Positions 1 to 64,000 of a stretch of 64,000 nucleotides of DNA are shown here, piece after piece. The translations under genes were made by a program, and so were the position numbers. Position 1 is the stretch's first letter. Each line of letters opens with the position of its first letter. The DNA is taken from positions 156,210-220,209 of the forward strand of contig CAWBZB010000004.1 of assembly GCA_963793105.1 (NCBI GenBank). Direction: 5' to 3'. The notes under the pieces are model-generated. The model was given only the letters and a program-made list of their open reading frames with translations, had not been told where the DNA came from and ran no database searches. This stretch comes from an uncultured bacterium. GTDB lineage: Bacteria > Actinomycetota > Actinomycetes > S36-B12.

Positions 1-1028
1 GGATCGAGCGATCCGGGCTCCCGGACCTCGGCACGCTGGCCGAGCAGTACGGCCATCACCTGGTGTTCTCCCGCATCATGCGCGGCGACTCACCCGGCAA
101 CCCCGGCGTGGTGGACATGGCCACGGACGACGCGCAGCCCGTCCCCGGAGACATCCTCACGGTGATCGGCGACCAGGAGACGCTCAACCGTTTCGTCGAA
201 GAGGTCGGGCACCCGTCATCGGTGGCCCTGACCCTCGACCGCTCACAGGTGGACTACCGGCGGATCGCCGTCTCCAACTCCGCCGTCGCGGGGGAACCCC
301 TCGGCGACCTGCACCTGCGACGCCGGTTCGGGGCCGTGGCGACGCGAGTCCGCCGTGGCGACGTCGACCTGCTCGCCACCGACGACCTGGTCCTGCAGGT
401 GGGCGACCGCGTGCGCGTCGTGGCGCCACGCACCCGCATGCAGGACGTGACCGAGTTCCTCGGGGACTCCGAGCGTGGCGCCTCCGCGTACTCGATCACG
501 AGCCTGGCGCTCGGCCTGGCCCTCGGCGTGCTGCTCGGCGAACTGCAGTTCCCGCTCCCGGGAGGTGGCGCCTTCGCGCTCGGCGTCGCGGGAGGTCCGC
601 TATTGGTGGGGTTGATCGTCGGACGTGCGGGCCGGACCGGACCCGTGCTGTGGACGCTCCCCCACTCCGTCGCGTCGACGTTGTCCCAGCTCGGCATGAT
701 GCTGTTCCTGGCGTACGCGGGCACCAACGCCGGGTCAGCGCTCGCAGAGGCGCTGGGCAGCCCGACCGGTCCGCGACTGCTGGCCGTCGGGGCGGTCGTG
801 ACCACCGTGACCGCGGCCACGGTCATCCTCGGCGGCCGCTTCCTCGCCGGGACCTACGGACCGCGGATGGGCGGAATCCTTGCCGGGCTGCAGACCCAGC
901 CCGCCGTCCTCGCCTACGCCAACGACTCGACGAAGGACGATCCCCGCGTCAATCTCGGCTATGCCCTCGTGTACCCCGCCGCGATGATCGTGAAGGTCGT
1001 AGTCGCCCCGCTGCTCGGCCGCTTCTAG
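1..1028 (+). CDS. aspartate:alanine exchanger (AAE, YidE/YbjL-type) family transporter, C-terminal part; 5' end lies outside the window
   Basis: ORF 63..1028 stays open in the same frame back to nt 3. It has two RCK_C/TrkA-C-like soluble segments (GDILTVIGDQETLNRF; DDLVLQVGDRVRVVAP) followed by a Gly/Ala/Leu-rich polytopic membrane half. Confidence 0.75.
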   Translation, partial: IERSGLPDLGTLAEQYGHHLVFSRIMRGDSPGNPGVVDMATDDAQPVPGDILTVIGDQETLNRFVEEVGHPSSVALTLDRSQVDYRRIAVSNSAVAGEPLGDLHLRRRFGAVATRVRRGDVDLLATDDLVLQVGDRVRVVAPRTRMQDVTEFLGDSERGASAYSITSLALGLALGVLLGELQFPLPGGGAFALGVAGGPLLVGLIVGRAGRTGPVLWTLPHSVASTLSQLGMMLFLAYAGTNAGSALAEALGSPTGPRLLAVGAVVTTVTAATVILGGRFLAGTYGPRMGGILAGLQTQPAVLAYANDSTKDDPRVNLGYALVYPAAMIVKVVVAPLLGRF

Positions 1029-1046
1029 TCGCTCGCCACTGTTCCT

Positions 1047-1146
1047 TTCGTTGAGTGGGCGCTCGAGGCCACGTTTGCACGCCGCCGGAGCGTTCACCAC
1101 CGCCCACTCAACGAACCGGAGCGTTCACCACCGCCCACTCAACAAA
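1047..1146. repeat. 31-bp tandem direct duplication plus an upstream inverted 15-mer, in a convergent intergenic region
   Basis: Copy 1, ccggagcgttcaccaccgcccactcaacgaa, at 1085-1115 is followed at once by copy 2 at 1116-1146 (30/31 identical, g->a). The 15-mer ttcgttgagtgggcg at 1047-1061 is the exact reverse complement of the 3' end of copy 1. Confidence 0.8.
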
Positions 1147-1156
1147 GGGGGGCGCG

Positions 1157-1924
1157 TCAGATCGAGAAGTCGACTGCGTCGACCTCGAGCTCCCACTCAC
1201 CGCTGGCGGTGCGCTGCGGGCCATGAACGTGGTGCTCGTGGCCGAGGACCTGCGACTCCAGCTCCTGCACCCGCAGCATCAGCGTCGACACCGCCAGGCC
1301 CATGGGATCGGGCGCCGTTGGACTGTCCTGCTTGGGCCGGGTGTCCTCGATCGGCGCGGTGCCGTGCGCGATGACCTGCCCCGGAACGCCGACCACGACC
1401 GAGTGCTCGTCGACCGACCGGACCAGAACCGCATTTGCCCCGATGCGCGAGTCGGCGCCGACCGTGACATTGCCGAGCACCTTCGCGCCCGCGCCGAGGG
1501 TGACCCGGTCCCCGATCGTGGGATGACGCTTGTGATGCTCCAGGCTCGTTCCCCCGAGCGTGACACCGTGGTAGATGGTCACGTCGGAGCCGACAATGGC
1601 CGTCTCGCCGATGACGACCCCGGCACCGTGATCGATGAACAGCCGCGGCCCGAGGCTGGCGGCGGGGTGGATCTCGATGTTCGTCCAGAACCGCGCCGCC
1701 TGCGACAGCGTCCGCGCCGGCAGGTAGGCCCCGCGCTGCCAGAGGGCGTGACTCAAGCGGTGCGACCAGACCGCGTGCACCCCGGGGTACAGCAGGGCCA
1801 CCTCGACCGTGGACCGAGCGGCGGGGTCGCGTTCGACCACCGAGGCGATGTCGCTGCGCATGGCCTCGGCTACCGTGCGCCCCCGTCGGCGAAGGCTCTC
1901 GACGAGCCCGCCGGTCCGGCTCAT
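1157..1924 (-). CDS. cysE: serine O-acetyltransferase
   Basis: ORF 1157..1924. Left-handed beta-helix hexapeptide repeats ([31 protein letters not shown]) and a typical CysE N-terminal helical region. Its ATG overlaps the cysK stop (ATGA at 1921-1924). Confidence 0.9.
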
Positions 1925-2853
1925 TCGCCCAGGCCGGCGAACAACGCCGTCGACAGATAGCGCTCGCCGAAGGAGGGAATGATCACCACGATCAGCTTTC
2001 CGGCGTTCTCCGGGCGCTGGGCGACCTCGCGTGCCGCCCAGAGTGCCGCCCCGGACGAGATGCCGACGAGAAGCCCCTCTTCGACCGCAGCGCGACGAGC
2101 CATGCTCATCGCGTTGTCGGCCTCCACGCCGATCACCTCGTCGTACACCTCGGTGTCCAGGATCGCCGGGACGAAGCCCGCGCCGATGCCCTGGATGGGG
2201 TGTGGGCCCTTCTGCCCGCCGGACAGGACGGGCGAGGCCGCGGGCTCGACGGCGATCACCTGGATCTCGGGGTTGCGCTCCTTGAGCACCTGCCCCACCC
2301 CGGTGATGGTGCCGCCGGTGCCCACGCCGGAGATGAAGATGTCGACCTTGCCGTCGGTGTCGTTCCAGACCTCCTCGGCCGTGGTCCGCCGATGGATGTC
2401 GGGGTTGGCGGCGTTCATGAACTGCTGCGGCATGAAGTAGCGGGGGTCGCTGGCCGCCAGCTCGGTCGCCTTCGCGATCGCGCCGCCCATGCCCTCCGGG
2501 CCGGGCGTGAGGATGAGCTCGGCCCCATAGCCTCGCAGCAGCATCCGGCGCTCGACGCTCATGGTCTCCGGCATCGTCAGGACGATCTTGATGCCGCGTG
2601 CGGCGCAGACCATGGCGAGGGCGATGCCCGTGTTGCCGCTGGTCGGCTCCACGACGATCGTGTCCGGCCCGATCAGTCCCGCCTCCTGCGCGGCGTCGAT
2701 CATCGCGACGCCGATGCGGTCCTTGACGGAGTGCGCCGGGTTGAAGAACTCCAGCTTCGCGGCCACCTCGGCCCCGGCGCCGTCGGTCACATTCCGGATC
2801 CGCACGAGGGGGGTGTTGCCGACCAGTTCGGTGATGTCGTTCGCGATACGCAT
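1921..2853 (-). CDS. cysK: cysteine synthase A (O-acetylserine sulfhydrylase)
   Basis: The C-terminal 310 codons of ORF 1921..3447 begin [22 protein letters not shown]-lysine motif SVKDRIG and TSGNTG loop are present. ATG at 2853 is preceded by ggaagga; the upstream 198 codons of the ORF look like out-of-frame junk. Confidence 0.92.
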
Positions 2854-2907
2854 GTGGTTGATCCTTCCACCACCCGCGTCGAGCCGCCAGAGCGGGTGCC
2901 GCGGTCC

Positions 2908-3420
2908 GTGGGGCAGACTGGCGCCGTGGATCCCCTCACCAGCCCTGAGCAGCGGGCGCTCGCCGCCGCCGACGCGACGGGCGTGGAGTACCGGGTCGTC
3001 CGGCACGGACGGGTCCGCAGCCTGGCGGAGGCCGCCGCCGCCCGGGGCGTGGAACCGCGGGACGTCATCAAGACCATCGTGGTCCGCCGTGCCGACGACG
3101 ACCACCTGCTGGTCCTCGTCCCGGGCGATCGGACGATCTCCTGGCCCAAGCTGCGGGCACTGCTCGGCGTGAGTCGGCTCTCCATGCCCGATGCCTCGAC
3201 CGCCCGTGATGTCACGGGGTACGAACGCGGCACCATCACCCCGTTCGGGACCCTCACGGCCCTCCCGGTCATCGCCGACGAGCGCGTGACCGGTCGCGAG
3301 ATCTCCCTCGGCGCCGGAGCACACGGGGTCACCGTCATCGCCGACGCGGATGCCATCGTGGTCGCGCTCGGGGCGACCGTCGCGGACGTCACCGACCCCG
3401 AGGGCTCGCCCGCTCCCTAG
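2908..3420 (+). CDS. YbaK/EbsC-type aminoacyl-tRNA deacylase (Cys-tRNA(Pro) deacylase-like)
   Basis: The last ~170 codons of ORF 2200..3420 ([35 protein letters not shown] ... [11 protein letters not shown]) are typical of the YbaK fold. Candidate GTG starts at 2908 or 2926. Divergent from cysK. Confidence 0.75.
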
Positions 3421-3465
3421 CCGCGGGCACGCGGCGTGGCCGCGCACGACCGCGCCTCGGCCGGA

Positions 3466-4110
3466 TCAGGGGCCCGACAGGCCCTCGCGGACCCACCGGC
3501 GCACGAGGTCACGGACCTCGCCCGCCGCCGGCTGGCTGGGGTCGTCGCCGCACGCCCAGCGGTACGCGGCTCGCGTGGGCCCCTCGATATCGCCGTGTCC
3601 CGCGCCGGGAACCAGGACCGACTCGACGTCACCCGTCTGCTCCGCAAGCCAGGCGGACAGGGCGCCGTTCCGGTTGCATCGGCTCGGAGGCGCGCACACG
3701 GCACGGACGGACGTGCCGGCGAGTGACGGCCAGGCCCGACGGATGAGTCGCGTGGGGCTCTCCACGCCATCGATGAGGATCACGGTCCGCACGTCGACGC
3801 CCTTCCGGGCCAGCAGCCCGGCGATCCACGCCCCGGCCGCCGCTCCGGCAGAGTGCCCGGCGACGACCAGCGGTCCGGGAGCCAGCTCCGCATACAGGGC
3901 GTCGGTCACGGTCGCGAGGTAGGCGGCGTTGTTCGTGCTGGTGGGCCACCACAGGGATCCCAGATGAGGGCGCAGGACCCTGGCGCCCCTCGCGACGCAC
4001 TCCGCCGCGAGGGAGTCCAACGCCTCGGGCGACCGGGTGAAGGCGTGCACCAGCACGACCGAGCCGATCGGCTCCGCCGAGGGATCGTCGCGGAGGACCC
4101 TCACGGGCAC
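3466..4110 (-). CDS. alpha/beta hydrolase
   Basis: ORF 3466..4110. Nucleophile elbow GHSAG and a late GHGD His motif. Sits 4 nt downstream of the diguanylate cyclase gene on the same strand. Confidence 0.7.
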   Translation of the reverse strand: MPVRVLRDDPSAEPIGSVVLVHAFTRSPEALDSLAAECVARGARVLRPHLGSLWWPTSTNNAAYLATVTDALYAELAPGPLVVAGHSAGAAAGAWIAGLLARKGVDVRTVILIDGVESPTRLIRRAWPSLAGTSVRAVCAPPSRCNRNGALSAWLAEQTGDVESVLVPGAGHGDIEGPTRAAYRWACGDDPSQPAAGEVRDLVRRWVREGLSGP

Positions 4111-4114
4111 ACGG

Positions 4115-6220
4115 TCACGCCTCGGGACCCTTCACCGCGAAGACGGCGTTCTTGCCTCGGCGCTTGGCCTCGTACATGGCGGCGTCGGCACGCGCCACGA
4201 TGCTGTCGACGTCCTCCCCGTCCTCGGCCAGGGTGACACCGATGCTGGCCGAGACGCTGACGCGGCCACCGGGCACATCCACGGGCTCGGCGATCTGGAC
4301 CCCCAGCTTGTCCGCGATGCGGATCGCGTCGTCGAGGTCCCGCACACCGTTCAGCACCACCAGCAGCTCGTCGCCGCCGAGTCGCCCCACGATGTCGCCC
4401 GCCCGCACGGCCCCCTGGAGTCGCTCGGCGATGGTGCGCAGGAGCACGTCACCGGCGTTGTGGCCATGCGAGTCGTTCACCGCCTTGAACCCGTCAAGGT
4501 CGCAGAACACCATGGCGAGCCGGTTGCCCGTGCGCACGAAGCCACTCAGCATCCGGTTGACCTGATCGAACATCTCGACCCGGTTCACCAGGCCGGTGAG
4601 CGCGTCGTGCCGGGCACGGATCTCCAGCGCGGCAAGCGCCGCGACCTCCGCGTCCACGATGCGGGTGGAGAGCATCAGCTCGGCGGAAGCGCCGGCCGAT
4701 TCGGAGATCAGGCGCCCCTCGCTGTCCACCCAGTGGTACTCGCCGTCCTTGCGTCGCAGCCGGTACCGTCGCCGCCCCAGGACCGGCCCCTCAGCAGGGA
4801 GCCAGGCGCCGGTCAGGGCCTCCACATCCTCGGGGTGGACCAGTTCGAACGGATCGGCTCCGACCAGCTCCTCAGGCGTCCAGCCGAAAGCACGCGTGAC
4901 GGACGGGGACACCCAGGCCAGGCGGCCATGGCGGACCAGGGACACGACGTCGCTCGTGGTCTCGGCCAGCAGCCGGAAACGCTCCTCCGATCGCGCCACG
5001 AGCGTGCGCGCGTCGTGGCGGTCCGTGACGTCACGCCACGAGTACGACGCGCGCTCGTCATCGATTCTGACGATCCGGATGTCGACGATGACGCGTCGTC
5101 CCTGGGAGTCGACGTAGTCGACGGTCGGCTCGTCGTTCCACACGCCCGGGGCGTCGGACTCCATGACCCTGACGGTGTCGGCGAGGTCGACCTCGCCCTC
5201 CTCATAGCTGGGGGCGATCTGCAGCATCGTCGAACCGATCAGCTCGGCCCGCGTGCGGCCCTCGAAGTCTGCAGCCGCCTGGTTGGCGTCCTCGTACAGG
5301 AAGTCGACGATCACCCCGTCATCGTCGCGGACCGCCCGGAACAGCACATGGGGGTCGACCTGGGCATCGATCACGGCGCGCAGCAGGTCGTGGGAACTCG
5401 CCAGCTCCTCCCGAGCCACGATGAGGTCATGCACGTCCCGCATCGATCCCGCAACCCCGAGGAGCGCGCCGCCGGTGTCACGCAGGACCTCGTTCGACAC
5501 CTTCATCCAGCGGTAGGAGCCGTCGCGCGCCCGGATGCGCGCGAGGTGACCACGCGTCAGGTCTGGCTCCGGGAGCGGTGCGCCCGCGTAGGCCGCCTCG
5601 CGATTGGGGATCAAGCCCATCCGCTCATCCGGATGCGCCAGCGCGATCGCCTCGGTGCCGATCAGCTCCTCGGGCGTCCATCCCAAGGACCGGGTCACCG
5701 TCGGCGCGATCCAGGTGATGCGGCGGTCCGTGCCGGCGAAGTAGACCACGTCCGACGACGTCTCCGCGAGCAGCCGGAAACGCCGCTCTGACTGCGCGAG
5801 TCGCTCCTGGGCCAGGTGGCGGTCCGTGACATCGCGCCAGGAGTAGGACACCCGCTCGCCATCGACCGGCACGATCCTGATGTCCAGCCAGGTCGGCGCC
5901 TCGCCCTGCTCCTCCCGCACTCGGGACCAGACGTCGTTCCAGATCGTGGCCGAACCGGATTCGAGGACGTGCGCGGTCTCCCGGGTATCGTCGCCGCCGA
6001 TCTCCTCTCCGGTGATCTCGCGCAACGTGGCGCCAACGACCTCGGATCTGGTCCGGCGATGGAAGTCGACAGCCGCGCGGTTGACATCCTCGAAGACGAA
6101 TTCGACGATGACGCCAGCGTCGTCGCGCACCGCCGCCAGGGTCGCGTGCGGGTCGATGAGCGCGTCGTAGACGGCGCGCGACACCCCACCCGCGCCACGC
6201 GCAGAGGACCCGTCGGCCAT
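4115..6220 (-). CDS. multi-PAS sensor diguanylate cyclase (GGDEF domain with GGDEL variant motif)
   Basis: ORF 4115..6220 (701 aa). Repeated PAS modules, then a C-terminal GGDEF domain: DLDGFKAVNDSHGHNAGD ... RAGDIVGRLGGDELLVV. An RxxD I-site lies 5 residues before the motif. Confidence 0.85.
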   Translation of the reverse strand: MADGSSARGAGGVSRAVYDALIDPHATLAAVRDDAGVIVEFVFEDVNRAAVDFHRRTRSEVVGATLREITGEEIGGDDTRETAHVLESGSATIWNDVWSRVREEQGEAPTWLDIRIVPVDGERVSYSWRDVTDRHLAQERLAQSERRFRLLAETSSDVVYFAGTDRRITWIAPTVTRSLGWTPEELIGTEAIALAHPDERMGLIPNREAAYAGAPLPEPDLTRGHLARIRARDGSYRWMKVSNEVLRDTGGALLGVAGSMRDVHDLIVAREELASSHDLLRAVIDAQVDPHVLFRAVRDDDGVIVDFLYEDANQAAADFEGRTRAELIGSTMLQIAPSYEEGEVDLADTVRVMESDAPGVWNDEPTVDYVDSQGRRVIVDIRIVRIDDERASYSWRDVTDRHDARTLVARSEERFRLLAETTSDVVSLVRHGRLAWVSPSVTRAFGWTPEELVGADPFELVHPEDVEALTGAWLPAEGPVLGRRRYRLRRKDGEYHWVDSEGRLISESAGASAELMLSTRIVDAEVAALAALEIRARHDALTGLVNRVEMFDQVNRMLSGFVRTGNRLAMVFCDLDGFKAVNDSHGHNAGDVLLRTIAERLQGAVRAGDIVGRLGGDELLVVLNGVRDLDDAIRIADKLGVQIAEPVDVPGGRVSVSASIGVTLAEDGEDVDSIVARADAAMYEAKRRGKNAVFAVKGPEA

Positions 6221-6241
6221 CGCGGTCCCCCTCTCGGCTAG

Positions 6242-6263
6242 CCCCGCGATTCACCTCGCGGGG
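6242..6263 (-). terminator. putative hairpin terminator downstream of the CDF transporter gene
   Basis: ccccgcga-ttcacc-tcgcgggg: 8-bp GC-rich stem, 27 nt past the stop at 6290. No clear U-tract. Confidence 0.35.
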
Positions 6264-6289
6264 CCTCAGGCTATCCCCGAGCGGCGGTG

Positions 6290-7261
6290 TCAGGATCGGT
6301 CCGACCCGCCGGTTGCGACATCGAACCCGCCCATCTCGTCCTCGTAGGAACGCGGGTCATCGCTGGGCTCCAGGTGCGTGTGGACGTGGCTGCCGGGCAA
6401 CGCCGTCACGACGTCCGCCTCGATCTGCTCGAGCAGGTCGTGCCCGCGGGCGACGGTCCAGGTGCCCGGGACGAGAACGTGCATCGAGACGAACCGCTCG
6501 CGGCCTGACTCGCGCGTCTGCACGGCGTGGAAGGACACCTCGCCGGCGGGGTAGTCCTCGGCGACGCGGCGCAGGGTCTCCACCAGCACGTCGACGTCCT
6601 CCTGCGGCAGCGCATGGTCCATGAGTCCGCGCGCGGAATGCCGGACCAGGACGCTGCCCGTCCACAGGATGTTGACGGCGACCGCGATCGCGACGATGGA
6701 GTCCAGGGCGAGCCACCCGGTCAGCGCGACGACCCCGACGCCCACCACGACGCCGATCGACGTCCAGACATCGGTGAGCAGATGCTTGCCGTCGGCCACC
6801 AGCGTGATGGATCGGTGCCGTCTGCCCGCGCGCACGACGAGGAAGCCCACGATCCCGTTGATCACCGTGGCCACGACGGTGATGAGCAGGCCGACGCCCA
6901 GATCCTCGAGCGGCCGTGGATTGAGCAGGCGATCGACGGCCGACACCACGATCAGGCCTGCGGCGAGCAGGATCATGAGACCCTCCGCGCCGGCTGAGAA
7001 GTACTCGACCTTTCCGTGACCGAAGTGATGCGTATCGTCCGCGGGGCGCGCGGCGATGCGGATGGCCACGAGGGCCAGCACCGCTGCCACGAGGTTGACC
7101 ACGGACTCGAGGGCATCGGACAGCAGGCCGACAGACCCGGTGAGCAGGTAGGCGGCCGACTTCAGCCCGATCGTGGCGAGCGCCGCTGCGATGGACAGCC
7201 ACGCCCACTTCGCGAGGCTCGGCGCCGGCGGCGCCGCCGGATGACCGGCATGGGCATGCAC
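6290..7261 (-). CDS. cation diffusion facilitator (CDF) family divalent-metal efflux transporter
   Basis: ORF 6290..7261. Six TM segments, [10 protein letters not shown] and [11 protein letters not shown] motifs, and a C-terminal cytoplasmic metal-binding domain. Confidence 0.88.
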
Positions 7262-7321
7262 CGTTCGATGCTAGTCCGCGGTCCAGCCCCGTTCATGTCG
7301 TCCATGCGAGAGGGTGTCGTC

Positions 7322-8821
7322 ATGACGGATCACGACCCGCACCCCTCGAGCGCGGAGCTCGCCCACGTGACCGTGACGGAGCTCACCGCCGCCTTCGACG
7401 ACAGGCGCGTCACCGCCGCCGAGGCCACGTCCACGTACCTCGACCGGATCGACGGCCTCGACAGCGCGGAGAGCACGACGGCCCTGCGTTCCGTCCTCGC
7501 GGTCGCCGGGGCCGCTCGCGCGATCGCCGAGGAACGTGACGCTGAACGGCGGGAGGGACGACCGCGGGGTGTCCTCCACGGCATCCCGGTGGTGGTCAAG
7601 GACAACATCGAGGCCGTCGGACTGCCCGCTACGGCCGGCTCCCTGGCCCTGACCGGTCGCACGGTCGTGGCCGATGCGCCTGTGGTGGCGCGTCTGCGCG
7701 AGGCGGGGGCGGTCATCCTGGGCTCGACCAACCTCTCGGAGTGGGCGAACTTCCGGTCACCGCACTCCACGAGCGGATGGTCCGCTGTCGGCGGCCTGAC
7801 GGGCAACCCGTGGGCCCTGGATCGCAGCGCCGGTGGATCCTCCTCCGGCTCCGGCGCGGCCGTGGCCGCGGGACTGGCGACCGTCGCCATCGGCACCGAG
7901 ACCAACGGTTCCATCACCTGCCCGGCGGCCCTCAACGGGGTGGTCGGACTCAAGCCGACCGTCGGATCGGTGCCGACGGTCGGCGTCGTCCCCATCAGCG
8001 CCAGCCAGGACGTGCCCGGGCCGCTCGCCCGCACGGTGCGCGATGCGGCGCTCGTGTACGAGGTCATCTCCGCGCGCACGGACTGCGTGACGGCCTGCAC
8101 TCCGGCCGCGGCCACGCCGCTGACGGTCGGCGTCGTCGAGCAGTGGCTCTCCGGCGATGCCCGTACCGACGCGCTGTTCGCCGACACCGTGGCCCTGCTC
8201 GGCGGCCTCGTGGCCGGAGTGCGGGCGGTCGACGTGCCCCCCAACGACTGGCAGGTGAACAACGATCAGGTCGCCGTCCTCGTCGGAGAGCTCCTCGACG
8301 ACATGGACGCCTACCTGTCGGCCCGCGCCGGAATCGGTCCGCGCACGCTCGCGGAGGTCGTCGCCTACAACGTGGCCCACGCCTCCGACGAGCTGGCGGC
8401 GTTCGGCCAGGAGTACTTCGTGGACGCGGTCGCGGGAGGCGGGCGGGCATCGGAGGCCTATCGCCACGCCCGTGCGCGCAACGTGGAGTGGGCACGCGAC
8501 GCGTGCCTCGGGCCGGCGTTCGGCACCGGAGTCGACGTCCTCGTGGCTCCGGCCTACCGCCCGGCCTGGAAGTCCGACCTCACCCACGGCGATCAGGTGT
8601 CCGGCGGGGGCGCCGTGTGCACTCCCCCGGCGATCCTGGGCTGGCCGATACTCACGCTGCCGATGGGCACCGTGGACGGCCTCCCCGTCGGGTTCTCCAT
8701 CGTCGGGCGCGCTCACACGGAACCGATGCTCGTGGCGGTGGGGCATGCGCTCGAGCAGGCTCTCGGCCTCGCCGGGTCGGGGGCCCTGCGGCCCGCGTGG
8801 CGCCCACCCATGCGGGGCTGA
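7322..8821 (+). CDS. amidase (amidase-signature family)
   Basis: In-frame part of ORF 7016..8821. Amidase signature GGSSSGSGAAVAAGLATVAIGTETNGSITCPA. ATG 7322 is preceded by gagaggg; alternative ATGs at 7295 and 7304. Confidence 0.88.
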   Translation: MTDHDPHPSSAELAHVTVTELTAAFDDRRVTAAEATSTYLDRIDGLDSAESTTALRSVLAVAGAARAIAEERDAERREGRPRGVLHGIPVVVKDNIEAVGLPATAGSLALTGRTVVADAPVVARLREAGAVILGSTNLSEWANFRSPHSTSGWSAVGGLTGNPWALDRSAGGSSSGSGAAVAAGLATVAIGTETNGSITCPAALNGVVGLKPTVGSVPTVGVVPISASQDVPGPLARTVRDAALVYEVISARTDCVTACTPAAATPLTVGVVEQWLSGDARTDALFADTVALLGGLVAGVRAVDVPPNDWQVNNDQVAVLVGELLDDMDAYLSARAGIGPRTLAEVVAYNVAHASDELAAFGQEYFVDAVAGGGRASEAYRHARARNVEWARDACLGPAFGTGVDVLVAPAYRPAWKSDLTHGDQVSGGGAVCTPPAILGWPILTLPMGTVDGLPVGFSIVGRAHTEPMLVAVGHALEQALGLAGSGALRPAWRPPMRG

Positions 8822-8829
8822 GACGCGAA

Positions 8830-8860
8830 CCGGCCGCGTCCCCCTGGGGAACGCGGCCGG
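8830..8860. terminator. bidirectional hairpin between convergent genes
   Basis: ccggccgcgt (8830-8839) pairs with acgcggccgg (8851-8860). The loop contains an extra cccc/gggg extension. Lies between the amidase stop (8821) and the DUF4397 stop (8873). Confidence 0.55.
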
Positions 8861-8872
8861 CTGCGTGGCTGA

Positions 8873-9597
8873 CTAGCCCTTCTTGGGCAGGTTCAGCTTC
8901 ACGTACTGCACCGCCACCTGGTAGCCGCCGGGGGCGCCCCAGGCGTACGCGATGACGTTCCAGCCCTGACGGACCTTGAGCGGGATCGGACCCAGCGCCA
9001 CGCCGGCGAGCCCGGCACCGGCAAGACCCGCGGCCACCTGGTAGGTGCCCTTCTTCAGCGTCGTCTGCACCTGCTGGCCGTTCGCCAGTCCGGGGGCGGC
9101 GACATTGCCGTTCACGAAGATGTCGACGGGCGGGGCTGCGGCCAGGTGGCGCACCGTGACGCGACCCTCCGCGTTCTTGCTCTTCTTGGGCTTGGGCAGG
9201 GAGGCAATGTTGTTCTGGAACCCCTGGATGGAGGGCGTCCCTGCGCACTCAGGTAGGCGGCCACGGTGTAGTTCTTGCCGTTCTCCACCGCCTGGGTCAG
9301 CTGGAGAACCGGGGTGCCCGTGGAGTCCGGCGCGTCCGCGGGGAAGATCTCGAGGTCGTACGTAGCACCGGGCACCCGGACCTTCTTGAGGGAACCAGGC
9401 GCGAAGTTGTCGATCAGCAGGGTGTCATTGGCGTACACATCCACCACGAGACCGGGAATCCCGTGCAGAACGCCGACCACGGCCGTCTTGGGCTTGGGGT
9501 TCTTGGCCGCAGCGGCCGGGCTGGTCGCGACCAGTCCCAGCGGCAGTGCGATGGCCGCGGAGACCGCCGCCACCCGGAGGAAACGCTTTCCGAACAT
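8873..9597 (-). pseudogene. secreted DUF4397-repeat protein, interrupted by one frameshift near 9240
   Basis: N-terminal part in ORF 9112..9633: signal peptide MFGKRFLRVAAVSAAIALPLGLVATSPAAAA, ATG 9597 after aaaggga. C-terminal part in ORF 8873..9154, whose frame reads GTPSIQGFQNNIASLPKPKK... upstream of the listed start. The two frames join at about 9234-9246. Confidence 0.7.
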
Positions 9598-9743
9598 GTG
9601 ATCCCTTTCGTCGACCGCCCGCGGGCGGCTCACCGGTCGCCGGAGGGTCCGTGCTCGATTTTCCGGCTACCGGCAAGGGTGAAGCACCGCGCAGCCGTTG
9701 GCAAGTCGAATCGAAGCGACGTCGTATGGTCGAAGCGAGGAAC

Positions 9744-10619
9744 CTAGGGACCCGCCTCGCCAGAGACGACCAGGCAGCGACCACCGCGGCCCTTCGCCGC
9801 ATGCATGGCGCGTCGTGCCCTCGCACACGCATCAGCGAATGCGGTCCCCTCCGCCCAGGATGCGACACCCATCGACATCGTCGCGGGCACCAACCCCGCG
9901 TCCGTCCGAATCGGGTGTGCGTTCACCTTGTCCGCGATGACCTCGAGCGTCGGCATCGCACTCTCCATGTCCCCGGCCATGACGACGAGGAACTGACCGC
10001 CGTCCCACCGCGCCACGGTGTCCGCGTCTGCCAGCGCGTACCGGGTCCGGCCCGCGACAGCGAACAGGAAGGTGTCCCCGATGCCACGCCCGTATGCCGC
10101 ATTCACTCCGGCAAGGTCGTCGAGGTCGATCAGGGCGACGACATGGGGGCCGGGACCCGCGCCGTCGGCGAACAATCTCGTCACCCGGGTGCGGGTGGGC
10201 AGGCCAGTGAGATCGTCGGTGTCGCTCGCCGCGTCCGTCACGGTCACGCGGGCCGGCACGGGAGAGCGCGCGGGACGCGTCGGCGTCGGCATCGGCCGGC
10301 GGACCCGCACCTGGCTCACGATGACGGCGATCGCGGCCCCGAGGATCACGCCCAGCAGTACCGCCGTTGCCTCGGCGAAGGACTGGCCGTAGGCGGCCCC
10401 AGCAGTCACGACCGCCGTGCCGACGGTGGCTGCGGCCACGATGACCGTCACGAGGACCGAGGCGAACGCTGCCGCGAACATCGGCACGGCAACCATGAAG
10501 GAGATGGCGGCGGCTGGCTGCTCGGCGTTCACGCCCACGAGGCTGAGCACCACCAGCGCGAGGAGCGGGAGCGCAAGGCCGATGATCAGGCTCGGACCGC
10601 CACTGACCTTCACCGTCAC
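9744..10619 (-). CDS. membrane-anchored protein with a degenerate GGDEF domain (motif DGGQF)
   Basis: ORF 9744..10619. About 4 N-terminal TM helices, then LIDLDDLAGVNAAYGRGIGD ... ARWDGGQFLVVM, so the GG(D/E)EF signature is not conserved. Confidence 0.75.
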   Translation of the reverse strand: MTVKVSGGPSLIIGLALPLLALVVLSLVGVNAEQPAAAISFMVAVPMFAAAFASVLVTVIVAAATVGTAVVTAGAAYGQSFAEATAVLLGVILGAAIAVIVSQVRVRRPMPTPTRPARSPVPARVTVTDAASDTDDLTGLPTRTRVTRLFADGAGPGPHVVALIDLDDLAGVNAAYGRGIGDTFLFAVAGRTRYALADADTVARWDGGQFLVVMAGDMESAMPTLEVIADKVNAHPIRTDAGLVPATMSMGVASWAEGTAFADACARARRAMHAAKGRGGRCLVVSGEAGP

Positions 10620-10691
10620 CCCCGGGCCGCCATGATCACTCGGACACCGCAGTGTGGCAGTCGGACGCGCCGCCGGCCGGCGGCGACGTCG

Positions 10692-12659
10692 TCAGGCCGG
10701 CCAGATCTTCCGTCCGCCGCCGGGGGCGACGATCGCGTCGACCGCGGCGCTCTCCGCCGGCGTGAGCAGTGGCGCTCGCCCGGCCGCGGCGTTCGCGGCC
10801 GCCTGCCGACCGTCCCGGGCGCCCGGGATGACCGTGCTCACCGCCGTGTGGCTGCGGACGAACCGGAGGGCGAACTCCGCCATCGTCTGGCCCTCGGGAA
10901 CCACGGCACGCAGGGCCTCCACGACCGCCAGGTCCGCGAGGTACTGCGTGTTCTGCTCGGGATCCTCGATCCAGGCCTTTCGGAAGTCGTCATCCGCGAA
11001 CGCCTGGTCGGGCCCGAACTTCCCGGCCAGCAGTCCCATGGCGATGGGCCCACGGACGATGACGCCGATCCCGTTGGCCTCGCAGTAGGGCAGGATCTCG
11101 GCCTCTGCCGTCCGGTTCAGGATCGAGTAGTCGGTCTGCAGCACGTCGCAGTCGCCGTCGGCGTTGAAGTACTGGAGCAGGTCCATGCGACTGGTACTGA
11201 CCCCCCAGGCACGAACCTTGCCCTGCTGCTTCAGCAGGCGGAAACCCTCGATGAACACGTCCGTGTTCGGCTCGCGGTAGTCGATATGGCACTGGATGAC
11301 GTCGAGCACGTCGGTCTGTAGGCGACGCAAGGAGCCCTCGACCCCCGCGACCAGCCGGTCGACGGAGTCGTACTGAGAATGGTCGGCGTCGCGATCGAAG
11401 TCGATCCAGCCGATCTTGCTCGCGACGATGAAGCGGTCCCGTCGTCCGGCCATCGCCTGGCCGAGCAGTTCCTCGGAGTGACCAGCGCCGTAGACGTCAG
11501 CGGTGTCGAAAAAGGTGATGCCCGCATCGAGCGCCACCTCGATGGCGTCCAGGGAGCCCTGATCCTCGACCGGTCCCCACTCACTGCCGGCCACCGCCCA
11601 CAGGCCGAGCCCGACGTCGGTCACGTCGATCCCGGAACGTGCCCCCAGCGGTCGTGTGCTCATCTCGCCGATGGCGCTCGTCATCGTCGGCTCCCTCCCG
11701 TGACACGACCACCGTACCCGCGGACGCCCGTCGATCGACGGCCGTGCCGAACTGCCCCGCCTCAGGCGAGGACCGCGATCGGCGGCGGCGGCCGACGTCG
11801 TCCCACGCGTTCCGCGCCGATGCCAGCGAACGACCACGAGGACCATGCCGGCCACCTGCCACAGTCCGGGCACCTGCGACAGCAGGACCGCACCCCACAT
11901 CGTGGCGAAGGCCGGCTCAAGGGCCATCAGCGTCCCGAACGCCGCCGCCGTGAGGCGTCGGAGCGCGACCAGCTCGAGAGCGAAGGGGATGACCGGCAGG
12001 AGGATGGCGAGGCCGATCGCCTGGAGGATGACCGCCCCCGTGATGTTGCCCCACGCCTGGGGGATGCCGACCACGCTCGAGGCGATCGCGGCCACCGGGA
12101 TCGTGACGGCCAGCGCCTGGATGCCGCTGAAGCGGTCGCCGACCGCCTGGGTGAGGAGGATGTAGGTCGCCCAACCCGCAGCCGCGACGAGCGCCAGTAG
12201 CACGCCGACCAGGTCCACCTCGCCGTGCCAGGGCTCGGTCAGGAGGAGCACCCCCGTCAACGCCAGCGCGGGCCAGAGCAGGCTGCTGCGGCTGTGCGAA
12301 CGGAAGACGGCGACGCCCAGTGGGCCGAGGAACTCGATGGCCACCAGGGTGCCCAGCGGGATGCGATCGAGGGCGAAGAGGAACGCCACCGTCATCACGC
12401 CCGTGACGATCCCGAGCAGGATCGCCACACCGAGGTCGCGACGGGAGAAGGACCTCAGGCGCGGGCGGACGATCGCCAGGAAGATGACGCCGCCCGCGGT
12501 CAGGCGCAGCCAGGCGGTCCCGCCGGGACCGACATCGTCGAACAGGCGAGTGGACAGCGCCGCGCCCAGTTGGATGGTGAGGATGGCGGCGACAGCCAGC
12601 CCCCACGCAGGCACCCGGTCGGTCACGGGGGCCGAGGCTACGCCTACGGGCGACGTCAC
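10692..12659 (-). CDS. single 655-codon ORF: EamA/DMT 10-TM transporter read in frame into an aldo/keto reductase
   Basis: Codons 1-~290 are EamA-like. A ~48-codon Arg-rich linker follows. The AKR then begins MTSAIGEMSTRPLG... at ATG 11684, preceded by gggagggag (motif GITFFDTADVYG). No in-frame stop separates the two parts. A +1 frame would stop at 11762-11764. Confidence 0.7.
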   Translation of the reverse strand: MTSPVGVASAPVTDRVPAWGLAVAAILTIQLGAALSTRLFDDVGPGGTAWLRLTAGGVIFLAIVRPRLRSFSRRDLGVAILLGIVTGVMTVAFLFALDRIPLGTLVAIEFLGPLGVAVFRSHSRSSLLWPALALTGVLLLTEPWHGEVDLVGVLLALVAAAGWATYILLTQAVGDRFSGIQALAVTIPVAAIASSVVGIPQAWGNITGAVILQAIGLAILLPVIPFALELVALRRLTAAAFGTLMALEPAFATMWGAVLLSQVPGLWQVAGMVLVVVRWHRRGTRGTTSAAAADRGPRLRRGSSARPSIDGRPRVRWSCHGREPTMTSAIGEMSTRPLGARSGIDVTDVGLGLWAVAGSEWGPVEDQGSLDAIEVALDAGITFFDTADVYGAGHSEELLGQAMAGRRDRFIVASKIGWIDFDRDADHSQYDSVDRLVAGVEGSLRRLQTDVLDVIQCHIDYREPNTDVFIEGFRLLKQQGKVRAWGVSTSRMDLLQYFNADGDCDVLQTDYSILNRTAEAEILPYCEANGIGVIVRGPIAMGLLAGKFGPDQAFADDDFRKAWIEDPEQNTQYLADLAVVEALRAVVPEGQTMAEFALRFVRSHTAVSTVIPGARDGRQAAANAAAGRAPLLTPAESAAVDAIVAPGGGRKIWPA

Positions 12660-12839
12660 TCGTCACCAGTGCTCTGCCGCCTGTCGTCGGCGCCGGACCC
12701 GTGTTCATTGGACATCCATGAGATGGACATGCGGGCGATTGGGCGCGAGCACGGCACCCGTCGGCGAGCACAGTGGAGCCAGAGAGTCGCGACGAGGGGT
12801 GCGGGCGCGGGCGTCCTCACCCGAAGGGAAGTGAGGCAG

Positions 12840-13994
12840 ATGTCAAGGGCAAGGATCGCGAAGGCCGCCGTTCTCACCGGTGCGCTGATCTTGGCGGCAA
12901 TGGGGCCGGTTGTCGCCGCAGGAGGGACGGGTGGCGGAGCGGGGCCCGGCGCTCCAGGAGCAAGTCAGATCTCCGCCGATAGTGCCCCAGCCGCCGTGAT
13001 GGGCGCCGTGGCCGGCGTCGGCGGCGGAGCGGCAGCCGGCGGCGGACCGCCTGAAGGCGTCGGGAACGGAAAGCCCGACAACCCCGGCGGCGGTGGCGGC
13101 AAGCCCGGAGGCGACGAGACCTCAGGCAACAACCTGTCGTACCCGGTCGTGTACTCCGAGACCGCCTACCTTCCGCCTGTCGTACCTGTTGCCGTGCCGC
13201 TGTTCGAGGGCGTGGTTCTTCCGGGCGCCGATGGCACCTGCTACGGCGCAGTCCAGAAGGATCCGCTGAACCGGTGGACGGCAGATACCGAACTGGTGGA
13301 GGACAACGCGGTGACGGCCATCGACTGGGGCGACAACCTCGAGTCGAAGGATTGGCGCGCGGGGTCCGTCGTCAGGGTCGAGACCGGCCTGTACGACGAC
13401 GACGGCAACGCGGGCATGGACCAGTACGCAATGTGCTACATCAGCGGATCCGGCACCACCGAGGTGTGGGGCGCCACCGTGACAGGGACCGCGGGCGCCT
13501 ACAGTGCCACGCCATACGCCAGCGTTGACGCCATGGTCTACACCGGAGCGGCACGCCTGACGATCCAGTTGATCGATCCGGCGCAGGCCGGCACGATCAC
13601 GTGGGATCCCAACACTCACCAATGGACCGGTACCGGCGCGTATGACGTCGTCTTCAACGGCGCCACGTATGAGAAGGGTGACGGCCCCGGCTACTACGGG
13701 GCTGAGCTCAACGTGCAGGGGAAGGTCGTGTACGGGTACGTGTGGCAAACACGGGGTCTGGCGGCCGGAGAGTACCGGCTGACGGTCAGCCTCGACGAGT
13801 CGAACGCCATCTTCCCCGGGACGAGTCTGACCTTCGCAGGCGCCGACATCATGGTTCCCGTCGAGGAGACCACCGACGTCACGATCGCCGAGGAAGGCGG
13901 CGGCAACACCGCCTACGTCGGCACCGACGGCTACGAGAACCTGACCTACATCGACGTCGGTCTCACGACCGGCAGCGGAGGAGGGCGCAAGTAG
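12840..13994 (+). CDS. secreted hypothetical protein with a Gly-rich N-terminal low-complexity region
   Basis: In-frame part of ORF 12225..13994. ATG 12840 follows gaagggaagtgagg. Signal-like MSRARIAKAAVLTGALILAAMGPVVAAG, then poly-Gly/Ala/Pro, then a ~290-aa Tyr/Thr/Gly-rich domain I do not recognise. Confidence 0.6.
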   Translation: MSRARIAKAAVLTGALILAAMGPVVAAGGTGGGAGPGAPGASQISADSAPAAVMGAVAGVGGGAAAGGGPPEGVGNGKPDNPGGGGGKPGGDETSGNNLSYPVVYSETAYLPPVVPVAVPLFEGVVLPGADGTCYGAVQKDPLNRWTADTELVEDNAVTAIDWGDNLESKDWRAGSVVRVETGLYDDDGNAGMDQYAMCYISGSGTTEVWGATVTGTAGAYSATPYASVDAMVYTGAARLTIQLIDPAQAGTITWDPNTHQWTGTGAYDVVFNGATYEKGDGPGYYGAELNVQGKVVYGYVWQTRGLAAGEYRLTVSLDESNAIFPGTSLTFAGADIMVPVEETTDVTIAEEGGGNTAYVGTDGYENLTYIDVGLTTGSGGGRK

Positions 13995-14024
13995 TCCAGA
14001 TCCCGGGGCAATCGGCCCCGACCT

Positions 14025-14054
14025 GGTAGGCCCGGCCCCATCGCCGGGCCTACC
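14025..14054 (+). terminator. hairpin terminator after the secreted-protein gene
   Basis: ggtaggcccggc-cccatc-gccgggcctacc: perfect 12-bp stem, 31 nt after the stop. Confidence 0.55.
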
Positions 14055-14064
14055 ACGTTGTCGG

Positions 14065-14631
14065 GTGCCGGGCGGGGCGACGCCCCCCTACGATGCGGGC
14101 GTGGAGATCGAGACGGCACGACTGCTGCTGCGTCCACCAGCACCCACCGACGCCTCAGATGCACTAGCGATGCTGCTGGACCCCGAGACCGTGCGCTGGA
14201 ACCCGGCGGCGGAGGTCGTCGACGTGGCGACCGCCGAAGACTGGTGCGCCCGCATGGCCGACTGGTCGGCGGGCGACCATGCGACCTTCCATGCCCTCGA
14301 CGCGAGCACCGGATCGTTCGTGGGCTACGTGTCGATCTTCTCGATCGACCCCGAGCATCGAACCGCGCGGGTCGGGTACCGGATCGCCCCGGCGAGCCGA
14401 GGCCACCGCTTCGGCGCCGAGGCGCTGCGCGCCGTCACTGCCTGGGCGTTCGAGTCGCTCGCGCTCGAGCGCATCCAGCTCGAGCATGCGGTCGGCAACC
14501 CGGCCTCGTGCGCAGTGGCGACGTCAGCGGGATACCGGCTGGAGGGCGTCCTTCGCTCCTCGTTCCGTGCCGAGGACGGGAGCCGGCACGACGAGCACGT
14601 CCACGGCCGACTGGCAACTGACGCAGGGTGA
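14065..14631 (+). CDS. GNAT family N-acetyltransferase (RimJ/RimL-like)
   Basis: ORF 14065..14631. IETARLLLRPPAPTDA opening typical of RimJ-like GNATs, and an RGHRFGAEALRAV acetyl-CoA loop. An alternative GTG start lies near 14101. Confidence 0.8.
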   Translation: MPGGATPPYDAGVEIETARLLLRPPAPTDASDALAMLLDPETVRWNPAAEVVDVATAEDWCARMADWSAGDHATFHALDASTGSFVGYVSIFSIDPEHRTARVGYRIAPASRGHRFGAEALRAVTAWAFESLALERIQLEHAVGNPASCAVATSAGYRLEGVLRSSFRAEDGSRHDEHVHGRLATDAG

Positions 14632-14692
14632 TTCCTGTGACCCGCGAGTCCAGGGCTGGCCGAGCCTGGCTTCACGGCCGTAGGTTCGTGCC

Positions 14693-15352
14693 ATGACGGA
14701 CCGCATCAACTCCAGGCTCTTCCACGAGTCCGAGGGCATCGAGGACTGGCGCGTGCTCTACGGCAGGGCCTTCGCGCACTATCGAACCGGATCCTTCGCC
14801 GCGGGTGTCGCACTGGTAGAAGCGATCGCCGCGCTGGCCGAAGCGGCGAACCACCATCCCGACATCGACCTGCGCTACCAGGGCGTGACGGTGTGCCTGG
14901 TGACCCACGACGTCGGCGGCCTGAGCACCCGCGATGTCGACCTGGCACGGCAGATCTCGGTCGCGGCACGCGAGCTGGGCGTTCCCGCGGACCCGACCGC
15001 CGTCCAGCAGGTCAACCTCACGATCGACGCACTGGTCCGCGCCGACGTCATGCCGTTCTGGCGCGCGGTCCTCGGCTACCGCGACGAGGGTGACGAGGAC
15101 CTCGTGGATCCGCACGGCCGTGGACCAGGCGTCTGGTTCCAGCAGATGGACGTCCCCCGTGCGGAGCGAAATCGGATCCACCTCGACGTGGCCGTGCCGC
15201 ACGAGCAGGCTCAGGCGCGCGTGGATGCCGCACTGGCCGCGGGCGGGCGCCTGGTCAGCGACGAGCACGCGCCGTCCTGGTGGGTGCTGGCCGACGCGGA
15301 GGGCAATGAGGCGTGCGTGGCCACCTGGGTGGGTCGCTGGTGGGAGGAATGA
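14693..15352 (+). CDS. pterin-4a-carbinolamine dehydratase (PCD/DCoH) domain fused to a glyoxalase/VOC-like domain
   Basis: ORF 14693..15352. The N-terminal ~100 aa carry the HHPDIDLRYQGVTVCLVTH PCD motif. The C-terminal ~110 aa (FWRAVLGY ... IHLDVAVP ... VLADAEGNEACV) look VOC-like. Confidence 0.75.
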   Translation: MTDRINSRLFHESEGIEDWRVLYGRAFAHYRTGSFAAGVALVEAIAALAEAANHHPDIDLRYQGVTVCLVTHDVGGLSTRDVDLARQISVAARELGVPADPTAVQQVNLTIDALVRADVMPFWRAVLGYRDEGDEDLVDPHGRGPGVWFQQMDVPRAERNRIHLDVAVPHEQAQARVDAALAAGGRLVSDEHAPSWWVLADAEGNEACVATWVGRWWEE

Positions 15353-15380
15353 TCCCCGCGCACCCCGTCCGGGCCGTCGC

Positions 15381-15572
15381 TCAGGCCACCCGCTCCCACA
15401 CCACGATGGTGTTGCCCTCCTGGCTGTAGACGTGCGCCATGCGGTAGCCGTTGGCATGACGGTCGTTCGCCGCTGACGCGAACTTCTTCATGTTCACCGA
15501 GCCCTCATTGACCTCGATCTCGTAGAAGGGGCCATCCTTGCTGCCACCACTGAAGCCACCGATACCGAACAC
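15381..15572 (-). CDS. small hypothetical protein (63 aa)
   Basis: Within ORF 15381..15641. GTG 15572 is preceded by agaggagacg. Sequence VFGIGGFSGGSKDGPFYEIEVNEGSVNMKKF...VVWERVA. Family not confidently recognised. Confidence 0.45.
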   Translation of the reverse strand: MFGIGGFSGGSKDGPFYEIEVNEGSVNMKKFASAANDRHANGYRMAHVYSQEGNTIVVWERVA

Positions 15573-15653
15573 GTCCGTCTCCTCTGCCCGTCTGTGAGAT
15601 TGCCGATCGACTGGGTGCAATGGTGTCCCATGACCGCGCACCGATCGATGATG

Positions 15654-16484
15654 TCAGCCGTCGCTGTCGCCGTCACCACCCCTCGGATCGCGCACCACGA
15701 GAACCGAGCAGTGCGCGTGGCGGGACACGGCGCTGGCGACTGACCCCACCCATAGGCGCGACAGCCCGGTCAGGCCGCTGGTCCCGAGCACGACCAGGTC
15801 CGGGTCCTCCCTGTCCAGGTGCTCGAAGATCGTCACGCGCGGGTTGATCGTGAGGGCGAGCGGGTCGGGCTCCACCATGACCGGCGTCACGTTCGCGCCG
15901 GCCGCCGCCAGGACGTCGACCGCCTCCGCCACGCTGGCCGCCAGGTCGTCGTGTCCCTCCACCACGCCCAGGGCCGTGATCGACACTCCGGGGAGCCAGG
16001 GCATGCTCGCGAGGAAGTCCACTGCTGCGCCAGCGTGATGCGAACCATCGACGCACAACAGGATCGAACGTGTGGGCGTCGCCCGACGCGCGATCAGCAC
16101 CGGGGAACTCGGACACTGCAGCAGCCACTCGGCGGTGCTACCGAGATGGAGCGCCTTCAGCAGACCGTGACCACGCGGGCCGACCACCACGAGGTCCGAT
16201 CCAGGCCGTTGGCCCAGGACCAGTCGTGGATCGTTCTCCGCCGTCAGATGAGTGACCGACCGGAATCCGCACGACGCCGGCGCCAGTCGAGGGTCAGGTG
16301 GATCCCACGGACGCAGCTCGGTGTAGCCGAGCGGAGAGTCGGCGGTTCGGCCCTTCGGCGTCGTGACAGTCACCACCTCCACCGCCCACTGCGGCCATGC
16401 ATGCGCACCGATCCAGCCCCAGGCCACGTCGGCGCCGGCGGACCTGTCGTCGCCGAGGGTCAGTGTCCGCGTCGCTGTGTCCAT
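15654..16484 (-). CDS. tandem-domain universal stress protein
   Basis: ORF 15654..16511. ATG 16484 (MDTATR) follows aggaggg. Two USP halves, each ending in the G-x2-G-x9-GS(V/T) motif (GPRGHGLLKALHLGSTAEW; GTSGLTGLSRLWVGSVAS). Confidence 0.8.
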   Translation of the reverse strand: MDTATRTLTLGDDRSAGADVAWGWIGAHAWPQWAVEVVTVTTPKGRTADSPLGYTELRPWDPPDPRLAPASCGFRSVTHLTAENDPRLVLGQRPGSDLVVVGPRGHGLLKALHLGSTAEWLLQCPSSPVLIARRATPTRSILLCVDGSHHAGAAVDFLASMPWLPGVSITALGVVEGHDDLAASVAEAVDVLAAAGANVTPVMVEPDPLALTINPRVTIFEHLDREDPDLVVLGTSGLTGLSRLWVGSVASAVSRHAHCSVLVVRDPRGGDGDSDG

Positions 16485-16636
16485 GAGCCCTCCTGAACGT
16501 GGGTTGGGCAACGCTGTGTTCCCTCACCATCGATCACAGGGGCTGCGCGCGGGAAGGGGCCTTCGTCCTCGGCCTGGCAACCCACCTCCAGACGTGGCTC
16601 TTCGCGACGGCTCGACAACGGGGCCGAGGTCGGCAC

Positions 16637-17560
16637 TCAGCCGGACGTGGCCAAGTCGGCGAGGAGGCCGTACGTCCCTTCGGTTCCGACTCCGGTATCG
16701 AACGGAACCGCCCACACGTCTGTGACGCCATGCGCGAAGAGCCGCTCGATCCCCGACTCCACCTGGTGCTCAGAGCCCAGGATCGCGATGTCCTCGGGGC
16801 CGGCTACCCCCTCTCGCTCGAACAGACGCTGGTAGTTGGGCAGTTGCCGGTACCGAGCAAATGTCTCCGCAGCGGCACGACGTGCCCTGTCCTGGTCGTC
16901 GTCGACAGCGACGGGCACGGCGGCGACGACACGTGGCGCAGAGCGTCCGGAGCGTGCGGCGCCCTCGGTTACCGCCGGGATGATCACGTCGCTGAGGGAT
17001 CGAGGTCCCGCCAGCCACGTGGTCACCCCCGAGCACAGCTCTCCCGCAAGACGCGACATCCCGGGACCCAGAGCACCTACGAGTGTTGGGACGGGCTGCG
17101 TGCCGGGGACCGTGATCGCGCTATCCACCCGGTAGTGCGTCCCGTGAAAGGTCGAGGACCCCCCGTCCAGGAGCTGCCCCAGAACCGTTAGGTACTCGCG
17201 CAGGTGGCCGAGCGGGTCGGAGTAGTCCAAGCCGTGCATTCCCTCGATCACCGGACGATGCGACACCCCGACGCCAAGCACCAGCCGCCCACCCGCAAGC
17301 GACTGGACCGTGGCGGCCGCCTGCGCCAGGGCCACCGGGTGGCGGGGGTAGCTCGGAACCACTCCTACCCCGAGCTCGATCGACGACGTACTGATGGCGG
17401 CGGCTGACAAGGTCGTCAGAGCATCTATGCCTCGACTGAAGTGCGTGCACCACGCGGATGCGAAGCCGGCAGCTTCCGCTTCGACGGCTTCCCCCACCAC
17501 TTCAGCCGGTGACCGGGGAATCCCGACCGCTTCCGCTCCGATGAGGATCGACAGGCGCAT
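16637..17560 (-). CDS. LLM-class (luciferase-like) flavin/F420-dependent oxidoreductase
   Basis: ORF 16637..17560. Overall luciferase-like TIM-barrel pattern (GFASAWCTHF ... GGRLVLGVGVSH). Confidence 0.75.
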   Translation of the reverse strand: MRLSILIGAEAVGIPRSPAEVVGEAVEAEAAGFASAWCTHFSRGIDALTTLSAAAISTSSIELGVGVVPSYPRHPVALAQAAATVQSLAGGRLVLGVGVSHRPVIEGMHGLDYSDPLGHLREYLTVLGQLLDGGSSTFHGTHYRVDSAITVPGTQPVPTLVGALGPGMSRLAGELCSGVTTWLAGPRSLSDVIIPAVTEGAARSGRSAPRVVAAVPVAVDDDQDRARRAAAETFARYRQLPNYQRLFEREGVAGPEDIAILGSEHQVESGIERLFAHGVTDVWAVPFDTGVGTEGTYGLLADLATSG

Positions 17561-17825
17561 CTGGTCAACGTAGCGGCCACTCGGCCGGAACGCACCGGCC
17601 TCTCGCGACCGGACACCGGAGCAGTGCCGTCCCGACGGGACAGGGCACTCAGCTGGCGCGGCGGGATTCTGTCAGCGCGCCCCACGGCGCCGACCTTCCT
17701 CTCCGTCGCCCGGCGCTCTGTCCCGCCGGGCCGAAGCCGATAGAGGATCCGACCTCGACAGGCCGAGGCAGGCGGCGAGGCCGGCGTCTAGCGTCGATGC
17801 AGGCCGACACCCCGGAGGACGCCCA

Positions 17826-18698
17826 GTGCGCGAACGTGCTGTCACCTACGCGGACGTCTTCGATCTACGCATGGCCTTTGTCGAGTCAGGCAGCGGCGAC
17901 CCGATCGTCCTCCTGCACGGCAACCCGACGTCGTCCTACCTTTGGCGGCGAGTCATCCCTCACCTCGCCCCGCTGGGTCGAGTGCTGGCGCCAGACCTGG
18001 TCGGGATGGGGCGATCGGACAAGGTCCCTTTCCCAGGGCCAGCCTCCTACCGGTTCGCTGAGCATCGCCGATACCTCGACCGGCTACTCCAGTCTCTCGG
18101 AGTCGACCAGCGCGTGATCCTTGTGGGACACGACTGGGGCGGCGCGCTTGCATTCGACTGGGCTCGCCGCCACCCCGGCGCGGTCCGCGGCATTGCTCAC
18201 ATGGAAGCGATCATCGGCCCCCGATCGTGGTCGGAGGTGTCCGACGAGTTGCGCGAGTTCCTGCACGAGCTCAGGTCACCGAAAGGCGAGGAGTTCGTTC
18301 TGCGTGACAACGCCTTCGTCGAGCGCCTGCCATCTGTGACGTTCGAACTGACGGACGCAGATCTCGCCGCCTACCGTGCCCCCTACCTCGAGCCCGGCGA
18401 GTCCCGCCGCCCCACTCTCACCTGGCCTCGGGAGCTGCCGTTTGAGGGCGAGCCGCCTGAAGTCCATGCGGAGGCGGTGGCCTGGTCAGAGTGGATGGCG
18501 ACGAGCCCGATACCCAAGCTTCTGGTGCGAGCAGAACCTGGTGCGATTGTCACCGGTTCCGTGTTGGACCGATGTCGCAGGTGGCCGAACCAGACGGAGA
18601 TTTCGGTTCGGGCACGTCACTTCGTGCCCCAGGATGCAGGCGACGATGTCGGTCGGGCCCTCGCCGCCTGGATCGCCGAGCTGCCCCCCGCGTCCTGA
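17826..18698 (+). CDS. haloalkane dehalogenase-family alpha/beta hydrolase
   Basis: ORF 17826..18698. HGNPTSSYLWRRVIPHL and GHDWGGALAF motifs are characteristic of haloalkane dehalogenases, with a late His in ARHFVPQD. Confidence 0.8.
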   Translation: MRERAVTYADVFDLRMAFVESGSGDPIVLLHGNPTSSYLWRRVIPHLAPLGRVLAPDLVGMGRSDKVPFPGPASYRFAEHRRYLDRLLQSLGVDQRVILVGHDWGGALAFDWARRHPGAVRGIAHMEAIIGPRSWSEVSDELREFLHELRSPKGEEFVLRDNAFVERLPSVTFELTDADLAAYRAPYLEPGESRRPTLTWPRELPFEGEPPEVHAEAVAWSEWMATSPIPKLLVRAEPGAIVTGSVLDRCRRWPNQTEISVRARHFVPQDAGDDVGRALAAWIAELPPAS

Positions 18699-18832
18699 GG
18701 TCGGAGGCGCCCGGGCGACATCTCCGTGTCAACCGGCACCTGCTCCGACTCTGGCCTGACCAACCGTCGCACCAAGACCGGCTTCGTCGGCAGCGGTCAG
18801 GCTGGTCCATCCACAGTCCGACGCCTCGGGGT

Positions 18833-19528
18833 TCAGTGGATGCCGCACTCCGTCTTGTCGAAGCCACTCCATCGCCCTGCCCGCGGATCCTCTCCAGGCG
18901 CAACAGGACGCGTACACGGGCGACAGCCGACCGAGGGATACCCCTGAGCCATCAGCGCGCAGACGTCAACCGCGTTCTCGGCGGTGAAGATCGCCAAGTC
19001 GGCGTCCGACCAGTCGAGCAGAGGGGAGATCTTGACGACATTTCTTGTGGAGTCGAAGGCGATTTGGCGGGCATCGTGACGCGTGTCAGAGGACCCTCGC
19101 CGGAGTCCCGTGAGCCAGGCCTCCGATCCGGCGAGCACATCTTCGAGTGGCTGGACCTTGCGAAGTGAACAGCACAGGTCCGGGTCGCGGTTCCACAGGT
19201 CGGGTCCGAACCGCTCGTTCTGCTCCTCGACCGACAACGGACTCGAGACCGTGACAACGGTCAGTCCCGTCCTGCGACGGACCCGCTCGAGGGTGTCCAT
19301 GGTCTCCGGGAAGTGGTACCCCGTGTCGACGAAGACCACCGGAATGCCGGGTGCAATGGTCGCAATCAGCGTCGAAAGTGAGGTGTTCGCCATCGACTGG
19401 GTCGCAATGATGCGGTCGCCGAACTGCTCAGCCGCCCATCTGACGAGGTCGGCGGCCTCGGCGCCACGCAAGTCCGCCTCACCGCGCTCGGCGATAGCCC
19501 GAAGGGTCTCGGGCGAACGTCGCTGCAT
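18833..19528 (-). CDS. cysH: adenylyl-/phosphoadenylyl-sulfate reductase (thioredoxin-dependent), producing sulfite
   Basis: ORF 18833..19600. Motifs VDTGYHFPET and the C-terminal ECGIH, plus a CC...CxxC Fe-S pattern (DLCCSLRK; VGCRPCT) suggesting the APS-reductase type. I prefer ATG 19528 (MQRRSPE), which avoids overlap with the upstream gene. Confidence 0.85.
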   Translation of the reverse strand: MQRRSPETLRAIAERGEADLRGAEAADLVRWAAEQFGDRIIATQSMANTSLSTLIATIAPGIPVVFVDTGYHFPETMDTLERVRRRTGLTVVTVSSPLSVEEQNERFGPDLWNRDPDLCCSLRKVQPLEDVLAGSEAWLTGLRRGSSDTRHDARQIAFDSTRNVVKISPLLDWSDADLAIFTAENAVDVCALMAQGYPSVGCRPCTRPVAPGEDPRAGRWSGFDKTECGIH

Positions 19529-19548
19529 CGACCGAAGGGTTGTGTTCG

Positions 19549-21227
19549 TCACGACGATCCCGGCGTTCGCAGAGCCTTCAGGGTGCTCCAGGCCCGACAC
19601 GCAAGCTGCAGATTGAAGTTCACGTCGGGATCGCCGATGGGCAGTCCGGACACGTCGCGGATCCGCTGGAGACGGTACTTCAAGGTGCTGCGATGGATGA
19701 GGAGCGCCTCCGCGGTCGCGTCATACCTCCCCCCGCATTCCAGGTAGCGGTACAACGTCAGCACGAGTTCGGAGTGGCGGCGCTCGTCATACTCGATCAG
19801 GGGGCCGAGCCACTGCGTCACGAACTTCTCGATCTCACGGGAGTCCTCGGCAGATGCGAGAAGCCGGTACACGCCCAGGTCGTCGAACGAGACCACATGG
19901 TGGGCTCCGATCCTGCCGTTGAGCAGGTTCAGGGCCAGCACGGCCTCGCGATGCGAAGTCGGGAAGTCCTCGGGGCCGTGGGTGAGTCCGCCCACGCCGA
20001 TACGGCAGTTGCCGCCCGCGAGCTCGCGGACGACGGTTTCCTGCACGTCCTCCCAGCCGACGTCGCGGTCCGTGAGGAGGACGACGGTGCCGGCGCGCGC
20101 GACCAGCAGCGACCCGAGACCGAAATCCCTGGCCGCGCGCCTGACAGCAGTGAAGAACTGGTCCTCGTCGCGCGTGCGGCCGCGCCCCTCGAAGACGACG
20201 ACGCGATGCGGAAGGTTCAGGTCGTGCTGGAACGCCTCTCCTCGCTGGACGGCGGACTCCCCGCCCGTGCCGGATAGCAGGTCCTCGACGAGATCACGCC
20301 GGACCCGGACTTCGGTGTCGGCGACCGTGCGCTGTCGCGCAAGTTCCATCGAGAGAATGGTGGCCCCGTACTCGAGAGCCGCGAGGTCCTCGTTGCGCGC
20401 CGCCCGCTCGGGGTCGATCAGGGCGATGACGCCCACAGAGTCCGGCCGAGGTGACGCGGCACGCATGACACGTCCGGACTCCCACGTCGACTGTCCCTCA
20501 CGCAGGAGACGCCTGAGCAACTGCTCTCGCCGGGCCGGCGGGTCCTTGGAGAACGTCGGGGGATCACCGGGGCCAGCCCACGCCCGCAGGTTCCCGTAGC
20601 GGTCCTCGATGATCACGGGTAGCCCCGTGACCTCGTGCACGGCGTTGGCGATCCCTTCCATCCCCTCACCCGACGCGGCAGCCCGGGTGAGTCGATCGTG
20701 GATCTCGATTCGCTGGGCTAGGGCGCTGACGGTCGCCTCGAGCTGGGAATTGACCGAGGCGAGCACGGCCGCCGCGTTGCGCTCGATCTGGTGAAGTCGG
20801 CTGTTGCGGATGGCGGTGCCGATCTGCTGGGCGAGGACGCGGAGCAGGAAATGCCCGTCGTTATCGATTCCACGACCCGCGGCCACGACCATGTGCCCCA
20901 GCGAGGTCGAGATGCCGCCGAGGGAGTATGCCCAGGCCCATTGCGACCCAGGGATCGCGACGGCTCCCCCATCCGTCGGCAGATCCAGAATCGCAGGCGG
21001 CGCGGCGATGTCATCGTCACCAGGAGTCCACACGGTGGTCTCCCCGTCATGGGTGAAGACGCCGACCAGCCGGCAGGCCGCGAAGAGGGGGCTGCGCTGG
21101 CCCCGAGCCGGATGATCTGCTTCTCGTCCGAGCTCTCCGTCATCAGCATTGACAGGACGAGCAGCGCGTTGAGCCGCGAGAGCTGACCACGCATCTCGAC
21201 GTCGGTCGCGGCATCCACCGCTGTCAT
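19549..21227 (-). pseudogene. PucR-family transcriptional regulator (GAF-like N-terminus, PucR C-terminal HTH), frameshifted in a G5/C5 run at 21087-21091
   Basis: The C-terminal 494 codons are ORF 19549..21033, with HTH LLIHRSTLKYRLQRIRDVSGL. The true N-terminus MTAVDAATDVEMRGQLSRLNALLVLSMLMTESSDEKQIIRLGASAAPS lies in ORF 20718..21470. Frames join as ...AAP/LFAACRLVGVFTHDGETTVWTPG. Its ATG 21227 overlaps the MEDS stop (ATGA). Confidence 0.8.
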
Positions 21228-21847
21228 GCCGGTTCGGGCACCCGGTTGGCCAGGAACTCGTGCGGCTCGAGGTAGTACGGGTTGTCCAGCAGCGTGCCGC
21301 ACAGCAGGATCTTGGGATGCGTTCTGAGCAAATCGACGACTACTCGACCGTCGAACTGGTCCAGGTCGTATAGACAGACGATTACCTGCGGGTACAGGGG
21401 CAGGAAGGTGTTGAGCTCGGCCTCGTACTCGACGAGATCCTCGACACCCGGCAGCTGCCTGAGCGCCCACGTCATCTCGCCTACGCTGCGCGCGAACTCA
21501 TACCTGCTCTCCTTCATCGAGCCGCCGACGGCTCCATCCCAGAAATCGAGCATCGCCGGCTTGGAGAAGCTGCCGTCCCTGAGGTACGTGTCTTTCGAGC
21601 ACAAGACAGCCAGCTGGTCGTCCGCGTCCGCCGTGACCGGAGCGACTTCGGCCCCGAGCCGGGATCGCAACTCCTCCGGATCTGCCTGATCGAGGACGGC
21701 AATGCACTTGTCACCGCGATCCAGGCCCGCCTGCAGGTACGGGACGAGGATTTCGTCGCGACCAGCCGAGGTCCGGTAAAAGGCGCAGACATGGTCGCCG
21801 ACCGAGACACTCATGCCTGGTGGACCGAAGGACACTGAGTTCTCCAC
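21224..21847 (-). CDS. MEDS-domain (DcmR-type sensory domain) protein
   Basis: ORF 21224..21847. GTG 21847 lies 8 nt after aaggagg. GDHVCAFY...YLQAGLDRGDKCI...VCLYDL pattern typical of MEDS domains. Confidence 0.7.
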   Translation of the reverse strand: MENSVSFGPPGMSVSVGDHVCAFYRTSAGRDEILVPYLQAGLDRGDKCIAVLDQADPEELRSRLGAEVAPVTADADDQLAVLCSKDTYLRDGSFSKPAMLDFWDGAVGGSMKESRYEFARSVGEMTWALRQLPGVEDLVEYEAELNTFLPLYPQVIVCLYDLDQFDGRVVVDLLRTHPKILLCGTLLDNPYYLEPHEFLANRVPEPA

Positions 21848-21936
21848 GAGGTTCGCCTCCTTGCGTGATGTCTGCCGAGCCTAGCTCCGATCAGACCATT
21901 CACATAGCCCTGCTAAGACGATTAGAAGGCATAGCT

Positions 21937-21953
21937 TCGTCCCACAGGGACGA
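21937..21953. promoter_or_regulatory. palindrome GTCCC-ACA-GGGAC upstream of the MEDS-PucR-cysH genes; operator candidate, or alternatively the terminator of the aldehyde dehydrogenase gene
   Basis: tcgtccc-aca-gggacga at 21937-21953. The core matches GTCCY-N3-RGGAC, which is seen twice at 30679-30707. Lies ~90 nt upstream of the MEDS start and 7 nt past the stop at 21960. Confidence 0.4.
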
Positions 21954-21959
21954 GGTTTG

Positions 21960-23391
21960 CTACTTGCCGTAGCGCGCCCAGTGCGCGGAGAAGATCTCGT
22001 CGGGATCCGCCGGACTCGGAGCGATGGTCCGCGAGACCCACGTCAGATTGACGAAGTGCCGAGCGTTCACGTTCTCCGTGGTGATGTTCCCGCCCCAGGT
22101 GCCGCAGCTCAGACTCAGGGTGAACGGGAGGCCGTTTCGCGCACTGCCGGCCCCCTCGTTGAGATTCTGGTTGACCATGACCCTGGCCGTGCGCGTGCCG
22201 AAGGCGAGGGCGTCAACGTGCTCGTCCGAGGCGGTGTGGATCCCGCAGGTATGCCCGAGGCCCTGATAGGCGGTGATGGCGTTCACCAGCCCGACCGCTT
22301 CATCGATGTCGAGCCGTAGCGGTACACCGCCAGGACGACCGAGAGCTTCTCGCCGGAGAATGGGTGAGCCGGGCCGGCACCATCCTCCTCCACCATGAGG
22401 AAGGTTGCGCCATCGGGAAGGGTGATGGCAGCCAGATCGGCGATGTGCTGGGCTGACTTGGCGATGACGTCAAGGGTCGGGATGTGCCCGCCATCGGGCC
22501 ACATCGCGGCCTGGAGCCGGGTCTTCTCGTCGGGCGTGCAGAGGTAGCCTCCCGCCGCCTGCAGGCGAGCCAGCAGGTCTTCGTAGACGGCGTCGGCAAC
22601 GATCAGAGAGTTGTCGGCAAGGCAGCTCGTCGCCAGGTCGAACGTCTTTCCCGCGGCGATCGTGGCTGCCGCGTCCGCTAGATCTGCGGTCTCGTCGACC
22701 ACATGCACCGAGTTCCCCACCCCGACGCCGTAGGCGGGAGTCCCGGAACTGTAGGCGGCCTTCACCATGGCGGCGCCGCCCGTGGCCACGATGAGATCGG
22801 CCTGGCGCATCAACTCCCGGGTCTTGTCGATCGACGGGGAGACGAGGCCCTGGATCAGGTCTTCGGGCGCACCGACCTGCGCGCAGGCGGCGCGCATGTA
22901 CTCGACGGAGAGCTCGCTGGTGCGCCTCGTGCGGGGATGGGGGGCGACGACGATGGCGTTGCGTCCCTTCAGCGCCATGAGCGCTTTCATGGGGGGGGTG
23001 GCATCCGGACCGGTCGTCGGGATGAGGGCCGCGACGACACCGACTGGCTTGGCGATCTTCACGAGGCCGCGCTCGGGATCCTCCTCGACGACGCCCACGG
23101 TGCGGATACTGCGCATGTCGGCCAGCAGCCCGGTCACGCGCCGGTGGATCTTCGTCACCTTGTCGTCGTACGTTCCGAAGCCGCCCTCGTCCACGGCGAG
23201 TCGAGCGAGCGTCTCGGGGTGATCGCCACCCACTATCGCCCACCCGACCGCGGTCACCAGTGCGTCGATCCGCTCCTGGTCCCAGTCGCTGATCGCCTCC
23301 GAGCCGCGCGGGCTCGAGCCACCACGGCGGCGATCTCATCGGCAACGGTCATTTCGGTTGCGGGCGCGGGAGAAGTCTCGGTGCTCGTCAT
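21960..23391 (-). pseudogene. CoA-acylating aldehyde dehydrogenase (EutE/PduP/SucD/SauS-like), two frameshifts
   Basis: Three fragments. ORF 23254..23463 holds the N-terminus MTSTETSPAPATEMTVADEIAAVVARARAA. ORF 22283..23257 holds the core with catalytic Cys in FDLATSCLADNSLIV. ORF 21960..22286 holds the C-terminus NAITAYQGLGHTCGIHT. Junctions read at ~23298-23304 (..ARAA/EAISDWDQERIDALVTAVGW) and ~22311-22316 (..VYRYG/LDIDEAVGLVNAI). Confidence 0.8.
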
Positions 23392-23511
23392 AGCGGACAG
23401 GCTGGGCCCTGATGCCCCGCCACGGCACCGGCCCAATTGGGCGAAGGTCAGCCGGTATCTCACCCTCCGGGGACATGTGCATCCTGCGGGACAGAAGCAA
23501 TCGTTCGACGC

Positions 23512-25091
23512 ATGACCACGACAGGAATGAACGTACGCAACGACGCCGTGAGCAACGCGGAGTGGCGGAGCCTGATCGACCGATTCGAATCGGGAGAACT
23601 CCAGGGCCCGATCCTCAACATCGACGAGGACTCGGACGTCGAGTACGACGCCATCTTCGTCGGCGGTGGAGCCGGTGGAAGATTTGGTTCCGCCTATCTC
23701 AGGGCGCGGGGCGGCCGGCAGCTACCGTCGACCGCTGGCCCTTCCTGGGCGGCTCGTGTCCGCATCAGGCCTGCGTCCCCCACCACCTGTTCTCGGAATC
23801 GGCGCGCGAACTGGACCTCGCGCGCATCCTGTCGGGCCGGCTGTGGTTCCCGGAGTTCGACGAATCGCGTGCGTCGATTCTCGACCTGGTCGAGCTGTTC
23901 AAGTCCGGCCGGAATAGCGCGCATGCCTTCATGAACTACCAGAGCAAGGAACAGCTGGGGATGGAGTACATCCTCAATGCCTCTGCCACGGTCATCGATG
24001 CCCACACCGTCGAGGTGGCCGGGCGCCGGTTCACCGCGAAGAACCTCGTGCTGGGCACTGGCGCGAGCACGGTGCCGCTCGACGTCCCGGGGATCGACCT
24101 CCCGGGAGTATTCGACTACGCGACCCTCATCGAGGATCTCGACTACGACCCGAAGTCGTGCGTGATCATCGGCGGGTCGAAGGTCGCGATCGAGTACGGC
24201 TCCTTCTTCCAGGCAGCCGGCTGCCAGACCACGATCCTCACGCGCAGCCCGCTGATGACGACGAAGAGCCTGCATCATGTGGACGAGGACGTACGGCAGT
24301 ACGTGGTGAGGGGAATGCGCGATCGGGGCATGTCGATCCTGGAGGGCGCCCATCCGATCGCCGTCGTCGGCACCAACCGGGCCACCGGCGTGACCGTGCG
24401 GCTTGCCGACGGGTCCACCGTGGATCTGCCGTGCGACATGGTCTTCATTGGTACGGGCGAGAGGGCGAACTCCGACCACTATGTCGATGTGCTCGGGGTC
24501 GCCGTCGATGATCGCGGGTCCATCGTCGTCGACGATCACATGCGCACGTCCGTCCCGAACGTCTATGCCGTGGGTGACCTCATCGGCCCCCCGATGGAGA
24601 TGTTCAAGGCTCGTAAGTGCGGGATGACGGCGGCTCGGAACATCATGGGCGAGGACTATTCGTTCGATTTCACCGAGTACCCGGATTTCCTGCATTCGAC
24701 CTACGAGGTCACGTGGGTCGGCTTGTCGGAGGCCGAGGCCCGGGCAACGTTCGAAGACGTCATCGTGATCCAGATGCCGCCACCCGGCGTTCCCCACGGA
24801 GACATCCCGCTGCCGTGCGCCGAGGGCACGATGCTCCTCGCGTTCACTCACCCGGAGAAGACCGGGTTCCAGAAGGCGATCTTCGACGCCAAGAGCCGCA
24901 AGCTGGTCGGAATTCACCATGTCGGCTTCGGGGCCAAGGACTCGTTCCAGTATCTGGACTTCCTCATCCACCGAACTGAGGGACTCACCATCGACGAACT
25001 GGCGGAGATGAACGAACTCTTCCTCAACTCGGGCCACTTCATCCAGTTGTCCCGGCTTCGCGCCGGCGCCATGGAGCTCAGCTCGCTGTAG
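23512..25091 (+). pseudogene. xecC: 2-oxopropyl-CoM reductase (carboxylating), 2-KPCC homologue; one frameshift at ~23721-23726
   Basis: N-terminus in ORF 23437..23934: MTTTGMNVRNDAVSNAEW...YDAIFVGGGAGGRFGSAYLRARGGRQL. The rest is in ORF 23412..25091: TVDRWPFLGGSCPHQACVPHHLF ... VPNVYAVGDLIGPPMEMFKARK ... ELFLNSGHFIQLSRLRAG. It is near-collinear with my recollection of Xanthobacter 2-KPCC, including CxxxxC and the Phe...His replacement of the DSOR His-Glu dyad. Confidence 0.85.
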
Positions 25092-26602
25092 CCCCATCGG
25101 TTGCCAGGGACCGGGCCACGTCAAGGAGCGATGCTCTCGAAGCGTTGTTGGCTGCTCGGCGCTCGACGCGCCAGGCGTCCTCGACCGCAACGAGGGCGCG
25201 AAGAGAGGCGATCTCGTCGCGCACCGCCTGTGGGGCGCATCCGCCAGCCTCGCGTCGAGACGCCACGAGCGTGGCGGGGTCGAGAACGGCTGCCACATCG
25301 AAGGTCGAGCCGGGGTCCGGCATGGCAGAGCCAGTGACGATCCGGGCGGCATCGTCGAGCGATGCCGCCGTGATCCCGCTCGCGTCCTCGAGTGAACGCG
25401 CGACGGCACGCCCCACCACGCGGTAGGCGGTCCGGTAGTCCAGGCCGACACGGAGGACCAGTTCGTCCGCCAGATCGGTGGCGGCGATCTGCTCGTCCTG
25501 AGCGGAACGGGACAGTGCTGAGGTGTCGATGGCGATCGTGCGGATCACTGCCGTCGCCAGTTCGACGATGCGACGTGACAGCACCAGGGACGACGAAACC
25601 TCGCCATACGTGTGCAGCCAGTTGTCCGTCTGCGCCGAGGGTGTCCTTGCAGTGGCCATGAGACCGGTGAGACGCCCGATCAGAGTGCTTGCGCCCGAGC
25701 GGATCACGGCCAGCGCGTACGGGTTGCGCTTCTGCGGCATGAGGACGGACGCCCGGCAGAGGGAGGCGTCCAGGGTGACGAAGCCGAAGGCAGGGCTCGC
25801 GAAGATCTGGAGGTCCTCGGCCAGCCGGTCCGCCGTCAGGGCGGCCTGAACGGCCGCGGCGACCACGTCGATCAGCCCGTCCAGATTCCACATTGTGTCG
25901 CGGGTGTTGCGCCCGACCGCAGCGAAGCCGAGGAGCTCGGCCAGGCCGTCGCGGTCCAGCCCGAGGCGCGTGCCGCCCACGCCCCCCGAGCCGGCGGGCG
26001 AGATGTTCGACCGACGAGTAGCACTGGCGCAGGCGGGGCAGGTCGCGGCCCGCCTCCTCGGCGAACGAGGCGATGTAGTGCCCGAAGGTGGAGGGCTGCG
26101 CCGGCTGCAGGTAGGTCATGTCCGCCCAGAGCGCATCGGCGGTCTCGTCGGCGCAGTCGGCCAGCGCCTGCGTGAAGTCCGAGGTGGCCTGCGCCAAGTC
26201 GAGGATCAACTCCCGGGTGGCGATTCGGAAGGCGATGCGGCCGGCCTCACGCCGAGTCCGACCGAGGTGGACCCAGCCGGCCAGGTCGCCGACTCGCCTG
26301 GTGAGCTCCTTCTCTCGGCTGTTGTAGGCGTCACCGAGCATGACGTCATAGGGGAACTCCTCGACCGGGACAGCGCCGAGCTCGAGAAGGGCAGCGAGAA
26401 GCGTCGGGGCGCGCTCAGCCGGCAGCAGCTCCTGTCGGGCGAGCGTGATGACATGTGCGAGGTCGGCGAGCGTGAGGCCGTCGTGCAGCAGCGGGGCGTC
26501 GCTGAGCTCAAGGGCGTATCCGGCGGCCACCATCTCCGGCGCCGGCCCCGACGAGATCCTGCCGTCGGTACCCAGGTAGCCCTCGGGCGTTGGCGCGCTC
26601 AC
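25078..26602 (-). pseudogene. aspartase/fumarase-superfamily lyase (argininosuccinate-lyase-like), CoM-biosynthesis type; one frameshift at ~26007-26012
   Basis: GTG 26602 follows aaggaggtg and overlaps the upstream stop (GTGA). The N-terminal half reads in the frame of ORF 25121..27460 (VSAPTPEGYLGT...TYLQPAQPSTFGHY...QCYSSV). The C-terminal half is ORF 25078..25980 (NISPAGSGGVGGTRLGLDR...SVLMPQKRNPYAL). Confidence 0.8.
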
Positions 26603-27578
26603 AAGCCACCTCCTTGTGCGAACAGCGTAGGGGCCCCGCCAGTGACGAGGAAGACTGTCGGCCCGCGCTGAGCTCCCGTCCGGGCCTGCGCCAGCAAGGC
26701 TGCCATGGCCTTGGCCCCGAACACGGGGTCGAGGATGACCGCCTCCCTGCCGGCGACGAGATCCGCAGCAGAACGGCCCTCGTCCGAGGCGATGCCGTAC
26801 CCGGGACCGATCCAGCCGTCGACCACCTCCACCGCGGTCCGCGGCGGGGCCTGGATCCCGAGCAGGGCAGCCGTCCCTGAGGCGAGGTCGTAGACCCGGG
26901 TGCGGCACTCCGCGACGGGTCGGCTCACGGTGACGCCGACGACACGGGACAGCATGTCGGCGCCCACGGCCGCGACGAGCCCTGCCTGCGTGCCGCAGGA
27001 CCCGGTTCCGAGCCATACCGTGGGTTTCTCGATCCGCCACCTCGCGACACTGGGCGTCCAGCTCCGTGGCGGCGGCAAAGTAGCCGAGGCTGCCGCGGGC
27101 GGTCGCCCCCCCTCGGGGGAGCACGAGGGGGCGTCGACCCTGCGCACGAAGGCGATCAGCGGTCTCCTCGATCAGCTGGTCGACCGACGCACGGTCCTTC
27201 GTTCCGGTCCACCTGATGCGGGCGGCGGTCCACTCGTGCAGTAGCAGGTTGCCGCGCGCCGCCTCGGGTGCGCTCCCGTACAAGCAGAGCTCCCGACTCC
27301 AGGCCGCATCGGCGGGCCGCCAGCGCCGCGAGCAGGGCCCAGTTCGACTGCGGCCCCGAGCCCGTGACGAGGACATCGCAGCCGTCCTCCATCGCCGCGC
27401 CGAGCAGGAACTCCAATGCTCGGACCTTGTTGCCGCCGAGACCCACGGCGGTGAGGTCATCGCGCTTGAGCCAGATCGGGATCCCGGCGGCCGCCGAGAG
27501 CCGGGGCGCCTCCTGCAGAGGCGTCGGGAACAGGCCCAACGTCACCCGCGGGATCCGATCCAGGACGCCGTCAGGCAT
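26599..27578 (-). pseudogene. PLP-dependent enzyme of the ACC-deaminase/D-cysteine-desulfhydrase family; two frameshifts
   Basis: Fragment 1 (frame of ORF 27156..27980): MPDGVLDRIPRVTLGLFPTPLQ...WLKRDDLTAVGLGGNKVRALEFLL, with the PLP Lys. Fragment 2 (frame of ORF 25121..27460): ELCLYGSAPEAARGNLLLHEW...GGATARGSLGYFAAATELDAQ. Fragment 3 (ORF 26599..27147): IEKPTVWLGTGSCGTQAGL...VFLVTGGAPTLF. Junctions at ~27292-27294 (extra g in a G-run) and ~27040-27050. Confidence 0.8.
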
Positions 27579-28912
27579 GGTCGGGATCGAGAACGCTGTC
27601 AATGAAACGAGAAATAGATCCCAAGGCGTTCCGCGGATCCAGCAGCCTGTCGATCTCCTCGTCGTCGAGGTCCGCCAGGCGAGCGTCTGCGCGAAGTGCG
27701 GAACGAAGGTCGACGTCAGCCTCGCGACCGGCGAGCGCTGCCTCGTACACGATGCGGTGCGCGGTGTGTTTCCCCACTCGATCGGCCAGTGCGCGCATGA
27801 CCGGCTCGGACATGACGTAGCCGCGTTGGGCTTCGAGGTTGCGGCGCATCCGCTCCGCGTCGACCTCGAGGCCGTCGAGGATCCTGACCGCGGCCGCGAC
27901 GCTGACGCCTGCGTAGAGGCATGCCTCGGGAAGCAGGACCCACTCGGACTTCCAGGATCGCCCGTCGCGCTCGTGGCCATGGATCATCGCCTGTGTGGCG
28001 AGATCAGCATCGGCGCGAACGAAACGCGCCAGGCTGCCGACATGCTCGGACAGCTCGGGATTGCGCTTGTGGGGCATCGTGATGCTGCCCACCGTGCCTG
28101 GAGTCAGCGGCTCGCGCAGCTCCCCGATCTCGGACCGCTGGAGCTCGTAGACCTCGTCTCCGATCTTGGCGACCGTGGCCGTGATCATCGCGAGCAGGCT
28201 GACGAACTCGGCGAGGCCGTCACGTGCGGTGAGCCACGGGATCAGCGGACGCCCAGGCCGAAGCCGCCGCGCGAACGAGGCGAGCATGGGTTCGGCTCGA
28301 TCACCCCAGAACTCCATGGATCCCAGCCCGCCGCCCAGTTCGACGAGCTCACGCCGCGGACGGCCCTGCTCCAGCCGTTCGAGGTGCCGGTCGATCTCAG
28401 CGGTCCAGACGGCCGTCTTGAAGCCGAACGTGATGGGCAGGCCGGGCTGACCGTGCGTGCGTCCACACATGATGGTGTCGCGGTGCACCCGCGTGAGGTC
28501 CGCGGCCGCGGCCCGCGCCCGGCGAAGGTCTCGTTGATGATGTCGCGACCCTGCGCATGGCCAGCGCGGACCAGGTGTCGGTGAGGTCCTGAACTGTGGC
28601 ACCGTAGTGACCCACTCGCGGGCCTCCTCCGGAGTCGCGCTCGAACAGCCGGATGAGCCCGAGGGTCGAGTGTCCGGTCATGCGGGTCAGCTCGCCGACC
28701 TCGTTCGGGTCCGGCTGCCAGGCCTGGATCGTGCTCCGGATGGCCCCAGCGGCCGGGGCGGGAACGAGCCCAACCTCAGCCTGCGCCTCGGCGAGTGTCG
28801 CAAGGGATCCGAGCCAGGCGCTCAGTCGACCCTCGTCGGTGAACATCGCGTGGATCTCCGGCGTGGACCAGAGATGGCCGTAGATGGCGGAGTCGACGAG
28901 GTGGGCGCTCAT
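27571..28912 (-). pseudogene. second aspartase/fumarase-superfamily lyase (adenylosuccinate-lyase/carboxymuconate-cycloisomerase-like); at least one frameshift at ~28523-28550
   Basis: N-terminus MSAHLVDSAIYGHLWSTPEIHAMF...GATVQDLTDTWSALAMRRV is in ORF 28397..29119. The rest is in ORF 27571..28602: RARAAAADLTRVHRDTIMCGRTHGQPGLPITFGFK ... GSITMPHKRNPELSE. ATG 28912 overlaps the upstream stop (ATGA). Confidence 0.8.
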
Positions 28913-29837
28913 CTGCGGGCAGCGGTCCCGATGCCCGCAGGTTCCACGACGGGCCCGACCCCCGTCAGCAGCCGGAGGGCCAACCTGACCTCGTCGAGGG
29001 TCGACCCCCACGGAACGACGGCACTGTCTCCGTCGCGCTCGACGCCACGTTCGAGCAGGCAGCACTTGGTCAGCACCAGCGTGCCATGCTCGATCTCCGC
29101 TGCTCGGCGGTTCGGGCACAGGTCCACCTGAGGCGGCTGGTCGCCGTAGAAGTGTCGGTGGAACTGCAACGCAGCGCTCGCACCCGATCAGCGTCCAGTC
29201 CTCGCGGCGCTCAGGTCGGGTGTCGAGGAAGGAGACCTCGCCGGGCAGACCACGCCTGAGCCGCGGCAGGGAAGCAGGTAGCCCGCGGCAGGGTGGTCCC
29301 GTGCCATGAGACGTATGTCCACGGCGTCGAGCACGAGATCTATCGGCGGCAGCTCGTCATCGAATTCGAGGGCCTGCCTTGCCATCTCAAGCAGCTTGGC
29401 CGGTTCCGGCGGGACCACCTCGGTGACGACGATGCGCACGGGCAACGGCCGCCAGATGACGTTGACGTGCTCGTACCTGCCTTTGACCGCATACGCATCG
29501 ACATCGTCACGGCCGAGCGCCCGGCCGCGGCCGCCAGGGCGGTTGCGTTGCCGACGTCGGTGCTCGCGTCCTCGATCCATGCCGTGCGATCCGGTGCCGC
29601 GAGAACACGTGCCTCCGTGACCGGCGAGAAGAGCGGCTCGAAGGACTCCTTGAGCACTGCCACGAGGGCGTGGTCGTCGCCGTTGGCGAGGAGCAGCCAC
29701 TCAGTGCGCCGGTAGACCTCGCGGCCGATCAGGTACTCAAGGATCGCCGACTCGTCAGCCAAGGGGATCTCGACCTCCTGCATCGACAGGCCGCGGTAGG
29801 GGCGAGTGATGCTGTTGGGAGGCGGGGTCGGGATCAC
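28909..29837 (-). pseudogene. unrecognised Cys-rich protein embedded in the CoM biosynthesis operon; about three frame disruptions including an in-frame TGA at 29188-29190
   Basis: Fragments are ORF 29340..29837 (GTG start, MIPTPPPN...EYLIGREVYRRTEWLLLANGDDHALVAV...), ORF 29188..29700 (...VDAYAVKGRYEHVNVIWRPLPVRIVVTEVVPPEPAKLLEMARQALEFDDELPPIDLVLDAV...) and ORF 28909..29169 (FHRHFYGDQPPQVDLCPNRRAAEIEHGTLVLTKCCLLERG...). A high-GC3 alternative frame, LPGEVSFLDTRPERREDWTLIGCERC, bridges the last two. The stop overlaps the next ATG (ATGA). Confidence 0.55.
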
Positions 29838-29850
29838 TCGTCAGATCCTG

Positions 29851-30627
29851 TCACGTGAGGGTGGCGAGTCGGGCCACGGAGGCCGTGTCGGCACGCAGGC
29901 CCAGGCGCAGCGTCTCGAGGGGCAGCACCTCGTCCGGAGGGATGTTCCCGAGATTCACCTCGGGCCCGATCGTGCGCACGAACCAGGCCTGCTGGGCCTT
30001 GTGGGGCGCCTCGAAGATGATGCGATCGACAGGAATCCGACTGGTGAGCGTGTCGATGAGCGTGTCACGTACCGCTCCGTCCCCGAGGTAGATGCCGACG
30101 TTGCCGCTCTCGCGGCCCTCGGCGATCACCCACTGAGCACCCGCCTGCAGATCGGACTCCATCTCGGCGAGCCACTCCGCGGGAACCACAGGAGTGGCGG
30201 CATCCTTCGAGCCCACTTCAGCGGCGACCACGAAGTCCTCGCTGAGCGTGCGGATCAGCTCCTCCTTGCGGGCGGCATCAAGGGCGCCGAGACCGTTGGA
30301 CACCTCCACGGCGGTGATGCCACTGGCCAGGGCCCAGTCGCGCAGCTCCCCGATCCGGCCCTGCGCCGCCGCGATCTCGAGCAGGGTGCCCCCGAGGCTC
30401 ACCAGCACGCCGGCCTCGCGATACGCCGTCACGCGTTCGAACAGGCGAGGATCGACATAGCCGATACCCCACCCGATCTTGACGATGTCGATGAGCCCCG
30501 CCGTGCTCTCAAGGTGGTCCCGCGTGGAAGCCAACCCCAGGCCCTTGTCCAGCACATGCGTGAGTCCCCTGGTCCGGGGCTTGGACTGGCGGGGTGGCAG
30601 CTCGAAGGTACGTCGGTGGGCCCACAT
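29851..30627 (-). CDS. comA: phosphosulfolactate synthase (ComA family; PEP + sulfite), first step of CoM biosynthesis
   Basis: ORF 29851..30627, intact. ATG follows aaggaga. THVLDKGLG...IDIVKIGWGIGYV...VSLGGTLLE...VEVSNG pattern of the ComA (PF02679) family. Confidence 0.85.
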   Translation of the reverse strand: MWAHRRTFELPPRQSKPRTRGLTHVLDKGLGLASTRDHLESTAGLIDIVKIGWGIGYVDPRLFERVTAYREAGVLVSLGGTLLEIAAAQGRIGELRDWALASGITAVEVSNGLGALDAARKEELIRTLSEDFVVAAEVGSKDAATPVVPAEWLAEMESDLQAGAQWVIAEGRESGNVGIYLGDGAVRDTLIDTLTSRIPVDRIIFEAPHKAQQAWFVRTIGPEVNLGNIPPDEVLPLETLRLGLRADTASVARLATLT

Positions 30628-30678
30628 GGTCTCCTTGCGCTGACGGCGGATCGTGCGAGGACGACGCTAGGGCGGGTT

Positions 30679-30707
30679 GTCCTGTGAGGACTCCGTCCTC
30701 TGAGGAC
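30679..30707. promoter_or_regulatory. two tandem perfect palindromes GTCCT-N3-AGGAC (putative operators) in the divergent comA / reductase-operon promoter
   Basis: gtcctgtgaggac at 30679-30691 and gtcctctgaggac at 30695-30707, with a 16-bp repeat period. They sit in the 163-bp divergent intergenic region 30628-30790. Confidence 0.55.
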
Positions 30708-30790
30708 TGACAATGGACCTTACTTAGCACCTTCAGGTCATGTGGCTGGCGCGGCTCCGCGCCTAGGTTCCCCGATGACAAGGAGGAACA

Positions 30791-32128
30791 GTGGCGGACA
30801 GGCTGGTCGTGGTGGGTGGTGGCGCGGCCGGTATGTCCGCGGCGTCGGCGGCCCGCCGAACGGATCCCGCCCGTGAGATCACGGTTCTGGAGTCCGGACC
30901 CTTCCCGTCCTACGGGGTCTGCGGCATCCCCTACTACATCAGCGGGGTCGTTCCCGATCCGATGGCGCTGGTCTCGCATCCCGCCGAGGAGTTCCGGGAC
31001 CGCCGGCGCATCGACCTGAGACTGGAGACGTCGATCGCGTCCATCGACCTCACAGGGCAGGTGGTGACCACCGCGGCTGGGGAGCCGCTCGGATTCGACA
31101 CCCTGGTCCTCGCGCTCGGAGCCCGACCGATCGTGCCGCCCATCCCCCGGGTCGATCATCCGCGGGTCGTGACCATCAGACGCCTGGACGATGCGATCGC
31201 GCTGCGGGGAATCCTGGGAGACGTGCGTCGTGCGGTCGTGATCGGAGCTGGCTACGTGGGGCTCGAGATGGCCGAGTCGCTCTGCGCGGCCGGCATACAG
31301 GTGACCGTGGCCGATCGCCTGCCCCGGGTCATGTCGACCCTTGACGTCGAGGTCGCCGAGATCGTCGAAGAAGAGGTGCGTCGGCACGCCGAACTGATGC
31401 TTTCCAGTTCCCTGATTGCTGTTCACGACCGTGGCGAGGGTCTGACCGTCGAGTTCGCGGATCGATCCGTCGACGCCGACCTCGTCGTCCTCGCACTCGG
31501 TGTACAGCCGCAGACCGACCTCGTCCGCGGGCAGGTGGAGATGACACCCGCCGGAGCGATCCTCGTGAATCGGACGATGAGCACCTCCGTGCCTGGAGTC
31601 TTCGCCGCTGGCGACTGTGTCGCGCTCGAGCACCGGGTCCTGAGGGCACCGGCGTACGTTCCTCTCGGTCCGGCGGCGAACAAGACGGGCCGGGTGGCGG
31701 GCACGGTTGCCGCCGGTGGCTCGGCGACGTTCGGCGGAATCGTGGGCACCGCGGTCGCGAAGGTGTTCGACCTCACGGTCGCGCACACGGGGCTGACGCT
31801 CGCCGATGCGCGCGCGGCCGGCCTGTCGGCCATGGCGACGGACGTGACGGCCAAGTCGCGAGCCAAGTACTACCCGGGGACCGAGCCCGTCCGGGTGCGA
31901 CTTGTGCACACGGAGGCCGGGCGGGTCCTCGGTGCGCAGATGGTCGGCCGCGATGGAGTCGCCCAGCGGATCGACGTGATCGCAACGGCCCTGCACGGCG
32001 AGATGACCATCGATGACATCGCTGCGCTGGATCTCGCCTACGCCCCCCCGTTCTCCCCCGTGTACGACCCCATCACCCAGGCCGCGTCCGCCGCTCAGTG
32101 GGCCATGGCCAAGGCCGGAGCCACATGA
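30791..32128 (+). CDS. CoA-disulfide-reductase/NADH-oxidase-family flavoprotein with a single redox Cys
   Basis: ORF 30791..32128. GTG follows aaggagga. VVVGGGAAG FAD motif, SYGVCGIPYY active-site Cys motif (CoADR/Npx type), second Rossmann VVIGAGYVGLE. Confidence 0.8.
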   Translation: MADRLVVVGGGAAGMSAASAARRTDPAREITVLESGPFPSYGVCGIPYYISGVVPDPMALVSHPAEEFRDRRRIDLRLETSIASIDLTGQVVTTAAGEPLGFDTLVLALGARPIVPPIPRVDHPRVVTIRRLDDAIALRGILGDVRRAVVIGAGYVGLEMAESLCAAGIQVTVADRLPRVMSTLDVEVAEIVEEEVRRHAELMLSSSLIAVHDRGEGLTVEFADRSVDADLVVLALGVQPQTDLVRGQVEMTPAGAILVNRTMSTSVPGVFAAGDCVALEHRVLRAPAYVPLGPAANKTGRVAGTVAAGGSATFGGIVGTAVAKVFDLTVAHTGLTLADARAAGLSAMATDVTAKSRAKYYPGTEPVRVRLVHTEAGRVLGAQMVGRDGVAQRIDVIATALHGEMTIDDIAALDLAYAPPFSPVYDPITQAASAAQWAMAKAGAT

Positions 32129-32847
32129 ACCGAGTTGCGATCGTCACGGGCGCCGGCAGCGGCATCGGCCGCGCGAGCAGCCTGCGACTGCAGAAAGACG
32201 GCATGACCGTGATCTCCCTCGACATCGACGTCGACGCTGCCGCGGAGGTGTCGCCTCACGCCTTGGCGCTGGACGTCTCCGATGCCGCACAGGTGGCCGA
32301 CGTCATGGCCGAGGTCCTCCACCGGTGGCCGCGCATCGATGTCCTCGTGAACAACGCGGGGATCACCGGGTCCGCGCAGGCGACAACGGCGCACGTCACG
32401 CCGATTGAGGAGTTCGACCGGGTCATGGCGGTGAACGTCCGCGGACCGTTCCTCTGCTCTCGTGCGGTGCTGGCGTCGATGATCGACGCGGGTGGCGGCC
32501 ACATCATCACGATTGCCTCGGCCGCGGGGATCGTCGCCTTCCCGGGTCGCTGCGCCTACACGACGTCCAAGGGCGCAGCCGTGCAGCTCGCGCGGTCGAT
32601 CGCCGTGGACTACGGCCGTATGGGCATCCGCTCCAACGCGATCTGCCCGGGGATGGTCGAGACCCCGATGACGCAGTGGCGTCTCGACCAGCCGGATCTG
32701 CGCGATCGCACCGAGAGCCAGATCCCCATGGGCCGGGTCGCCAGCCCCGACGAGATCGCCGACGTCGTCTCCGTCCTTGCATCAGGCCGAATGGGGTACG
32801 CCAACGGCGCCGCCCTGGTCATTGACGGCGGCTGGACCGCCTGGTGA
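32125..32847 (+). CDS. short-chain dehydrogenase/reductase, 2-hydroxypropyl-CoM dehydrogenase-like
   Basis: In ORF 32098..32847. ATG 32125 overlaps the upstream stop (ATGA). Begins MNRVAIVTGAGSGIG. NNAG motif and catalytic YTTSK. Confidence 0.75.
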   Translation: MNRVAIVTGAGSGIGRASSLRLQKDGMTVISLDIDVDAAAEVSPHALALDVSDAAQVADVMAEVLHRWPRIDVLVNNAGITGSAQATTAHVTPIEEFDRVMAVNVRGPFLCSRAVLASMIDAGGGHIITIASAAGIVAFPGRCAYTTSKGAAVQLARSIAVDYGRMGIRSNAICPGMVETPMTQWRLDQPDLRDRTESQIPMGRVASPDEIADVVSVLASGRMGYANGAALVIDGGWTAW

Positions 32848-32873
32848 CCACCACTCCAACGAAGGGAACCCCC

Positions 32874-33647
32874 ATGGCAGGCAGGCTCGAAGGCAAAGTC
32901 GCAATGATCACTGGAGCAGGATCCGGGATCGGCCGCGCGACCGCGGAACTCTTCGCACAGGAGGGAGCAGCCGTCGGGGTGCTCGACATCCGCGCCGACG
33001 CTGCCGGTGAGGTCGCCGCCGCAATCAGCGCCGCGGGCGGGCGGGCGATCGGCCTCGGGGCCGACGTGACCAAGGACGACCAGGTGCGGGCCGCTGGGAA
33101 CGAGGTGATCGCGACGTTCGGGGACATCTCCGTGCTGTACAACAACGCGGGGATCGGCAGCACCGGGGCAGTCGACGTCGCCGAGGAGGAGGACTGGGAT
33201 CGCTGCTTCGACATCAATGTCAAGGGCACCTTCCTGTGCTCCCGGGCGGTCGTGCCATCGATGCTGGCCGCCGGCGGAGGCTCGATCATCAACCAGGGCT
33301 CGGTGGCCGCCCTGGTGGGCGTCGCGAACTTCGCCGCGTACTGCGCCGCCAAGGGCGCCGTGGTTGCGCTCACCCGCTCGATGTCCGTCGACCTCGCCCC
33401 TCGTGGCATTCGCGTCAACGCGATCGCTCCGGGAACCGTCTACACGCCGCTGATGGAGCCGATGCTCACCGCTCGAGGCGGCGGCGACCTCGAGAAGGGT
33501 TTGGCGATGACCGTCGCCAAGTACCCGATCGGCCGACTCGGAAACCCTGAGGACATCGCGGCGGCGGCGCTCTTCCTGGCCAGCGACGAGGCAGCATTCG
33601 TGACCGGAGCGGTCCTCACGGCCGACGGCGGCATGACGACTCAGTAG
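32874..33647 (+). CDS. second short-chain dehydrogenase/reductase, 2-hydroxypropyl-CoM dehydrogenase-like paralogue
   Basis: In ORF 32844..33647. ATG 32874 follows aaggga and gives MAGRLEGKVAMITGAGSGIG. The alternative GTG 32844 overlaps the upstream stop. NNAG motif and catalytic YCAAK. Confidence 0.75.
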   Translation: MAGRLEGKVAMITGAGSGIGRATAELFAQEGAAVGVLDIRADAAGEVAAAISAAGGRAIGLGADVTKDDQVRAAGNEVIATFGDISVLYNNAGIGSTGAVDVAEEEDWDRCFDINVKGTFLCSRAVVPSMLAAGGGSIINQGSVAALVGVANFAAYCAAKGAVVALTRSMSVDLAPRGIRVNAIAPGTVYTPLMEPMLTARGGGDLEKGLAMTVAKYPIGRLGNPEDIAAAALFLASDEAAFVTGAVLTADGGMTTQ

Positions 33648-33657
33648 GGAGTACCCC

Positions 33658-34569
33658 ATGTTCCTCGACCCCGACAAGCGCGTCGACCTCGCGGCGGCGG
33701 CCGGCCATGTCCGCGACGGTGCCATCGTCGCCCTCGGCGGAGGACTCTCCGCCAGGCTGCCGATGGCCCTCGTGCGCGAGATGATCCGTCAAGGCCGACG
33801 CGACCTCCACGTCGTCGGCTCCGCCCACGGCATCGACGTCGACATGCTCATCGGTGCGGGCGCGATCGCGATCTGCGAGGAGAGCTACGTAGGCTTCGAG
33901 CAGGACTTCGGACTGGCGCCCGCGTACCGGCGGGCGGCGAGTGCCGGCACGATCACGCTCCGGGAGAGCTGCTGCGTCACAATCCTCACCCAGCTGAGGG
34001 CCGCGGAGATGGGCCTGCCGTTCCTCCCGGTGAGAGGCATCATGGGCACGGACATGAGGCGCCTTCACCCTGAATACGCACAGACCACCTGTCCCTTCAC
34101 CGGGGAGGTCCTCGTCGCTGTACCACCGCTGGCTCCCGACGTCGCACTCCTGCACGCGCCGATGGGCGACATGCACGGCAACCTGCACCTCGAGCAGCCC
34201 TACGTGCTCGACGAGAGGTTCGCGGGCGCGTCCCGGGCCGTGGTGGCCACAGTCGACCGGATCGTGTCCGCGGACACGCTGGCCGAGGCCGGGGTCACCA
34301 TCCCGGGCTACCTGGTCCAGGCGGTCGCGGAGGTTCCGTACGGGGCCCATCCGGCATCCTGCTATCCCGGCTATGCCTACGATCGCGAGCATGTGGGGGC
34401 GTACGTGGCAGCCGCCAGCAGCGACGAGTCGATCGGCGAGTACCTGCGCGAGTGGGTACTCCTGCCTGATGGCGAGGTCGGATACCGGGCGAAGGTCGGC
34501 GAGGCGAGTCTCGCCCGCATCGCCGGCTGGTCGGAGTCCATCAACGCATGGAAGGGGCTCTTCGCATGA
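33658..34569 (+). CDS. CoA-transferase subunit A (glutaconate-CoA-transferase GctA-like)
   Basis: ORF 33658..34569. ATG follows agggag. DGAIVALGGGLSARLPMALVREMIRQG...HVVGSAHG pattern of family I CoA-transferase alpha subunits. Confidence 0.75.
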   Translation: MFLDPDKRVDLAAAAGHVRDGAIVALGGGLSARLPMALVREMIRQGRRDLHVVGSAHGIDVDMLIGAGAIAICEESYVGFEQDFGLAPAYRRAASAGTITLRESCCVTILTQLRAAEMGLPFLPVRGIMGTDMRRLHPEYAQTTCPFTGEVLVAVPPLAPDVALLHAPMGDMHGNLHLEQPYVLDERFAGASRAVVATVDRIVSADTLAEAGVTIPGYLVQAVAEVPYGAHPASCYPGYAYDREHVGAYVAAASSDESIGEYLREWVLLPDGEVGYRAKVGEASLARIAGWSESINAWKGLFA

Positions 34570-35396
34570 CGTACACGCTGGACGAGTGGTTCGTCGTCGC
34601 GCTCTCGCGCACGATCCGCGACAGGGAGTCGGTCTTCCATGGGTTCGGCAGTCCGTGCGCCCAAGTGGCGATGCACGTGGCGAAGCGGACGCACGCTCGG
34701 GACATGCTGCTCATCGAGGGAGCGATGTACGCCCTCAACCCGGATCCCCCGTTCATCCCTCCAACGGGGAACGATGCGAGCCTGAAGCGGGGCGCTGCCT
34801 ACAGCATGCGTTTCGAGGAGTTCTTCGATGCCGCCATCCGAGGGGACATCGACCGGATGTTCCTGTCCGGCGGCCAGATCGACGCCTACGGCAACACCAA
34901 CGTGACAGTCATCGGGCCGCTCGAGCGCCCCAAGGTCAAGCTCGGTGGCGGAGGCGGCGGATGCAACATCTCGGCGACCATCCGCCGACTCACGTTGTGG
35001 ACCACCCGGCACCGGTCGGGTCGCACCCTGGTGGATGCCTGCGACTTCATCACAGACATCGGGCACCGGACGCCGGCCGGAACACGAGCCGAGCTCGGCT
35101 ATACCGGCGGCGGACCGCAGTGGCTGGTCACAGAGCTCGGCGTGTTCGACTACGACGCCGATGGTCGCGCGCGCCTGCTGCAGGTGTTCCCCGACGTGAC
35201 CGTCGACCTGATCAGGTCCGTGACGGGCTTCGACTTCACCGTGGTGGGGGATCTCCGCACGGTGCCGCCGCCTAGCGATGCCGAGCTTGCCGTGGTCCGC
35301 AGCATCGATCCACTCGGCGTGCGCCGGGGCGAGTTCGACGCGGGCGAGCTGGCCCGCACGTTCGAGCATGCGCACGGGGCCACCTGCGGCTGCTGA
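34566..35396 (+). CDS. CoA-transferase subunit B (GctB-like)
   Basis: In ORF 34548..35396. ATG 34566 overlaps the subunit A stop (ATGA). Begins MTYTLDEWFVVALSR. FLSGGQIDAYGNTN motif typical of beta subunits. Confidence 0.75.
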   Translation: MTYTLDEWFVVALSRTIRDRESVFHGFGSPCAQVAMHVAKRTHARDMLLIEGAMYALNPDPPFIPPTGNDASLKRGAAYSMRFEEFFDAAIRGDIDRMFLSGGQIDAYGNTNVTVIGPLERPKVKLGGGGGGCNISATIRRLTLWTTRHRSGRTLVDACDFITDIGHRTPAGTRAELGYTGGGPQWLVTELGVFDYDADGRARLLQVFPDVTVDLIRSVTGFDFTVVGDLRTVPPPSDAELAVVRSIDPLGVRRGEFDAGELARTFEHAHGATCGC

Positions 35397-35397
35397 G

Positions 35398-37479
35398 ATG
35401 AGCAGCCAGCGCTCGCTTCGCGCGATCTTCGAGCCACGCCGGGTGGCTGTCGTCGGGGCGTCGGAGCGGGCAGGCAGCCCCGGTGCCGTGATCTGGGGCA
35501 ACCTCGCACAGTTCCCGGGCGAGGTGGTGCCCGTCAGCCGCACGTCACAGACCGTCGACGGCCGACTCGCGTACGCGTCCCTGCGGGCAGTACCCGGCAC
35601 GATCGACCTCGCCGTGGTCGCGGTGCCCGCTGCGGCGGCGCTGCAGGTGGTGGAGGACGCCGTGGCCGCCGGAGTGCGAGCCATCGTGCTCGTGAGCGCC
35701 GGCTTTGCAGAGGCGGGCCCGGCCGGCGTCATCCTGCAGGACGAGATCGTTCGCACGGCGCGCGCGGGTGGCGTCCTCCTGGTCGGTCCCAACTGCCTGG
35801 GCGTGCAGAACTGCGACGTGCCGCTGAACGCCTCGCTCGCCTCTGGCATGACCGGTGGCCGCGGTGGCATCAGCCTCATCACGCAGTCCGGCTCCTACGC
35901 GATGGCCGTTCATGCGATGTCCTCGGAAGAGGGTCTGGGTTTCGCCATCGCCTACTCGTCGGGCAACCGGGCCGATATCGACGATGCGGAGGTCCTCGAC
36001 TACCTGCGGGAACACGACCGCACCGATGTGGTCTGCGTGTTCACGGAGTCGTTGGGAGATGGACGCGCCTTCCTCGATGCCGCCCGTCGGACGACGTGCG
36101 CGAAGCCCGTCATCGTCGCTGCGGTCGGGAGGTCCGAAGCTGGGGCGCGCGCTGCCGCGTCGCACACCGCCGCCCTGGCCGCGGACCGGCGCGCGTGGAA
36201 CGACCTCCTTCGCGGCGCGGGTATCACCGTCGCGAGTTCGGGGATCGAGATGCTCGATGCGGCGCGAGTGCTTCAGGACCAGGCGCCGCCAACTGGGCGC
36301 CGGGCCGCGATCATCACCAACTCCGGCGGCACGGGAACGGAACTGGCCGATCTCCTGGCGGACGAGGGAGTGGTCCTCCCGGAGTTGTCCGTGGGCCTGC
36401 GGGCCAGACTCGCCGAACTGCTGCCGGACTATGCGAGTACCTCGAACCCAGTGGACATCACTCCTGTCTGGTCGCGCTTCGCTGAGATCTATCCGGCCGT
36501 GCTCGATGTTCTCGCGAGGTCCGGCGAGGTGGATCTCGTGGTGCCGGTTCTCCTGCACCGATCCGCGGAGGATGCTGGCGTCGCGGAAGGAATCGTGCGC
36601 ACGTTCGAGTCACTGCGCAGGGATGGCGTTTCGGTACCGGTGTACGTGTGCTGGGTCGCCCGGCGATCAGCGTGGGGCATTGCCGCTTCAATGCAGCGCG
36701 CCGGAATCCCCTGCCTGGAGTGGCCGCCGCGCGCCGCCCGGGCGATCGGGCATGCGGTCCGCTACGGGGACTTCCGGCGCAGGACGCAGAGTGAGCCGCC
36801 CGAGCGGGCAGCCGTCCCCCAGCGCTCCCTGCCGCAATCCGTCGGAGTCGACGCGGAGTCGACCTACACGTTCCTGACCGAGAACGGGATTCCGATCGTC
36901 GAGACGATCTTCGTCGCGGATTCGGCTGCGGCGGTGGCTGCCGCGCGACGTGTCGGCTACCCGGTGGCTCTCAAGGTCGATCATCCGGATCTCTCGCACA
37001 AGAGCGATGTCGGCGGCGTTCGCCTCGACCTCGCGAACGACGCTGCGGTCAGCGACGCGGCGTCGGCGCTCCTCGCCGTCGCGCCCGCTACCCGACTCGT
37101 GGTGCAGCCCATGTCGACTGGGGTGGAGGTGGTGATCGGGGGCATTCGCGAGCCGACCTTCGGGCCGGTCGTCGTGTTCGGGCTCGGCGGTGTGCTGGTG
37201 GAGCTCATCGCCGATGTCCGCTTCGCCGCCGCTCCGCTCACGACGTCTGAGTCCGCGAGTCTGGTGAGGGCGCCGAGGGGCGCCGCGATCCTCGCAGGAG
37301 TACGTGGGAGATCGCCCACAGACCTGGGGGCCCTGGCCGCGACGGCGCGCGCGGTGGGTGACCTCATGGCCGCGTACCCGGAGCTGCTTGAGTTGGACCT
37401 CAATCCCGTCCTCGCCGGGCAGGAAACATGCACTGCCGTGGACTTCCGGGCGGTCGTAGTCCGCGCGAACCAAGCCTGA
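35398..37479 (+). CDS. ADP-forming acyl-CoA synthetase (acetate--CoA ligase family, fused alpha/beta)
   Basis: In ORF 35278..37479. ATG 35398 lies 1 nt after the upstream stop. CoA-binding N-terminus (RVAVVGASERAGSPG), succinyl-CoA-synthetase-like ligase domain and C-terminal ATP-grasp (GYPVALKV...SDVGGVRL). Confidence 0.8.
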   Translation: MSSQRSLRAIFEPRRVAVVGASERAGSPGAVIWGNLAQFPGEVVPVSRTSQTVDGRLAYASLRAVPGTIDLAVVAVPAAAALQVVEDAVAAGVRAIVLVSAGFAEAGPAGVILQDEIVRTARAGGVLLVGPNCLGVQNCDVPLNASLASGMTGGRGGISLITQSGSYAMAVHAMSSEEGLGFAIAYSSGNRADIDDAEVLDYLREHDRTDVVCVFTESLGDGRAFLDAARRTTCAKPVIVAAVGRSEAGARAAASHTAALAADRRAWNDLLRGAGITVASSGIEMLDAARVLQDQAPPTGRRAAIITNSGGTGTELADLLADEGVVLPELSVGLRARLAELLPDYASTSNPVDITPVWSRFAEIYPAVLDVLARSGEVDLVVPVLLHRSAEDAGVAEGIVRTFESLRRDGVSVPVYVCWVARRSAWGIAASMQRAGIPCLEWPPRAARAIGHAVRYGDFRRRTQSEPPERAAVPQRSLPQSVGVDAESTYTFLTENGIPIVETIFVADSAAAVAAARRVGYPVALKVDHPDLSHKSDVGGVRLDLANDAAVSDAASALLAVAPATRLVVQPMSTGVEVVIGGIREPTFGPVVVFGLGGVLVELIADVRFAAAPLTTSESASLVRAPRGAAILAGVRGRSPTDLGALAATARAVGDLMAAYPELLELDLNPVLAGQETCTAVDFRAVVVRANQA

Positions 37480-37633
37480 CCTCGTCCGCTGCTGTCAGCG
37501 AAACCACACATTTTCACCCTGCCGGGTCGGGGCTTGTCGCCACTTCTGGCCTTCGAGGGCGAGGCAGCCACGCCCGGACTGCACATACGTTTCTTGGACC
37601 ACGTTCCCGGAGTGGATCCCCTAAGGAGTCTCT

Positions 37634-38737
37634 ATGAAGGTTGGATCGAGCGACATCCTGCTGCCCACCACGATGGTCGGCAACTACCCGAACCCACGGT
37701 GGTACGACGGCCACGCGTTCGCCACGTACCCCAAGGGCGAGTTCGTCTACGACGCCATCAGTCGCGAGGCATACGAGGATGCCGTGGGCGCAATCGTCCA
37801 CGATCAGGAGTCGGCCGGACTCGACATCATCAGCGACGGCAAGGTCTACGGGGGCGACTCGCCGTACGGCCAGATCCTCTACCACTACATCGAGCGGATG
37901 TCCGGCTACAAAGCGTCGGGGCCCCCCATCGGGCTGCCCATCTACTCGACCCTGTACAGCCCGACGGCCGTGGGAGAGGTACGCCGCGAGCACCCGTTCC
38001 ATGGCGCCGCGCTGCGCGCGATGAAGAAGGCCACCAAGAAGCCGGTCAAGGTCTCCTACACCGGCATGCAGGTGCTGGCGGCCGCCAGCACGAACCAGTA
38101 CTACCCCGAGGTTCGCGACCTCGCGATCGCGATCGCGAAGGCCTTCAATGAGGACTTCAAGGAACTCGCCGACAACGGCTGCGACATCATTCAGATCGAC
38201 GAGTTCGTGTGGCCGTACGGAATGGGCGATTGGGAGATCGAGGTGTTCAACACCGCAGTCGAGGGTGTGGGATGTCAGATCTGGACCCATACCTGCTGGG
38301 GCAACTACTCCGGCACGCCAGGCTACTTCCCCGACGACGAGGAGACCGAGTTCGGCGCTTGGGTCCTCGACAAGCGGCCTGAGGACGCTCCCGCCCCCGA
38401 GCGGGCACTGGCCATCTTCCCGCACGTGAAGAACGCCAACATGACCGCACTCAATTACGAGGTGGGCCGGACCGGCGAGGATGACCTGAAGCCTCTCGTC
38501 GACAACAACTGGGACAAGGACTTCGTGGCGGGCATCATCGATGTCAAGAGCACGATCACGGAGACGGCGGACGAGGTTGCCGACCGCATCCGGATGGTCC
38601 TGAAGTACGTTCCCGCAGAGCGACTCGGTCTCAGCACGGACTGCGGTCTCATCAACCTGCCGCGCATGGTGGGCTACGGAAAGCTCCGCGCACTTGCGGA
38701 CGGTGCGGCGATCGTGCGCAAGGAACTGAACGCCTAG
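37634..38737 (+). CDS. etnE: epoxyalkane:coenzyme M transferase (MetE-C-terminal-domain zinc alkyltransferase)
   Basis: ORF 37634..38737 (367 aa). ATG follows taaggag. MetE-like barrel with Zn-ligand motifs H-x-C (IWTHTCWGN) and C (LSTDCGL). Size and N-terminus (MKVGSSDILLPTTMVGNYPNPRW) fit EaCoMT, and the context holds CoM genes. Confidence 0.8.
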   Translation: MKVGSSDILLPTTMVGNYPNPRWYDGHAFATYPKGEFVYDAISREAYEDAVGAIVHDQESAGLDIISDGKVYGGDSPYGQILYHYIERMSGYKASGPPIGLPIYSTLYSPTAVGEVRREHPFHGAALRAMKKATKKPVKVSYTGMQVLAAASTNQYYPEVRDLAIAIAKAFNEDFKELADNGCDIIQIDEFVWPYGMGDWEIEVFNTAVEGVGCQIWTHTCWGNYSGTPGYFPDDEETEFGAWVLDKRPEDAPAPERALAIFPHVKNANMTALNYEVGRTGEDDLKPLVDNNWDKDFVAGIIDVKSTITETADEVADRIRMVLKYVPAERLGLSTDCGLINLPRMVGYGKLRALADGAAIVRKELNA

Positions 38738-38757
38738 TCGCAACGGCATCACCGTTT

Positions 38758-38799
38758 CGGCTGCGGCCCGAGGGACGTGTTCCCCTCGGGCCGCAGCCG
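38758..38799 (+). terminator. hairpin terminator after etnE
   Basis: cggctgcggcccgaggg (38758-38774), loop acgtgttc, ccctcgggccgcagccg (38783-38799). Perfect 17-bp stem followed by ttcctctttgc. Confidence 0.65.
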
Positions 38800-38993
38800 T
38801 TCCTCTTTGCATCGTGTCCGACATGCCCGAGGAAGCGGCCCGCAGCAGAGCGGCCTGGGGGCAGGCAGGCGACATGACCCACGGGGGTGGACGTGGTCCA
38901 CTCAATTCGGGCGGTACCTCAGCCATCCGCGGTCATAGGTCACGATCCAGCGAGGCACAGATCACCCCCGCTCCGAAGGTCGCTAGTGACATT

Positions 38994-39030
38994 CGACTGG
39001 GCTCCACCCCCGCGGGGTGGAGCCCAGTCG
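38994..39030 (-). terminator. hairpin terminator after nrdJ
   Basis: cgactgggctccacccc / ggggtggagcccagtcg: perfect 17-bp stem with a 3-nt loop, 46 nt past the nrdJ stop at 39076. Confidence 0.55.
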
Positions 39031-39075
39031 GCGAATGCAGCGTGCCTTTCCTACGTGATCGCGTACATGTCTACA

Positions 39076-41934
39076 TCAGCTGCAGCCGGACGTGCTCCCG
39101 CAGCCTTCGCACACGTAGCAGGAGCCGGCCGGGCGCATCTTGATCCCGCAGGTCATGCACAGCGGGGCATCGGACGCCGTACCGGTGATCTCCTCGAGCA
39201 GTTCGGCGCTGGAGTGCGCGTGGCTGACGTGCTTGGCAGGTGCCTTCGGGGGCTCCGGAGTCGCCTCCGCCGCAGCCTCATCGCCGGCGTCTCCGATGAC
39301 CACGTCCAGATCCGCCGACGCGGCCGGCACCGGTCCGCCATAGGACGCCGCGACCGTCGCCGCACGCTCGTCGGCGGTGAAGATCCCCAGCGCCTCACGC
39401 TTCTCGTACGGCAGGTAGTCCAGCGCCAGGCGGCGGAAGATGTAGTCCATGATCGACTGCGAGATCCGGATGTCCGGGTCGTCGGTCATGCCTGCCGGCT
39501 CGAACCGCATGTTCACGAACTTGCTGACGAACGCCTCCAGCGGCACGCCGTACTGCAGCGCGATACTGATGGCGATCGAGAACGCGTCCATCACGCCGGC
39601 CAGGGTCGAGCCCTGCTTGCCCAGCTTGAGGAACACCTCACCGAGCCCGTTGTCGGGGTAGGACCCGGCCGTCATGTAGCCCTCGGCACCCGCGACGGAG
39701 AAGCTCGTCGTGACGCTCGGCCGGCTCTTCGGCAGTCTCCTGCGCACCGGCTGTGCGGCCAGTGCCGCCGAGACGGCCTCGGCGGTCGCGTCGACGATCT
39801 CGTCGACCTTCTTCGCCTTCGCATCGCTGAGCGGCTGACCCACCTTGCAGTTGTCGCGGTAGATCGCCAGGGCCTTGATGCCCATCTTCCAGCCCTGGAA
39901 GTAGATCTCCTCGACCTCCTCGACGGTCGCCGACTCCGGCATGTTGACCGTCTTGGAGATCGCGCCGGAGATGAACGGCTGGACGGCCGCCATCATCCGG
40001 ACATGGCCCATCGGGGTGATCGAGCGCGTCCCCATGGCCGTGTCGAAGATCTCGTAGTGCTCGGTCCGCAGACCGGGCGCGTCCACGACGTGCCCGTGCT
40101 CGCCGATGTACTCGACGATCGCCTCGACGGTCTCCTCGGTGTAGCCCAGGCGGCGCAGCGCCCGCGGGATCGTCTGGTTGACGATCTGCATCGAGCCGCC
40201 GCCGACCAGCTTCTTGAACTTCACCAGGGAGAAGTCCGGCTCGATTCCCGTGGTGTCGCAGTCCATCATGAAGCCGATGGTGCCCGTGGGCGCCAAGACG
40301 GAGGCCTGCGCGTTGCGCCAGCCGTTCGCGTCGCCGATCCGCAGGCATTCCTCCCAGACCTTGTTGGCGACCTTCTGCACATCGCCATCCAGGCTGGACA
40401 TCGTGCGGACGTTGTCATTCGCGGCGGCGTGCTTGCGCATCACGCGCTTGTGGGCGTCGATGTTGCGGGCGTAGCCCTCGTACGGGCCCACGATGCCGGC
40501 CAGCTCGGCACTGCGCTTGTACGCGGTGCCGGTCATCAGGCTGGTGATGGACGCCGCGAACGACCGTCCGGCATCGGAGTCGTAGGGAAGGCCGGTCGCC
40601 ATGAGCAGGGCACCGAGATTGGCGTAGCCGATGCCCAGCTGCCGGTAGCGGCGGGTGGTGTCGCCGATCGGGGCCGTCGGGAAGTCCGCGAAGCAGATCG
40701 AGATGTCCATCGCCGTGATCACGAACTCGACGGCGCGGGCGAAGCGCTCCGCATCGAACGTGTCGTCGTCCTTCAGGAAGGTCAGCAGGTTCAGGCTGGC
40801 CAGGTTGCAGGACGAGTTGTCCAGGCTCATGTACTCCGAGCACGGGTTGGACGCGTTGATGCGCCCGGTCTCGGGGTTGGTGTGCCAGTCGTTGATGGTG
40901 TCGTCGTACTGGATGCCCGGATCGGCGCAGGCCCAGGCGGCCTCGGACATCGTGCGGAAGAGCGCCTTGGCATCGATCGTCTCGACGACCGAACCGTCGA
41001 TCCTGGCCGTGAGGCCGAACGGCTCGTTGTTCTCCACCGCGTGCATGAACAGGTCTGAGACCCGCACGGAGTTGTTCGCGTTCTGGTACTGAACCGAGGT
41101 GATGTCCTTGCCGCCGAGGTCCATGTCGTAGCCGGCGTCACGCAGGACGCGGATCTTGTCCTCCTCGCGCACCTTGGTCTCGATGAACTCCTCGATGTCG
41201 GGGTGGTCGACGTCGAGGACGACCATCTTCGCCGCGCGCCGCGTGGCGCCACCGGACTTGATGGTGCCGGCCGAGGCGTCGGCTCCCCGCATGAAGGAGA
41301 CCGGTCCCGAGGCCGTGCCGCCGGACGACTTGAGGAGCTCCTTGCTCGAACGGATGCGCGAGAGGTTCAGGCCGGCACCGGAGCCGCCCTTGAAGATCAG
41401 GCCCTCCTCCTTGTACCAGTTCAGGATCGAGTCCATCGTGTCGTCGACGGACAGGATGAAGCAGGCGCTCACCTGCTGCGGCGAGACCGTGCCCACGTTG
41501 AACCACACCGGCGAGTTGAAGCTGAACACCTGGTGCAGCAGCATGTGGGTCAGCTCGTGCTCGAAGACGATCGCGTCGTCCTCGGTCGCGAAGTAGCCGT
41601 TCTCTCGCCCGGCCTTCACGTAGGTGAGCACCACCCGGTCGATGAGCTGGCGCAGGCTCCACTCGCGCTCCTCGCTGCCCACCGCGCCGCGGAAGTACTT
41701 CGTCGTGACGATGGTGGAGGCGTTGACGCTCCAGAAGTCCGGGAACTCGACGCCGCGCTGCTCGAAGACGATCTCGCCGCTCTTCCAGTTGGTCTGGACG
41801 ACGTCGCGTCGCTCCCACGTCACCGCGTCATAGGGGTGCACCCCCTCGGTGGTGTAGAGCCGCTCGATGGTCAGACCCGGGTTCTGCAGCGTGTTGTGCA
41901 CGAAGACCTCGGTGTCATTGCTGGTAATGGTCAT
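39076..41934 (-). CDS. nrdJ: adenosylcobalamin-dependent (class II) ribonucleotide reductase
   Basis: ORF 39076..41934 (952 aa). Characteristic N-terminus (RLYTTEGVHPYD...TWERRD), the SNPCSEY active-site region, and a C-terminal Cys-rich tail CMTCGIKMRPAGSCYVCEGCGSTSGCS. Immediately downstream of nrdR. Confidence 0.92.
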   Translation of the reverse strand: MTITSNDTEVFVHNTLQNPGLTIERLYTTEGVHPYDAVTWERRDVVQTNWKSGEIVFEQRGVEFPDFWSVNASTIVTTKYFRGAVGSEEREWSLRQLIDRVVLTYVKAGRENGYFATEDDAIVFEHELTHMLLHQVFSFNSPVWFNVGTVSPQQVSACFILSVDDTMDSILNWYKEEGLIFKGGSGAGLNLSRIRSSKELLKSSGGTASGPVSFMRGADASAGTIKSGGATRRAAKMVVLDVDHPDIEEFIETKVREEDKIRVLRDAGYDMDLGGKDITSVQYQNANNSVRVSDLFMHAVENNEPFGLTARIDGSVVETIDAKALFRTMSEAAWACADPGIQYDDTINDWHTNPETGRINASNPCSEYMSLDNSSCNLASLNLLTFLKDDDTFDAERFARAVEFVITAMDISICFADFPTAPIGDTTRRYRQLGIGYANLGALLMATGLPYDSDAGRSFAASITSLMTGTAYKRSAELAGIVGPYEGYARNIDAHKRVMRKHAAANDNVRTMSSLDGDVQKVANKVWEECLRIGDANGWRNAQASVLAPTGTIGFMMDCDTTGIEPDFSLVKFKKLVGGGSMQIVNQTIPRALRRLGYTEETVEAIVEYIGEHGHVVDAPGLRTEHYEIFDTAMGTRSITPMGHVRMMAAVQPFISGAISKTVNMPESATVEEVEEIYFQGWKMGIKALAIYRDNCKVGQPLSDAKAKKVDEIVDATAEAVSAALAAQPVRRRLPKSRPSVTTSFSVAGAEGYMTAGSYPDNGLGEVFLKLGKQGSTLAGVMDAFSIAISIALQYGVPLEAFVSKFVNMRFEPAGMTDDPDIRISQSIMDYIFRRLALDYLPYEKREALGIFTADERAATVAASYGGPVPAASADLDVVIGDAGDEAAAEATPEPPKAPAKHVSHAHSSAELLEEITGTASDAPLCMTCGIKMRPAGSCYVCEGCGSTSGCS

Positions 41935-41962
41935 GCGTGGAGCCTTTCTTCCTCGCGAGCGG

Positions 41963-42490
41963 TCACTGGTTTTGGGAAGTCGTGGTGGTGCGGGGTGCAG
42001 TGGTGCTGGGTGCCGTGGTCATCGCGGGCTCCTCGCCCACGGGATCGCCCTCGGCACGCAGGAGGGCGATCTCGGCCTCGAAGTCGTCGAGGGTGTCGAA
42101 CGATCGGTAGACGGACGCGAAGCGCAGGTACGCGACCTCGTCGAGCTCGCGCAGGGGGCCGAGGATCGCCAGGCCGACCTCCATCGCGGGGATCTCCGCG
42201 CTGCCGGTGGCCCGGAGGATGTCCTCGACCTGCTGGGCGAGCCGCGCGAGATCGTCCTCGCTCACCGGACGCCCTTGACAGGCCTTGCGCACCCCACTGA
42301 CGACCTTCGCGCGGCTGAACGGCTCGGTGGTGCCCGAACGCTTGGCCACGAACAGCATGGCTGTCTCCGCCGTGGTGAAGCGCCGGCCGCACTCCGCGCA
42401 CTCGCGACGGCGTCGAATGGCCAGACCGTCGTCGATGACCCGGGAGTCCACCACGCGGGAGTCGTCGGCCTTGCAGAACGGGCAGCGCAT
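41963..42490 (-). CDS. nrdR: transcriptional repressor NrdR
   Basis: ORF 41963..42490. Zn-ribbon MRCPFCK...[10 protein letters not shown] followed by an ATP-cone. Confidence 0.95.
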
Positions 42491-42600
42491 CTGGTGTACC
42501 CCCTTCCTCTCTCGTTAACTCTCGTCACATCGGTAACGCGACTTCGGCCCTGGCTGGGGATTCTCTGGGGATTCCCTGTGGAGGACCTGTTGATGACTAA

Positions 42601-42648
42601 CCACAACCTGTGGATGAATCACATGGTTGTGACTACTACATCTAGGGG
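42601..42648 (-). promoter_or_regulatory. candidate tandem NrdR boxes upstream of nrdR-nrdJ
   Basis: Sense-strand 16-mers ccCCTAgATgTAGtag (42633-42648) and the box at 42601-16 around the palindrome ccaca-acc-tgtgg partly match acaCwAtATaTwGtgt. Their centres are 32 bp apart, the usual tandem spacing. A third palindrome, tcaca-tggt-tgtga, lies at 42619-42632. Confidence 0.45.
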
Positions 42649-42721
42649 TAGCAACGTAGCGGTTCAACAACCCCTTGGCAAGGGATATTTCCCGGCGAGT
42701 CGGGACCGAATCCGGCGCCGC

Positions 42722-43855
42722 TCAGCCCGCAGTCGTCAGCGTGGGGGTCGGCGAGGGCGTCCGTGTGGGCGTCGGCGCGGCTGACGGGGTAGGACCCGGG
42801 ACGCCTGACGTCGGACCCGAGGTGACGGACGGCGTGGGCATGGGGGACGTGGGCATCGGGGTCGCGGACGGGGTCGGCACCGGACGCGCCCTGCCCAGCT
42901 TGTCGAGGGCGGCCACGACGGTCTTCGCCCTCAGCCGGTAGCCGTACGAGCCGTAGTGAATACCGTCGAACCGACCGGCATTCGCGCCGCGCGCGACCCG
43001 CCGCCACGGCAGCACGGTCACGTTCGCGTGCTTCGCGGCCACCTGGCGGATCATCCCGTTGAACCACAGGGCGCGGGATCGCGAGTACGAGCTGTAGTCG
43101 ACATCGAGGTCCACCCACAGCACCTGTCGCTTCGGACCGATGACGTCCAGCAGGAGGTGCACCCGCCTCAGCGTCGTCGCAGGCGTCTCCCACGAGACGT
43201 CGTTGGTGCCCAGGGCCACGACGACGTACGCAGGCAGCTGCCCCAGGGACTTGGCTCGCCGGACCTGGGCGATCCCCCAGTCCAGGCGCTTGGAGCCCCA
43301 GCAGCGGAAGGTGGGCGTCCAGCCGCTGGCTCGCATGGACCTGGCGGTGAATCGGCGCGAGTCCCTCGTCAGCGAGTCCCCGACCACCAGCACCCGGCGA
43401 CCCCCACCCGGCGACCCGGTACTGGTCTCCCCCGGCCACACGGGCGCAGGGCAGGCGTCCCACGGCGGGTTCTTCGGCCATCGACGGTCCACCCGGTCCG
43501 CGGGAGGCCGAGCCGGCACCGAGCTGGCGGGCGTCGGACTGGGTGGGGTCGTCGGCAACGGTTCGTCGGAGGGCGGGACCGAGGTCGAGGTGGTGGGCGA
43601 AGGCAGGGGCGGCAGGGGCAACGACGGCGATGACTCCGCGTCGCTGAGCTCGGGCGTACCCCCACTCGCCGTCGTGGCGGTGATCGACGGTTCCGGCGAG
43701 GCGGTGGAATGCGGCCCCACGGTCGCGATCAGGATCACGCCCAGAACCGGAACGACGCCCCAGCGCAGCCACGTGGGAATCGGCGAACGTCGAGGCACGG
43801 ACCCAGTATGCGTTCCCGCGGTCCGCCGTCCAGTCCACGGGTCAGGAACCGGCAC
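42722..43855 (-). CDS. membrane-anchored SGNH/GDSL-family hydrolase with Pro/Ser/Thr-rich linkers
   Basis: ORF 42722..43855. N-terminal TM helix, PST-rich linker, GDS block VLVVGDSLT, GTND block, and a C-terminal PT-rich tail. Confidence 0.75.
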   Translation of the reverse strand: MPVPDPWTGRRTAGTHTGSVPRRSPIPTWLRWGVVPVLGVILIATVGPHSTASPEPSITATTASGGTPELSDAESSPSLPLPPLPSPTTSTSVPPSDEPLPTTPPSPTPASSVPARPPADRVDRRWPKNPPWDACPAPVWPGETSTGSPGGGRRVLVVGDSLTRDSRRFTARSMRASGWTPTFRCWGSKRLDWGIAQVRRAKSLGQLPAYVVVALGTNDVSWETPATTLRRVHLLLDVIGPKRQVLWVDLDVDYSSYSRSRALWFNGMIRQVAAKHANVTVLPWRRVARGANAGRFDGIHYGSYGYRLRAKTVVAALDKLGRARPVPTPSATPMPTSPMPTPSVTSGPTSGVPGPTPSAAPTPTRTPSPTPTLTTAG

Positions 43856-44300
43856 CGCTCATGACCGGCACGATGATCGACTGGCCGGCCACCACTGTCG
43901 CGTCGCCAATGCCGTTCAGCTCCCGGATCGCCGTGAGCGTCTCCCGCGGATCGGCCTGCGGAGCCACTGCCTTGGCGATCTGCCAGAGGTTCTCCCCCGG
44001 TTGCACGACCACGACACCGGTCGCGCGACCCTGCTCCGCCAGCGAGGTGCCTGCGTCGGCACTCAGCCGGCCCGAGAAGAGGACCACCAGGAGGAGGAAC
44101 GCGGTGCTCAGCGCGGCCACGGCCAGACGTCCCCGCCTGGTCAGGTGCACTGCGTCACGACGACGGGCGACCGGACGGGCGCCGGGGCGCGTGGACCCCG
44201 TGGACCGCGCGGGCACTCGGCGCGCCCCGCGGGGAGCGGACCGGGCGGTCACCGGCCGTCGGGTGACATGAGCGGCGGGGAAGGGAGCCGCGATAGCCAT
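43842..44300 (-). CDS. LysM-domain protein, divergent from lexA
   Basis: In ORF 43842..44414. ATG 44300 (MAIAAPF). One TM helix, then a LysM domain (VVVQPGENLWQIAKAV...LNGIGDATVVAGQSIIVP). SOS boxes lie in its promoter. Confidence 0.75.
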   Translation of the reverse strand: MAIAAPFPAAHVTRRPVTARSAPRGARRVPARSTGSTRPGARPVARRRDAVHLTRRGRLAVAALSTAFLLLVVLFSGRLSADAGTSLAEQGRATGVVVVQPGENLWQIAKAVAPQADPRETLTAIRELNGIGDATVVAGQSIIVPVMSGAGS

Positions 44301-44344
44301 GATCGTGCCTTTCTGTCGGAGCCATCCCCACCGTGGCGGGGAAA

Positions 44345-44376
44345 TCGAACGTGTGTTCGATCGAACATCTGTACGA
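44345..44376. promoter_or_regulatory. two abutting LexA (SOS) boxes
   Basis: TCGAACgtgtGTTCGA at 44345-44360 is a perfect match to actinobacterial TCGAAC-N4-GTTCGA. It is followed directly by TCGAACatctGTACGA at 44361-44376. Confidence 0.85.
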
Positions 44377-44414
44377 TGTATAGCACTGCCACGGCGACAC
44401 GTCCAGCACGACAT

Positions 44415-44430
44415 TCGAACATATGTTTGA
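44415..44430. promoter_or_regulatory. third LexA (SOS) box, proximal to lexA
   Basis: TCGAACatatGTTTGA has one mismatch to the consensus and lies 110 nt upstream of the lexA GTG. Confidence 0.75.
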
Positions 44431-44539
44431 AATTGTGAGGCGATATCGCTACCGTGACGACACGAACACTCGCACCGGGGTCTGACACTCGGGCGGGACC
44501 GGGGCCGGCAGGCGGCCCCGCAGACGAGGGGATGGACAC

Positions 44540-45248
44540 GTGGTCGCTCGAGTCACCGAACTGCCCGATGGGCCGGCCGATGAGACCGGACTGACCCCGC
44601 GACAGCGGGCCATCCTGGCCGTCATCCGAGACACGGTCGAGACTCGTGGCTACCCTCCCAGCGTCCGGGAGATCGGGGAAGGCGTCGGTCTTACCTCCCC
44701 GAGCAGCGTGGCGCATCAGCTCGGCACCCTGGAGCGCATGGGGTATCTGCGGCGCGACCCGAATCGCCCACGCGCCCTCGTCGTGGCCGACGCACCCGCT
44801 GTCCCCGTCGAGCCCACTCAGGCCCAGGGCCTCCACGTCGTCGACGGCCCGGACAGCGCGGTCCACCGACCGGAGACTGCGTACGTGCCGGTGGTGGGCC
44901 GGATCGCCGCCGGCGGTCCGATCCTCGCGGAGCAGGAGGTGGAGGCGGTGTTTCCCACTCCCCCGCGATCTCGTCGGCGAGGGCGACCTGTTCATGCTCA
45001 AGGTGGTCGGCGACTCGATGATCGACGCCGCGATCTGCGACGGCGACTGGGTGGTCGTCCGGCAGCAGAACACCGCCGAGAACGGCGACATCGTGGCCGC
45101 CCTGCTGGACGACGAGGCGACGGTCAAGACCTTCAAGCGTCGGGACGGCCACGTGTGGCTCATGCCGCACAACCCGGCCTACGCACCGATCCTGGGCGAC
45201 CACGCCACCGTCATGGGCAAGGTCGTCACCGTCCTGCGACGCGTCTGA
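44540..45248 (+). pseudogene. lexA: LexA repressor, reading frame broken by an extra T in a TTT run at 44951-44953 (or an assembly indel)
   Basis: N-terminal wHTH and cleavage site ([21 protein letters not shown]) are in ORF 44540..45586. The C-terminal peptidase domain ([22 protein letters not shown]...TVKTFKR...) is in ORF 44646..45248. Removing one t restores ...[12 protein letters not shown]. Confidence 0.85.
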
Positions 45249-45301
45249 CGCCCCGCCCGCGCCTCAGCGCGGATGCGGGAACGATGAGGGACCATGGGGG
45301 C

Positions 45302-46191
45302 ATGCGTTCGGCGTTCCTCCTCCTTGCGGTCGTGATCGGCCTGTCCGGGTGCGCCACCGTGGCTCAGGGCGCCGCAGCCCCGTCAGCCGCCGACAGCTCT
45401 TCGACGCCGTCGGCCCCCTCCGCGCCATCGTCGGCAGGTCCCTCGCCCGCAGCCCCCACGTCGTCGACCCACACCTGCGCCCGACGCAGCCCGCCGAGCC
45501 CACGGCCTCGCCGGCTCCCGTATCGACCCCCGCCCCGACCCCCACCCCGACCAGCGATCCCGCTCCCCCCGGGTCCTTCGTCCTGAGCGACTCCATCGGC
45601 CTGTCGGTCGCCCCGCTGCTGTCGCGCTTCGGGTACCCGGTCACCGGACGAGTCGGCCAGTCCGCCCACGCCGCCTTCCTCGAGCAGCACCTCAGCAGTG
45701 CCGCGGCTCAGTCGGCCCCCGGCTGGGTCATCGTCCTGGGCACCAACAATCGCGGCGACGAGAGCGACGTCGCTCGGGTGGCGGAGTGGATCGACGTGAT
45801 CGCCGGACTGCGCACCCCCGGCGCCAAGCAGCAGGTGTTCTGGGTCACTCCGCACCGACCGGAGGCGTACACCGGCAGCCTGTCCCGCTGGAGCCTGGCG
45901 GCCCTCAACGACGAACTCGAACGGCTGGCCGGCGAGCGTCGCTGGCTGCACGTCCTTGACTTCGACGCCGAGGCGGCCGCCCACCCGGAGTGGTTCACGC
46001 AGGATGGCGGCCGGCTCCACCCGGATCGTTCCGGGCAGGCGGCGCTCGCCGCACTGATCGCCGGGGGTGACGCGCGGCCCGCCGCCCGTCCGGCGCCCGT
46101 CACCGCGCTGGAGTGGCCGACCCCCACCCCGTCGCCGTCCCCGACGCCGGAGAGCACCGAGTACGAGGTCTTCGACAACGACGCAGAGTAG
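45302..46191 (+). pseudogene. SGNH-like lipoprotein; frameshift inside the Pro/Ser/Thr-rich linker (~45430-45490)
   Basis: Lipoprotein signal [17 protein letters not shown] is in the frame of ORF 44540..45586. The body ([11 protein letters not shown]...VIVLGTNN...DGGRLHPD) is in ORF 45349..46191, which lacks any signal peptide. Confidence 0.6.
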
Positions 46192-46232
46192 GTCCGGTCG
46201 CGTGCCGCGTACCGTCGAAATACCGTAGGTCC

Positions 46233-47057
46233 ATGGCATCCATACCCTCACTCACCCTCAACGACGGTCAGGCGATTCCGCAGATCGGCTTCGGCGTCTG
46301 GCAGGTTCCGGACGACGTGGTGACCGAGGCCACCCTCACCGCCTTCGAGTGCGGATACCGCCACGTCGACACCGCCGCTCTGTACTACAACGAAGGGGGC
46401 GTGGGCCGAGCCATCGCCGCCAGCGGCCTGCCGCGCGAGGACGTCTTCGTCACCACCAAGGTGTGGAACACCGACCACGGCTATGACGCCACCCAGCGGG
46501 CAATGGACAAGAGCCTGGGCCTCCTCGGCCTGGATCACGTGGACCTCTACCTCATCCACTGGCCCTCCCCCGCCACCGGCGACTACGTCGAGACCTGGCG
46601 ATCGGTCCTGGACCTGCAGCAGCAGGGTCTGACCACGTCTGTCGGCGTCTCCAACTTCCAGGTGGCGCACATGCAGCGGATCATCGACGAGTTCGGCGTC
46701 GTGCCCGCGGTGGACCAGGTCGAGTTGCACCCGTGGCTGCCGCAGTCGCAGGTCCGCACCTTCAACGCCGACCACGGCATCGTGACCGAGGCGTGGAGTC
46801 CGCTGGCCTCGGGAGAGCTCCTCGACGACGCGACCCTGGCGGGGATCGGCGCCAAGCACGGCAAGAGCGCGGCCCAGGTGATGATCCGCTGGCACCTCCA
46901 GCTCGGGAACGTCGTGCTGCCGAAGTCGGTGACCCCAGCCCGGATCGCCGAGAACGTGGATGTCTTGGACTTCGAGCTCGACCCCGAGGACCTGGCGGCC
47001 ATCGGGGGGCTCGAGACGGGCCACCGCACCGGACCGAACCCCGACGAGTTCATGTAG
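46233..47057 (+). CDS. aldo/keto reductase (2,5-diketo-D-gluconate-reductase-like)
   Basis: In ORF 46113..47057. ATG 46233 gives MASIPSLTLNDGQAIPQIGFGVW. Motifs HVDTAALYYNE, LIHWP and VLPKS. Confidence 0.88.
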   Translation: MASIPSLTLNDGQAIPQIGFGVWQVPDDVVTEATLTAFECGYRHVDTAALYYNEGGVGRAIAASGLPREDVFVTTKVWNTDHGYDATQRAMDKSLGLLGLDHVDLYLIHWPSPATGDYVETWRSVLDLQQQGLTTSVGVSNFQVAHMQRIIDEFGVVPAVDQVELHPWLPQSQVRTFNADHGIVTEAWSPLASGELLDDATLAGIGAKHGKSAAQVMIRWHLQLGNVVLPKSVTPARIAENVDVLDFELDPEDLAAIGGLETGHRTGPNPDEFM

Positions 47058-47060
47058 GGG

Positions 47061-49067
47061 CTAGTCGGTGAACCCGTCGCGCAGGCGCTCGAGGGAGCCG
47101 ATGACGGTGGCGCGGTCGGTGGTGTACCAGAAGGGCGGCAGGCTGTCCCTCAGGGCTCGTGAGTAGCCCGCCGTCGCGAGCCGGGAGTCCAGGACGGCCA
47201 CGACTCCGCGATCCTCGGTCCCGCGAATGAGCCGCCCGGCGCCCTGGGCAAGCAGCAGCCCCGCCCTCGGCACCGAGACCGCGCGGAATCCCGAGCCACC
47301 CTCGTCGTCGACCGCCTTCTGGCGGGCGGCGACCAGCGGATCGTCGGGGCGCGGGAACGGAATCCGATCGATCACCACGAGGATGCATGACTCACCCGGG
47401 ACGTCGACCCCCTGCCACAGCGAGACGGTCCCGAGCAGCGTGCTCGCCGGCTCGCCCGCGAACCGCTCGACGAGGCCGCCCACAGCATCTCCGCGACGCT
47501 GGATCAGCAGCGGCAGGTCTGGCCGCTCGCCCAGACGCACTCTGAGGTACTCGGCGGCCCGCTCGACGCCGCGCCAGCTGCTGAACAGCGCCAGGGTGCG
47601 TCCCCCGGCCGCCTCGATCAGGTCGGCGAGCTCGTCGAGTGCCTCCATCGCCACCCCGTCGCGCCCCGGCGCAGGGATGTCCTTCGCGACGTAGAGGATC
47701 CCCTGGCGAGCATGGTCGAACGGGGATCCGACATCGACGGTCTGCGCCTCGTCGTTGTCGAGCCCCAGCGCCGCCAGCAGTGCATCGAATCCGCCTCCAA
47801 CGGTCAGCGTCGCGCTCGTCATCGCGACCGGGCCACGGTCGAACAGTGCGGTGCGCAGCAGGGCCGACACCGAGAGCGGCGCGATCTTCAGCATCGGGGA
47901 TCTCGCCGCGGACTCCCCCGGATCCAGCCAGACCACGTCCTGTGCCCCCATGGCGAGCAGGGCACCCGCCACGTCGTGCACCTCCTCGAGCGCTCCCCGG
48001 GCCTGCTGGCGCGCCGCGAGCGCGTCCTGGTCCTTGGTGTCCTTGACCGCGTTGACCTCGGCGATGGCCTGGTGGAACGCATCCCGCGTCAGGGTGAGCG
48101 CCAGCAGGAGGGGGCGACCGAAGTCCGTGAGCCGCGTGGGACCCTTGGCAGCCGCGGCGTCCGCACGCAGCGCCGTGTCGAGTCCCTCGACCGCACGCTC
48201 GAGGTTCTCCAGCGTCTCCGGGTCCACGAGCCGGCGCGCGCGGCCCATGGCCTTCTCCGCCATGCTCACCGTGAGCTCGCTCGTGATCGCCTGAGTCGCC
48301 CGATCGACCAGCTCGTGACCCTCGTCGATGATCACGGCGTCGTGCTCCGGAAGGACCGGGATGCCCTCGATCGCGTCGATCGCCAGCATCGCGTGGTTGG
48401 TCACGACGAGGTCGGCCTCCTGAGCCTGCCAGCGACGCTTGACCGTGAAGCACTCCTCGCCATAGGCGCACCTGCTCTCGCCGACGCATTCGCGCCTGCC
48501 GACGGAGAAGGCCCGCCACACCCGGGCATCGACATCGTCGGGATACTCGTCGCGATCACCCGTCTTCGTGGACTCCGCCCACGCGCGCACCGCCACCGAC
48601 TGCTGTCCCAGGGCGCTCTTCGGGGCATCGAAGAGCGCCTCCGACTCGTCCTCGGGCACGGAGCCGTGGAGCTTCTGCAGGCACACGTAGTTGTTGCGCC
48701 CCTTCAGAACGGCGAACCTCAGCGGTCGGCCGACGATCGGCTCCAGCGCCTCGGACACGCGGGGCAGGTCCCGGTCCACGAGCTGCTTCTGAAGTGCGAT
48801 CGTCGCGGTCGCGACCACCACCGGGCCGCCCTCGGGCGCCAGGGCGTGCAGGGCCGCGGGCACCAGGTACCCGACGGACTTCCCGGTGCCCGTCCCCGCT
48901 TGCACGATCGCGTGCCGATCGCCACTCAAGGCACGGGAGACCGTCTGCGCCATGAGGAGCTGGCCCTCGCGGTCCTGGCCGCCGATCGACTCGACGACCG
49001 CCATGAGCGCCTGGGCAAGGTCGGTCGGCTCCTGCTCCTCAGGCATCGACGGCGGCCGCGAGCTCAT
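47061..49067 (-). CDS. dinG: DinG-family (Rad3-related) ATP-dependent DNA helicase
   Basis: ORF 47061..49067. Walker A QAGTGTGKS and DEGHEL box. The Cys cluster (CLQ...C...C...C) region is consistent with an Fe-S helicase. Confidence 0.85.
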   Translation of the reverse strand: MSSRPPSMPEEQEPTDLAQALMAVVESIGGQDREGQLLMAQTVSRALSGDRHAIVQAGTGTGKSVGYLVPAALHALAPEGGPVVVATATIALQKQLVDRDLPRVSEALEPIVGRPLRFAVLKGRNNYVCLQKLHGSVPEDESEALFDAPKSALGQQSVAVRAWAESTKTGDRDEYPDDVDARVWRAFSVGRRECVGESRCAYGEECFTVKRRWQAQEADLVVTNHAMLAIDAIEGIPVLPEHDAVIIDEGHELVDRATQAITSELTVSMAEKAMGRARRLVDPETLENLERAVEGLDTALRADAAAAKGPTRLTDFGRPLLLALTLTRDAFHQAIAEVNAVKDTKDQDALAARQQARGALEEVHDVAGALLAMGAQDVVWLDPGESAARSPMLKIAPLSVSALLRTALFDRGPVAMTSATLTVGGGFDALLAALGLDNDEAQTVDVGSPFDHARQGILYVAKDIPAPGRDGVAMEALDELADLIEAAGGRTLALFSSWRGVERAAEYLRVRLGERPDLPLLIQRRGDAVGGLVERFAGEPASTLLGTVSLWQGVDVPGESCILVVIDRIPFPRPDDPLVAARQKAVDDEGGSGFRAVSVPRAGLLLAQGAGRLIRGTEDRGVVAVLDSRLATAGYSRALRDSLPPFWYTTDRATVIGSLERLRDGFTD

Positions 49068-50505
49068 TGGCGAGGGCCTCCGGGACCCGGGCTCGTAGCC
49101 GGGTTCCGGTATCGCCGTGCGCCTCGCTCACGACCTCGCCCTGGCGGTGCGCCCGGCTCACGAGATCCCCCCGCGAGTACGGGACGAGCAGGTCGACGTC
49201 GACCAGCCCGGACGGCAGGTCCGCTTCGATGGCCTGGAGCAGCTCGTCGAACCCGGCTCCGGTGCGGGCCGAGACCACGACGGAGTGCGGCTCTCGTCGC
49301 AGGAGCGCGGCCACCGCCTCGGTGTCGGCCACATCCGACTTGTTCACCACGATGAGTTCGGGCACGTTGCCTGCCCCGATCTCGTCGAGGACCTCCCGCA
49401 CGGCGGCCACCTGCTCCTCCGGCGCATCGTCTGATCCGTCCACGACGTGGAGGATCAGGTCAGCGTCGACGACCTCCTCCAGCGTGGAGCGAAAGGCCTC
49501 GACCAGCTGGTGCGGCAGGTGCCTCACGAAGCCGACCGTGTCGGCGATCGTGTACTCACGCCCGCTCGGCGTCCGGGTCTTGCGCACCGTGGGATCGAGC
49601 GTGGCGAACAGCGAGTCCTCGACCAGGACCCCTGCGCCGGTGATCCGGTTCAGCAGGCTGGACTTGCCGGCGTTCGTGTAGCCCGCGATGGCCACTGCCG
49701 GAACCCCCGCCCGATGCCGGGCAGACCGTTGCGTCGAGCGCGACTTCTCCATCTCCTTCAGCTGCTTGCGGAGCTTGGACATCTGGGAGCGGATGCGTCG
49801 ACGATCGGTCTCGATCTTGGTCTCGCCGGGCCCACGCGTGCCCACGCCGCCGGTGGCACCGCCGGCACGCCCGCCGGCCTGCCGGGAGAGGGACTCGCCC
49901 CAGCCGCGCAGTCTCGGCAGCAGGTACTGCATCTGCGCCAGGCTGACCTGCGCCTTGCCCTCGCGGCTGCGGGCGTGCTGAGCGAAGATGTCGAGGATCA
50001 GCCACGTGCGGTCGACGACCTTGACCTTGACGATGTCCTCGAGCTGCCTGAGCTGCCCGGGCGTCAGTTCGCCGTCGCAGATCACGGTGTCGGCGCCGGT
50101 CTCCACCACGATGGAGCGCAGCTCGCGCGCCTTGCCCGAGCCCAGGTAGGTCGCCGGATCAGGGGTGTCGCGGCGCTGGATGACGCCTTCGAGCACGACG
50201 GAGCCGGCGGTCTCCGCCAGCAGGGCCAGTTCGGCGAGGCTGCGCTCGGCGTCGCGCACCGAGCCCTCGGTCCACACCCCGGCGAGGACGACGCGCTCGA
50301 GGCGCACCTGCCGGTACTCGACCTCGGTGACGTCCTCAAGCTCCGTCGACAGTCCGCCGACCCTGCGCAGGGCCTGCCGTTCCTCCAGCTCATAGCCGCC
50401 GGTGCCGGACTCGTGTCGACCGTCGCGGTCACTGGTCGCCGGTGGCGGGTCGACGGACCGGTCCAGGGGCCGGTCCAGGGGCTGATCCATGGGGTCGTCT
50501 CGCAT
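49039..50505 (-). CDS. hflX: GTPase HflX
   Basis: ORF 49039..50505. HflX N-domain (GKARELRSIV...DGELTPGQLRQLE) and G-domain GYTNAGKSSL, DTVGF, NKSD. Confidence 0.92.
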   Translation of the reverse strand: MRDDPMDQPLDRPLDRSVDPPPATSDRDGRHESGTGGYELEERQALRRVGGLSTELEDVTEVEYRQVRLERVVLAGVWTEGSVRDAERSLAELALLAETAGSVVLEGVIQRRDTPDPATYLGSGKARELRSIVVETGADTVICDGELTPGQLRQLEDIVKVKVVDRTWLILDIFAQHARSREGKAQVSLAQMQYLLPRLRGWGESLSRQAGGRAGGATGGVGTRGPGETKIETDRRRIRSQMSKLRKQLKEMEKSRSTQRSARHRAGVPAVAIAGYTNAGKSSLLNRITGAGVLVEDSLFATLDPTVRKTRTPSGREYTIADTVGFVRHLPHQLVEAFRSTLEEVVDADLILHVVDGSDDAPEEQVAAVREVLDEIGAGNVPELIVVNKSDVADTEAVAALLRREPHSVVVSARTGAGFDELLQAIEADLPSGLVDVDLLVPYSRGDLVSRAHRQGEVVSEAHGDTGTRLRARVPEALANELAAAVDA

Positions 50506-50719
50506 GAGGAGACCAGCGTGTCATGCCAGGGACGGCACACCAAACGGTGGTCCACACCCCGCAGAGGGCCCGCGTGGCGCGGCCCTTCGCGATAGGGACC
50601 GCCGCGGCAGTTGTCGCGGGATGCCACCTGCGGCGCCGTGGGAGTGGCAGCATGGCGCTGCCGGCCGACATCGCCGAGGACACGGCACCGACGCCGCAGA
50701 GCACTAGGAGGCAGCCCGC

Positions 50720-52384
50720 GTGCTTGACATCGACATCGCCCAGGCCGCGACCATGGACCCGATCGTCCTGGTTGCGGAGCGACTGGGCATCCCCGAGGCC
50801 CATGTCGAGCAGTACGGCCGCTACAAGGCGAAGGTGTCGTTGGACTACCTGTCCACCCTGCCCAGCAATCCCGATGCCCGTCTCATCCTGGTCACCGCCA
50901 TCAGCCCGACCCCTCCCGGCGAGGGCAAGACCACCACCAGCGTCGGCCTCGCAGACGCCCTGCAGTCCCTCGGCGCACGCACGATGGCCTGCCTGCGCGA
51001 GCCCTCACTCGGACCGGTCTTCGGGATGAAGGGCGGTGCCGCCGGTGGTGGGTATGCGCAGATCGTCCCGATGGAGGACATCAACCTCCACTTCACCGGG
51101 GACTTCAGCGCCATCGGGCTGGCGAACAACCTGCTGGCCGCGCTGATCGACAACCACATCCACCACGGGAACGCCCTCGACATCGACGTGCGGCGCATCA
51201 CCTGGAAGCGCGCCGTCGACATGAACGACCGCGCGCTGCGCGACATCGTCGTGTCCCTCGGCGGCCCCGGCAACGGCTACCCCCGGGAGGACGGCTTCGA
51301 CATCGTGGTCGCCTCCGAGGTCATGGCCATCTTCTGCCTTGCCACGTCGGTCGAGGACCTCAGGGACCGGCTCGGACGCATCGTCGTCGCACACACGAGG
51401 GACCGCCGACCCGTGCGTGCTAGCGACCTGAACGCGCAGGGCGCCATGGCGGTGCTGCTCAAGGACGCCTTCGCCCCCAACCTTGTCCAGACCCTCGAGC
51501 ACACTCCAGCGTTCGTCCACGGCGGACCGTTCGCGAACATCGCCCATGGCTGCAACTCGGTCGTCGCCACGACATCGGCCATGAAGCTGGCGGACTACGT
51601 CGTGACCGAGGCCGGCTTCGGCGCGGACCTCGGGGCCGAGAAGTTCGTCGACATCATGTGCCGATCGTCGGGGCTGCGGCCGTCCGCGGTCGTCCTGGTC
51701 GCCACCGTGCGCGCACTCAAGTACCACGGGGGCTGCGATCTCGCCGCGATCGCCGACGAGAACCTCGATGCGCTCGCGGCGGGCATGGCGAACCTCGAGC
51801 GGCACGTCGCCAACATCAGGGATGTGTACGGCATGCCCTGCATCGTCGCCGTCAACAGATTCGACAGCGACCTGCCCGCGGAGCTCGACCTCCTGCAGGC
51901 TCGCGTCCGCGCACTGGGCGTCGAGATCGTCCTCGCCTCCCACTGGGCCGACGGCAGCACGGGCGCGGTCGACCTGGCCCGCTCGGTGATCGCCGCATGC
52001 GACCAGCCGTCGACGATGACCTACGTCTACGAGGACGAGGCCTCGCTGTGGGACAAGGCGTGTGCCGTCGCGACCCGCGTCTACGGGGCGAGCGAGGTCA
52101 CTGCGGACTCCAAGATCCGGACCCAGATCAAGGACCTGGACGCTCAGGGCTACGGGCACTTCCCCGTCTGCATCGCCAAGACGCAGTTCTCGTTCTCCAC
52201 AGACGCGCGGCTCCGCGGGGCACCGACCGGTCACAGCGTGAACATCCGCGAGGTGCGCCTGGCCGCGGGCGCGGGATTCATCGTGCTGGTGTGCGGGGAC
52301 ATCATGACGATGCCGGGGCTGCCGAGGGTCCCGTCCAGCGATCGCATCGACGTGGTGGACGGCACGGTCGTGGGACTGTTCTGA
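50720..52384 (+). CDS. fhs: formate--tetrahydrofolate ligase
   Basis: ORF 50720..52384. GTG follows aggagg. [16 protein letters not shown]-loop; collinear with Fhs throughout. Confidence 0.95.
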
Positions 52385-52411
52385 TGGAGTCGTGCACATG
52401 ACGGGCCCGAC

Positions 52412-53227
52412 ATGGGCGTGACCACGAGCCGGCGCGGCATCGTCCGGGTCGTCGACGGCGAGCCGATCCCGACCACCGACCTCGTCGCAGTCGAGTCCCC
52501 GCTCACGATCGTCCTGGACGGCCGAGTGCTCGTGACCACCATGCGCACCCCGGGGCACGACCTGGAACTGGTCGCGGGCTGGCTCGTGAACGAGTCCGGC
52601 GTCCGGCATCCCTCGGACGTCGCCGCCATGGGAGCCTTCGCCACCCAGTCCGGCGACGAGGTCGACACCGTGCGCATCACCCTCGACCCCGGTGTCACTG
52701 CGCCCCGCGCACGGGCCTTCGTGACCACCAGTGCGTGCGGCGTGTGCAGCGCCGACGTCCTCGCCGCCTTCAGCGGGCCCGACGCGCCACTGCACACGGC
52801 CGAGTGGCGCCTCCCCTCGGACGACATCCCGTCGCTGGTCGACGTCATGCGCTCAGGGCAGCGGATGTTCGACCAGACCGGGGCCCTCCACGCGGCGGCG
52901 CTCGTCTCGCCGGAACTCGAGCTCCTCTGGGTCCGGGAGGACGTCGGACGGCACAACGCCGTGGACAAGGCCATCGGCAAGGCGTTCTTCGAGGACCTGC
53001 TCCCCCTGACCGATCACGTGCTCGTCGTCAGCGGACGCGTCTCCTACGAGATCGTGCACAAGGCCCTGACCGCCGGCATCGGTGCGGTCGTCGCGGTGTC
53101 CGGGCCCACCAGCCTGGCCGTCGACCTCGCGCGTGCCCACGGTCTCGTGGTGGCCGGCTTCGCCCGGGGGGACCGCATCAACGTGTACGCCGGGGCCGAG
53201 CGGCTGGCGACAGGAGTGCGGGCATGA
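52412..53227 (+). CDS. fdhD: formate dehydrogenase accessory sulfurtransferase FdhD
   Basis: ORF 52412..53227. SACGVCS and GRHNAVDKAIG motifs. Confidence 0.9.
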   Translation: MGVTTSRRGIVRVVDGEPIPTTDLVAVESPLTIVLDGRVLVTTMRTPGHDLELVAGWLVNESGVRHPSDVAAMGAFATQSGDEVDTVRITLDPGVTAPRARAFVTTSACGVCSADVLAAFSGPDAPLHTAEWRLPSDDIPSLVDVMRSGQRMFDQTGALHAAALVSPELELLWVREDVGRHNAVDKAIGKAFFEDLLPLTDHVLVVSGRVSYEIVHKALTAGIGAVVAVSGPTSLAVDLARAHGLVVAGFARGDRINVYAGAERLATGVRA

Positions 53228-53673
53228 CACCCGGCGACCGGTGGTCAGCCGACCGTGCGCGCGAGGTCCTCGGCCGCATCGACGATCCGGGCCCGGTGCT
53301 GCTCGCCCTGCAGGCCCTCCAGGAGGAGTTCGGGTACGTGCCTGCCGAGTCCGTGCCCCTGGTGGCCGAGGTGTTCAACGTCAGCCGCGCAGACGTGTAC
53401 GGGGTCCTGACCTTCTACCGCGACCTGCGGCAGGCGCCCCCTCCCGCATTGCGGATCGAGGTATGCATGGGCGAGGCCTGCCAGTCCGTCGGCTCCCGCG
53501 TTCTGCGCCGCTCGGCCGATTCCGTGGCGGGCGACCAGGGAGAGGTGCGTGACGTGTTCTGCCTGGGCAACTGCGCGCTGGGACCCGCAGCGACGGTGAA
53601 CGGCCGACTGATGGGCCGGGTCACCGGCGAGGCGCTGCTCCGCGCCGCGACCGGCGAGGGGGAACGCTCGTGA
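53224..53673 (+). CDS. fdsG: NAD-dependent formate dehydrogenase gamma subunit (NuoE-like 2Fe-2S)
   Basis: In ORF 52735..53673. ATG 53224 overlaps the fdhD stop (ATGA). CMGEAC...CLGNC cysteine pattern. Confidence 0.8.
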   Translation: MTPGDRWSADRAREVLGRIDDPGPVLLALQALQEEFGYVPAESVPLVAEVFNVSRADVYGVLTFYRDLRQAPPPALRIEVCMGEACQSVGSRVLRRSADSVAGDQGEVRDVFCLGNCALGPAATVNGRLMGRVTGEALLRAATGEGERS

Positions 53674-55211
53674 CGACCGTCTTCGTCCCTGCCGACAGCG
53701 CCGCTCGCTCGGTCGGCTCGGACGAGGTCGCCGTCGCCCTCGGCGCCCTGCTGCCCGAGGCGCACGTGGTCCGGCCCGGCTCACGCGGGCTGCTCTGGCT
53801 CGAGCCCCTGGTCGAGGTGGCCACCCCGGCAGGGCGCATCGGCTACGGACCGGTGACTCCCGCGGATGCCGCTTCGGTCGCCGAGGCGATCGCGGGCGAC
53901 GGCACCCATCCGCTGCGGCTCGGGGTGGTCGAGGACCTGCCCTGGCTGGCCTCCCAGGATCGCCTCACCTTCGCCCGCGTCGGCGTGATCGACCCGCTCG
54001 ACGAGGACGCGTTCCGTGCGCACGGAGGGCTGGTCGGACTGGCGGCCGCCATCGAGATGGGGCCGGATGCGTGCATCGAGGCGATCCGGGCGTCCGGACT
54101 GCGCGGGAGGGGAGGGGCCGGGTTCCCGGCCGGCATCAAGTGGCGCACCGTCGCCCAGGCCGACGCCGACCAGAAGTACGTCTGCATCAATGCGGACGAG
54201 GGTGACAGCGGCACCTTCGCCGACCGGATGCTGATGGAGGGGGATCCGCTGACGCTGATCGAGGGGGCCGTGATCGCCGGCCTCAGCGTCGGCGCCACGA
54301 CGGGGATCGTGTACATCCGGTCGGAGTACCCGGACGCCATCCGGGTGATGCGGTCCGCCATCGATGTCGCACGAAGGGGCGGCTGGCTCGGTGCGGACGT
54401 CCTCGGGTGCGGGCAGGCATTCGACCTCGACGTCCGAGTCGGCGCCGGCTCCTACGTCTGCGGCGAGGAGACGGCCATGCTCGAGAGCATCGAGGGCCGG
54501 CGCGGCATGGTGCGGGCCAAGCCACCCCTCCCGGCCGTCGAGGGCCTGTTCGGCAAGCCCACCCTTATCGGCAATGTCCTGTCCATCGCCGCCGTCCCCT
54601 TCATCACCGCGGAGGGCGCCGAGGCCTACGCCCGGTTCGGCACCGGGCGTTCGAGGGGCACGCAGGTCTTCCAGCTCGCCGGCAACGTCCGGCAGGGAGG
54701 CATCGTCGAGACCGGGTTCGGGATCACGCTCCGAGAGCTGATCGACGGGTACGGCGGCGGAACGCGCAGCGGCCGGCCCCTCCGGGCGGTGCAGGTGGGC
54801 GGGCCGCTCGGGGCCTACCTCTCGGAGCCCGAGCTCGACGTGCCCATGGACTACGAGGCCCTGGCGGCAGCGGGCGGGATGCTGGGGCACGGCGGCGTGG
54901 TCGTCTTCGACGACACCGTCGACCTGGCGCAGCAGGCCCGGTTCGCGATGGAGTTCTGCGCCGAGGAGTCGTGCGGCAAGTGCACCCCCTGCCGGATCGG
55001 GAGCGTGCGCGGCGTCGAGGTCATCGACCGGATCATCGCGGGGGACGAACCGGAGGCGAACCGTGCCCTCCTCATCGATCTCTGCGAGGTGATGACCGAC
55101 GGGTCGCTCTGCGCGATGGGCGGCCTCACCCCGATGCCGGTCCTGAGCGCCCTGCGGGGATTCGGCGAGGATTTCGACACCGACGATCGGAGCCACGATG
55201 ACCATCGCTGA
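53670..55211 (+). CDS. fdsB: NAD-dependent formate dehydrogenase beta subunit (NuoF-like, FMN/NAD/4Fe-4S)
   Basis: ORF 53670..55211. GTGA overlap with fdsG. GRGGAGFPAGIKW and ESCGKCTPCR motifs. Confidence 0.85.
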   Translation: MTTVFVPADSAARSVGSDEVAVALGALLPEAHVVRPGSRGLLWLEPLVEVATPAGRIGYGPVTPADAASVAEAIAGDGTHPLRLGVVEDLPWLASQDRLTFARVGVIDPLDEDAFRAHGGLVGLAAAIEMGPDACIEAIRASGLRGRGGAGFPAGIKWRTVAQADADQKYVCINADEGDSGTFADRMLMEGDPLTLIEGAVIAGLSVGATTGIVYIRSEYPDAIRVMRSAIDVARRGGWLGADVLGCGQAFDLDVRVGAGSYVCGEETAMLESIEGRRGMVRAKPPLPAVEGLFGKPTLIGNVLSIAAVPFITAEGAEAYARFGTGRSRGTQVFQLAGNVRQGGIVETGFGITLRELIDGYGGGTRSGRPLRAVQVGGPLGAYLSEPELDVPMDYEALAAAGGMLGHGGVVVFDDTVDLAQQARFAMEFCAEESCGKCTPCRIGSVRGVEVIDRIIAGDEPEANRALLIDLCEVMTDGSLCAMGGLTPMPVLSALRGFGEDFDTDDRSHDDHR

Positions 55212-57981
55212 CGAGATCGACTACGGGACCCCGGCCCGCCATTCCGCGCACGATGTCGCGGTCACCGTGGACGGCATCCCCGTCACGGTCCCCACCGGGA
55301 CGTCGGTCCTGCGCGCGGCCGCCCAGGCGGGCGTGATGGTGCCGAAGCTGTGCGCGACGGACTCGCTCGAGGCGTTCGGCTCGTGCCGCATGTGCGTCGT
55401 CGACATCGACGGCCGCAAGGGCACCCCCGCGTCGTGCACCACCCCGTGCGAGGACGGGATGGTGGTCCATACGCAGACGCCGCACGTCGCGAAGATCCGC
55501 CGTGGCGTGATGGAGCTCTACATCTCCGACCACCCGCTCGACTGCCTCACCTGCCCTGCCAACGGGGACTGCGAGCTGCAGGACATGGCCGGCGTCGTCG
55601 GCCTGCGCGAGGTCCGCTACGGATTCGACGGCGAGAACCACCTGGCGGCCCCGACCGACTCCAGCAATCCGTACTTCTCGTTCGACGCGAGCAAGTGCAT
55701 CGCGTGCAGCAGGTGCGTGCGTGCCTGCGGCGAGGTGCAGGGCACCTTCGCCCTGACCATCTCCGGCCGCGGATTCGACTCCAAGGTCAGCGCCGGGGCG
55801 GACCAGCCCTTCATCGACAGCGAGTGCGTGTCCTGTGGCGCGTGCGTCCAGGCCTGCCCCACCGCGACGCTGGAGGAGAAGAGCGTCATCGAGCTCGGCC
55901 TCCCCACTCGCACCGTGAAGACCACCTGCGCGTACTGCGGCGTCGGCTGCTCCTTCGATGCCGAGCTCCGCGGCGACGAACTGGTCCGGATGGTCCCCTC
56001 GAAGGAGGGCGGGGCCAACGCGGGCCACTCGTGCGTCAAGGGCCGGTTCGCCTGGGGATACGCGACGCACCCCGACCGGATCGTGGCTCCCCTGGTCCGC
56101 GACCGCATCGACGAGCCCTGGCGCGAGACGACGTGGGAGGAGGCGATCACCTTCGCCGCATCCCGCCTGCGGCAGATCCAGGACGAGCACGGCGTCGACT
56201 CCATCGGCGGCATCACCTCCTCCCGATGCACGAACGAGGAGGTCTACGTCGTCCAGAAGATGATCCGCGCGGCCTTCGGCAACAACAACGTCGACACGTG
56301 CGCGCGCGTGTGCCACTCCCCCACCGGCTATGGCCTCAAGCAGACGTTCGGCACGTCGGCCGGCACGCAGGACTTCGCGTCCGTGGCGGACTCGGACCTC
56401 GTCGTCGTCATCGGCGCGAACCCCACCGATGCGCACCCGGTGTTCGCCTCGCGCCTGAAGAGGCGCCTGCGCCAGGGCGCGGGCCTCATCGTGATCGACC
56501 CGCGTCGGATCGACCTCGTGCGATCCCCCCACGTCGAGGCCGCCCACCATCTCCAGCTGCTGCCCGGGACGAACGTCGCGGTCGTCAACGCGATGAGCCA
56601 CGTCATCGTCGTCGAGGATCTGGTCGACCGCGAGTTCGTCGCCGATCGTTGCGACCCCCAGGCCTACGCTGCGTGGGAGGAATTCATCCGGCTGCCCGAG
56701 AACAGCCCCGAGCATCTGGCTGATCAGGTGGGCGTGCCGGCCGAGCAGATCCGAGCAGCGGCTCGCGCGTATGCCGCCGCAGGAAACGCGGCGATCTACT
56801 ACGGACTCGGAGTGACCGAGCACAGCCAGGGATCGACCATGGTGATGGCCATCGCCAACCTCGCGATGGCGACCGGCAACATCGGCCGGCGCGGCGTCGG
56901 CGTGAATCCGCTCCGGGGCCAGAACAATGTGCAGGGCTCATGCGACATGGGCTCCTTCCCGCACGAGTTCCCGGGCTACCGGCACGTGTCCGACGATGCG
57001 GTCCGCCAGCTCTTCGAGGGTGCCTGGAACGTCGGCCTGCGCGCCGAGCCCGGGCTGCGGATCCCGAACATGCTCGACGAGGCCACCGTCGGCGCCTTCC
57101 GGGCGATCTTCATCCAGGGAGAGGACCTCGCCCAGTCCGATCCCAACACCAGCCACGTCAAGGCGGCGCTGGGAGCCATGGACCTGGTCATCGTCCAGGA
57201 CCTCTTCCTCAACGAGACTGCGGCGTTCGCCCACGTCTTCCTGCCGGGGACCTCCTTCCTGGAGAAGGACGGCACGTTCACCAACGCCGAGCGCCGGATC
57301 AACCGCGTACGACCCGTGATGCCCAGCAGCACCGGCAAGTCGGAGTGGGAGGTGGCGTGCGACCTGGCGACGGCGATGGGCTACCCGATGCACTACGAAA
57401 CGGCCGCCGACATCATGGACGAGATCGCCACACTGACCCCCACCTTCGCCGGCGTGTCTTTCGCGCTGCTGGACCGGGTCGGCAGCGTGCAGTGGCCGTG
57501 CAACGAGGCAGCGCCCGAGGGCACCCCGACGATGCACCAGGAGCGGTTCGTGCGGGGCCTCGGCAACTTCGTCACCACGCCCTACGTGCCCACCGACGAG
57601 CGGACGACCCGCAAGTACCCGCTGCTGCTGACCACCGGACGGATCCTGAGCCAGTACAACGTCGGCGCCCAGACGCGACGCACGGCGAACGTGACCTGGC
57701 ATCCCGAGGACGTCCTCGACATCCACGAGGCCGACGCGGAGGTCCGCGGCATCGCCGACGGCACCTGGGTCCAGATCAGCAGTCGCGCCGGCGTCACGTC
57801 CATGCGGGCGCGCATCAGCGACGAGGTGCCACCAGGCGTGGTCTACACGACCTTCCACCATCCCGTGAGCGGTGCGAATGTCGTGACGACCGACAACTCG
57901 GACTGGGCGACCAACTGCCCTGAGTACAAGGTGACCGCGGTCGAGATTCGGCCCGACTCCCTGGCCGGAGCGCGGGCGTGA
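55198..57981 (+). CDS. fdsA: formate dehydrogenase alpha subunit (molybdopterin; N-terminal 2Fe-2S/4Fe-4S domains), Cys type
   Basis: ORF 55198..57981 (927 aa), no internal stop. Ferredoxin-like Cys clusters, CAYCGVGC, active-site region TCARVCHSPT. Confidence 0.9.
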   Translation: MTIADEIDYGTPARHSAHDVAVTVDGIPVTVPTGTSVLRAAAQAGVMVPKLCATDSLEAFGSCRMCVVDIDGRKGTPASCTTPCEDGMVVHTQTPHVAKIRRGVMELYISDHPLDCLTCPANGDCELQDMAGVVGLREVRYGFDGENHLAAPTDSSNPYFSFDASKCIACSRCVRACGEVQGTFALTISGRGFDSKVSAGADQPFIDSECVSCGACVQACPTATLEEKSVIELGLPTRTVKTTCAYCGVGCSFDAELRGDELVRMVPSKEGGANAGHSCVKGRFAWGYATHPDRIVAPLVRDRIDEPWRETTWEEAITFAASRLRQIQDEHGVDSIGGITSSRCTNEEVYVVQKMIRAAFGNNNVDTCARVCHSPTGYGLKQTFGTSAGTQDFASVADSDLVVVIGANPTDAHPVFASRLKRRLRQGAGLIVIDPRRIDLVRSPHVEAAHHLQLLPGTNVAVVNAMSHVIVVEDLVDREFVADRCDPQAYAAWEEFIRLPENSPEHLADQVGVPAEQIRAAARAYAAAGNAAIYYGLGVTEHSQGSTMVMAIANLAMATGNIGRRGVGVNPLRGQNNVQGSCDMGSFPHEFPGYRHVSDDAVRQLFEGAWNVGLRAEPGLRIPNMLDEATVGAFRAIFIQGEDLAQSDPNTSHVKAALGAMDLVIVQDLFLNETAAFAHVFLPGTSFLEKDGTFTNAERRINRVRPVMPSSTGKSEWEVACDLATAMGYPMHYETAADIMDEIATLTPTFAGVSFALLDRVGSVQWPCNEAAPEGTPTMHQERFVRGLGNFVTTPYVPTDERTTRKYPLLLTTGRILSQYNVGAQTRRTANVTWHPEDVLDIHEADAEVRGIADGTWVQISSRAGVTSMRARISDEVPPGVVYTTFHHPVSGANVVTTDNSDWATNCPEYKVTAVEIRPDSLAGARA

Positions 57982-58214
57982 CCGAGGGCGTCGACTACGG
58001 GCGCAAGCTCGTTCGAATGGCGAACCAGATCTCGGCGAGTGTCCCCGATCCGGGGAGGGCGGCCGAGCAGACGGCCAACCACCTCCGGATGTTCTGGTCC
58101 CCCGCCATGGTCGATGACCTCGCCGCCGCCGCAGAACGGGACCCGGGGCGTCCGGCGCCGGCGGTGCTGGCTGCGCTGTCCGCGCTGAGGCCCGCGAGCG
58201 CGGGACAGCCCTAG
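57978..58214 (+). CDS. fdsD: formate dehydrogenase delta subunit (FdsD)
   Basis: ORF 57978..58214. GTGA overlap with fdsA. LVRMANQI...HLRMFWSPAM pattern. Confidence 0.75.
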   Translation: MTEGVDYGRKLVRMANQISASVPDPGRAAEQTANHLRMFWSPAMVDDLAAAAERDPGRPAPAVLAALSALRPASAGQP

Positions 58215-59062
58215 CCCGGGAGCAGCAGCGTCCCGCGCGCCACGAGCTCGGCAGGACCCGTGAGAAGCATCGAGCCGGTGGCGGTCTCGGTGACGTGCAG
58301 GGTGCCGCCCGGCACGTCCACCTGCCAGGTGGTCTCGCCGACGACTTCGGGACCCCGACGTCGCGCAGCCCACGCGACCGCGCATGCGCCCGTCCCACAG
58401 GAGAGCGTCTCGCCGACGCCACGTTCGTGCACGCGCATCGCGACGTGCTCGGGACCCCGCTCCACGACGAACTCGACGTTCACTCCGTCCGGAAACACGT
58501 CGCCGGGCGAGACCACGGGCGCCGACGCCAGATCCCCGGCCTCGGCCAGGTCGTCGATGAAGACGACGGCGTGCGGGTTGGGGACGAGGACGCCGGTCGC
58601 CGGCCAGGCGCGGTCCCCGACGCGCACCTGAGGCAGGGCGCGTGCGCGAGTCGTCGTCGCCGAGCCCATGTCGATCGTGACCGTCCGGTCCGGGTTGATC
58701 GTGGTGCTGCGCAGGCCGCCACGGGTGGCGATGGTCACGTCGTTCTCGGTCACCAGCCCGGTCGCATCGAGGTAGCGCACGAAGACGCGCGCGCCGTTCC
58801 CGCACATCTCGGCCAATGATCCGTCGGCGTTCCGGTAGTCCATGAAGTACTCGGCCACGGCGGCGAAGTCCGCGAACTCCGGTACGTGCTCGGTGCGGAC
58901 CACGCGCAGCACTCCGTTGGCGCCGATGCCCCGATGCCGATCGCAGACCCATCGAACCTGATCCGACGTGAGCTCGAGCCGACCGTCCACATCGGGGATG
59001 ATGACGAAGTCGTTGCCGGTGCCGTGGCCCTTGACGAAGGGCACCTCGTTCAGTCGGGCCAT
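58211..59062 (-). CDS. dapF: diaminopimelate epimerase
   Basis: ORF 58211..59062. GHGTGNDFV motif and the two catalytic Cys motifs, CGNGARV and SCGTGACA. Confidence 0.93.
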   Translation of the reverse strand: MARLNEVPFVKGHGTGNDFVIIPDVDGRLELTSDQVRWVCDRHRGIGANGVLRVVRTEHVPEFADFAAVAEYFMDYRNADGSLAEMCGNGARVFVRYLDATGLVTENDVTIATRGGLRSTTINPDRTVTIDMGSATTTRARALPQVRVGDRAWPATGVLVPNPHAVVFIDDLAEAGDLASAPVVSPGDVFPDGVNVEFVVERGPEHVAMRVHERGVGETLSCGTGACAVAWAARRRGPEVVGETTWQVDVPGGTLHVTETATGSMLLTGPAELVARGTLLLPG

Positions 59063-59077
59063 GCCGTGAGCGTAGCG

Positions 59078-60206
59078 TCAGCCGGTCCTCGCGCCCGCAT
59101 GCGCGTAGGCGGCATCCACGACATCCAGCACGTGCGGCCAGGCGTCCTTGGGCGGGCACGATCGATTGTGCTCCGTGATCGCGGCCAGGAGGTCTCGTTC
59201 CTTCGCGAGGCGCACGAGGGCCTGAGCAAGACCCGCGTCGTCGTGGGCCAGGAGCCCCTGCTCTCCGTCATGGATGAACTGGGTCGTGCCCGTCTGCGAG
59301 CGCGCCACCACGGGGAGTCCGGCGGCACGGGCCTCGAGTGCCGCCAGCCCGAAGGACTCCTTCACCGACGGCTGCAGGTACACGTCGGAATCGGCGAAGA
59401 CATCGAGGATGCCGGCGCGGTCGAGCCGGCCCGTGAACCGGATCCGTTCCGCGAGACCGTGCTCCCGCGCGAACTTCTCCGCGCGCGCCCGCTCAGGTCC
59501 GTCGCCGACGATCGTCGCCTCGAGACTGACCGATCCGGCCAGCCGTCCGGACGCCTCCCCGAGGATCCGCACGAGCGGCAGGGTCCGCTTGCGCGGAGCC
59601 ATGCGCATGACTGTCACCACGCGCAGCCTCGTCGGGTCGGACTCCCGATGGACGATCTGCCACTGCTCGGGGTCGATCCCGTTCGGCACGACGAGAACCG
59701 TCCCCGCTCGTGGAACGGCCCTCTGGATCCGCTCGGCCGCCACCTCGCTGACCGCGCTGACCGTCACGCCCCAGCCCGCCCACCTCAGGACGGCGTCCGA
59801 CAGCCCGAACCCCGGCCTGGCCAGCGGGCCCCACACGCTGTGGACCGTGACAAGCGTGGGGAGGCGGCGGCGGGTCGCCGCCCGGATCGCTCCCCAGGCG
59901 AACGGGGACACGACGCCGGCATGCACATGGACCACGTCGACCGGGTGGCGGTCGAGCAGGGCGCCCACTTCACGGGCCGTGCGCGGATGCACCGGCAGTT
60001 CGAATGGCAGGTGGGCCGCGACCCGGTGGACCGGCAGTCCGTCCACGACATCATCGCCGGCGAAGACCTCCGCATGGCCCGGGGTGGCCGTGATGACGCG
60101 CACCTCGTCTCCGCGGGCGGACTGCCGCCCGGCCAAGCGCGCGCACCTGCGTCTCGATCCCGCCGGTCCGTGGCGCATAGCAGTCGCTCACGTGCGCGAT
60201 CCTCAT
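59078..60206 (-). pseudogene. GT4-family glycosyltransferase; frameshift at ~60133-60140 (or an assembly indel)
   Basis: N-terminus MRIAHVSDCYAPRTGGIETQVRAL is in ORF 60051..60338. The rest (LAGRQSARGDEVRVITATPG ... SVKESFGLAALEARAAGLPVV) is in ORF 59078..60178. Confidence 0.75.
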
Positions 60207-60227
60207 GTAGACGGACCGTACGCCACA

Positions 60228-61034
60228 ATGGCTGCCATGAGTCCCGCGACCCAAACGCTCGTCTTCATCCACGCCCACCCGGACGACGAGGCCCTCCTCA
60301 CGGCCGGCACGATGGCAAGGGCCGCGGCCGAGGGGCATCGGGTCGTCCTGGTGGTCGCGACCGATGGCGCGGCGGGCCTCACCTCCGACGCGTTCGAGGA
60401 GTCCCTCGGCGATACCCGACTGGCGGAGCTGGCCGTGTCAGCGGCCGCGCTCGGCGTCGCCCGCACCGTGAACCTGGGGTATCCGGACTCGGGACTGCAC
60501 GGCGAGAATGCCGACGGCTTCGCGCACGCGGACACCGCGGTCGTCGCCCGACGGATCGCGGACATCTGCGATGAGGAGTCGGCCGACGTCCTGGTGGGCT
60601 ACGACTCGTCCGGCGGGTACGGACACCCTGATCACCTGCAGGTCCACCGATCCGTGCGCGCCGCCAGGAACCTGTGCGCCCGACGGCCCAACCTCTTCGA
60701 GGCCACCCTCCCGCGTGAACCGATCGTCCGGGCGGCCCGACTCGCGTCGAGCATGCACCTGACGCCAGAGGAGTTCGCGCCCGACGAGTTCGACTCGGCG
60801 TGGACGCCCCGGGCGCAGATCAGCCACCGCGTGAACGTCCGCAAGCACCTGCCGGCCAAGGACGCTGCGCTGCGGGCGCACGCGTCCCAGGCAGCGGCCG
60901 ACGGAACGACGCGCACCCTCGCCGTGCTGACCCGGCTGCCGCGGGCGGCGCAGGCGCTCATCCTGGGAACCGAGTACTACGTGGTCGTGCCCGCTCGCCA
61001 GACGTCGAGAACCTCGTCCACGACGCAGTCGTAG
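60228..61034 (+). CDS. PIG-L/LmbE-family N-acetylglucosaminyl deacetylase
   Basis: In ORF 59274..61034. ATG 60228 gives MAAMSPATQTLVFIHAHPDDEAL. HPDH motif present. The 3' end overlaps the miaA 3' end by 58 nt. Confidence 0.8.
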   Translation: MAAMSPATQTLVFIHAHPDDEALLTAGTMARAAAEGHRVVLVVATDGAAGLTSDAFEESLGDTRLAELAVSAAALGVARTVNLGYPDSGLHGENADGFAHADTAVVARRIADICDEESADVLVGYDSSGGYGHPDHLQVHRSVRAARNLCARRPNLFEATLPREPIVRAARLASSMHLTPEEFAPDEFDSAWTPRAQISHRVNVRKHLPAKDAALRAHASQAAADGTTRTLAVLTRLPRAAQALILGTEYYVVVPARQTSRTSSTTQS

Positions 61035-61885
61035 CGCACCCACGTGATGCGGGGATCCCGTCGGAACCAGCGCTGCTGCCGGCGCGCGAACCGGCGCGTG
61101 GCGTCGATGGTGTCCTGACGAGCCTGCTGCTCGGTGATTCCCCCGGCGAGCAGGTCGAGCACCTGCCGGTAGCCCAGGGCCCGGGACGCCGTCGGAGCCC
61201 CGGTGAGCCCCCCGTCCGCGAGCTGCCGCACCTCCTCGACCAGGCCCTCGGCCCACATCCGTTCCACCCGCTCGGCGATGCGGGCGTCCAGCTCTTCCCG
61301 AGGCAGGTCGAGTCCGACGCGTACCGCCCGATACACCTGCGTCGGCTCGGGCAGCCGGGCGACGAAGGGCGCCCCGGTGATCTCGATGACCTCCAGGGCC
61401 CGCACGATGCGCCGGCCGTTCGAGGGCAGGATCGCGGACGCCGCAGCCGGGTCCATCCGTGCCAGTCGCGCATGCAGCGGGGCAGGGCCGGCATCAGCCA
61501 GTTCGGACTCGAGGCGGGCGCGCACGGCGGGGTCGGTTCCTGGGAACCGCAGGTCGTCCAGTACCGCCGAGACGTACAGACCACTCCCGCCGACGACGAT
61601 GGGCACCCCGCCGCGTTCGAGGATCTCGTCGATCGCGGTGCGTGCCTCGGCCTGGAACTCCGCAACCGTGGCGACGTGCCCGGGATCCCAGATGTCGATC
61701 ATGTGGTGCCGGACCCCGCCTTTCTCAGCCAGGGTCGGCGTCGCCGTGCCGACGTCCATTCCGCGATAGACCTGCATGGAGTCGGTCGAGACGATCTCGG
61801 CGCCGGGTCCGATGCGCTGGGCCACGCGAACGGCCAGCGCCGACTTCCCCGAGGCCGTCGGGCCGACGATCGCGAGGACGGTCAC
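60977..61885 (-). CDS. miaA: tRNA dimethylallyltransferase
   Basis: ORF 60977..61885. GPTASGKS P-loop; collinear with MiaA. Confidence 0.93.
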
Positions 61886-63345
61886 GCTCGGACGGACGGC
61901 ATGCCCAGCGGGACCCCGACCGGTGCCGCCGCGCGGGCCCGCTCACTCGCGTCGCCGGCCGTGGTGCGCCGGACGGCGAGCACGCGGTCCGCGACGAGGT
62001 GATGGGGGGCCGCATACGTCACTTCGGCGGTGACCATGTCGCCCGGGCGCGGGACGCCGACGGACGGATCGACGGCGACGTGCACCAGACGGTTGTCGGG
62101 CGCCCGTCCGGACAGTCGCTCGGTCTGCTCGTCCTTGCGGCCCTCGCCCTCCGCGACCAGGACCTCCAGGACCCGACCCTCCATCCTCCGGTTCTCCTGC
62201 CAGGCGATGTCATTGACACGCTCGACCAGCCGCTCGTAGCGCTCCTGCACGATGGCCTTGGGCACCTGGTCGTCCATCTCCGCGGCGGGTGTGCCGGGGC
62301 GCTTGGAGTACTGGAAGGTGAACGCGTTGGCGAACCGTGCCTCGCGCACGACGTGGAGAGTCTGCTCGAAGTCCTCCTCGGTCTCGCCCGGGAAGCCCAC
62401 GATGATGTCCGTGGTGATTGCGGCGTCCGGCATGGCGGACCGGACGTCGTCGATGATGCGCAGATACCGCTCCTGACGGTAGGACCGGCGCATGCGCTGC
62501 AGCACGGTGTCCGACCCCGACTGCAGCGGCATGTGCAGCTGAGGCATGACATTCGGGGTCTCGGCCATGGCCGAGATGACGTCGTGGGTGAAGTCGCGCG
62601 GGTGCGGGCTGGTGAATCGCACCCGTTCCAGGCCGTCGACGTCCCCGCAGGCGCGCAGCAGCTTGGAGAACGCCTCGCGGTCGCCGAACTCCGATCCGTA
62701 GGCGTTCACGTTCTGCCCGAGCAGCGTGATCTCCAGGACGCCCTCGTGCACCAGTGCCCGGATCTCCCCGAGGATCTCGCCGGGGCGACGGTCCTTCTCC
62801 TTGCCGCGCAGGGCCGGCACGATGCAGAAGGTGCAGGTGTTGTTGCACCCGACGCTCACCGACACCCATGCCGAGTAGGCGCTGTCGCGCTTGGTCGGCA
62901 GCGTCGACGGGAAGACGTCAAGCGCCTCCTTGATCTCGACCTGGGCCTCCTCGGCGATGCGCGCCCTCTCGAGCAGCACCGGCAGCGAGCCGATGTTGTG
63001 CGTTCCGAAGACGACATCCACCCACGGGGCCTTCGCCAGGATCTCGCCCTGGTCCTTCTGGGCGAGGCAGCCGCCGACCGCGATCTGCATGCCGGGGTGA
63101 CCGGCCTTGACCGGGACCAGGTGGCTCAGGTTGCCGTAGAGGCGGTTGTCAGCGTTCTCCCGGACGGCGCAGGTGTTGAACACCACGACGTCGGCCTCGT
63201 CCCCGTCCCGCACTGCGACATAGCCGGCGTCCTCCAGCAGGCCGCTCAGTCGCTCGGAGTCGTGGACGTTCATCTGGCAGCCGTAGGTGCGCACCTGGTA
63301 GGTGCGCGGGTGTGCCGACAGGTCGAACGCAGTGTGGGTGCTCAT
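61882..63345 (-). CDS. miaB: tRNA-i6A37 methylthiotransferase
   Basis: ORF 61882..63345. UPF0004 N-domain, radical-SAM [11 protein letters not shown] motif, and a TRAM C-terminus. Confidence 0.93.
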
Positions 63346-63442
63346 CGCCGCTGATTCTAGGAGGACGGGAGCACGAGCCCCCGCCAGCGGTCGACGTGCC
63401 CGGTCTCACTCCGCGCTCGGCCTCGAATGAACCCGACGCGAT

Positions 63443-63655
63443 CTACGCCGGATCGATGGCGTTGGAGACCGAAGTGGCGGTGTCGTCGAAAAGACCCTGG
63501 GTACTCAGGCCCAGGAAGGTCACGGCCACGATGATCACTGCGGCGATGAGGCCGATGATGAGCGCGTACTCAGTAGAAGTAGCGCCGCGGGCCTCCGCCC
63601 ACGACCGCGTCGAACGCACCTGCTGCGACAGTCGAACGAATGCATGCCGGTTCAC
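63443..63655 (-). CDS. flp: Flp-family type IVb (Tad) pilin
   Basis: ORF 63443..63655. GTG follows gaggaggaagg. Flp motif RGATSTEYALIIGLIAAVIIVAV. Confidence 0.8.
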   Translation of the reverse strand: MNRHAFVRLSQQVRSTRSWAEARGATSTEYALIIGLIAAVIIVAVTFLGLSTQGLFDDTATSVSNAIDPA

Positions 63656-63864
63656 GAGTCGGCACCTTCCTCCTCGGTGACTTTGGCATGACTGTGCAGC
63701 ACGTACCTCTCGATTCCCTCACGCCGCCACGCCGCTTGCTCGGCCGGTCGTTGCTCATTGGCCACTCCGGTGGAAAGGTGGGGCCATCGCGCAAGCGAGG
63801 CCGGATCGGCCTCCACGGGCGACGAGGCCATCAGCACGGCCGCCGATGGCATCTGCGCCGGCAC
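63652..63864 (-). CDS. hypothetical ORF translationally coupled to flp
   Basis: ORF 63652..63864. Its stop overlaps the flp GTG (GTGA). Third-position GC is fairly high. No recognisable family. Confidence 0.25.
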   Translation of the reverse strand: MPAQMPSAAVLMASSPVEADPASLARWPHLSTGVANEQRPAEQAAWRREGIERYVLHSHAKVTEEEGADS

Positions 63865-63889
63865 CGGGATTCACGTGCGAGGACGAGGG

Positions 63890-64000
63890 CGTGAGCCGCC
63901 AGGGGGCGGCCCTCACCTTCCAGACCCTCAGCTACCTGGGCAAGTTCGACCGGAGCTTCGCCTGGGCCGACGAGTCGTGGATCGAGGAGCTCGTCGGGGA
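63890..64000 (+). CDS. 5' end of an unidentified CDS running off the window
   Basis: GTG 63890 opens VSRQGAALTFQTLSYLGKFDRSFAWADESWIEELVG, with very high third-position GC and no stop before the window end. Not on the ORF track because it is truncated. Confidence 0.3.

What the first reader, a model, noticed from the sequence alone, without database searches (positions are those of the whole stretch)
21224..38799. About 17.5-kb coenzyme M island: EaCoMT, two HPCDH-like SDRs, 2-KPCC and a bacterial-type CoM biosynthesis operon in an actinobacterial core region
Seen in the sequence:
- A MetE-like zinc alkyltransferase of EaCoMT size with H-x-C...C ligands (37634-38737).
- Two tandem SDRs (32125-33647).
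- A DSOR that is collinear with 2-KPCC and has CPHQAC plus the F...H substitution (23512-25091).
- A ComA homologue heading an operon with two aspartase/fumarase-superfamily genes and a PLP enzyme (25078-30627).

Established knowledge:
- This enzyme set is the epoxide carboxylase system of Xanthobacter autotrophicus Py2 and Gordonia B-276.
- The ComA + aspartase/fumarase + PLP combination is the bacterial (xcb-type) CoM pathway.
- A CoA-transferase and acyl-CoA synthetase immediately upstream of etnE is the arrangement reported for ethene and vinyl chloride oxidisers such as Nocardioides JS614.

Bacterial CoM use is rare, so finding the whole catabolic and biosynthetic set together is the most notable content of the window.
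Basis: partly seen in the sequence, partly recalled or inferred. Interest (0 to 1): 0.85.

Follow-up and report, generated by a model that had tools for sequence, protein, structure and literature searches.

The report
Coenzyme M epoxide-pathway gene island
The window carries a real, roughly 22-kb island for making coenzyme M and using it to break down small epoxides; it belongs to a known kind of island that is common in uncultured soil actinobacteria, it has no alkene monooxygenase next to it, and single-base indels, most likely assembly errors, break eight of its genes in the sequence as given.

Summary
They form the etn-type cluster known from Nocardioides JS614 and Mycolicibacterium NBB4.

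- **Content:** EtnE (84% identical to JS614), a 2-KPCC homologue with every signature residue, an R-HPCDH-like and an S-HPCDH-like SDR, two CoA-transferase subunits, an ADP-forming acyl-CoA synthetase, and all five bacterial CoM biosynthesis genes (XcbA-E).
  - The island runs further left, to about 16.6 kb. That stretch holds the regulators EtnR1/EtnR2, a PAPS reductase, a LinB-like haloalkane dehalogenase and an F420 oxidoreductase.
  - The island also holds an acylating aldehyde dehydrogenase and a CoA-disulfide-reductase-like gene.
  - No alkene monooxygenase is anywhere in the window.
  - About 16 single-base indels, all between 21085 and 30606, break EtnR1, the aldehyde dehydrogenase, the 2-KPCC homologue and XcbC/E/D/A, and alter the N-terminus of ComA.
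- **Indels:** Near-identical sequences from other datasets are intact at most of these sites, and the indel-to-substitution ratio fits long-read assembly error. I read them as artefacts (about 80%), not decay.
- **Rarity:** The cluster is not rare. 174 species-level genomes encode a close EtnE relative, and only 7 of 57 well-flanked loci have EtnC nearby.

Verdict: a new member of a known kind, of modest interest.

The parts
16637..17560 (-). F420-dependent LLM-class oxidoreductase (TIGR03564 family). It is associated with the island in NBB4 and in several related loci. Role unknown.
   Evidence: NCBIfam TIGR03564 scores 294.6 bits against a cutoff of 234. 55% identical to the NBB4 homologue. 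Found in 8 related loci.
17826..18698 (+). LinB-type haloalkane dehalogenase (HLD-II) with motifs consistent with the catalytic residues: HGNPTSSYLW, GHDWG, HMEAI and RHF.
   Evidence: PDB 6S06/1MJ5/1IZ7, E = 2e-100. Conserved next to the PAPS reductase in the closest relatives L084-L086, and on a near-identical Logan contig.
18833..19528 (-). PAPS/APS reductase, the likely source of sulfite for ComA.
   Evidence: Pfam PAPS_reduct, E = 5.5e-38. A homologue sits in the JS614 cluster. The 231-aa gene call is the same on the Logan contigs.
19549..21227 (-). EtnR1 homologue, a CdaR/PucR-type activator. A 1-base deletion at 21085 splits off the first ~47 codons.
   Evidence: Pfam GGDEF_2 + HTH_30. 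The frameshift is seen against JS614, L084, L086, L087 and L088. An intact 559-aa form is on Logan ERR15459714; the truncated 494-aa form is on ERR12037369.
21224..21847 (-). EtnR2 homologue (MEDS-domain sensor), intact.
   Evidence: Pfam MEDS, E = 1.6e-43. No frameshift. The exact protein is found on two Logan contigs.
21960..23391 (-). Acylating (CoA-dependent) aldehyde dehydrogenase, SauS-like. 1-base deletions at 22313 and 23301.
   Evidence: Frameshifts. The Logan contigs keep this frame open for 221-223 codons, against 169 in the window.
23512..25091 (+). 2-KPCC homologue (NADPH:2-ketoalkyl-CoM oxidoreductase/carboxylase clade). A 1-base deletion at 23724 falls between the FAD-binding motif and CPHQAC.
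   Evidence: PDB 1MO9, E = 2e-153 for residues 70-523 and E = 1.6e-15 for residues 5-69 in the other frame. 94.6% identical to the intact L084 protein.
25078..26602 (-). XcbC homologue (argininosuccinate-lyase-like; eliminates phosphate from phosphosulfolactate). 1-base insertion at 26006.
   Evidence: Pfam Lyase_1 + ASL_C2 on the C-terminal fragment. Frameshift. L088 is intact at this site.
26599..27578 (-). XcbE homologue (PLP enzyme, D-cysteine desulfhydrase-like). 1-base insertions at 27036 and 27292.
   Evidence: Three tblastn pieces in three frames. L088 is intact at both sites. The Logan contig has at least 301 open codons, against 190 in the window.
27571..28912 (-). XcbD homologue (adenylosuccinate-lyase-like; adds cysteine to sulfoacrylate). 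A burst of five 1-base deletions at 28536-28638.
   Evidence: An intact 448-aa gene is on the Logan ERR15459714 contig.
28909..29837 (-). XcbA-family protein (DUF7714; called 'xcbF1' by PMC8727900), the presumed terminal reductase. Indels at 29172, 29248 and 29517.
   Evidence: NCBIfam NF052538 (XcbA family) scores 396 bits against a cutoff of 150. L088 is ~100% identical around this gene and lacks all three indels. An intact 309-aa gene is on the Logan contig.
29851..30627 (-). XcbB/ComA phosphosulfolactate synthase. An extra A at 30605 replaces the first 7 residues; the rest is intact.
   Evidence: Pfam ComA, E = 5e-79. The repaired 257-aa protein exists exactly in ENA (P0135). The window's 258-aa form (P0136) sits on a 1.15-Mb contig.
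30791..32128 (+). CoA-disulfide-reductase-like flavoprotein (second DSOR), intact. Possibly keeps the thiol cofactor reduced.
   Evidence: NCBIfam TIGR03385 scores 392 bits, below the 579-bit cutoff. Conserved in JS614 and NBB4 and seen in 44 of the 80 related loci.
32125..32847 (+). SDR 1, R-HPCDH-like. The equivalents of the CoM-binding Arg152 and Arg196 are conserved.
   Evidence: PDB 2CFC scores 243 bits; the next hit scores 152.
32874..33647 (+). SDR 2, nearest to S-HPCDH but not clearly separated from other SDRs.
   Evidence: PDB 4GH5 scores 211 bits; the next hit scores 204. The Lys214 equivalent is kept; the Arg211 equivalent is Thr. 68-72% identical to the JS614 and NBB4 SDRs.
33658..35396 (+). 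Two-subunit CoA-transferase (33658-34569 and 34566-35396), intact.
   Evidence: Pfam CoA_trans. 69-76% identical to JS614 and NBB4. No frameshift.
35398..37479 (+). ADP-forming acyl-CoA synthetase (CoA-binding + ATP-grasp), intact.
   Evidence: Pfam ATP-grasp_5, Succ_CoA_lig and CoA_binding. NCBIfam acetate--CoA ligase family.
37634..38737 (+). EtnE, epoxyalkane:CoM transferase (zinc, MetE-like), intact.
   Evidence: 84% identical to JS614 EtnE. H219-x-C221 and C337. Pfam Meth_synt_2.

Best explanation
This is a chromosomally integrated, horizontally acquired etn-type island of an uncultured high-GC actinobacterium. It makes coenzyme M and uses it to assimilate or detoxify small epoxides.

**Proposed working** (gene identities are shown here; the chemistry is inferred from characterised homologues)
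1. EtnR2 (MEDS sensor) and EtnR1 (activator) switch the genes on in response to an epoxide.
2. PAPS reductase supplies sulfite.
3. XcbB/ComA, XcbC, XcbD, XcbE and XcbA convert phosphoenolpyruvate, sulfite and cysteine into CoM.
4. The zinc enzyme EtnE opens the epoxide with the CoM thiolate to give a 2-hydroxyalkyl-CoM.
5. The HPCDH-like SDRs oxidise that product to the 2-oxoalkyl-CoM.
6. The 2-KPCC homologue reductively cleaves the C-S bond and regenerates CoM.
7. The acylating aldehyde dehydrogenase, the CoA-transferase and the ADP-forming acyl-CoA synthetase carry the carbon to acetyl-CoA-level products. This last part is unresolved in the literature as well.

**Source of the epoxide.** No epoxide-forming monooxygenase lies nearby. 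The epoxide must therefore come from outside, from an oxygenase elsewhere in the genome, or possibly from haloalkanes through the adjacent LinB-type dehalogenase.

**The indels.** The ~16 single-base indels between 21085 and 30606 are most likely consensus errors of a long-read metagenome assembly, made where strains are mixed. They are not biological gene loss.
For: **Identity and synteny**
- The run EtnR2/EtnR1, ALDH, 2-KPCC-like, XcbC-E-D-A-B, CoADR-like, SDR, CoA-transferase x2, ACS, EtnE is collinear with JS614 pNOCA01 and NBB4 pMYCCH.01.
- The 2-KPCC match is E = 2e-153. The equivalents of C82/C87, H84, H137, M140, R365, F501/H506 and R56/F57 are all conserved.
- XcbA family scores 396 bits. 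The R-HPCDH hit keeps both CoM-binding arginines. EtnE has the zinc ligands.
- Functions of the homologues come from the literature: Xcb pathway (PMC9457059); EtnR1/R2 respond to ethylene oxide but not ethylene (PMC11197473); a monooxygenase-less cluster in a methanotroph is induced and linked to epoxide detoxification (PMC11507031).
- Foreign origin: GC is 67.8% in the island against 70% in the flanks, and GC3 is lower in the island genes.

**Indels as artefacts**
- All lie in one 9.5-kb block. Ten other island genes gave none, the eleventh only one doubtful end-of-gene call, and 20 core ORFs gave no sign of any.
- No in-frame stop codons fall inside the aligned segments. The repaired proteins are 78-95% identical to L084, as conserved as the intact genes. 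Private changes at otherwise invariant positions are few and mostly conservative.
- Repairing the indels restores exactly the gene lengths seen in relatives: 559, 477, 521, 507, 325, 448, 309 and 257 aa.
- L088 differs from the window by only 6 substitutions over 29.0-34.0 kb. It nevertheless lacks the window's indels at 29172, 29250, 29518 and 30606, and has its own at 29696 and 33883.
- Logan ERR15459714 contigs that carry the exact EtnR2 and CoADR-like proteins have intact EtnR1, XcbD, XcbA and ComA, and open XcbE and ALDH frames.
- Among the 80 related loci, split genes occur in 27 of the 37 Microflora Danica Nanopore MAG loci and in none of the 43 others (PMC12313526).
Against: - No reads were available, so the indels cannot be proven to be errors.
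- One independent Logan contig (ERR12037369) shows the same truncated 494-aa EtnR1 as the window. At least the 21085 deletion may therefore be real, or a systematic error.
- Apart from ComA, none of the repaired proteins was found as an exact sequence in the public collection. The 'same strain' comparators are thus only near-identical.
- No same-strain comparator covers the 2-KPCC indel (23724) or the ALDH indel (23301).
- The indels are mostly not in homopolymers, which is atypical for polished Nanopore data.
- No enzyme activity, CoM detection or induction data exist for this organism.
- The source of the epoxide is unknown.
Confidence: 0.65

Rival explanations
1. The island is a decaying relic. 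The indels are real, so CoM biosynthesis (XcbA, C, D, E), the 2-KPCC homologue, the aldehyde dehydrogenase and EtnR1 are pseudogenes, and the pathway no longer works in this strain.
For: - The window as given contains ~16 frameshifting indels in eight adjacent genes.
- Most are outside homopolymers.
- One Logan contig from another run (ERR12037369) reproduces the truncated EtnR1.
- The island lacks a monooxygenase, so selection could have been relaxed.
Against: - There are no nonsense mutations and no larger deletions, and the amino-acid conservation is normal.
- The intact right half of the same pathway (ComA apart from its first residues, CoADR-like, SDRs, CoA-transferase, ACS, EtnE) has no confirmed frameshift in 8 kb. 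Pathway-wide relaxed selection would not spare it.
- Near-identical sequences are intact at 12 or more of the sites.
- Between the window and L088 there are 4 window-specific and 2 L088-specific indels against 6 substitutions in 5 kb. That is an error signature, not a mutational one.
Confidence: 0.15
2. The organism is an ordinary ethene/propene (or vinyl chloride) assimilator. Its alkene monooxygenase is simply encoded elsewhere in the genome, and the island works exactly as in JS614 or NBB4.
For: - Every cultured actinobacterial carrier of this cluster is an alkene oxidiser (PMC8727900, PMC11197473).
- EtnE sequences linked to EtnABCD are scattered throughout the EtnE tree, next to unlinked ones. 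Linkage is therefore labile.
Against: - In characterised strains etnABCD is adjacent to etnE.
- Here etnE abuts nrdJ, and no EtnA-D homologue is found in 64 kb.
- Only 7 of 57 related loci with at least 8 kb on both sides have EtnC.
Confidence: 0.3
3. The MetE-like, DSOR and SDR genes serve sulfonate or methionine metabolism unrelated to epoxides, for example sulfolactate or sulfoacetaldehyde catabolism.
For: - The aldehyde dehydrogenase is SauS-like.
- ComA homologues also occur in sulfolactate contexts.
- NCBIfam has no EaCoMT model, and EtnE's only NCBIfam matches, all below their cutoffs, are to methionine synthase models.
Against: - EtnE is 84% identical to the EtnE of an ethene/vinyl chloride oxidiser.
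- The DSOR carries the full set of 2-KPCC-specific residues.
- All five Xcb genes are present, including the XcbA family above its cutoff.
- Synteny with etn clusters spans at least 15 genes.
Confidence: 0.03

Closest known systems
Ethene/vinyl chloride (etn) cluster of Nocardioides sp. JS614, plasmid pNOCA01 (NC_008697)
   Same: - Gene content and order match: MEDS/EtnR2 + EtnR1, aldehyde dehydrogenase, PAPS reductase, ASL-like, PLP, ADSL-like, XcbA-family, ComA, CoADR-like, SDR, CoA-transferase x2, ACS, EtnE.
- Protein identities run from 42% to 84%, with EtnE at 84%.
   Different: - JS614 has etnABCD directly downstream of etnE, and its cluster lies on a conjugative plasmid.
- Here etnE is followed by chromosomal nrdJ/nrdR and there is no monooxygenase.
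- The window has two tandem SDRs (as in NBB4) and an adjacent LinB-type dehalogenase.
- Eight genes carry indels in the window sequence.
Ethene cluster of Mycolicibacterium chubuense NBB4, plasmid pMYCCH.01 (NC_018022)
   Same: - Same cluster, including two tandem SDRs and the TIGR03564 F420 oxidoreductase.
- 73% nucleotide identity over the SDR-to-ACS stretch.
- EtnR1/EtnR2 were shown experimentally to respond to ethylene oxide (PMC11197473).
   Different: NBB4 carries etnABCD about 3 kb away on the plasmid, and has no haloalkane dehalogenase in the cluster.
Epoxide carboxylase system (XecA/EaCoMT, R-/S-HPCDH, 2-KPCC) and XcbA-E of Xanthobacter autotrophicus Py2
   Same: - Biochemically characterised homologues exist for each step.
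- The window's DSOR keeps all 2-KPCC signature residues, and SDR1 keeps the CoM-binding arginines of R-HPCDH.
- All five Xcb families are present (PMC9457059).
   Different: - The sequences are much more distant than those of the actinobacterial etn clusters.
- The window's cluster adds a CoA-transferase, an ACS, an acylating aldehyde dehydrogenase and a CoADR-like gene, which point to a C2 (epoxyethane) route whose last steps are unresolved.
- SDR2 lacks the equivalent of Arg211 of S-HPCDH.
Monooxygenase-less epoxyethane/CoM cluster of the methanotroph Methylohalobius crimeensis 10Ki (PMC11507031)
   Same: - An etnE plus CoM-biosynthesis island within a genomic island, with a MEDS regulator and without a dedicated alkene monooxygenase.
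- It is interpreted as epoxide detoxification.
   Different: - A gammaproteobacterial host, in which pMMO supplies the epoxide.
- Its proteins are only 36-54% identical to the actinobacterial ones, according to that paper.
- In the window's organism the source of the epoxide is unknown.

Membership tests
Epoxyalkane:CoM transferase (EaCoMT; EtnE/XecA) | A stand-alone MetE-like catalytic domain of about 370 aa with the His-x-Cys ... Cys zinc ligands | tested here: met
   367 aa. Pfam Meth_synt_2. H219-T-C221 and C337, matching JS614 H212-x-C214 and C330.
Epoxyalkane:CoM transferase (EaCoMT; EtnE/XecA) | Groups with EtnE of known alkene/vinyl chloride oxidisers rather than with methionine synthases | tested here: met
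   84% identical to JS614 EtnE. NCBIfam methionine synthase models score well below their cutoffs (195 against 406 bits). Lies inside the EtnE tree of 80 cluster-linked homologues.
Epoxyalkane:CoM transferase (EaCoMT; EtnE/XecA) | Catalyses addition of CoM to epoxyethane or epoxypropane | not testable with these tools
   Needs an enzyme assay.
2-KPCC (NADPH:2-ketopropyl-CoM oxidoreductase/carboxylase) | DSOR fold with the redox-active Cys82-x4-Cys87, and a Phe501/His506 pair in place of the His-Glu dyad | tested here: met
   CPHQAC and ELFLNSGHF align with CPHNAC and ELFLNPTHF of 1MO9. E = 2e-153, against 5e-30 for the next DSOR.
2-KPCC (NADPH:2-ketopropyl-CoM oxidoreductase/carboxylase) | CoM- and substrate-binding residues Arg56/Phe57, His84, His137, Met140 and Arg365 | tested here: met
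   All are conserved in the alignment to 1MO9. The N-terminal piece in frame +1 aligns to residues 5-69.
2-KPCC (NADPH:2-ketopropyl-CoM oxidoreductase/carboxylase) | One uninterrupted reading frame encoding both the FAD motif and the active site | tested here: not met
   A 1-base deletion at 23724 separates GGGAGGRFGS (frame +1) from CPHQAC (frame +3). Probably an assembly error, but no same-strain sequence covers this site.
2-KPCC (NADPH:2-ketopropyl-CoM oxidoreductase/carboxylase) | Carboxylates the enolate to acetoacetate | not testable with these tools
   Needs biochemistry. In etn-type clusters the physiological reaction is unresolved.
R-/S-hydroxypropyl-CoM dehydrogenases (HPCDH) | R-HPCDH: SDR with the Ser-Tyr-Lys triad and the sulfonate-binding Arg152 and Arg196 | tested here: met
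   SDR1 (32125-32847): 2CFC is the top hit at 243 bits, with the next at 152. PGRCAYTTSKGA and TQWRLDQP are conserved.
R-/S-hydroxypropyl-CoM dehydrogenases (HPCDH) | S-HPCDH: sulfonate-binding Arg211 and Lys214 | tested here: not met
   SDR2 (32874-33647): 4GH5 is the top hit, but only marginally (211 against 204 bits). The Lys214 equivalent is kept; the Arg211 equivalent is Thr. The numbering is my own, derived from the tag offset.
Bacterial CoM biosynthesis (XcbA-E) | All five gene families present and clustered: XcbB/ComA, XcbC (ASL-like), XcbD (ADSL-like), XcbE (PLP) and XcbA | tested here: met
   Pfam ComA, E = 5e-79. Lyase_1/ASL_C2 fragments. PLP and ADSL pieces by tblastn. NCBIfam XcbA family at 396 bits against a cutoff of 150.
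Bacterial CoM biosynthesis (XcbA-E) | Uninterrupted reading frames | tested here: not met
   XcbC, XcbE, XcbD and XcbA each carry 1 to 5 single-base indels, and ComA has an altered N-terminus. Intact versions exist in near-identical sequences.
Actinobacterial etn (ethene/vinyl chloride) catabolic cluster | EtnABCD soluble di-iron alkene monooxygenase adjacent to etnE | tested here: not met
   No tblastn hit to EtnA-D of JS614 or NBB4 anywhere in the window at E <= 1e-5. etnE is followed by nrdJ.
Actinobacterial etn (ethene/vinyl chloride) catabolic cluster | EtnR1/EtnR2 regulators, and a CoA-transferase plus acyl-CoA synthetase upstream of etnE | tested here: met

The most novel reading that the evidence does not exclude
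Islands with EaCoMT and CoM biosynthesis but no alkene monooxygenase are the majority form in uncultured soil and freshwater Actinomycetota. They would form a self-contained system for scavenging or detoxifying epoxides. In this lineage the system may also be fed by a LinB-type haloalkane dehalogenase (haloalkane to haloalcohol to epoxide to CoM adduct). That would supply the missing downstream route for ethylene oxide in dihaloethane degraders such as Mycobacterium GP1.
Probability: 0.2. Interest if true: 0.55.

Novelty: new member of a known kind. Interest (0 to 1): 0.3.

Why it matters
- **CoM is not rare in bacteria.** CoM-dependent epoxide metabolism, usually described as a rarity of a few alkene-oxidising isolates, is encoded in well over a hundred species-level genomes of mostly uncultured Actinomycetota, usually without an adjacent alkene monooxygenase. 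This points to an under-appreciated sink for epoxides, and indirectly for ethylene, other alkenes or haloalkanes, in soils.
- **A caution for annotation.** In this window an automated annotation would call half of the island pseudogenes. The comparison shows this is most probably an assembly artefact of a long-read metagenome bin.
- **No new biochemistry.** For this particular window nothing biochemically new is demonstrated.

Tried and rejected
- **Source genome.** Exact-protein look-ups of EtnE, NrdR, FTHFS and ComA found nothing. FdhD, EtnR2 and the CoADR-like protein were found, but the contig of over 1 Mb that carries them is not shown.
- **Repaired proteins.** I looked up the repaired full-length proteins as exact sequences. 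Only ComA exists (ENA contig of L088). The repaired XcbA, XcbE, XcbC, XcbD, 2-KPCC, EtnR1 and aldehyde dehydrogenase are not in the collection. Direct proof of an identical intact strain is therefore lacking.
- **Closest 2-KPCC relatives.** The members of its 90% cluster reach at most 96.5% identity.
- **Homopolymer test.** The indel sites are mostly not in homopolymers, so this simple signature of Nanopore error is absent.
- **Conserved-site test for neutral decay.** There is only a small excess of mostly conservative private changes in the frameshifted genes. This is suggestive but not decisive.
- **Mobile-element signs.** No tRNA was found, and no integrase or transposase domain in the flanking ORFs that were scanned.
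- **A suspicious coincidence.** Two GDSL-lipase ORFs gave identical Pfam scores. They are unrelated in sequence and there is no repeat.
- **Rejected reading.** I rejected a sulfolactate or methionine metabolism reading (see the rival explanations).

Full report
**Gene calling.** The window has about 70% GC, so raw ORF lists are dominated by shadow ORFs. I used third-position GC to pick the coding frames. Between about 21 and 30 kb the coding frame on the minus strand changes every few hundred bases. That was the first sign of frameshifts.

**Identity of the genes.**
- EtnE (37634-38737) is a 367-aa MetE-like protein with H219-x-C221 and C337. It is 84% identical to EtnE of Nocardioides JS614.
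- The DSOR matches 2-KPCC of Xanthobacter (1MO9) at E = 2e-153, against 5e-30 for the next-best disulfide reductase.
  - It keeps CPHQAC (C82/C87, H84), H137, M140, R365 and the F501/H506 pair.
  - A 65-residue piece upstream in another frame matches only 2-KPCC residues 5-69, including GxGxxG and R56/F57.
- SDR1 is clearly R-HPCDH-like: 2CFC scores 243 bits, the next hit 152, and both sulfonate-binding arginines are kept.
- SDR2 is nearest to S-HPCDH but barely separated from generic SDRs, and lacks the Arg211 equivalent.
- On the minus strand ComA (XcbB) is followed by four genes:
  - an XcbA-family protein (NCBIfam, 396 bits against a cutoff of 150; Pfam DUF7714; the 'xcbF1' of PMC8727900);
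  - an ADSL-like gene (XcbD);
  - a PLP gene (XcbE);
  - an ASL-like gene (XcbC).
  - Together with ComA these are the complete five-enzyme bacterial CoM pathway of PMC9457059.
  - a CoA-disulfide-reductase-like flavoprotein (30791-32128);
  - a SauS-like acylating aldehyde dehydrogenase (21960-23391);
  - the EtnR2 (MEDS) and EtnR1 (CdaR/PucR) regulator pair (19549-21847);
  - a PAPS reductase;
  - a LinB-type haloalkane dehalogenase (17826-18698; E = 2e-100 to PDB haloalkane dehalogenases);
  - a TIGR03564 F420 oxidoreductase.

**Synteny.** A nucleotide search of plasmids hit only the ethene/vinyl chloride clusters of Nocardioides JS614 (pNOCA01) and M. chubuense NBB4 (pMYCCH.01), at 73-75% identity over the SDR-to-EtnE stretch. 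Their annotation shows the same genes in the same order. The one large difference is the monooxygenase. Both plasmids carry etnABCD beside etnE. The window has no EtnA-D homologue anywhere, and etnE abuts nrdJ/nrdR.

**Genomic context.** The flanks are ordinary chromosomal genes: cysE/cysK, a CDF transporter and an amidase on the left, and nrdJ, nrdR, dinG, hflX, FTHFS, formate dehydrogenase, dapF, miaA and miaB on the right. The island is slightly lower in GC (67.8% against 70%) and in GC3. No tRNA, integrase or transposase marks its ends.

**Frameshifts in the window.** I aligned JS614, NBB4 and later the closer L084 proteins to the DNA with a frameshift-aware dynamic programme. I then aligned the nucleotides with three relatives that are about 82% identical (L084, L086, L087).
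- Single-base indels lie at 21085 (EtnR1), 22313 and 23301 (ALDH), 23724 (2-KPCC), 26006 (XcbC), 27036 and 27292 (XcbE), 28536/28545/28609/28633/28638 (XcbD), 29172/29248/29517 (XcbA) and 30605 (ComA, N-terminus only).
- No in-frame stop codon falls inside any aligned segment.
- The same procedure on eleven other island genes found none in ten of them. In the eleventh (the CoADR-like gene) it made one call, at the extreme C-terminal end and with only one of two references, which I treat as an artefact.
- Twenty core ORFs show essentially full-length matches to NCBIfam models.

**Real decay or artefact? Arguments for artefact.**
- The repaired proteins are as conserved as the intact ones (78-95% against 72-90% identity to L084).
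- Their private changes at otherwise invariant alignment columns are few and mostly conservative.
- Repairing the indels yields exactly the lengths seen in relatives.
- L088, an ENA metagenome contig that carries the exact CoADR-like protein, differs from the window by 6 substitutions over 29.0-34.0 kb. It lacks the four window indels in that stretch and has two of its own. An indel-to-substitution ratio like that indicates consensus error in both assemblies.
- Logan contigs from run ERR15459714 carry the exact EtnR2 and CoADR-like proteins. They have a 559-aa EtnR1, a 448-aa XcbD, a 309-aa XcbA, a 257-aa ComA, and open frames through the XcbE and ALDH sites, where the window's frames close.
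- The repaired 257-aa ComA exists exactly in ENA. The window's altered 258-aa form is on a 1.15-Mb contig deposited in NCBI and ENA.
- Among the 80 related loci, split genes occur in 27 of the 37 Microflora Danica Nanopore MAG loci and in none of the 43 others (PMC12313526).
- L084 and L085, which are 99.6% identical, differ by three indels, and L085 has three split genes (EtnR1, the aldehyde dehydrogenase and SDR1) that are whole in L084.

**Real decay or artefact? Arguments against artefact.**
- The sites are mostly not homopolymers.
- One Logan contig (ERR12037369) reproduces the truncated 494-aa EtnR1.
- No near-identical comparator covers 23301 or 23724.
- Apart from ComA, the repaired proteins were not found as exact sequences.

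I put about 80% on artefact.

**Distribution.** A scan of one genome per species (GTDB representatives) found 174 genomes that encode a close EtnE relative. The 80 loci retrieved are 77-94% identical and nearly all belong to uncultured or little-studied Actinomycetota, including Streptosporangiaceae, Pseudonocardiales, Kribbella, Nocardioides and Acidimicrobiales. All but one (L003) carry CoM and etn genes around EtnE, in two main arrangements. Of 57 loci with at least 8 kb on both sides, only 7 contain EtnC, and these are scattered across the EtnE tree. A search with the 2-KPCC homologue returned more than 1000 proteins at E <= 1e-30. The best 120 are all 67-96% identical, most of them about 520 aa long, and come from soil, freshwater and other metagenomes. 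'Rare' is therefore true of cultured bacteria only.

**Literature.**
- The etn cluster and its CoM genes in mycobacteria and JS614 are described in PMC8727900.
- The Xcb chemistry is in PMC9457059.
- The EtnR1/EtnR2 pair responds to ethylene oxide, not ethylene. The same paper notes that homologues co-occur with alkene and CoM genes in other Actinobacteria of unknown phenotype (PMC11197473).
- A monooxygenase-less version in methanotrophs is interpreted as epoxide detoxification (PMC11507031).
- I found no paper that describes the monooxygenase-less form as the common state in Actinomycetota, or a link to a haloalkane dehalogenase.
- The downstream fate of ethylene oxide formed from 1,2-dibromoethane in Mycobacterium GP1 is still described as unclear (PMC6802363, citing Poelarends 1999).

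**Verdict.** The island is a further member of a known cluster type, not a rarity. It lacks the oxygenase that would make it the 'whole catabolic set'. Its apparent half-decayed state is most likely an assembly artefact. The monooxygenase-less architecture and the adjacent dehalogenase are the only mildly new angles, and both are hypotheses.

Noticed in passing
window 17826-18698 (+): A LinB-type (HLD-II) haloalkane dehalogenase with motifs consistent with the catalytic residues sits at the left edge of the island, next to the PAPS reductase. The closest relatives (L084-L086) have its homologue (about 81% identical), and a near-identical Logan contig calls a 290-aa alpha/beta-hydrolase at the same position. 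JS614, NBB4 and the other loci lack it. It may feed haloalkane-derived epoxides into the CoM pathway.
   Followed up: partly
window 10692-12659 (-): One 655-aa ORF combines an EamA/RhtA-like transporter (residues 22-275) with an aldo-keto reductase (residues 338-626), with no stop between them. It is either a real fusion or a lost stop or frame error.
   Followed up: no
L003 (MFD09779.bin.2.167, labelled Acidobacteriota), 10001-11101: The closest EtnE relative (94% amino-acid and 87.5% nucleotide identity) stands alone. None of the other etn or CoM genes lies within 10 kb on either side.
   Followed up: partly
L024, L028-L031, L040, L049, L051, L056, L067, L070, L072, L075 and others: Many loci, several labelled Streptosporangiaceae, have a second, distant MetE-like paralogue (under 35% identical to EtnE) upstream of the MEDS gene. 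They also place the CoM genes downstream of EtnE, with no SDR pair or 2-KPCC homologue within 10 kb. This is a second cluster architecture.
   Followed up: no
L088 (ENA ERZ25039600 contig_18609) against window 20.8-38.7 kb: The contig is a mosaic. It is ~100% identical to the window at 29-34 kb and 38-38.7 kb, 95-99% at 25.5-29 kb, and only 76-94% at 20.8-25.5 kb. At 35-38 kb it has dozens of extra bases. It looks like a noisy, strain-chimeric long-read assembly.
   Followed up: yes
L084 against L085 (ENA ERZ25039603 and GCA_942491545.1): The two assemblies are 99.6% identical and differ by exactly three single-base indels. L085 has three split genes (EtnR1, the aldehyde dehydrogenase and SDR1) that are whole in L084. 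This is another example of indel noise in this island in public MAGs.
   Followed up: partly
window 28909-29837 (-) and the literature: The conserved ~309-aa 'hypothetical' gene, called xcbF1 and of unknown function in PMC8727900, is now an NCBIfam XcbA-family member. XcbA is the [2Fe-2S] terminal reductase of PMC9457059. PMC11507031 instead treats the aldehyde dehydrogenase as the functional analogue of XcbA. The nomenclature in the literature is inconsistent.
   Followed up: partly
window 50720-57981 (+): A formate module lies in the core flank: formate-tetrahydrofolate ligase, FdhD, a gap at 53228-53669 that may hold the small 2Fe-2S thioredoxin-like gene seen at this position on a Logan contig, a NuoF-like subunit and a formate dehydrogenase alpha subunit. 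It is ordinary, but it is C1 metabolism next to the island.
   Followed up: no
window 42722-43855 (-) and 45349-46191 (+): Two GDSL-lipase-like ORFs gave identical Pfam scores (35.3 bits, E = 2.1e-08). They are unrelated in sequence and are not repeats. This is a coincidence or a scoring quirk.
   Followed up: yes

What the first reader, a model, noticed from the sequence alone, without database searches (positions are those of the whole stretch)
19549..29837. Frame disruptions are heavily concentrated in one half of the CoM island
Reading the nucleotides, I find about 11 frame breaks in 7 consecutive genes:
- PucR regulator: 21087-21091.
- Acylating ALDH: ~22311-22316 and ~23298-23304.
- 2-KPCC: ~23721-23726.
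- Lyase 1: ~26007-26012.
- PLP enzyme: ~27040-27050 and ~27292-27294.
- Lyase 2: ~28523-28550.
- Cys-rich ORF: ~29163-29175, ~29247-29252 and ~29518-29524.

All are 1-nt indels, and several sit in short homopolymers. For comparison:
- the adjacent 8-kb operon at 30791-38737 has none;
- comA and the MEDS gene are intact;
- the remaining ~55 kb show only 4 (near 9240, at 44951, at ~45430-45490 and at ~60133-60140).

The gene-to-gene start/stop overlaps (ATGA at 28909-28912, GTGA at 26599-26602, an 8-nt overlap at 27571-27578) are still intact, which implies a recently functional operon.

Either CoM biosynthesis, 2-KPCC and their regulator are undergoing pseudogenisation while the transferase/SDR/CoA module is retained, or this stretch had locally poor consensus quality.
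Basis: seen in the sequence. Interest (0 to 1): 0.7.

Follow-up and report, generated by a model that had tools for sequence, protein, structure and literature searches.

The report
Consensus-error tract in CoM gene island
The frame breaks are really in the sequence and really crowded into one ~10-kb stretch, but they almost certainly come from a locally bad long-read assembly consensus, not from bacterial genes decaying.

Summary
Against intact short-read contigs of the same collinear island (L003, L005) and a near-identical long-read contig (L002), the window has 17 private single-base indels (18 nt) between 21085 and 30606. They fall in eight consecutive genes. One is a +1 in codon 8 of comA, hidden by a chance ATG. 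There are none in coding sequence at 18.9-21.08 kb or 30.6-38.8 kb.

The pseudogenisation reading is not supported:
- Removing only those indels restores every gene to the exact length of its ortholog, with no internal stop.
- dN/dS against L003 (0.06-0.17) equals that between two intact contigs, gene by gene.
- At 29.0-30.7 kb there are 4 private indels against only 5 substitutions.
- Seven events sit within 390 nt, including a compensating pair 13 nt apart.
- The events avoid all 13 homopolymers of 5 or more bases.
- The same contig also has 1-nt frameshifts in lexA and two other chromosomal genes.
- The source is a 1.15-Mb contig of an uncultured actinobacterium. Sibling contigs carry their own private indels and error bursts.

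Verdict: assembly artefact (~0.85). Why it is local cannot be settled without reads. Low interest.

The parts
21085..30606 (.). Tract holding all 17 window-private single-base indels (11 to 12 deletions, 6 insertions). The estimated true extent is about 10.7 kb.
   Evidence: 4-way alignment of the window with L002, L003 and L005. L002 agrees in length with the short-read contigs at every site.
19549..21227 (-). PucR-type (GGDEF_2 + HTH_30) regulator gene, with a -1 at 21085.
   Evidence: The ortholog is 556-559 aa and intact in L003, L005, L088 and L089.
21224..21847 (-). MEDS-domain gene, intact (207 aa).
21960..23391 (-). Aldehyde dehydrogenase gene, with -1 at ~22313 and -1 at ~23301.
   Evidence: It is 477 aa once corrected.
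23512..25091 (+). 2-ketopropyl-CoM carboxylase/oxidoreductase-like gene (2-KPCC), with -1 at ~23724.
   Evidence: It is 526 aa once corrected, and 96% identical to the intact P0178.
25078..26602 (-). Argininosuccinate-lyase-type lyase (XcbC-like, 507 aa), with +1 at ~26007.
   Evidence: The XcbC naming is by homology class from PMC9457059 and by synteny with pXAUT01.
26599..27578 (-). PLP-dependent enzyme (XcbE-like, 325 aa), with +1 at ~27036 and +1 at ~27294.
27571..28912 (-). Adenylosuccinate-lyase-type lyase (XcbD-like, 448 aa). It has a -1 at 28249 and a +1 at 28262 that compensate each other, then -1 at 28536, 28548, 28609, 28633 and 28635.
28909..29837 (-). DUF7714 Cys-rich protein (XcbA-like position, 309 aa), with +1 at 29172, -1 at 29250 and -1 at 29518.
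   Evidence: It is 47% identical to the stretch just upstream of xcbB on pXAUT01.
29851..30625 (-). comA/xcbB phosphosulfolactate synthase. A +1 at 30606 lies in codon 8. The true GTG start is at 30625, and an out-of-frame ATG at 30627 keeps a 258-aa ORF open.
30791..38737 (+). Adjacent operon with no window-private indel in coding sequence: FAD oxidoreductase, two SDRs, CoA-transferase A and B, CoA ligase, and an EaCoMT-like Meth_synt_2 gene.
44540..45248 (+). lexA, with a +1 at ~44953-44957 that splits the HTH domain from the S24 peptidase domain. This is a background error outside the tract.
8873..9600 (-). DUF4397 two-domain secreted protein, with a frame change at ~9240. This is a background error.
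59078..60206 (-). GT4 glycosyltransferase, with a probable +1 near 60137 in the N-terminal codons.
   Evidence: It is supported by L011 (protein level) and L010 (nucleotide level).

Best explanation
The frame disruptions are consensus (base-calling or polishing) errors in a long-read metagenome-assembled genome. They are concentrated in one ~10-kb stretch where the consensus was locally poor. The organism most likely carries an intact, functional island: bacterial CoM biosynthesis genes (xcbA-E-like), 2-KPCC, ALDH and the MEDS/PucR regulators. What is shown: the indels are private to this assembly, and the underlying sequence behaves as functional coding DNA. What is inferred: the cause is technical. 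The reason for the localisation is not resolved. Candidates are an unpolished ~10-kb chunk, a local drop in coverage, or cross-mapping of reads from a second island variant or copy.
For: 1. All 17 events are private to the window. At each site the near-identical long-read contig L002 and the short-read contigs L003 and L005 agree with one another in length.

2. Correcting only those indels gives ORFs of 257, 309, 448, 325, 507, 526 and 477 aa (and 207 aa for the intact MEDS). These are exactly the ortholog lengths, with no internal stop, and all invariant DUF7714 residues are kept.

3. NG86 dN/dS between the window and L003 matches that between L003 and L005 for every 'broken' gene:
- DUF7714: 0.064 against 0.067.
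- 2-KPCC: 0.056 against 0.064.
- ALDH: 0.074 against 0.071.
- PucR: 0.071 against 0.057.

4. At 29.0-30.7 kb the window and L002 differ by 5 substitutions but by 4 window-private indels. Across the five genes from the ASL-type lyase to comA, 75 of the window-L002 differences are synonymous and 37 nonsynonymous.

5. Seven events lie within 390 nt, including a -1/+1 pair 13 nt apart.

6. The events are random with respect to homopolymers. They avoid all 13 runs of 5 or more bases, including G8 and C7.

7. The same contig has 1-nt frameshifts in lexA, a DUF4397 gene and a GT4 gene.

8. The source contig is 1,151,606 nt, from an uncultured actinobacterium. The nearest GTDB genome is a Microflora Danica MAG. 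That catalogue was built with Flye plus one round of Medaka, and its authors inspected it for Nanopore-associated errors (PMC12313526).

9. Sibling long-read contigs show the same behaviour:
- L002 has its own private indels and a burst of more than 115 insertions at 34.9-37.9 kb.
- L090 has 3 private indels against the 99.6%-identical, intact L089.

10. All short-read contigs of the island have every gene intact.
Against: - No reads were available, so no direct evidence on depth or per-site support exists.
- The sequencing platform of the window's source is inferred, not known.
- The exact frame-corrected alleles were not found in any public short-read assembly. Only ComA matched, and that match was to L002.
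- The nearest intact short-read references are only about 83% identical at nucleotide level.
- Nothing in the sequence explains why the errors stop at 21.08 and 30.6 kb. There is no repeat in the window, and the edges do not match the identity blocks shared with L002.
- 1-nt events are also the commonest natural indel class, so event size alone is weak evidence.
Confidence: 0.85

Rival explanations
1. Genuine, very recent pseudogenisation. The lineage stopped needing CoM biosynthesis, 2-KPCC and their regulator, and fixed many 1-nt indels in those genes while keeping the transferase/SDR/CoA module.
For: The breaks hit eight consecutive, functionally linked genes and spare the neighbouring operon. 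Island variants recombine and vary between strains, so selection on parts of the island could differ between lineages.
Against: - There is no rise in dN/dS.
- There are no nonsense mutations, larger deletions or IS insertions.
- The indel-to-substitution ratio is about 1:1 at 29-30.7 kb. In natural neutral DNA substitutions greatly outnumber indels (my own knowledge of bacterial mutation-accumulation and pseudogene studies).
- The events avoid long homopolymers, where slippage would act.
- There is a compensating pair 13 nt apart and a cluster of 7 events in 390 nt.
- Essential-type genes elsewhere on the contig are hit in the same way.
- The tract edges cut through PucR and through comA codon 8 rather than following functional units.
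Confidence: 0.07
2. A mixture: most events are consensus errors, but one or a few are real inactivating mutations in this population.
For: This cannot be excluded site by site. The sibling contig L090 differs from L089 by 77 substitutions and 3 indels, a ratio compatible with some real variation.
Against: No individual site stands out. All events share the same character, and the selection signal is that of functional genes.
Confidence: 0.05
3. One error-prone repair or recombination episode laid down a ~10-kb tract of single-base indels. An example would be SOS or translesion synthesis during import of island DNA, possibly linked to a genuinely frameshifted lexA.
For: The events are confined to a contiguous tract of about 10 kb, with both insertions and deletions and few substitutions. 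lexA in the same window carries a +1.
Against: No bacterial process is known to me that gives about 2 indels per kb with almost no substitutions. The lexA break is itself most simply an error. The same kind of isolated 1-nt error occurs elsewhere on the contig. Sibling assemblies show technical error bursts.
Confidence: 0.02
4. Programmed recoding (ribosomal frameshifting or transcriptional slippage) at these sites.
For: None beyond the presence of frame changes.
Against: There are 17 sites with no shared slippery motif, mostly outside homopolymers. None is conserved in any ortholog.
Confidence: 0.01

Closest known systems
Indel errors in long-read (Nanopore or PacBio CLR) assemblies and MAGs that truncate predicted proteins
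   Same: The events are single-base indels private to one assembly. They split otherwise conserved ORFs, also occur in housekeeping genes of the same contig, and are absent from short-read assemblies of the same locus. Sibling contigs show their own private errors and bursts. Medaka polishing to reduce indel errors, and inspection of the catalogue for Nanopore-associated errors, are described for the nearest genome catalogue (PMC12313526). PMC9262707 notes that short-read polishing has been needed to correct homopolymer-derived indels (abstract).
   Different: The errors here are not homopolymer-centred. They are about 25-fold denser in one ~10-kb tract than in the flanks. This points to a local failure of coverage or polishing rather than the uniform, context-driven error usually described.
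Pseudogene-rich loci in decaying bacterial genomes (for example Mycobacterium leprae, or recent host-restricted pathogens)
   Same: Several adjacent genes of one pathway carry frameshifts.
   Different: Decaying loci show raised dN/dS, nonsense codons, deletions of many sizes, IS insertions, and far more substitutions than indels (my own knowledge). None of that is seen here.
Bacterial coenzyme M biosynthesis cluster xcbABCDE with epoxide-carboxylation genes (Xanthobacter autotrophicus Py2 pXAUT01; Nocardioides JS614 pNOCA01)
   Same: The gene content matches: PSL synthase, an ASL-type and an ADSL-type lyase, a PLP enzyme, a DUF7714/XcbA-position protein, 2-KPCC, two SDRs and an EaCoMT-like gene (PMC9457059).
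   Different: This concerns the genes, not the finding itself. The island is chromosomal, in an uncultured actinobacterium. The gene order is that of JS614-type actinobacteria, with ALDH, MEDS/PucR and CoA-transferase/ligase genes added. No alkene monooxygenase is present in the window.

Membership tests
Long-read consensus-error tract (assembly artefact) | The indels are private to the one assembly and absent from independent assemblies of the same or closely related sequence. | tested here: met
   All 17 events are private to the window. L002, L003 and L005 agree with one another at every site. All short-read loci have intact genes.
Long-read consensus-error tract (assembly artefact) | Removing the indels restores full-length conserved ORFs without further changes. 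| tested here: met
   all eight genes regain the exact ortholog length with one terminal stop each. Gene boundaries then coincide with the conserved ATGA, GTGA and 8-nt overlaps.
Long-read consensus-error tract (assembly artefact) | The same kind of error occurs in unrelated or housekeeping genes of the same contig. | tested here: met
   lexA, DUF4397 and GT4 are affected.
Long-read consensus-error tract (assembly artefact) | The assembly derives from error-prone long reads. | tested here: inconclusive
   The source is a 1.15-Mb contig of an uncultured organism in NCBI and ENA. The nearest genome is a Microflora Danica Nanopore MAG. L002 has Flye-style contig naming. The platform of the source itself is not known.
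Long-read consensus-error tract (assembly artefact) | Reads do not support the indels, or depth or quality drops over the tract. | not testable with these tools
   No read data are accessible.
Genuine pseudogene cluster | Relaxed purifying selection (raised dN/dS) in the disrupted genes. | tested here: not met
   dN/dS between the window and L003 is 0.06-0.17, equal to that between the intact pair L003 and L005, gene by gene.
Genuine pseudogene cluster | Other lesion types are present (nonsense codons, larger deletions, insertions of mobile DNA). | tested here: not met
   None is present. Only 1-nt events occur, with one possible 2-nt event.
Genuine pseudogene cluster | Substitutions outnumber indels, as in neutral bacterial DNA. 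| tested here: not met
   There are 4 private indels against 5 substitutions at 29.0-30.7 kb. There are 14 private indels at 25.5-30.7 kb, where 75 of 112 coding differences from L002 are synonymous.
Programmed frameshifting | A conserved frameshift site with a slippery motif is shared by orthologs. | tested here: not met
   No ortholog has any of the frame changes, and the sites share no motif.
Bacterial CoM biosynthesis cluster (xcbA-E) | PSL synthase, an ASL-type lyase, an ADSL-type lyase, a PLP enzyme and an XcbA-type protein are clustered together. | tested here: met
   Supported by tblastn with JS614 proteins, Pfam families of the orthologs, synteny with pXAUT01, and gene roles from PMC9457059. 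Enzyme activities were not tested.

The most novel reading that the evidence does not exclude
The indels are real and record a single localised burst of frameshift mutagenesis. An example would be an error-prone repair or recombination tract of about 10 kb, conceivably in a lineage with a truly inactivated lexA. Such a burst would have knocked out CoM biosynthesis, 2-KPCC and their regulator in one step, too recently for substitutions to accumulate.
Probability: 0.03. Interest if true: 0.75.

Novelty: not a real feature. Interest (0 to 1): 0.1.

Why it matters
As biology it most likely does not matter, because the island is probably intact and functional. It matters as a data-quality warning:
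- Public annotation of this genome will report eight fragmented or mis-started genes. One example is the deposited ComA protein, which begins MWAHRRTF (P0177).
- A metabolic reconstruction would wrongly score CoM biosynthesis and 2-KPCC as lost.
- It shows that errors in long-read MAGs can be strongly local, about 25-fold denser over ~10 kb. Genome-wide quality metrics do not protect individual loci.

If the indels were real, the tract would be an unusual signature of localised frameshift mutagenesis.

Tried and rejected
- A chimeric query of three concatenated corrected proteins for the search for homologous proteins returned only fusion-length proteins and was wasted.
- Exact look-ups of frame-corrected proteins found only ComA, and that match was to L002. 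No identical intact allele could be shown in short-read data.
- Exact look-ups of window flank proteins (NrdR, HflX) and of the window's comA ORF found no accessible contigs.
- The Logan contig with an identical FAD oxidoreductase and intact neighbouring genes has no retrievable DNA.
- The best intact relatives found through 2-KPCC (L088-L091) are still only about 82% identical at nucleotide level.
- A self-comparison of the window found no repeat that could explain the tract.
- Composition shows no break at the tract edges.
- I considered whether the indels sit next to window-L002 mismatches, as mixing of haplotypes would predict. I only inspected this by eye, and it was not convincing.
- The claimed break at 45430-45490 could not be tested, because the two GDSL-lipase paralogs do not align.
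- A literature search for the accession numbers found nothing.


Full report
**What the region is**

The window is about 70% G+C. It is a piece of chromosome of an uncultured actinobacterium. The flanks encode nrdJ, nrdR, lexA, hflX, a DinG-like helicase, formate-THF ligase, formate dehydrogenase subunits, dapF and miaA. The nearest genome among the GTDB species representatives is a Microflora Danica MAG, with HflX 86% identical.

Between about 16.6 and 38.8 kb lies an island collinear with the CoM gene clusters of Nocardioides JS614 pNOCA01. It is also collinear with many metagenome contigs. On the minus strand, in order of increasing coordinate, it carries:
- PAPS reductase
- a PucR-type regulator
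- a MEDS gene
- ALDH
- an ASL-type lyase (507 aa)
- a PLP enzyme (325 aa)
- an ADSL-type lyase (448 aa)
- DUF7714 (309 aa)
- ComA (257 aa)

The 2-KPCC-like gene lies on the plus strand between ALDH and the ASL-type lyase. A divergent plus-strand operon follows: FAD oxidoreductase, two SDRs, CoA-transferase A and B, CoA ligase, and an EaCoMT-like gene.

By homology class and position, the five genes from comA to the ASL-type lyase correspond to xcbB, xcbA, xcbD, xcbE and xcbC of the bacterial CoM pathway (PMC9457059). The DUF7714 protein is 47% identical to the stretch immediately upstream of xcbB on Xanthobacter pXAUT01.

**Checking the observation**

tblastn with JS614 proteins shows each of seven genes split over two or three frames.

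An exact-protein look-up with the intact FAD oxidoreductase gave two related contigs:
- L002 is a 22-kb ENA metagenome contig. It is 100% identical to the window over 29-34 kb, about 99% over 25.5-27.5 kb and about 85% over 20.8-25 kb.
- A Logan contig carries intact neighbouring genes, but its DNA could not be retrieved.

A homology search with the corrected DUF7714 protein led to L003-L007. These are short-read contigs with the whole island collinear and every gene intact. They are about 83% identical to the window in nucleotides.

A 4-way alignment of the window, L002, L003 and L005 gives 17 window-private events:
- Deletions: 21085, 22313, 23301, 23724, 28249, 28536, 28548, 28609, 28633/28635, 29250 and 29518.
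- Insertions: 26007, 27036, 27294, 28262, 29172 and 30606.

At every one of these sites L002 sides with the short-read contigs. No window-private event falls in coding sequence at 18.9-21.08 kb or 30.6-38.8 kb.

The event at 30606 is new. It lies in codon 8 of comA, whose true GTG start is at 30625. A fortuitous ATG at 30627 keeps an ORF open, so the gene only looks intact. The deposited protein P0177 carries the resulting false N-terminus.

Outside the island:
- lexA is split at ~44953 by a +1, while four relatives have one ORF.
- A DUF4397 gene changes frame at ~9240.
- A GT4 gene probably has a +1 near 60137.
- The claimed break at 45430-45490 could not be tested.

The concentration is not chance. 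Within the 19.9 kb that had equal detection power, p = 3.7e-6. Across the window, p = 2.8e-11.

**What it is**

Five lines of evidence argue that the sequence under the indels is functional coding DNA and that the indels are not evolutionary events.

1. Deleting the six extra bases and filling the missing ones restores all eight genes. They regain exactly the ortholog lengths (257, 309, 448, 325, 507, 526, 477 and 556 aa), each with a single terminal stop. The corrected DUF7714 keeps every residue that is invariant among its relatives.

2. Nei-Gojobori dN/dS between the window and L003 is 0.06-0.17 in the 'broken' genes. Gene by gene, this is indistinguishable from the value between the two intact contigs L003 and L005.

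3. The balance of indels and substitutions is wrong for natural decay.
   - At 29.0-30.7 kb the window and L002 differ by 5 substitutions but 4 window-private indels.
   - Across the five genes from the ASL-type lyase to comA (25.1-30.6 kb), 75 of the window-L002 differences are synonymous and 37 nonsynonymous. Most of that divergence therefore arose under selection.
   - From my own knowledge of bacterial mutation-accumulation and pseudogene studies, substitutions outnumber indels several-fold in neutral DNA.

4. The spatial pattern is that of noise.
   - Seven events lie in 390 nt, including a -1/+1 pair 13 nt apart.
   - The events are random with respect to homopolymers. None falls within the 13 runs of 5 or more bases in the tract, including a G8 and a C7. 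That is where replication slippage would be expected.

5. The provenance fits.
   - The window's comA ORF sits on a 1,151,606-nt contig held by NCBI and ENA.
   - L002 has its own private 1-nt indels at other positions, and a burst of more than 115 private insertions at 34.9-37.9 kb.
   - L090 (GCA_942491545.1) has three private indels that split PucR, ALDH and an SDR. Its 99.6%-identical sibling L089 has all of these intact.

Local bursts of consensus error are therefore a demonstrated property of contigs of this kind.

**What remains open**

The localisation is unexplained. The window has no internal repeat. It has no composition break at the edges. The tract edges do not coincide with the blocks of identity shared with L002.

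The estimated tract length is about 10.7 kb. That is close to one polishing chunk of a common Nanopore polisher. This is my own knowledge and is speculative. Other candidates are a local coverage drop, or cross-mapping of reads from a second island variant or copy. JS614 carries the CoM cluster twice. None of these can be tested without reads.

I also could not find the window's exact corrected alleles in short-read data. The case therefore rests on evolutionary and pattern arguments rather than on direct resequencing.

**Comparison and verdict**

The finding matches the known problem of indel errors in long-read assemblies fragmenting ORFs. Two features are atypical: it is not homopolymer-centred, and it is strongly local. 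It fails every tested criterion for a genuine pseudogene cluster, namely relaxed selection, other lesion types and an excess of substitutions. It also fails the criteria for programmed frameshifting.

I put the artefact explanation at about 0.85, genuine recent pseudogenisation at about 0.07, a mixture at about 0.05, and a real localised mutagenesis tract at 0.02-0.03. Interest is low. The practical value is as a warning for annotation and metabolic inference on this genome.

Noticed in passing
window 44540-45248 (+): lexA carries a +1 insertion at ~44953-44957 that separates the DNA-binding domain from the S24 peptidase domain. Four related genomes have a single ORF. It is most likely another consensus error. 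If real, it would mean a constitutive SOS response.
   Followed up: partly
window 29851-30627 (-): comA looks intact only because an out-of-frame ATG at 30627 rescues the ORF after a +1 at 30606. The deposited public protein (P0177, 258 aa) starts MWAHRRTF where relatives have (V/M)GPPTYL.
   Followed up: yes
window 20798-38704 versus L002: Identity between the window and L002 is mosaic: 100% at 29-34 kb and 38.0-38.7 kb, about 99% at 25.5-27.5 kb, about 96% at 27.5-29 kb and about 85% at 20.8-25 kb. This implies recent recombination or exchange between island variants in related populations.
   Followed up: partly
window ~38750-39076: This is the right edge of the island. The L002 contig ends at 38704, and synteny with L003 and L005 ends at ~38800. 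Those contigs continue into other genes, while the window continues into nrdJ. The island therefore sits in different genomic contexts.
   Followed up: partly
L002, aligned to window 34900-37900: L002 has a burst of more than 115 private insertions over about 3 kb of the CoA-transferase and CoA-ligase genes. Elsewhere it has about 1 private indel per kb. This is a clear local consensus failure in a sibling contig.
   Followed up: yes
L090 (GCA_942491545.1 CALOBO010000008.1) versus L089: These two assemblies of the same island are 99.6% identical. L090 has three private 1-nt indels that split PucR, ALDH and an SDR, all of which are intact in L089.
   Followed up: partly
window 28909-29837 (-); L092 6001-6842: The DUF7714 'Cys-rich ORF' is 47% identical to the unannotated stretch just upstream of xcbB on Xanthobacter Py2 pXAUT01, which is the XcbA position. 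The family is large: 1888 hits at E<1e-20, mostly from uncultured Actinomycetota.
   Followed up: partly
window 16600-38800: The island has CoM biosynthesis, 2-KPCC, two SDRs, an EaCoMT-like gene, CoA-transferase and ligase, ALDH and an F420-dependent LLM oxidoreductase. No alkene or soluble di-iron monooxygenase genes were seen anywhere in the window, so the substrate of this CoM pathway is unclear.
   Followed up: no
window 8873-9600 (-) and 59078-60206 (-): There are isolated single-base frame changes in a two-domain DUF4397 secreted protein (~9240) and in the first ~25 codons of a GT4 glycosyltransferase (~60137). These give the background error rate of the contig, about 1 per 15 kb.
   Followed up: partly

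What the first reader, a model, noticed from the sequence alone, without database searches (positions are those of the whole stretch)
23512..25091. The 2-KPCC homologue keeps its carboxylase-specific catalytic signature despite a 1-nt deletion
- The product aligns end to end with my recollection of Xanthobacter 2-KPCC: YDAIFVGGGAGGRFGSAYLRA.GGRQL.VDRWPFLGGSCPH.ACVPHHLF ... VPNVYAVGDLIG.PMEMFKARK ... ELFLN..HFIQLSRLRAG.
- The redox pair CPHQAC is present.
- The DSOR His-Glu dyad position reads F-L-N-S-G-H-F, the Phe/His arrangement that distinguishes the carboxylating enzyme from ordinary disulfide reductases.
- The frame breaks at cag-cta-ccg (23719-23727), where QL(T/I)VDRW is expected.
- The gene is convergent with the CoM biosynthesis operon and overlaps its 3' end by 14 nt.
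Basis: partly seen in the sequence, partly recalled or inferred. Interest (0 to 1): 0.6.

Follow-up and report, generated by a model that had tools for sequence, protein, structure and literature searches.

The report
2-KPCC gene split by assembly error
This is an ordinary, well-conserved gene for the coenzyme-M-dependent CO2-fixing enzyme 2-KPCC, and the single missing base that splits it is almost certainly one of several hundred consensus errors in this metagenome-assembled genome, not a biological lesion.

Summary
23512-23724 (frame 1) plus 23724-25088 (frame 3) read as one 526-aa protein. It aligns end to end with Xanthobacter 2-KPCC (PDB 1MO9 residues 5-523, E 1e-176, 53% identity). It keeps Cys82/Cys87, Arg56/Arg365, His84/His137, Met140 and the Phe501...His506 dyad. 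One base is missing at 23723/23724, and the 14-nt convergent overlap with the CoM-biosynthesis lyase is real and conserved.

The "despite a deletion" reading does not hold.
- The break is one of about 19 window-specific 1-nt indels packed into 21.08-30.61 kb.
- A second assembly of the same strain (ENA contig L009) lacks every one of them in the part it shares with the window, and carries private indels elsewhere.
- A Logan assembly of run ERR15459714 calls PucR, xcbA, the ADSL-like lyase, ComA and most of the PLP enzyme intact.
- The broken genes show dN/dS 0.11 (KPCC 0.05) and no rate acceleration.
- The assembly has roughly 400 candidate frame switches, confirmed inside Pfam domains in RF1 and TruB, and by direct frame reading in LexA. 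An exopolysaccharide cluster has about 30 in 8 kb.

Verdict: a new member of a known family, in a known etn-type CoM island. The frameshift is an artefact. Low interest.

The parts
23512..23724 (+). N-terminal 71 codons of the 2-KPCC homologue (frame 1). They hold the FAD GxGxxG motif (VGGGAGG) and Arg57, the equivalent of Xanthobacter Arg56, at 23680-23682.
   Evidence: tblastn with the L002 KPCC: residues 1-66 at 92% identity in frame 1.
23723..23724 (+). Site of the single missing base (Leu codon ctN followed by acc). Reading base 23724 in both frames gives ...RQL-TVDRW...
   Evidence: MSA with L002-L007: the window alone has a gap here. L009 also carries the extra base.
23724..25091 (+). 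C-terminal 455 codons plus the TAG stop (frame 3). Key residues: Cys83/Cys88 (23757-59, 23772-74), His85, His138, Met141, Arg368 (24612-14), Phe504 (25020-22), His509 (25035-37).
   Evidence: (1MO9, E 7e-153). On its own contig, the only contig that carries it, this gene was called as a 386-aa product starting at Met 23931.
25078..25091 (.). 14-nt overlap between the 3' end of KPCC and the 3' end of the convergent aspartase/fumarase-family lyase, the last gene of the CoM-biosynthesis operon.
   Evidence: The same overlap is present in L002, L003, L004, L006 and L007.
25078..30627 (-). Bacterial CoM-biosynthesis operon: lyase, PLP enzyme, ADSL-like lyase, DUF7714/XcbA, ComA. The window-specific indels lie near 26006, 27036, 27292, 28246-28270, 28535, 28545, 28608, 28632-28634, 29172, 29249, 29516 and about 30605.
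   Evidence: Gene families. Pathway from PMC9457059.
19549..23476 (-). PucR-type regulator, MEDS sensor and CoA-acylating aldehyde dehydrogenase upstream of and divergent from KPCC. Window-specific deletions at about 21082, 22311 and 23297.
   Evidence: In run ERR15459714 PucR is intact (559 aa). In both ERR15459714 and ERR12037369 the ALDH C-terminus is in one frame.
30791..38737 (+). Unbroken catabolic operon: CoADR-like flavoprotein, two SDRs, CoA-transferase A/B, NDP-forming acyl-CoA synthetase, EaCoMT (84% identical to JS614 EtnE).

Best explanation
**What the gene is.** It encodes an intact, functional NADPH:2-ketoalkyl-coenzyme M oxidoreductase/carboxylase, the 2-KPCC (XecC) family. It sits in an etn-type coenzyme-M island of a 3.16-Mb, 69.5% GC actinobacterial metagenome-assembled genome.

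**What the frame break is.** The one-base gap at 23723/23724 is a consensus (assembly or polishing) error. It lies in a roughly 9.5-kb error-rich patch (21.08-30.61 kb) of an assembly that has such patches elsewhere.

**Likely mechanism, inferred from the conserved residues and the Xanthobacter enzyme.**
1. NADPH reduces FAD, which reduces the Cys83-Cys88 disulfide.
2. The substrate's sulfonate is held by Arg57 and Arg368.
3. The interchange cysteine cleaves the thioether, giving a Cys-S-S-CoM mixed disulfide and an enolate.
4. Phe504 keeps protons away from the enolate.
5. The enolate attacks CO2, and His509/Arg368 stabilise the new carboxylate.
6. The second cysteine releases CoM.

**Shown and not shown.** Shown here: the sequence identity, the residue conservation, the gene context, and the artefactual nature of the neighbouring indels. 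Inferred: that the 23723 gap is the same kind of error, the enzyme activity, and the substrate. The substrate could be 2-ketopropyl-CoM giving acetoacetate, or 2-ketoethyl-CoM giving malonate semialdehyde as proposed for ethene and vinyl chloride degraders.
For: **Identity**
- 1MO9 E 1.1e-176 over 5-523.
- 53% identical to Xanthobacter 2-KPCC and 69% to the JS614 homologue.
- R56, C82, H84, C87, H137, M140, R365, F501 and H506 are all kept.
- The roles of F501, H506 and R365 are described in PMC8358701.
- All NCBIfam DSOR equivalogs score far below their cut-offs, for example lipoamide dehydrogenase 170 bits against 409.
- Context: EaCoMT, two SDRs and the five CoM-biosynthesis genes, in the same order in L002, L004, L005, L006 and L007, where every gene is intact.

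**Artefact**
1. About 19 window-private 1-nt insertions and deletions lie in 21.08-30.61 kb. They are mixed in sign and not tied to homopolymers. None lies in the coding sequence of 30.8-35 kb.
2. L009 (ENA ERZ25039600 contig_18609) is near-identical to the window from 25.5 to 34 kb. It has the relatives' state at every window-private indel in that stretch (26006, 27036, 27292, 28246, 28261, 28535, 28545, 28608, 28632/34, 29172, 29249, 29516). It has its own private indels at other places.
3. Logan contigs of run ERR15459714 carry the window's exact MEDS and FADox proteins. They call PucR at 559 aa, xcbA at 309, the ADSL-like lyase at 448, ComA at 257, PLP at >=301 and the ALDH C-terminus at 223 aa, each in one frame.
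4. Selection: broken genes have dN/dS 0.077/0.712 = 0.11 and unbroken neighbours 0.125. KPCC is 0.048. dN to the outgroup L006 is 0.194 for the window and 0.202 for L002, so there is no acceleration.
5. My codon HMM finds about 400 candidate frame switches in the assembly, and they are strongly clumped.
6. C10:72.4-80.2 kb has about 30 switches, with whole Pfam domains (DUF4910 1-246 of 247) read across five frame segments.
7. Of 40 randomly sampled isolated candidates, 15 have one Pfam domain spanning the junction, including RF1 (PCRF), TruB, E1-beta, GcvP and urease alpha.
8. LexA in this window is split at about 44950.
9. The truncated 386-aa product called for this gene occurs on this contig only.
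Against: - **No direct test of 23723.** L009 is about 15% divergent from the window in 20.5-25.5 kb, so it is a different allele there. The Logan contigs found stop short of KPCC.
- **No exact match.** The 526-aa read-through is not on record anywhere as an exact sequence.
- **One break is reproduced.** The PucR break at about 21082 also appears in a Logan contig of run ERR12037369. Either that run fed this assembly or that break is real. Not every indel in the island is therefore proven artefactual.
- **No function test.** Enzyme activity and substrate were not tested.
Confidence: 0.88

Rival explanations
1. The one-base deletion is real, and the 2-KPCC gene is a very recent pseudogene. It would be part of a half-island (regulator, ALDH, KPCC, CoM biosynthesis) that this strain is losing while it keeps the EaCoMT operon.
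For: - The breaks are concentrated in one contiguous block and spare the EaCoMT operon.
- The PucR break is reproduced in a second assembly, Logan ERR12037369.
- No alkene monooxygenase was found in the genome, so the pathway might be dispensable.
Against: - Thirteen or more of the block's indels are absent from same-strain assemblies.
- dN/dS is 0.05 for KPCC, and the window's lineage shows no excess nonsynonymous change.
- The read-through has no nonsense codons and no larger deletions.
- The same kind of break hits RF1, LexA, TruB and an exopolysaccharide cluster at 1 per 250 bp, which natural decay does not produce.
Confidence: 0.06
2. The break reflects real heterogeneity. The metagenome holds several strains with a mosaic island, and the consensus in this patch mixes alleles. 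The written sequence would then correspond to no single cell, while broken alleles could still exist as minor variants.
For: - L009 and the window switch from about 15% divergence to near identity at about 25.3-25.5 kb.
- L002 and L004 in one assembly differ by 177 substitutions.
- The island is absent from all 24 same-genus species genomes searched, so it is accessory.
- PucR is intact in one run and broken in another.
Against: - This explains why the patch is error-prone. It does not make the 23723 gap a biological allele.
- The window's left part is a real haplotype: the exact MEDS protein and the same flanking gene order occur in two runs.
Confidence: 0.05
3. Programmed -1 ribosomal frameshifting or transcriptional slippage joins the two frames in vivo.
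For: The two frames join seamlessly into a full-length enzyme.
Against: - There is no X XXY YYZ slippery heptamer and no homopolymer at G-CTA-CCG.
- All relatives encode the protein in one frame, with an extra base at this spot.
- About 18 other random indels lie nearby.
Confidence: 0.01

Closest known systems
2-Ketopropyl-CoM oxidoreductase/carboxylase (2-KPCC, XecC) of Xanthobacter autotrophicus Py2; PDB 1MO9, 1MOK, 2C3C, 2C3D, 3Q6J, 7MGN, 7MGO
   Same: - Collinear over 519 of 523 residues, at 53% identity.
- Same N-terminal extension.
- Keeps the CxxxxC redox pair, Arg56/Arg365, His84/His137, Met140 and the Phe501-His506 dyad.
- Encoded next to EaCoMT, SDR dehydrogenases and the xcb-type CoM-biosynthesis genes.
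   Different: - Actinobacterial host.
- The island has etn-type neighbours: a CoA-acylating ALDH, a CoA-transferase, an NDP-forming acyl-CoA synthetase, and MEDS/PucR regulators.
- No alkene monooxygenase was found in the genome.
- The substrate may be the C2 rather than the C3 ketoalkyl-CoM.
2-KPCC homologue of Nocardioides sp. JS614 plasmid pNOCA01 (WP_041545979.1, NOCA_RS00610), the 'CoM reductase/carboxylase' of ethene and vinyl chloride degraders
   Same: - 69% identity and the same signature residues (ELFLNPDHF).
- The same set of island genes; the EaCoMT is 84% identical.
- A role in 2-ketoethyl-CoM carboxylation is proposed in PMC8727900.
   Different: - The JS614 island is on a plasmid, duplicated, and linked to etnABCD.
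- Here the island is chromosomal and single-copy, lies next to nrdJ, nrdR and lexA, and has no etnABC.
Uncultured-actinobacterial homologues (P0002 96%, P0003 95%, P0004 87%, the last annotated 'Candidatus Nanopelagicales bacterium')
   Same: Same gene order from cysH to the CoA-transferase, and the same 14-nt convergent overlap.
   Different: Their KPCC genes are in one frame. DNA identity to the window is only about 82%, with dS about 0.7.
Canonical disulfide oxidoreductases (dihydrolipoamide dehydrogenase, glutathione reductase, MerA, mycothione reductase)
   Same: FAD/NADPH two-dinucleotide-binding fold, the CxxxxC pair and the dimerisation domain.
   Different: - They carry a His-Glu dyad where this protein has Phe-His.
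- They have no sulfonate-binding arginines and no N-terminal extension.
- PDB E-values are 1e-30 or weaker, and all NCBIfam equivalogs are below cut-off.

Membership tests
2-KPCC (carboxylating 2-oxopropyl-CoM reductase) subfamily of DSORs | Full-length collinearity with the solved enzyme, including the N-terminal extension that other DSORs lack | tested here: met
   The read-through aligns 7-526 to 1MO9 5-523, E 1.1e-176. The next DSOR scores E 5e-30.
2-KPCC subfamily | Redox-active Cys82/Cys87 (CxxxxC) | tested here: met
   CPHQAC: Cys83 and Cys88 at 23757-23774. Invariant in 123 of 123 family members.
2-KPCC subfamily | Phe501-His506 in place of the DSOR His-Glu catalytic dyad | tested here: met
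   ELFLNSGHF: Phe504 and His509. The dyad's roles are described in PMC8358701.
2-KPCC subfamily | CoM-sulfonate-binding Arg56 and Arg365 | tested here: met
   Arg57 (GGRFGS) and Arg368 (KARK). Present in 122 and 123 of 123 members. Assigning them to sulfonate binding rests on the 1MO9 literature as I recall it. PMC8358701 places Arg365 in the anion pocket.
2-KPCC subfamily | Enolate-stabilising His137 and His84, and Met140 | tested here: met
   His138, His85 and Met141 are conserved. Their roles are from my own knowledge of the structural papers and were not re-read here.
2-KPCC subfamily | Genomic association with EaCoMT, hydroxyalkyl-CoM dehydrogenases and CoM biosynthesis | tested here: met
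   EaCoMT at 37634-38737 (84% to JS614 EtnE). Two SDRs at 32125-33644. ComA, DUF7714, two lyases and a PLP enzyme at 25078-30627.
2-KPCC subfamily | An uninterrupted reading frame | tested here: inconclusive
   The frame is broken in the assembly at 23723. Neighbouring breaks are shown to be assembly errors. This site itself could not be checked against same-strain sequence or reads.
2-KPCC subfamily | NADPH- and CO2-dependent cleavage of 2-ketopropyl-CoM to acetoacetate plus CoM | not testable with these tools
   Needs an enzyme assay.
Dihydrolipoamide dehydrogenase / glutathione reductase / MerA / mycothione reductase | A score above the curated equivalog cut-off, and a His-Glu dyad | tested here: not met
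   The best hit is TIGR01350 at 169.9 bits against a cut-off of 408.8. The dyad is Phe-His.

The most novel reading that the evidence does not exclude
A small-genome, uncultured actinobacterium of a Nanopelagicales-like order carries a complete chromosomal CoM island (EaCoMT, 2-KPCC, CoM biosynthesis). It has no alkene monooxygenase of its own: neither an SDIMO nor a copper monooxygenase was detected in a 96%-complete genome. Its 2-KPCC would then serve to scavenge and carboxylate epoxides made by other organisms or abiotically. That would be a CO2-fixing epoxide-cross-feeding lifestyle in a genus whose other 24 species genomes lack the gene. This reading concerns the island rather than the frame break.
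Probability: 0.25. Interest if true: 0.4.

Novelty: new member of a known kind. Interest (0 to 1): 0.1.

Why it matters
- **Annotation hygiene.** The deposited record carries this gene only as a 386-aa fragment, and seven neighbouring genes are split. Anyone mining this MAG for CoM or alkene metabolism, or counting pseudogenes, would be misled.
- **The signature was predictable.** An intact carboxylase signature is what this family shows almost universally.
- **The modest biological point.** Etn-type CoM islands, with a strongly constrained 2-KPCC (dN/dS about 0.05), occur sporadically in uncultured small-genome actinobacteria, and here apparently without a linked alkene monooxygenase.

Tried and rejected
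- **Second copy in the assembly.** I looked for one because it could explain poor polishing. There is none.
- **Exact look-up of the read-through and possible gene calls.** I tried the 526-aa read-through and seven alternative gene calls. Only the 386-aa call exists, and only on this contig.
- **Look-up of the window's 258-aa ComA.** Not on record. The likely reason is a window-private extra base at about 30605 in its first codons.
- **Pattern scan of JGI metagenome contigs across the break.** With or without the extra base, there were 0 hits.
- **P0128.** This 165-aa cluster member briefly looked like the window's 165-aa frameshifted N-terminal ORF seen on 24 contigs. It is a C-terminal fragment of another allele, so I rejected it.
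- **Codon HMM limits.** It has false positives, for example 11631/11830 inside one continuous 655-aa ORF. It found only about half of the known island breaks. Its count of 400 is therefore an order of magnitude, not a census.
- **Monooxygenase searches.** The Pfam PF02332 and PF02461 searches of the own genome found nothing, but their controls did not ring either. The monooxygenase absence rests mainly on tblastn with JS614 EtnA, EtnB and EtnC.
- **Programmed frameshifting.** Considered and rejected, because there is no slippery site.
- **Homopolymer-linked errors.** Considered, but the indel contexts are not homopolymer-biased.

Full report
**1. What is in the sequence**

ATG 23512 opens a frame that reads MTTTGMNVRND...YDAIFVGGGAGGRFGSAYLRARGGRQL. 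It then degenerates (PSTAGPSWAARV...) and stops at 23934. A second frame, one base behind, reads TVDRWPFLGGSCPHQACVPHHLFSE... from 23724 to a TAG at 25089-25091.

- The C-terminal 455 residues alone hit Xanthobacter 2-KPCC (PDB 1MO9) at E 7e-153. The next disulfide oxidoreductase scores 5e-30.
- Joined at 23724, the 526-aa read-through aligns 7-526 to residues 5-523 of the 523-residue enzyme (E 1.1e-176). Identity is 53%.
- Identity to the Nocardioides JS614 plasmid homologue is 69%.
- The minus-strand lyase ends at 25078, so the 14-nt convergent overlap is real. It is conserved in five related loci.

**2. The catalytic signature**

I aligned the read-through with the 1MO9 sequence, the JS614 protein and 120 database homologues. 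The window's protein keeps Arg56, Cys82, His84, Cys87, His137, Met140, Arg365, Phe501 and His506. In window numbering these are R57, C83, H85, C88, H138, M141, R368, F504 and H509, with codon coordinates.

Almost everything else in the family keeps them too: 118-123 of 123 sequences at each site.

Prussia et al. (PMC8358701) show what the dyad does.
- Phe501 shields the enolate from protons. F501H gives about 90% acetone.
- His506, together with Arg365, forms the anion pocket for the carboxylate product.

No NCBIfam model exists for 2-KPCC, and every DSOR equivalog is far below its cut-off. On every sequence criterion I could test, this is a member of the 2-KPCC subfamily.

**3. The frame break is one of many**

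tblastn with proteins of the JS614 island, and of the closer locus L002, shows frame changes in seven genes: PucR, ALDH, KPCC, the terminal lyase, the PLP enzyme, the ADSL-like lyase and xcbA. The stretches 16.6-21.0 kb and 30.8-38.7 kb are unbroken.

In a DNA alignment with four intact relatives, the window alone has 1-nt gaps or extra bases at these sites:
- 21082, 22311, 23297 and 23723 (the KPCC site)
- 26006, 27036 and 27292
- 28248/28270
- 28535, 28544 and 28608, plus a 2-nt gap at 28632
- 29172/29249
- near 30609

The L009 comparison in section 4 adds one more, at 29516.

Insertions and deletions are mixed, and the contexts are not homopolymers.

**4. Independent assemblies of the same strain do not share the breaks**

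Exact look-ups of the window's unbroken MEDS and CoADR-like proteins found three other assemblies.

*L009 (ENA ERZ25039600 contig_18609).* It is near-identical to the window from about 25.5 to 34 kb. Most 500-nt bins there show 0-7 mismatches, rising to 15-23 between 27.5 and 29 kb. At every window-private indel in that stretch it has the state seen in all relatives. It carries its own private indels elsewhere: 26673, 27106, 27583, 29696 and 33882. Two assemblies of one strain with non-overlapping indels is the signature of random consensus error.

*Logan contigs of run ERR15459714.* They call PucR at 559 aa, xcbA at 309, the ADSL-like lyase at 448, ComA at 257, the PLP enzyme at >=301 and the ALDH C-terminus at 223 aa, each in one frame. 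With the window's 22311 deletion, that ALDH frame would hit a stop after 51 codons.

*A caveat.* A Logan contig of run ERR12037369 has the window's 494-aa PucR. Either that run fed this assembly or that one break is real.

**5. No sign of relaxed selection**

| Comparison (Nei-Gojobori) | Value |
|---|---|
| Seven broken genes, window vs L002, dN/dS | 0.077/0.712 = 0.11 |
| Five unbroken neighbours, dN/dS | 0.125 |
| KPCC alone, dN/dS (lowest of all) | 0.048 |
| dN to outgroup L006, window | 0.194 |
| dN to outgroup L006, L002 | 0.202 |

If about 16 neutral indels had really accumulated, I would expect on the order of a hundred or more accompanying substitutions. That would add 0.015-0.04 to dN in this lineage. 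This expectation is my own inference from typical indel-to-substitution ratios. The observed difference is slightly negative. The read-throughs contain no nonsense codons and no larger deletions.

**6. The assembly has this problem genome-wide, in patches**

I trained a seven-state codon HMM on the genome's own long ORFs. It calls about 400 same-strand frame switches that have no stop codon at the junction. They are strongly over-dispersed: several 10-kb bins hold 7-22 switches, against a mean of 1.2.

- The worst patch is C10:72.4-80.2 kb, an exopolysaccharide cluster. Its read-through gives full-length Pfam domains spanning up to five frame segments, for example DUF4910 1-246 of 247 at E 8e-95.
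- Of 40 randomly chosen isolated candidates, 15 have a single Pfam domain spanning the junction. These include release factor 1 (PVT motif, broken in the AGEG|EESALFAG region), TruB, pyruvate dehydrogenase E1-beta, GcvP, urease alpha and a P-type ATPase.
- In this window, LexA is split between its DNA-binding and peptidase halves at about 44950.
- Earlier notes on other windows of this genome report the same thing.

A free-living bacterium with RF1 and LexA broken, and an island decaying only by random single-base indels, is far less plausible than an imperfectly polished MAG. The related MAG locus L003 also shows three private indels relative to its near-twin L002.

**7. Why this patch?**

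L009 and the window switch from about 15% divergence to near identity at about 25.3-25.5 kb. None of 24 same-genus species genomes has the gene, and one same-order genome does, at 88%. The island is therefore accessory and mosaic among co-occurring strains. That is the situation in which coverage and polishing fail. This step is inference.

**8. What remains unproven**

No same-strain sequence spans 23723. I put about 0.88 on artefact for this particular base.

**9. Function and context**

The island matches the etn-type CoM clusters of ethene and vinyl chloride degraders. It holds MEDS/PucR regulators, a CoA-acylating ALDH, KPCC, the five-gene bacterial CoM pathway (PMC9457059), a CoADR-like flavoprotein, two SDRs, a CoA-transferase, an NDP-forming acyl-CoA synthetase and an EaCoMT 84% identical to JS614 EtnE.

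- The literature proposes that the homologue carboxylates 2-ketoethyl-CoM to malonate semialdehyde (PMC8727900). The Xanthobacter enzyme makes acetoacetate from 2-ketopropyl-CoM. Sequence cannot decide which applies here.
- No EtnA, EtnB or EtnC homologue is present in this 96%-complete genome. The island ends at EaCoMT, next to nrdJ, nrdR and lexA.
- CoM-epoxide clusters without a dedicated alkene monooxygenase have a precedent in methanotrophs (PMC11507031).

**10. Verdict**

This is a new member of a known enzyme family, in a known kind of island. The frame break is an assembly artefact, and interest is low.

Noticed in passing
window 44540-45250: lexA is split by a single-base frame change at about 44950. 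The LexA_DNA_bind domain is in one frame, and the S24 peptidase body (GDSM...) is in the next.
   Followed up: partly
genome contig C10:72400-80200 (outside the window): An exopolysaccharide/heptose-type cluster (NTP-transferase, HAD phosphatase, GHMP kinase, SIS, DUF4910, methyltransferase, Bac_transf) has about 30 frame switches in 8 kb. Full Pfam domains are readable only across frames.
   Followed up: yes
genome contig C4:~452600 (outside the window): Peptide chain release factor 1 (PVT motif) has a frame break in the middle of its PCRF domain. TruB (C4:~253760), E1-beta (C8:~410258), GcvP (C5:~64901) and urease alpha (C4:~506224) are broken in the same way.
   Followed up: partly
window 21082-21084: The PucR regulator's frame break (494-aa product) is reproduced in a Logan contig of run ERR12037369. 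A contig of run ERR15459714 carrying the identical MEDS protein has the intact 559-aa PucR. This is either a real polymorphism or a shared-read artefact.
   Followed up: partly
window ~25300-25500; L009: ENA contig L009 is about 15% divergent from the window to the left of the convergent KPCC/lyase junction and near-identical to the right of it. Either the island is mosaic among co-occurring strains or one of the contigs is chimeric.
   Followed up: partly
whole genome; window 37634-42490: tblastn found no EtnA, EtnB or EtnC (SDIMO), and Pfam found no AmoA-type monooxygenase, in a 96%-complete genome. The CoM island ends at EaCoMT and abuts the core genes nrdJ and nrdR.
   Followed up: partly
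The genome search relatives (G001-G040): None of 24 same-genus species genomes carries a 2-KPCC homologue. One same-order genome (G032, 88% identity) does. The island is a rare accessory trait in this lineage.
   Followed up: no
window ~30605-30609: The window has a private extra base in the first codons of comA. This probably explains why the window's 258-aa ComA is not on record while the same-strain Logan contig has a 257-aa ComA.
   Followed up: partly
L003 (GCA_942491545.1) versus L002: A related MAG differs from a near-identical ENA contig by 74 substitutions and 4 single-base indels. Three of the indels split PucR, ALDH and an SDR. Other MAGs of this clade have the same kind of frame breaks in the same island.
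   Followed up: partly
protein cluster of P0002 (P0128, P0131): Truncated 165-aa and 179-aa C-terminal gene calls of a closely related KPCC allele occur on 24 and 4 contigs (Logan, ENA). Fragmented calls of this gene appear common in public assemblies.
   Followed up: no
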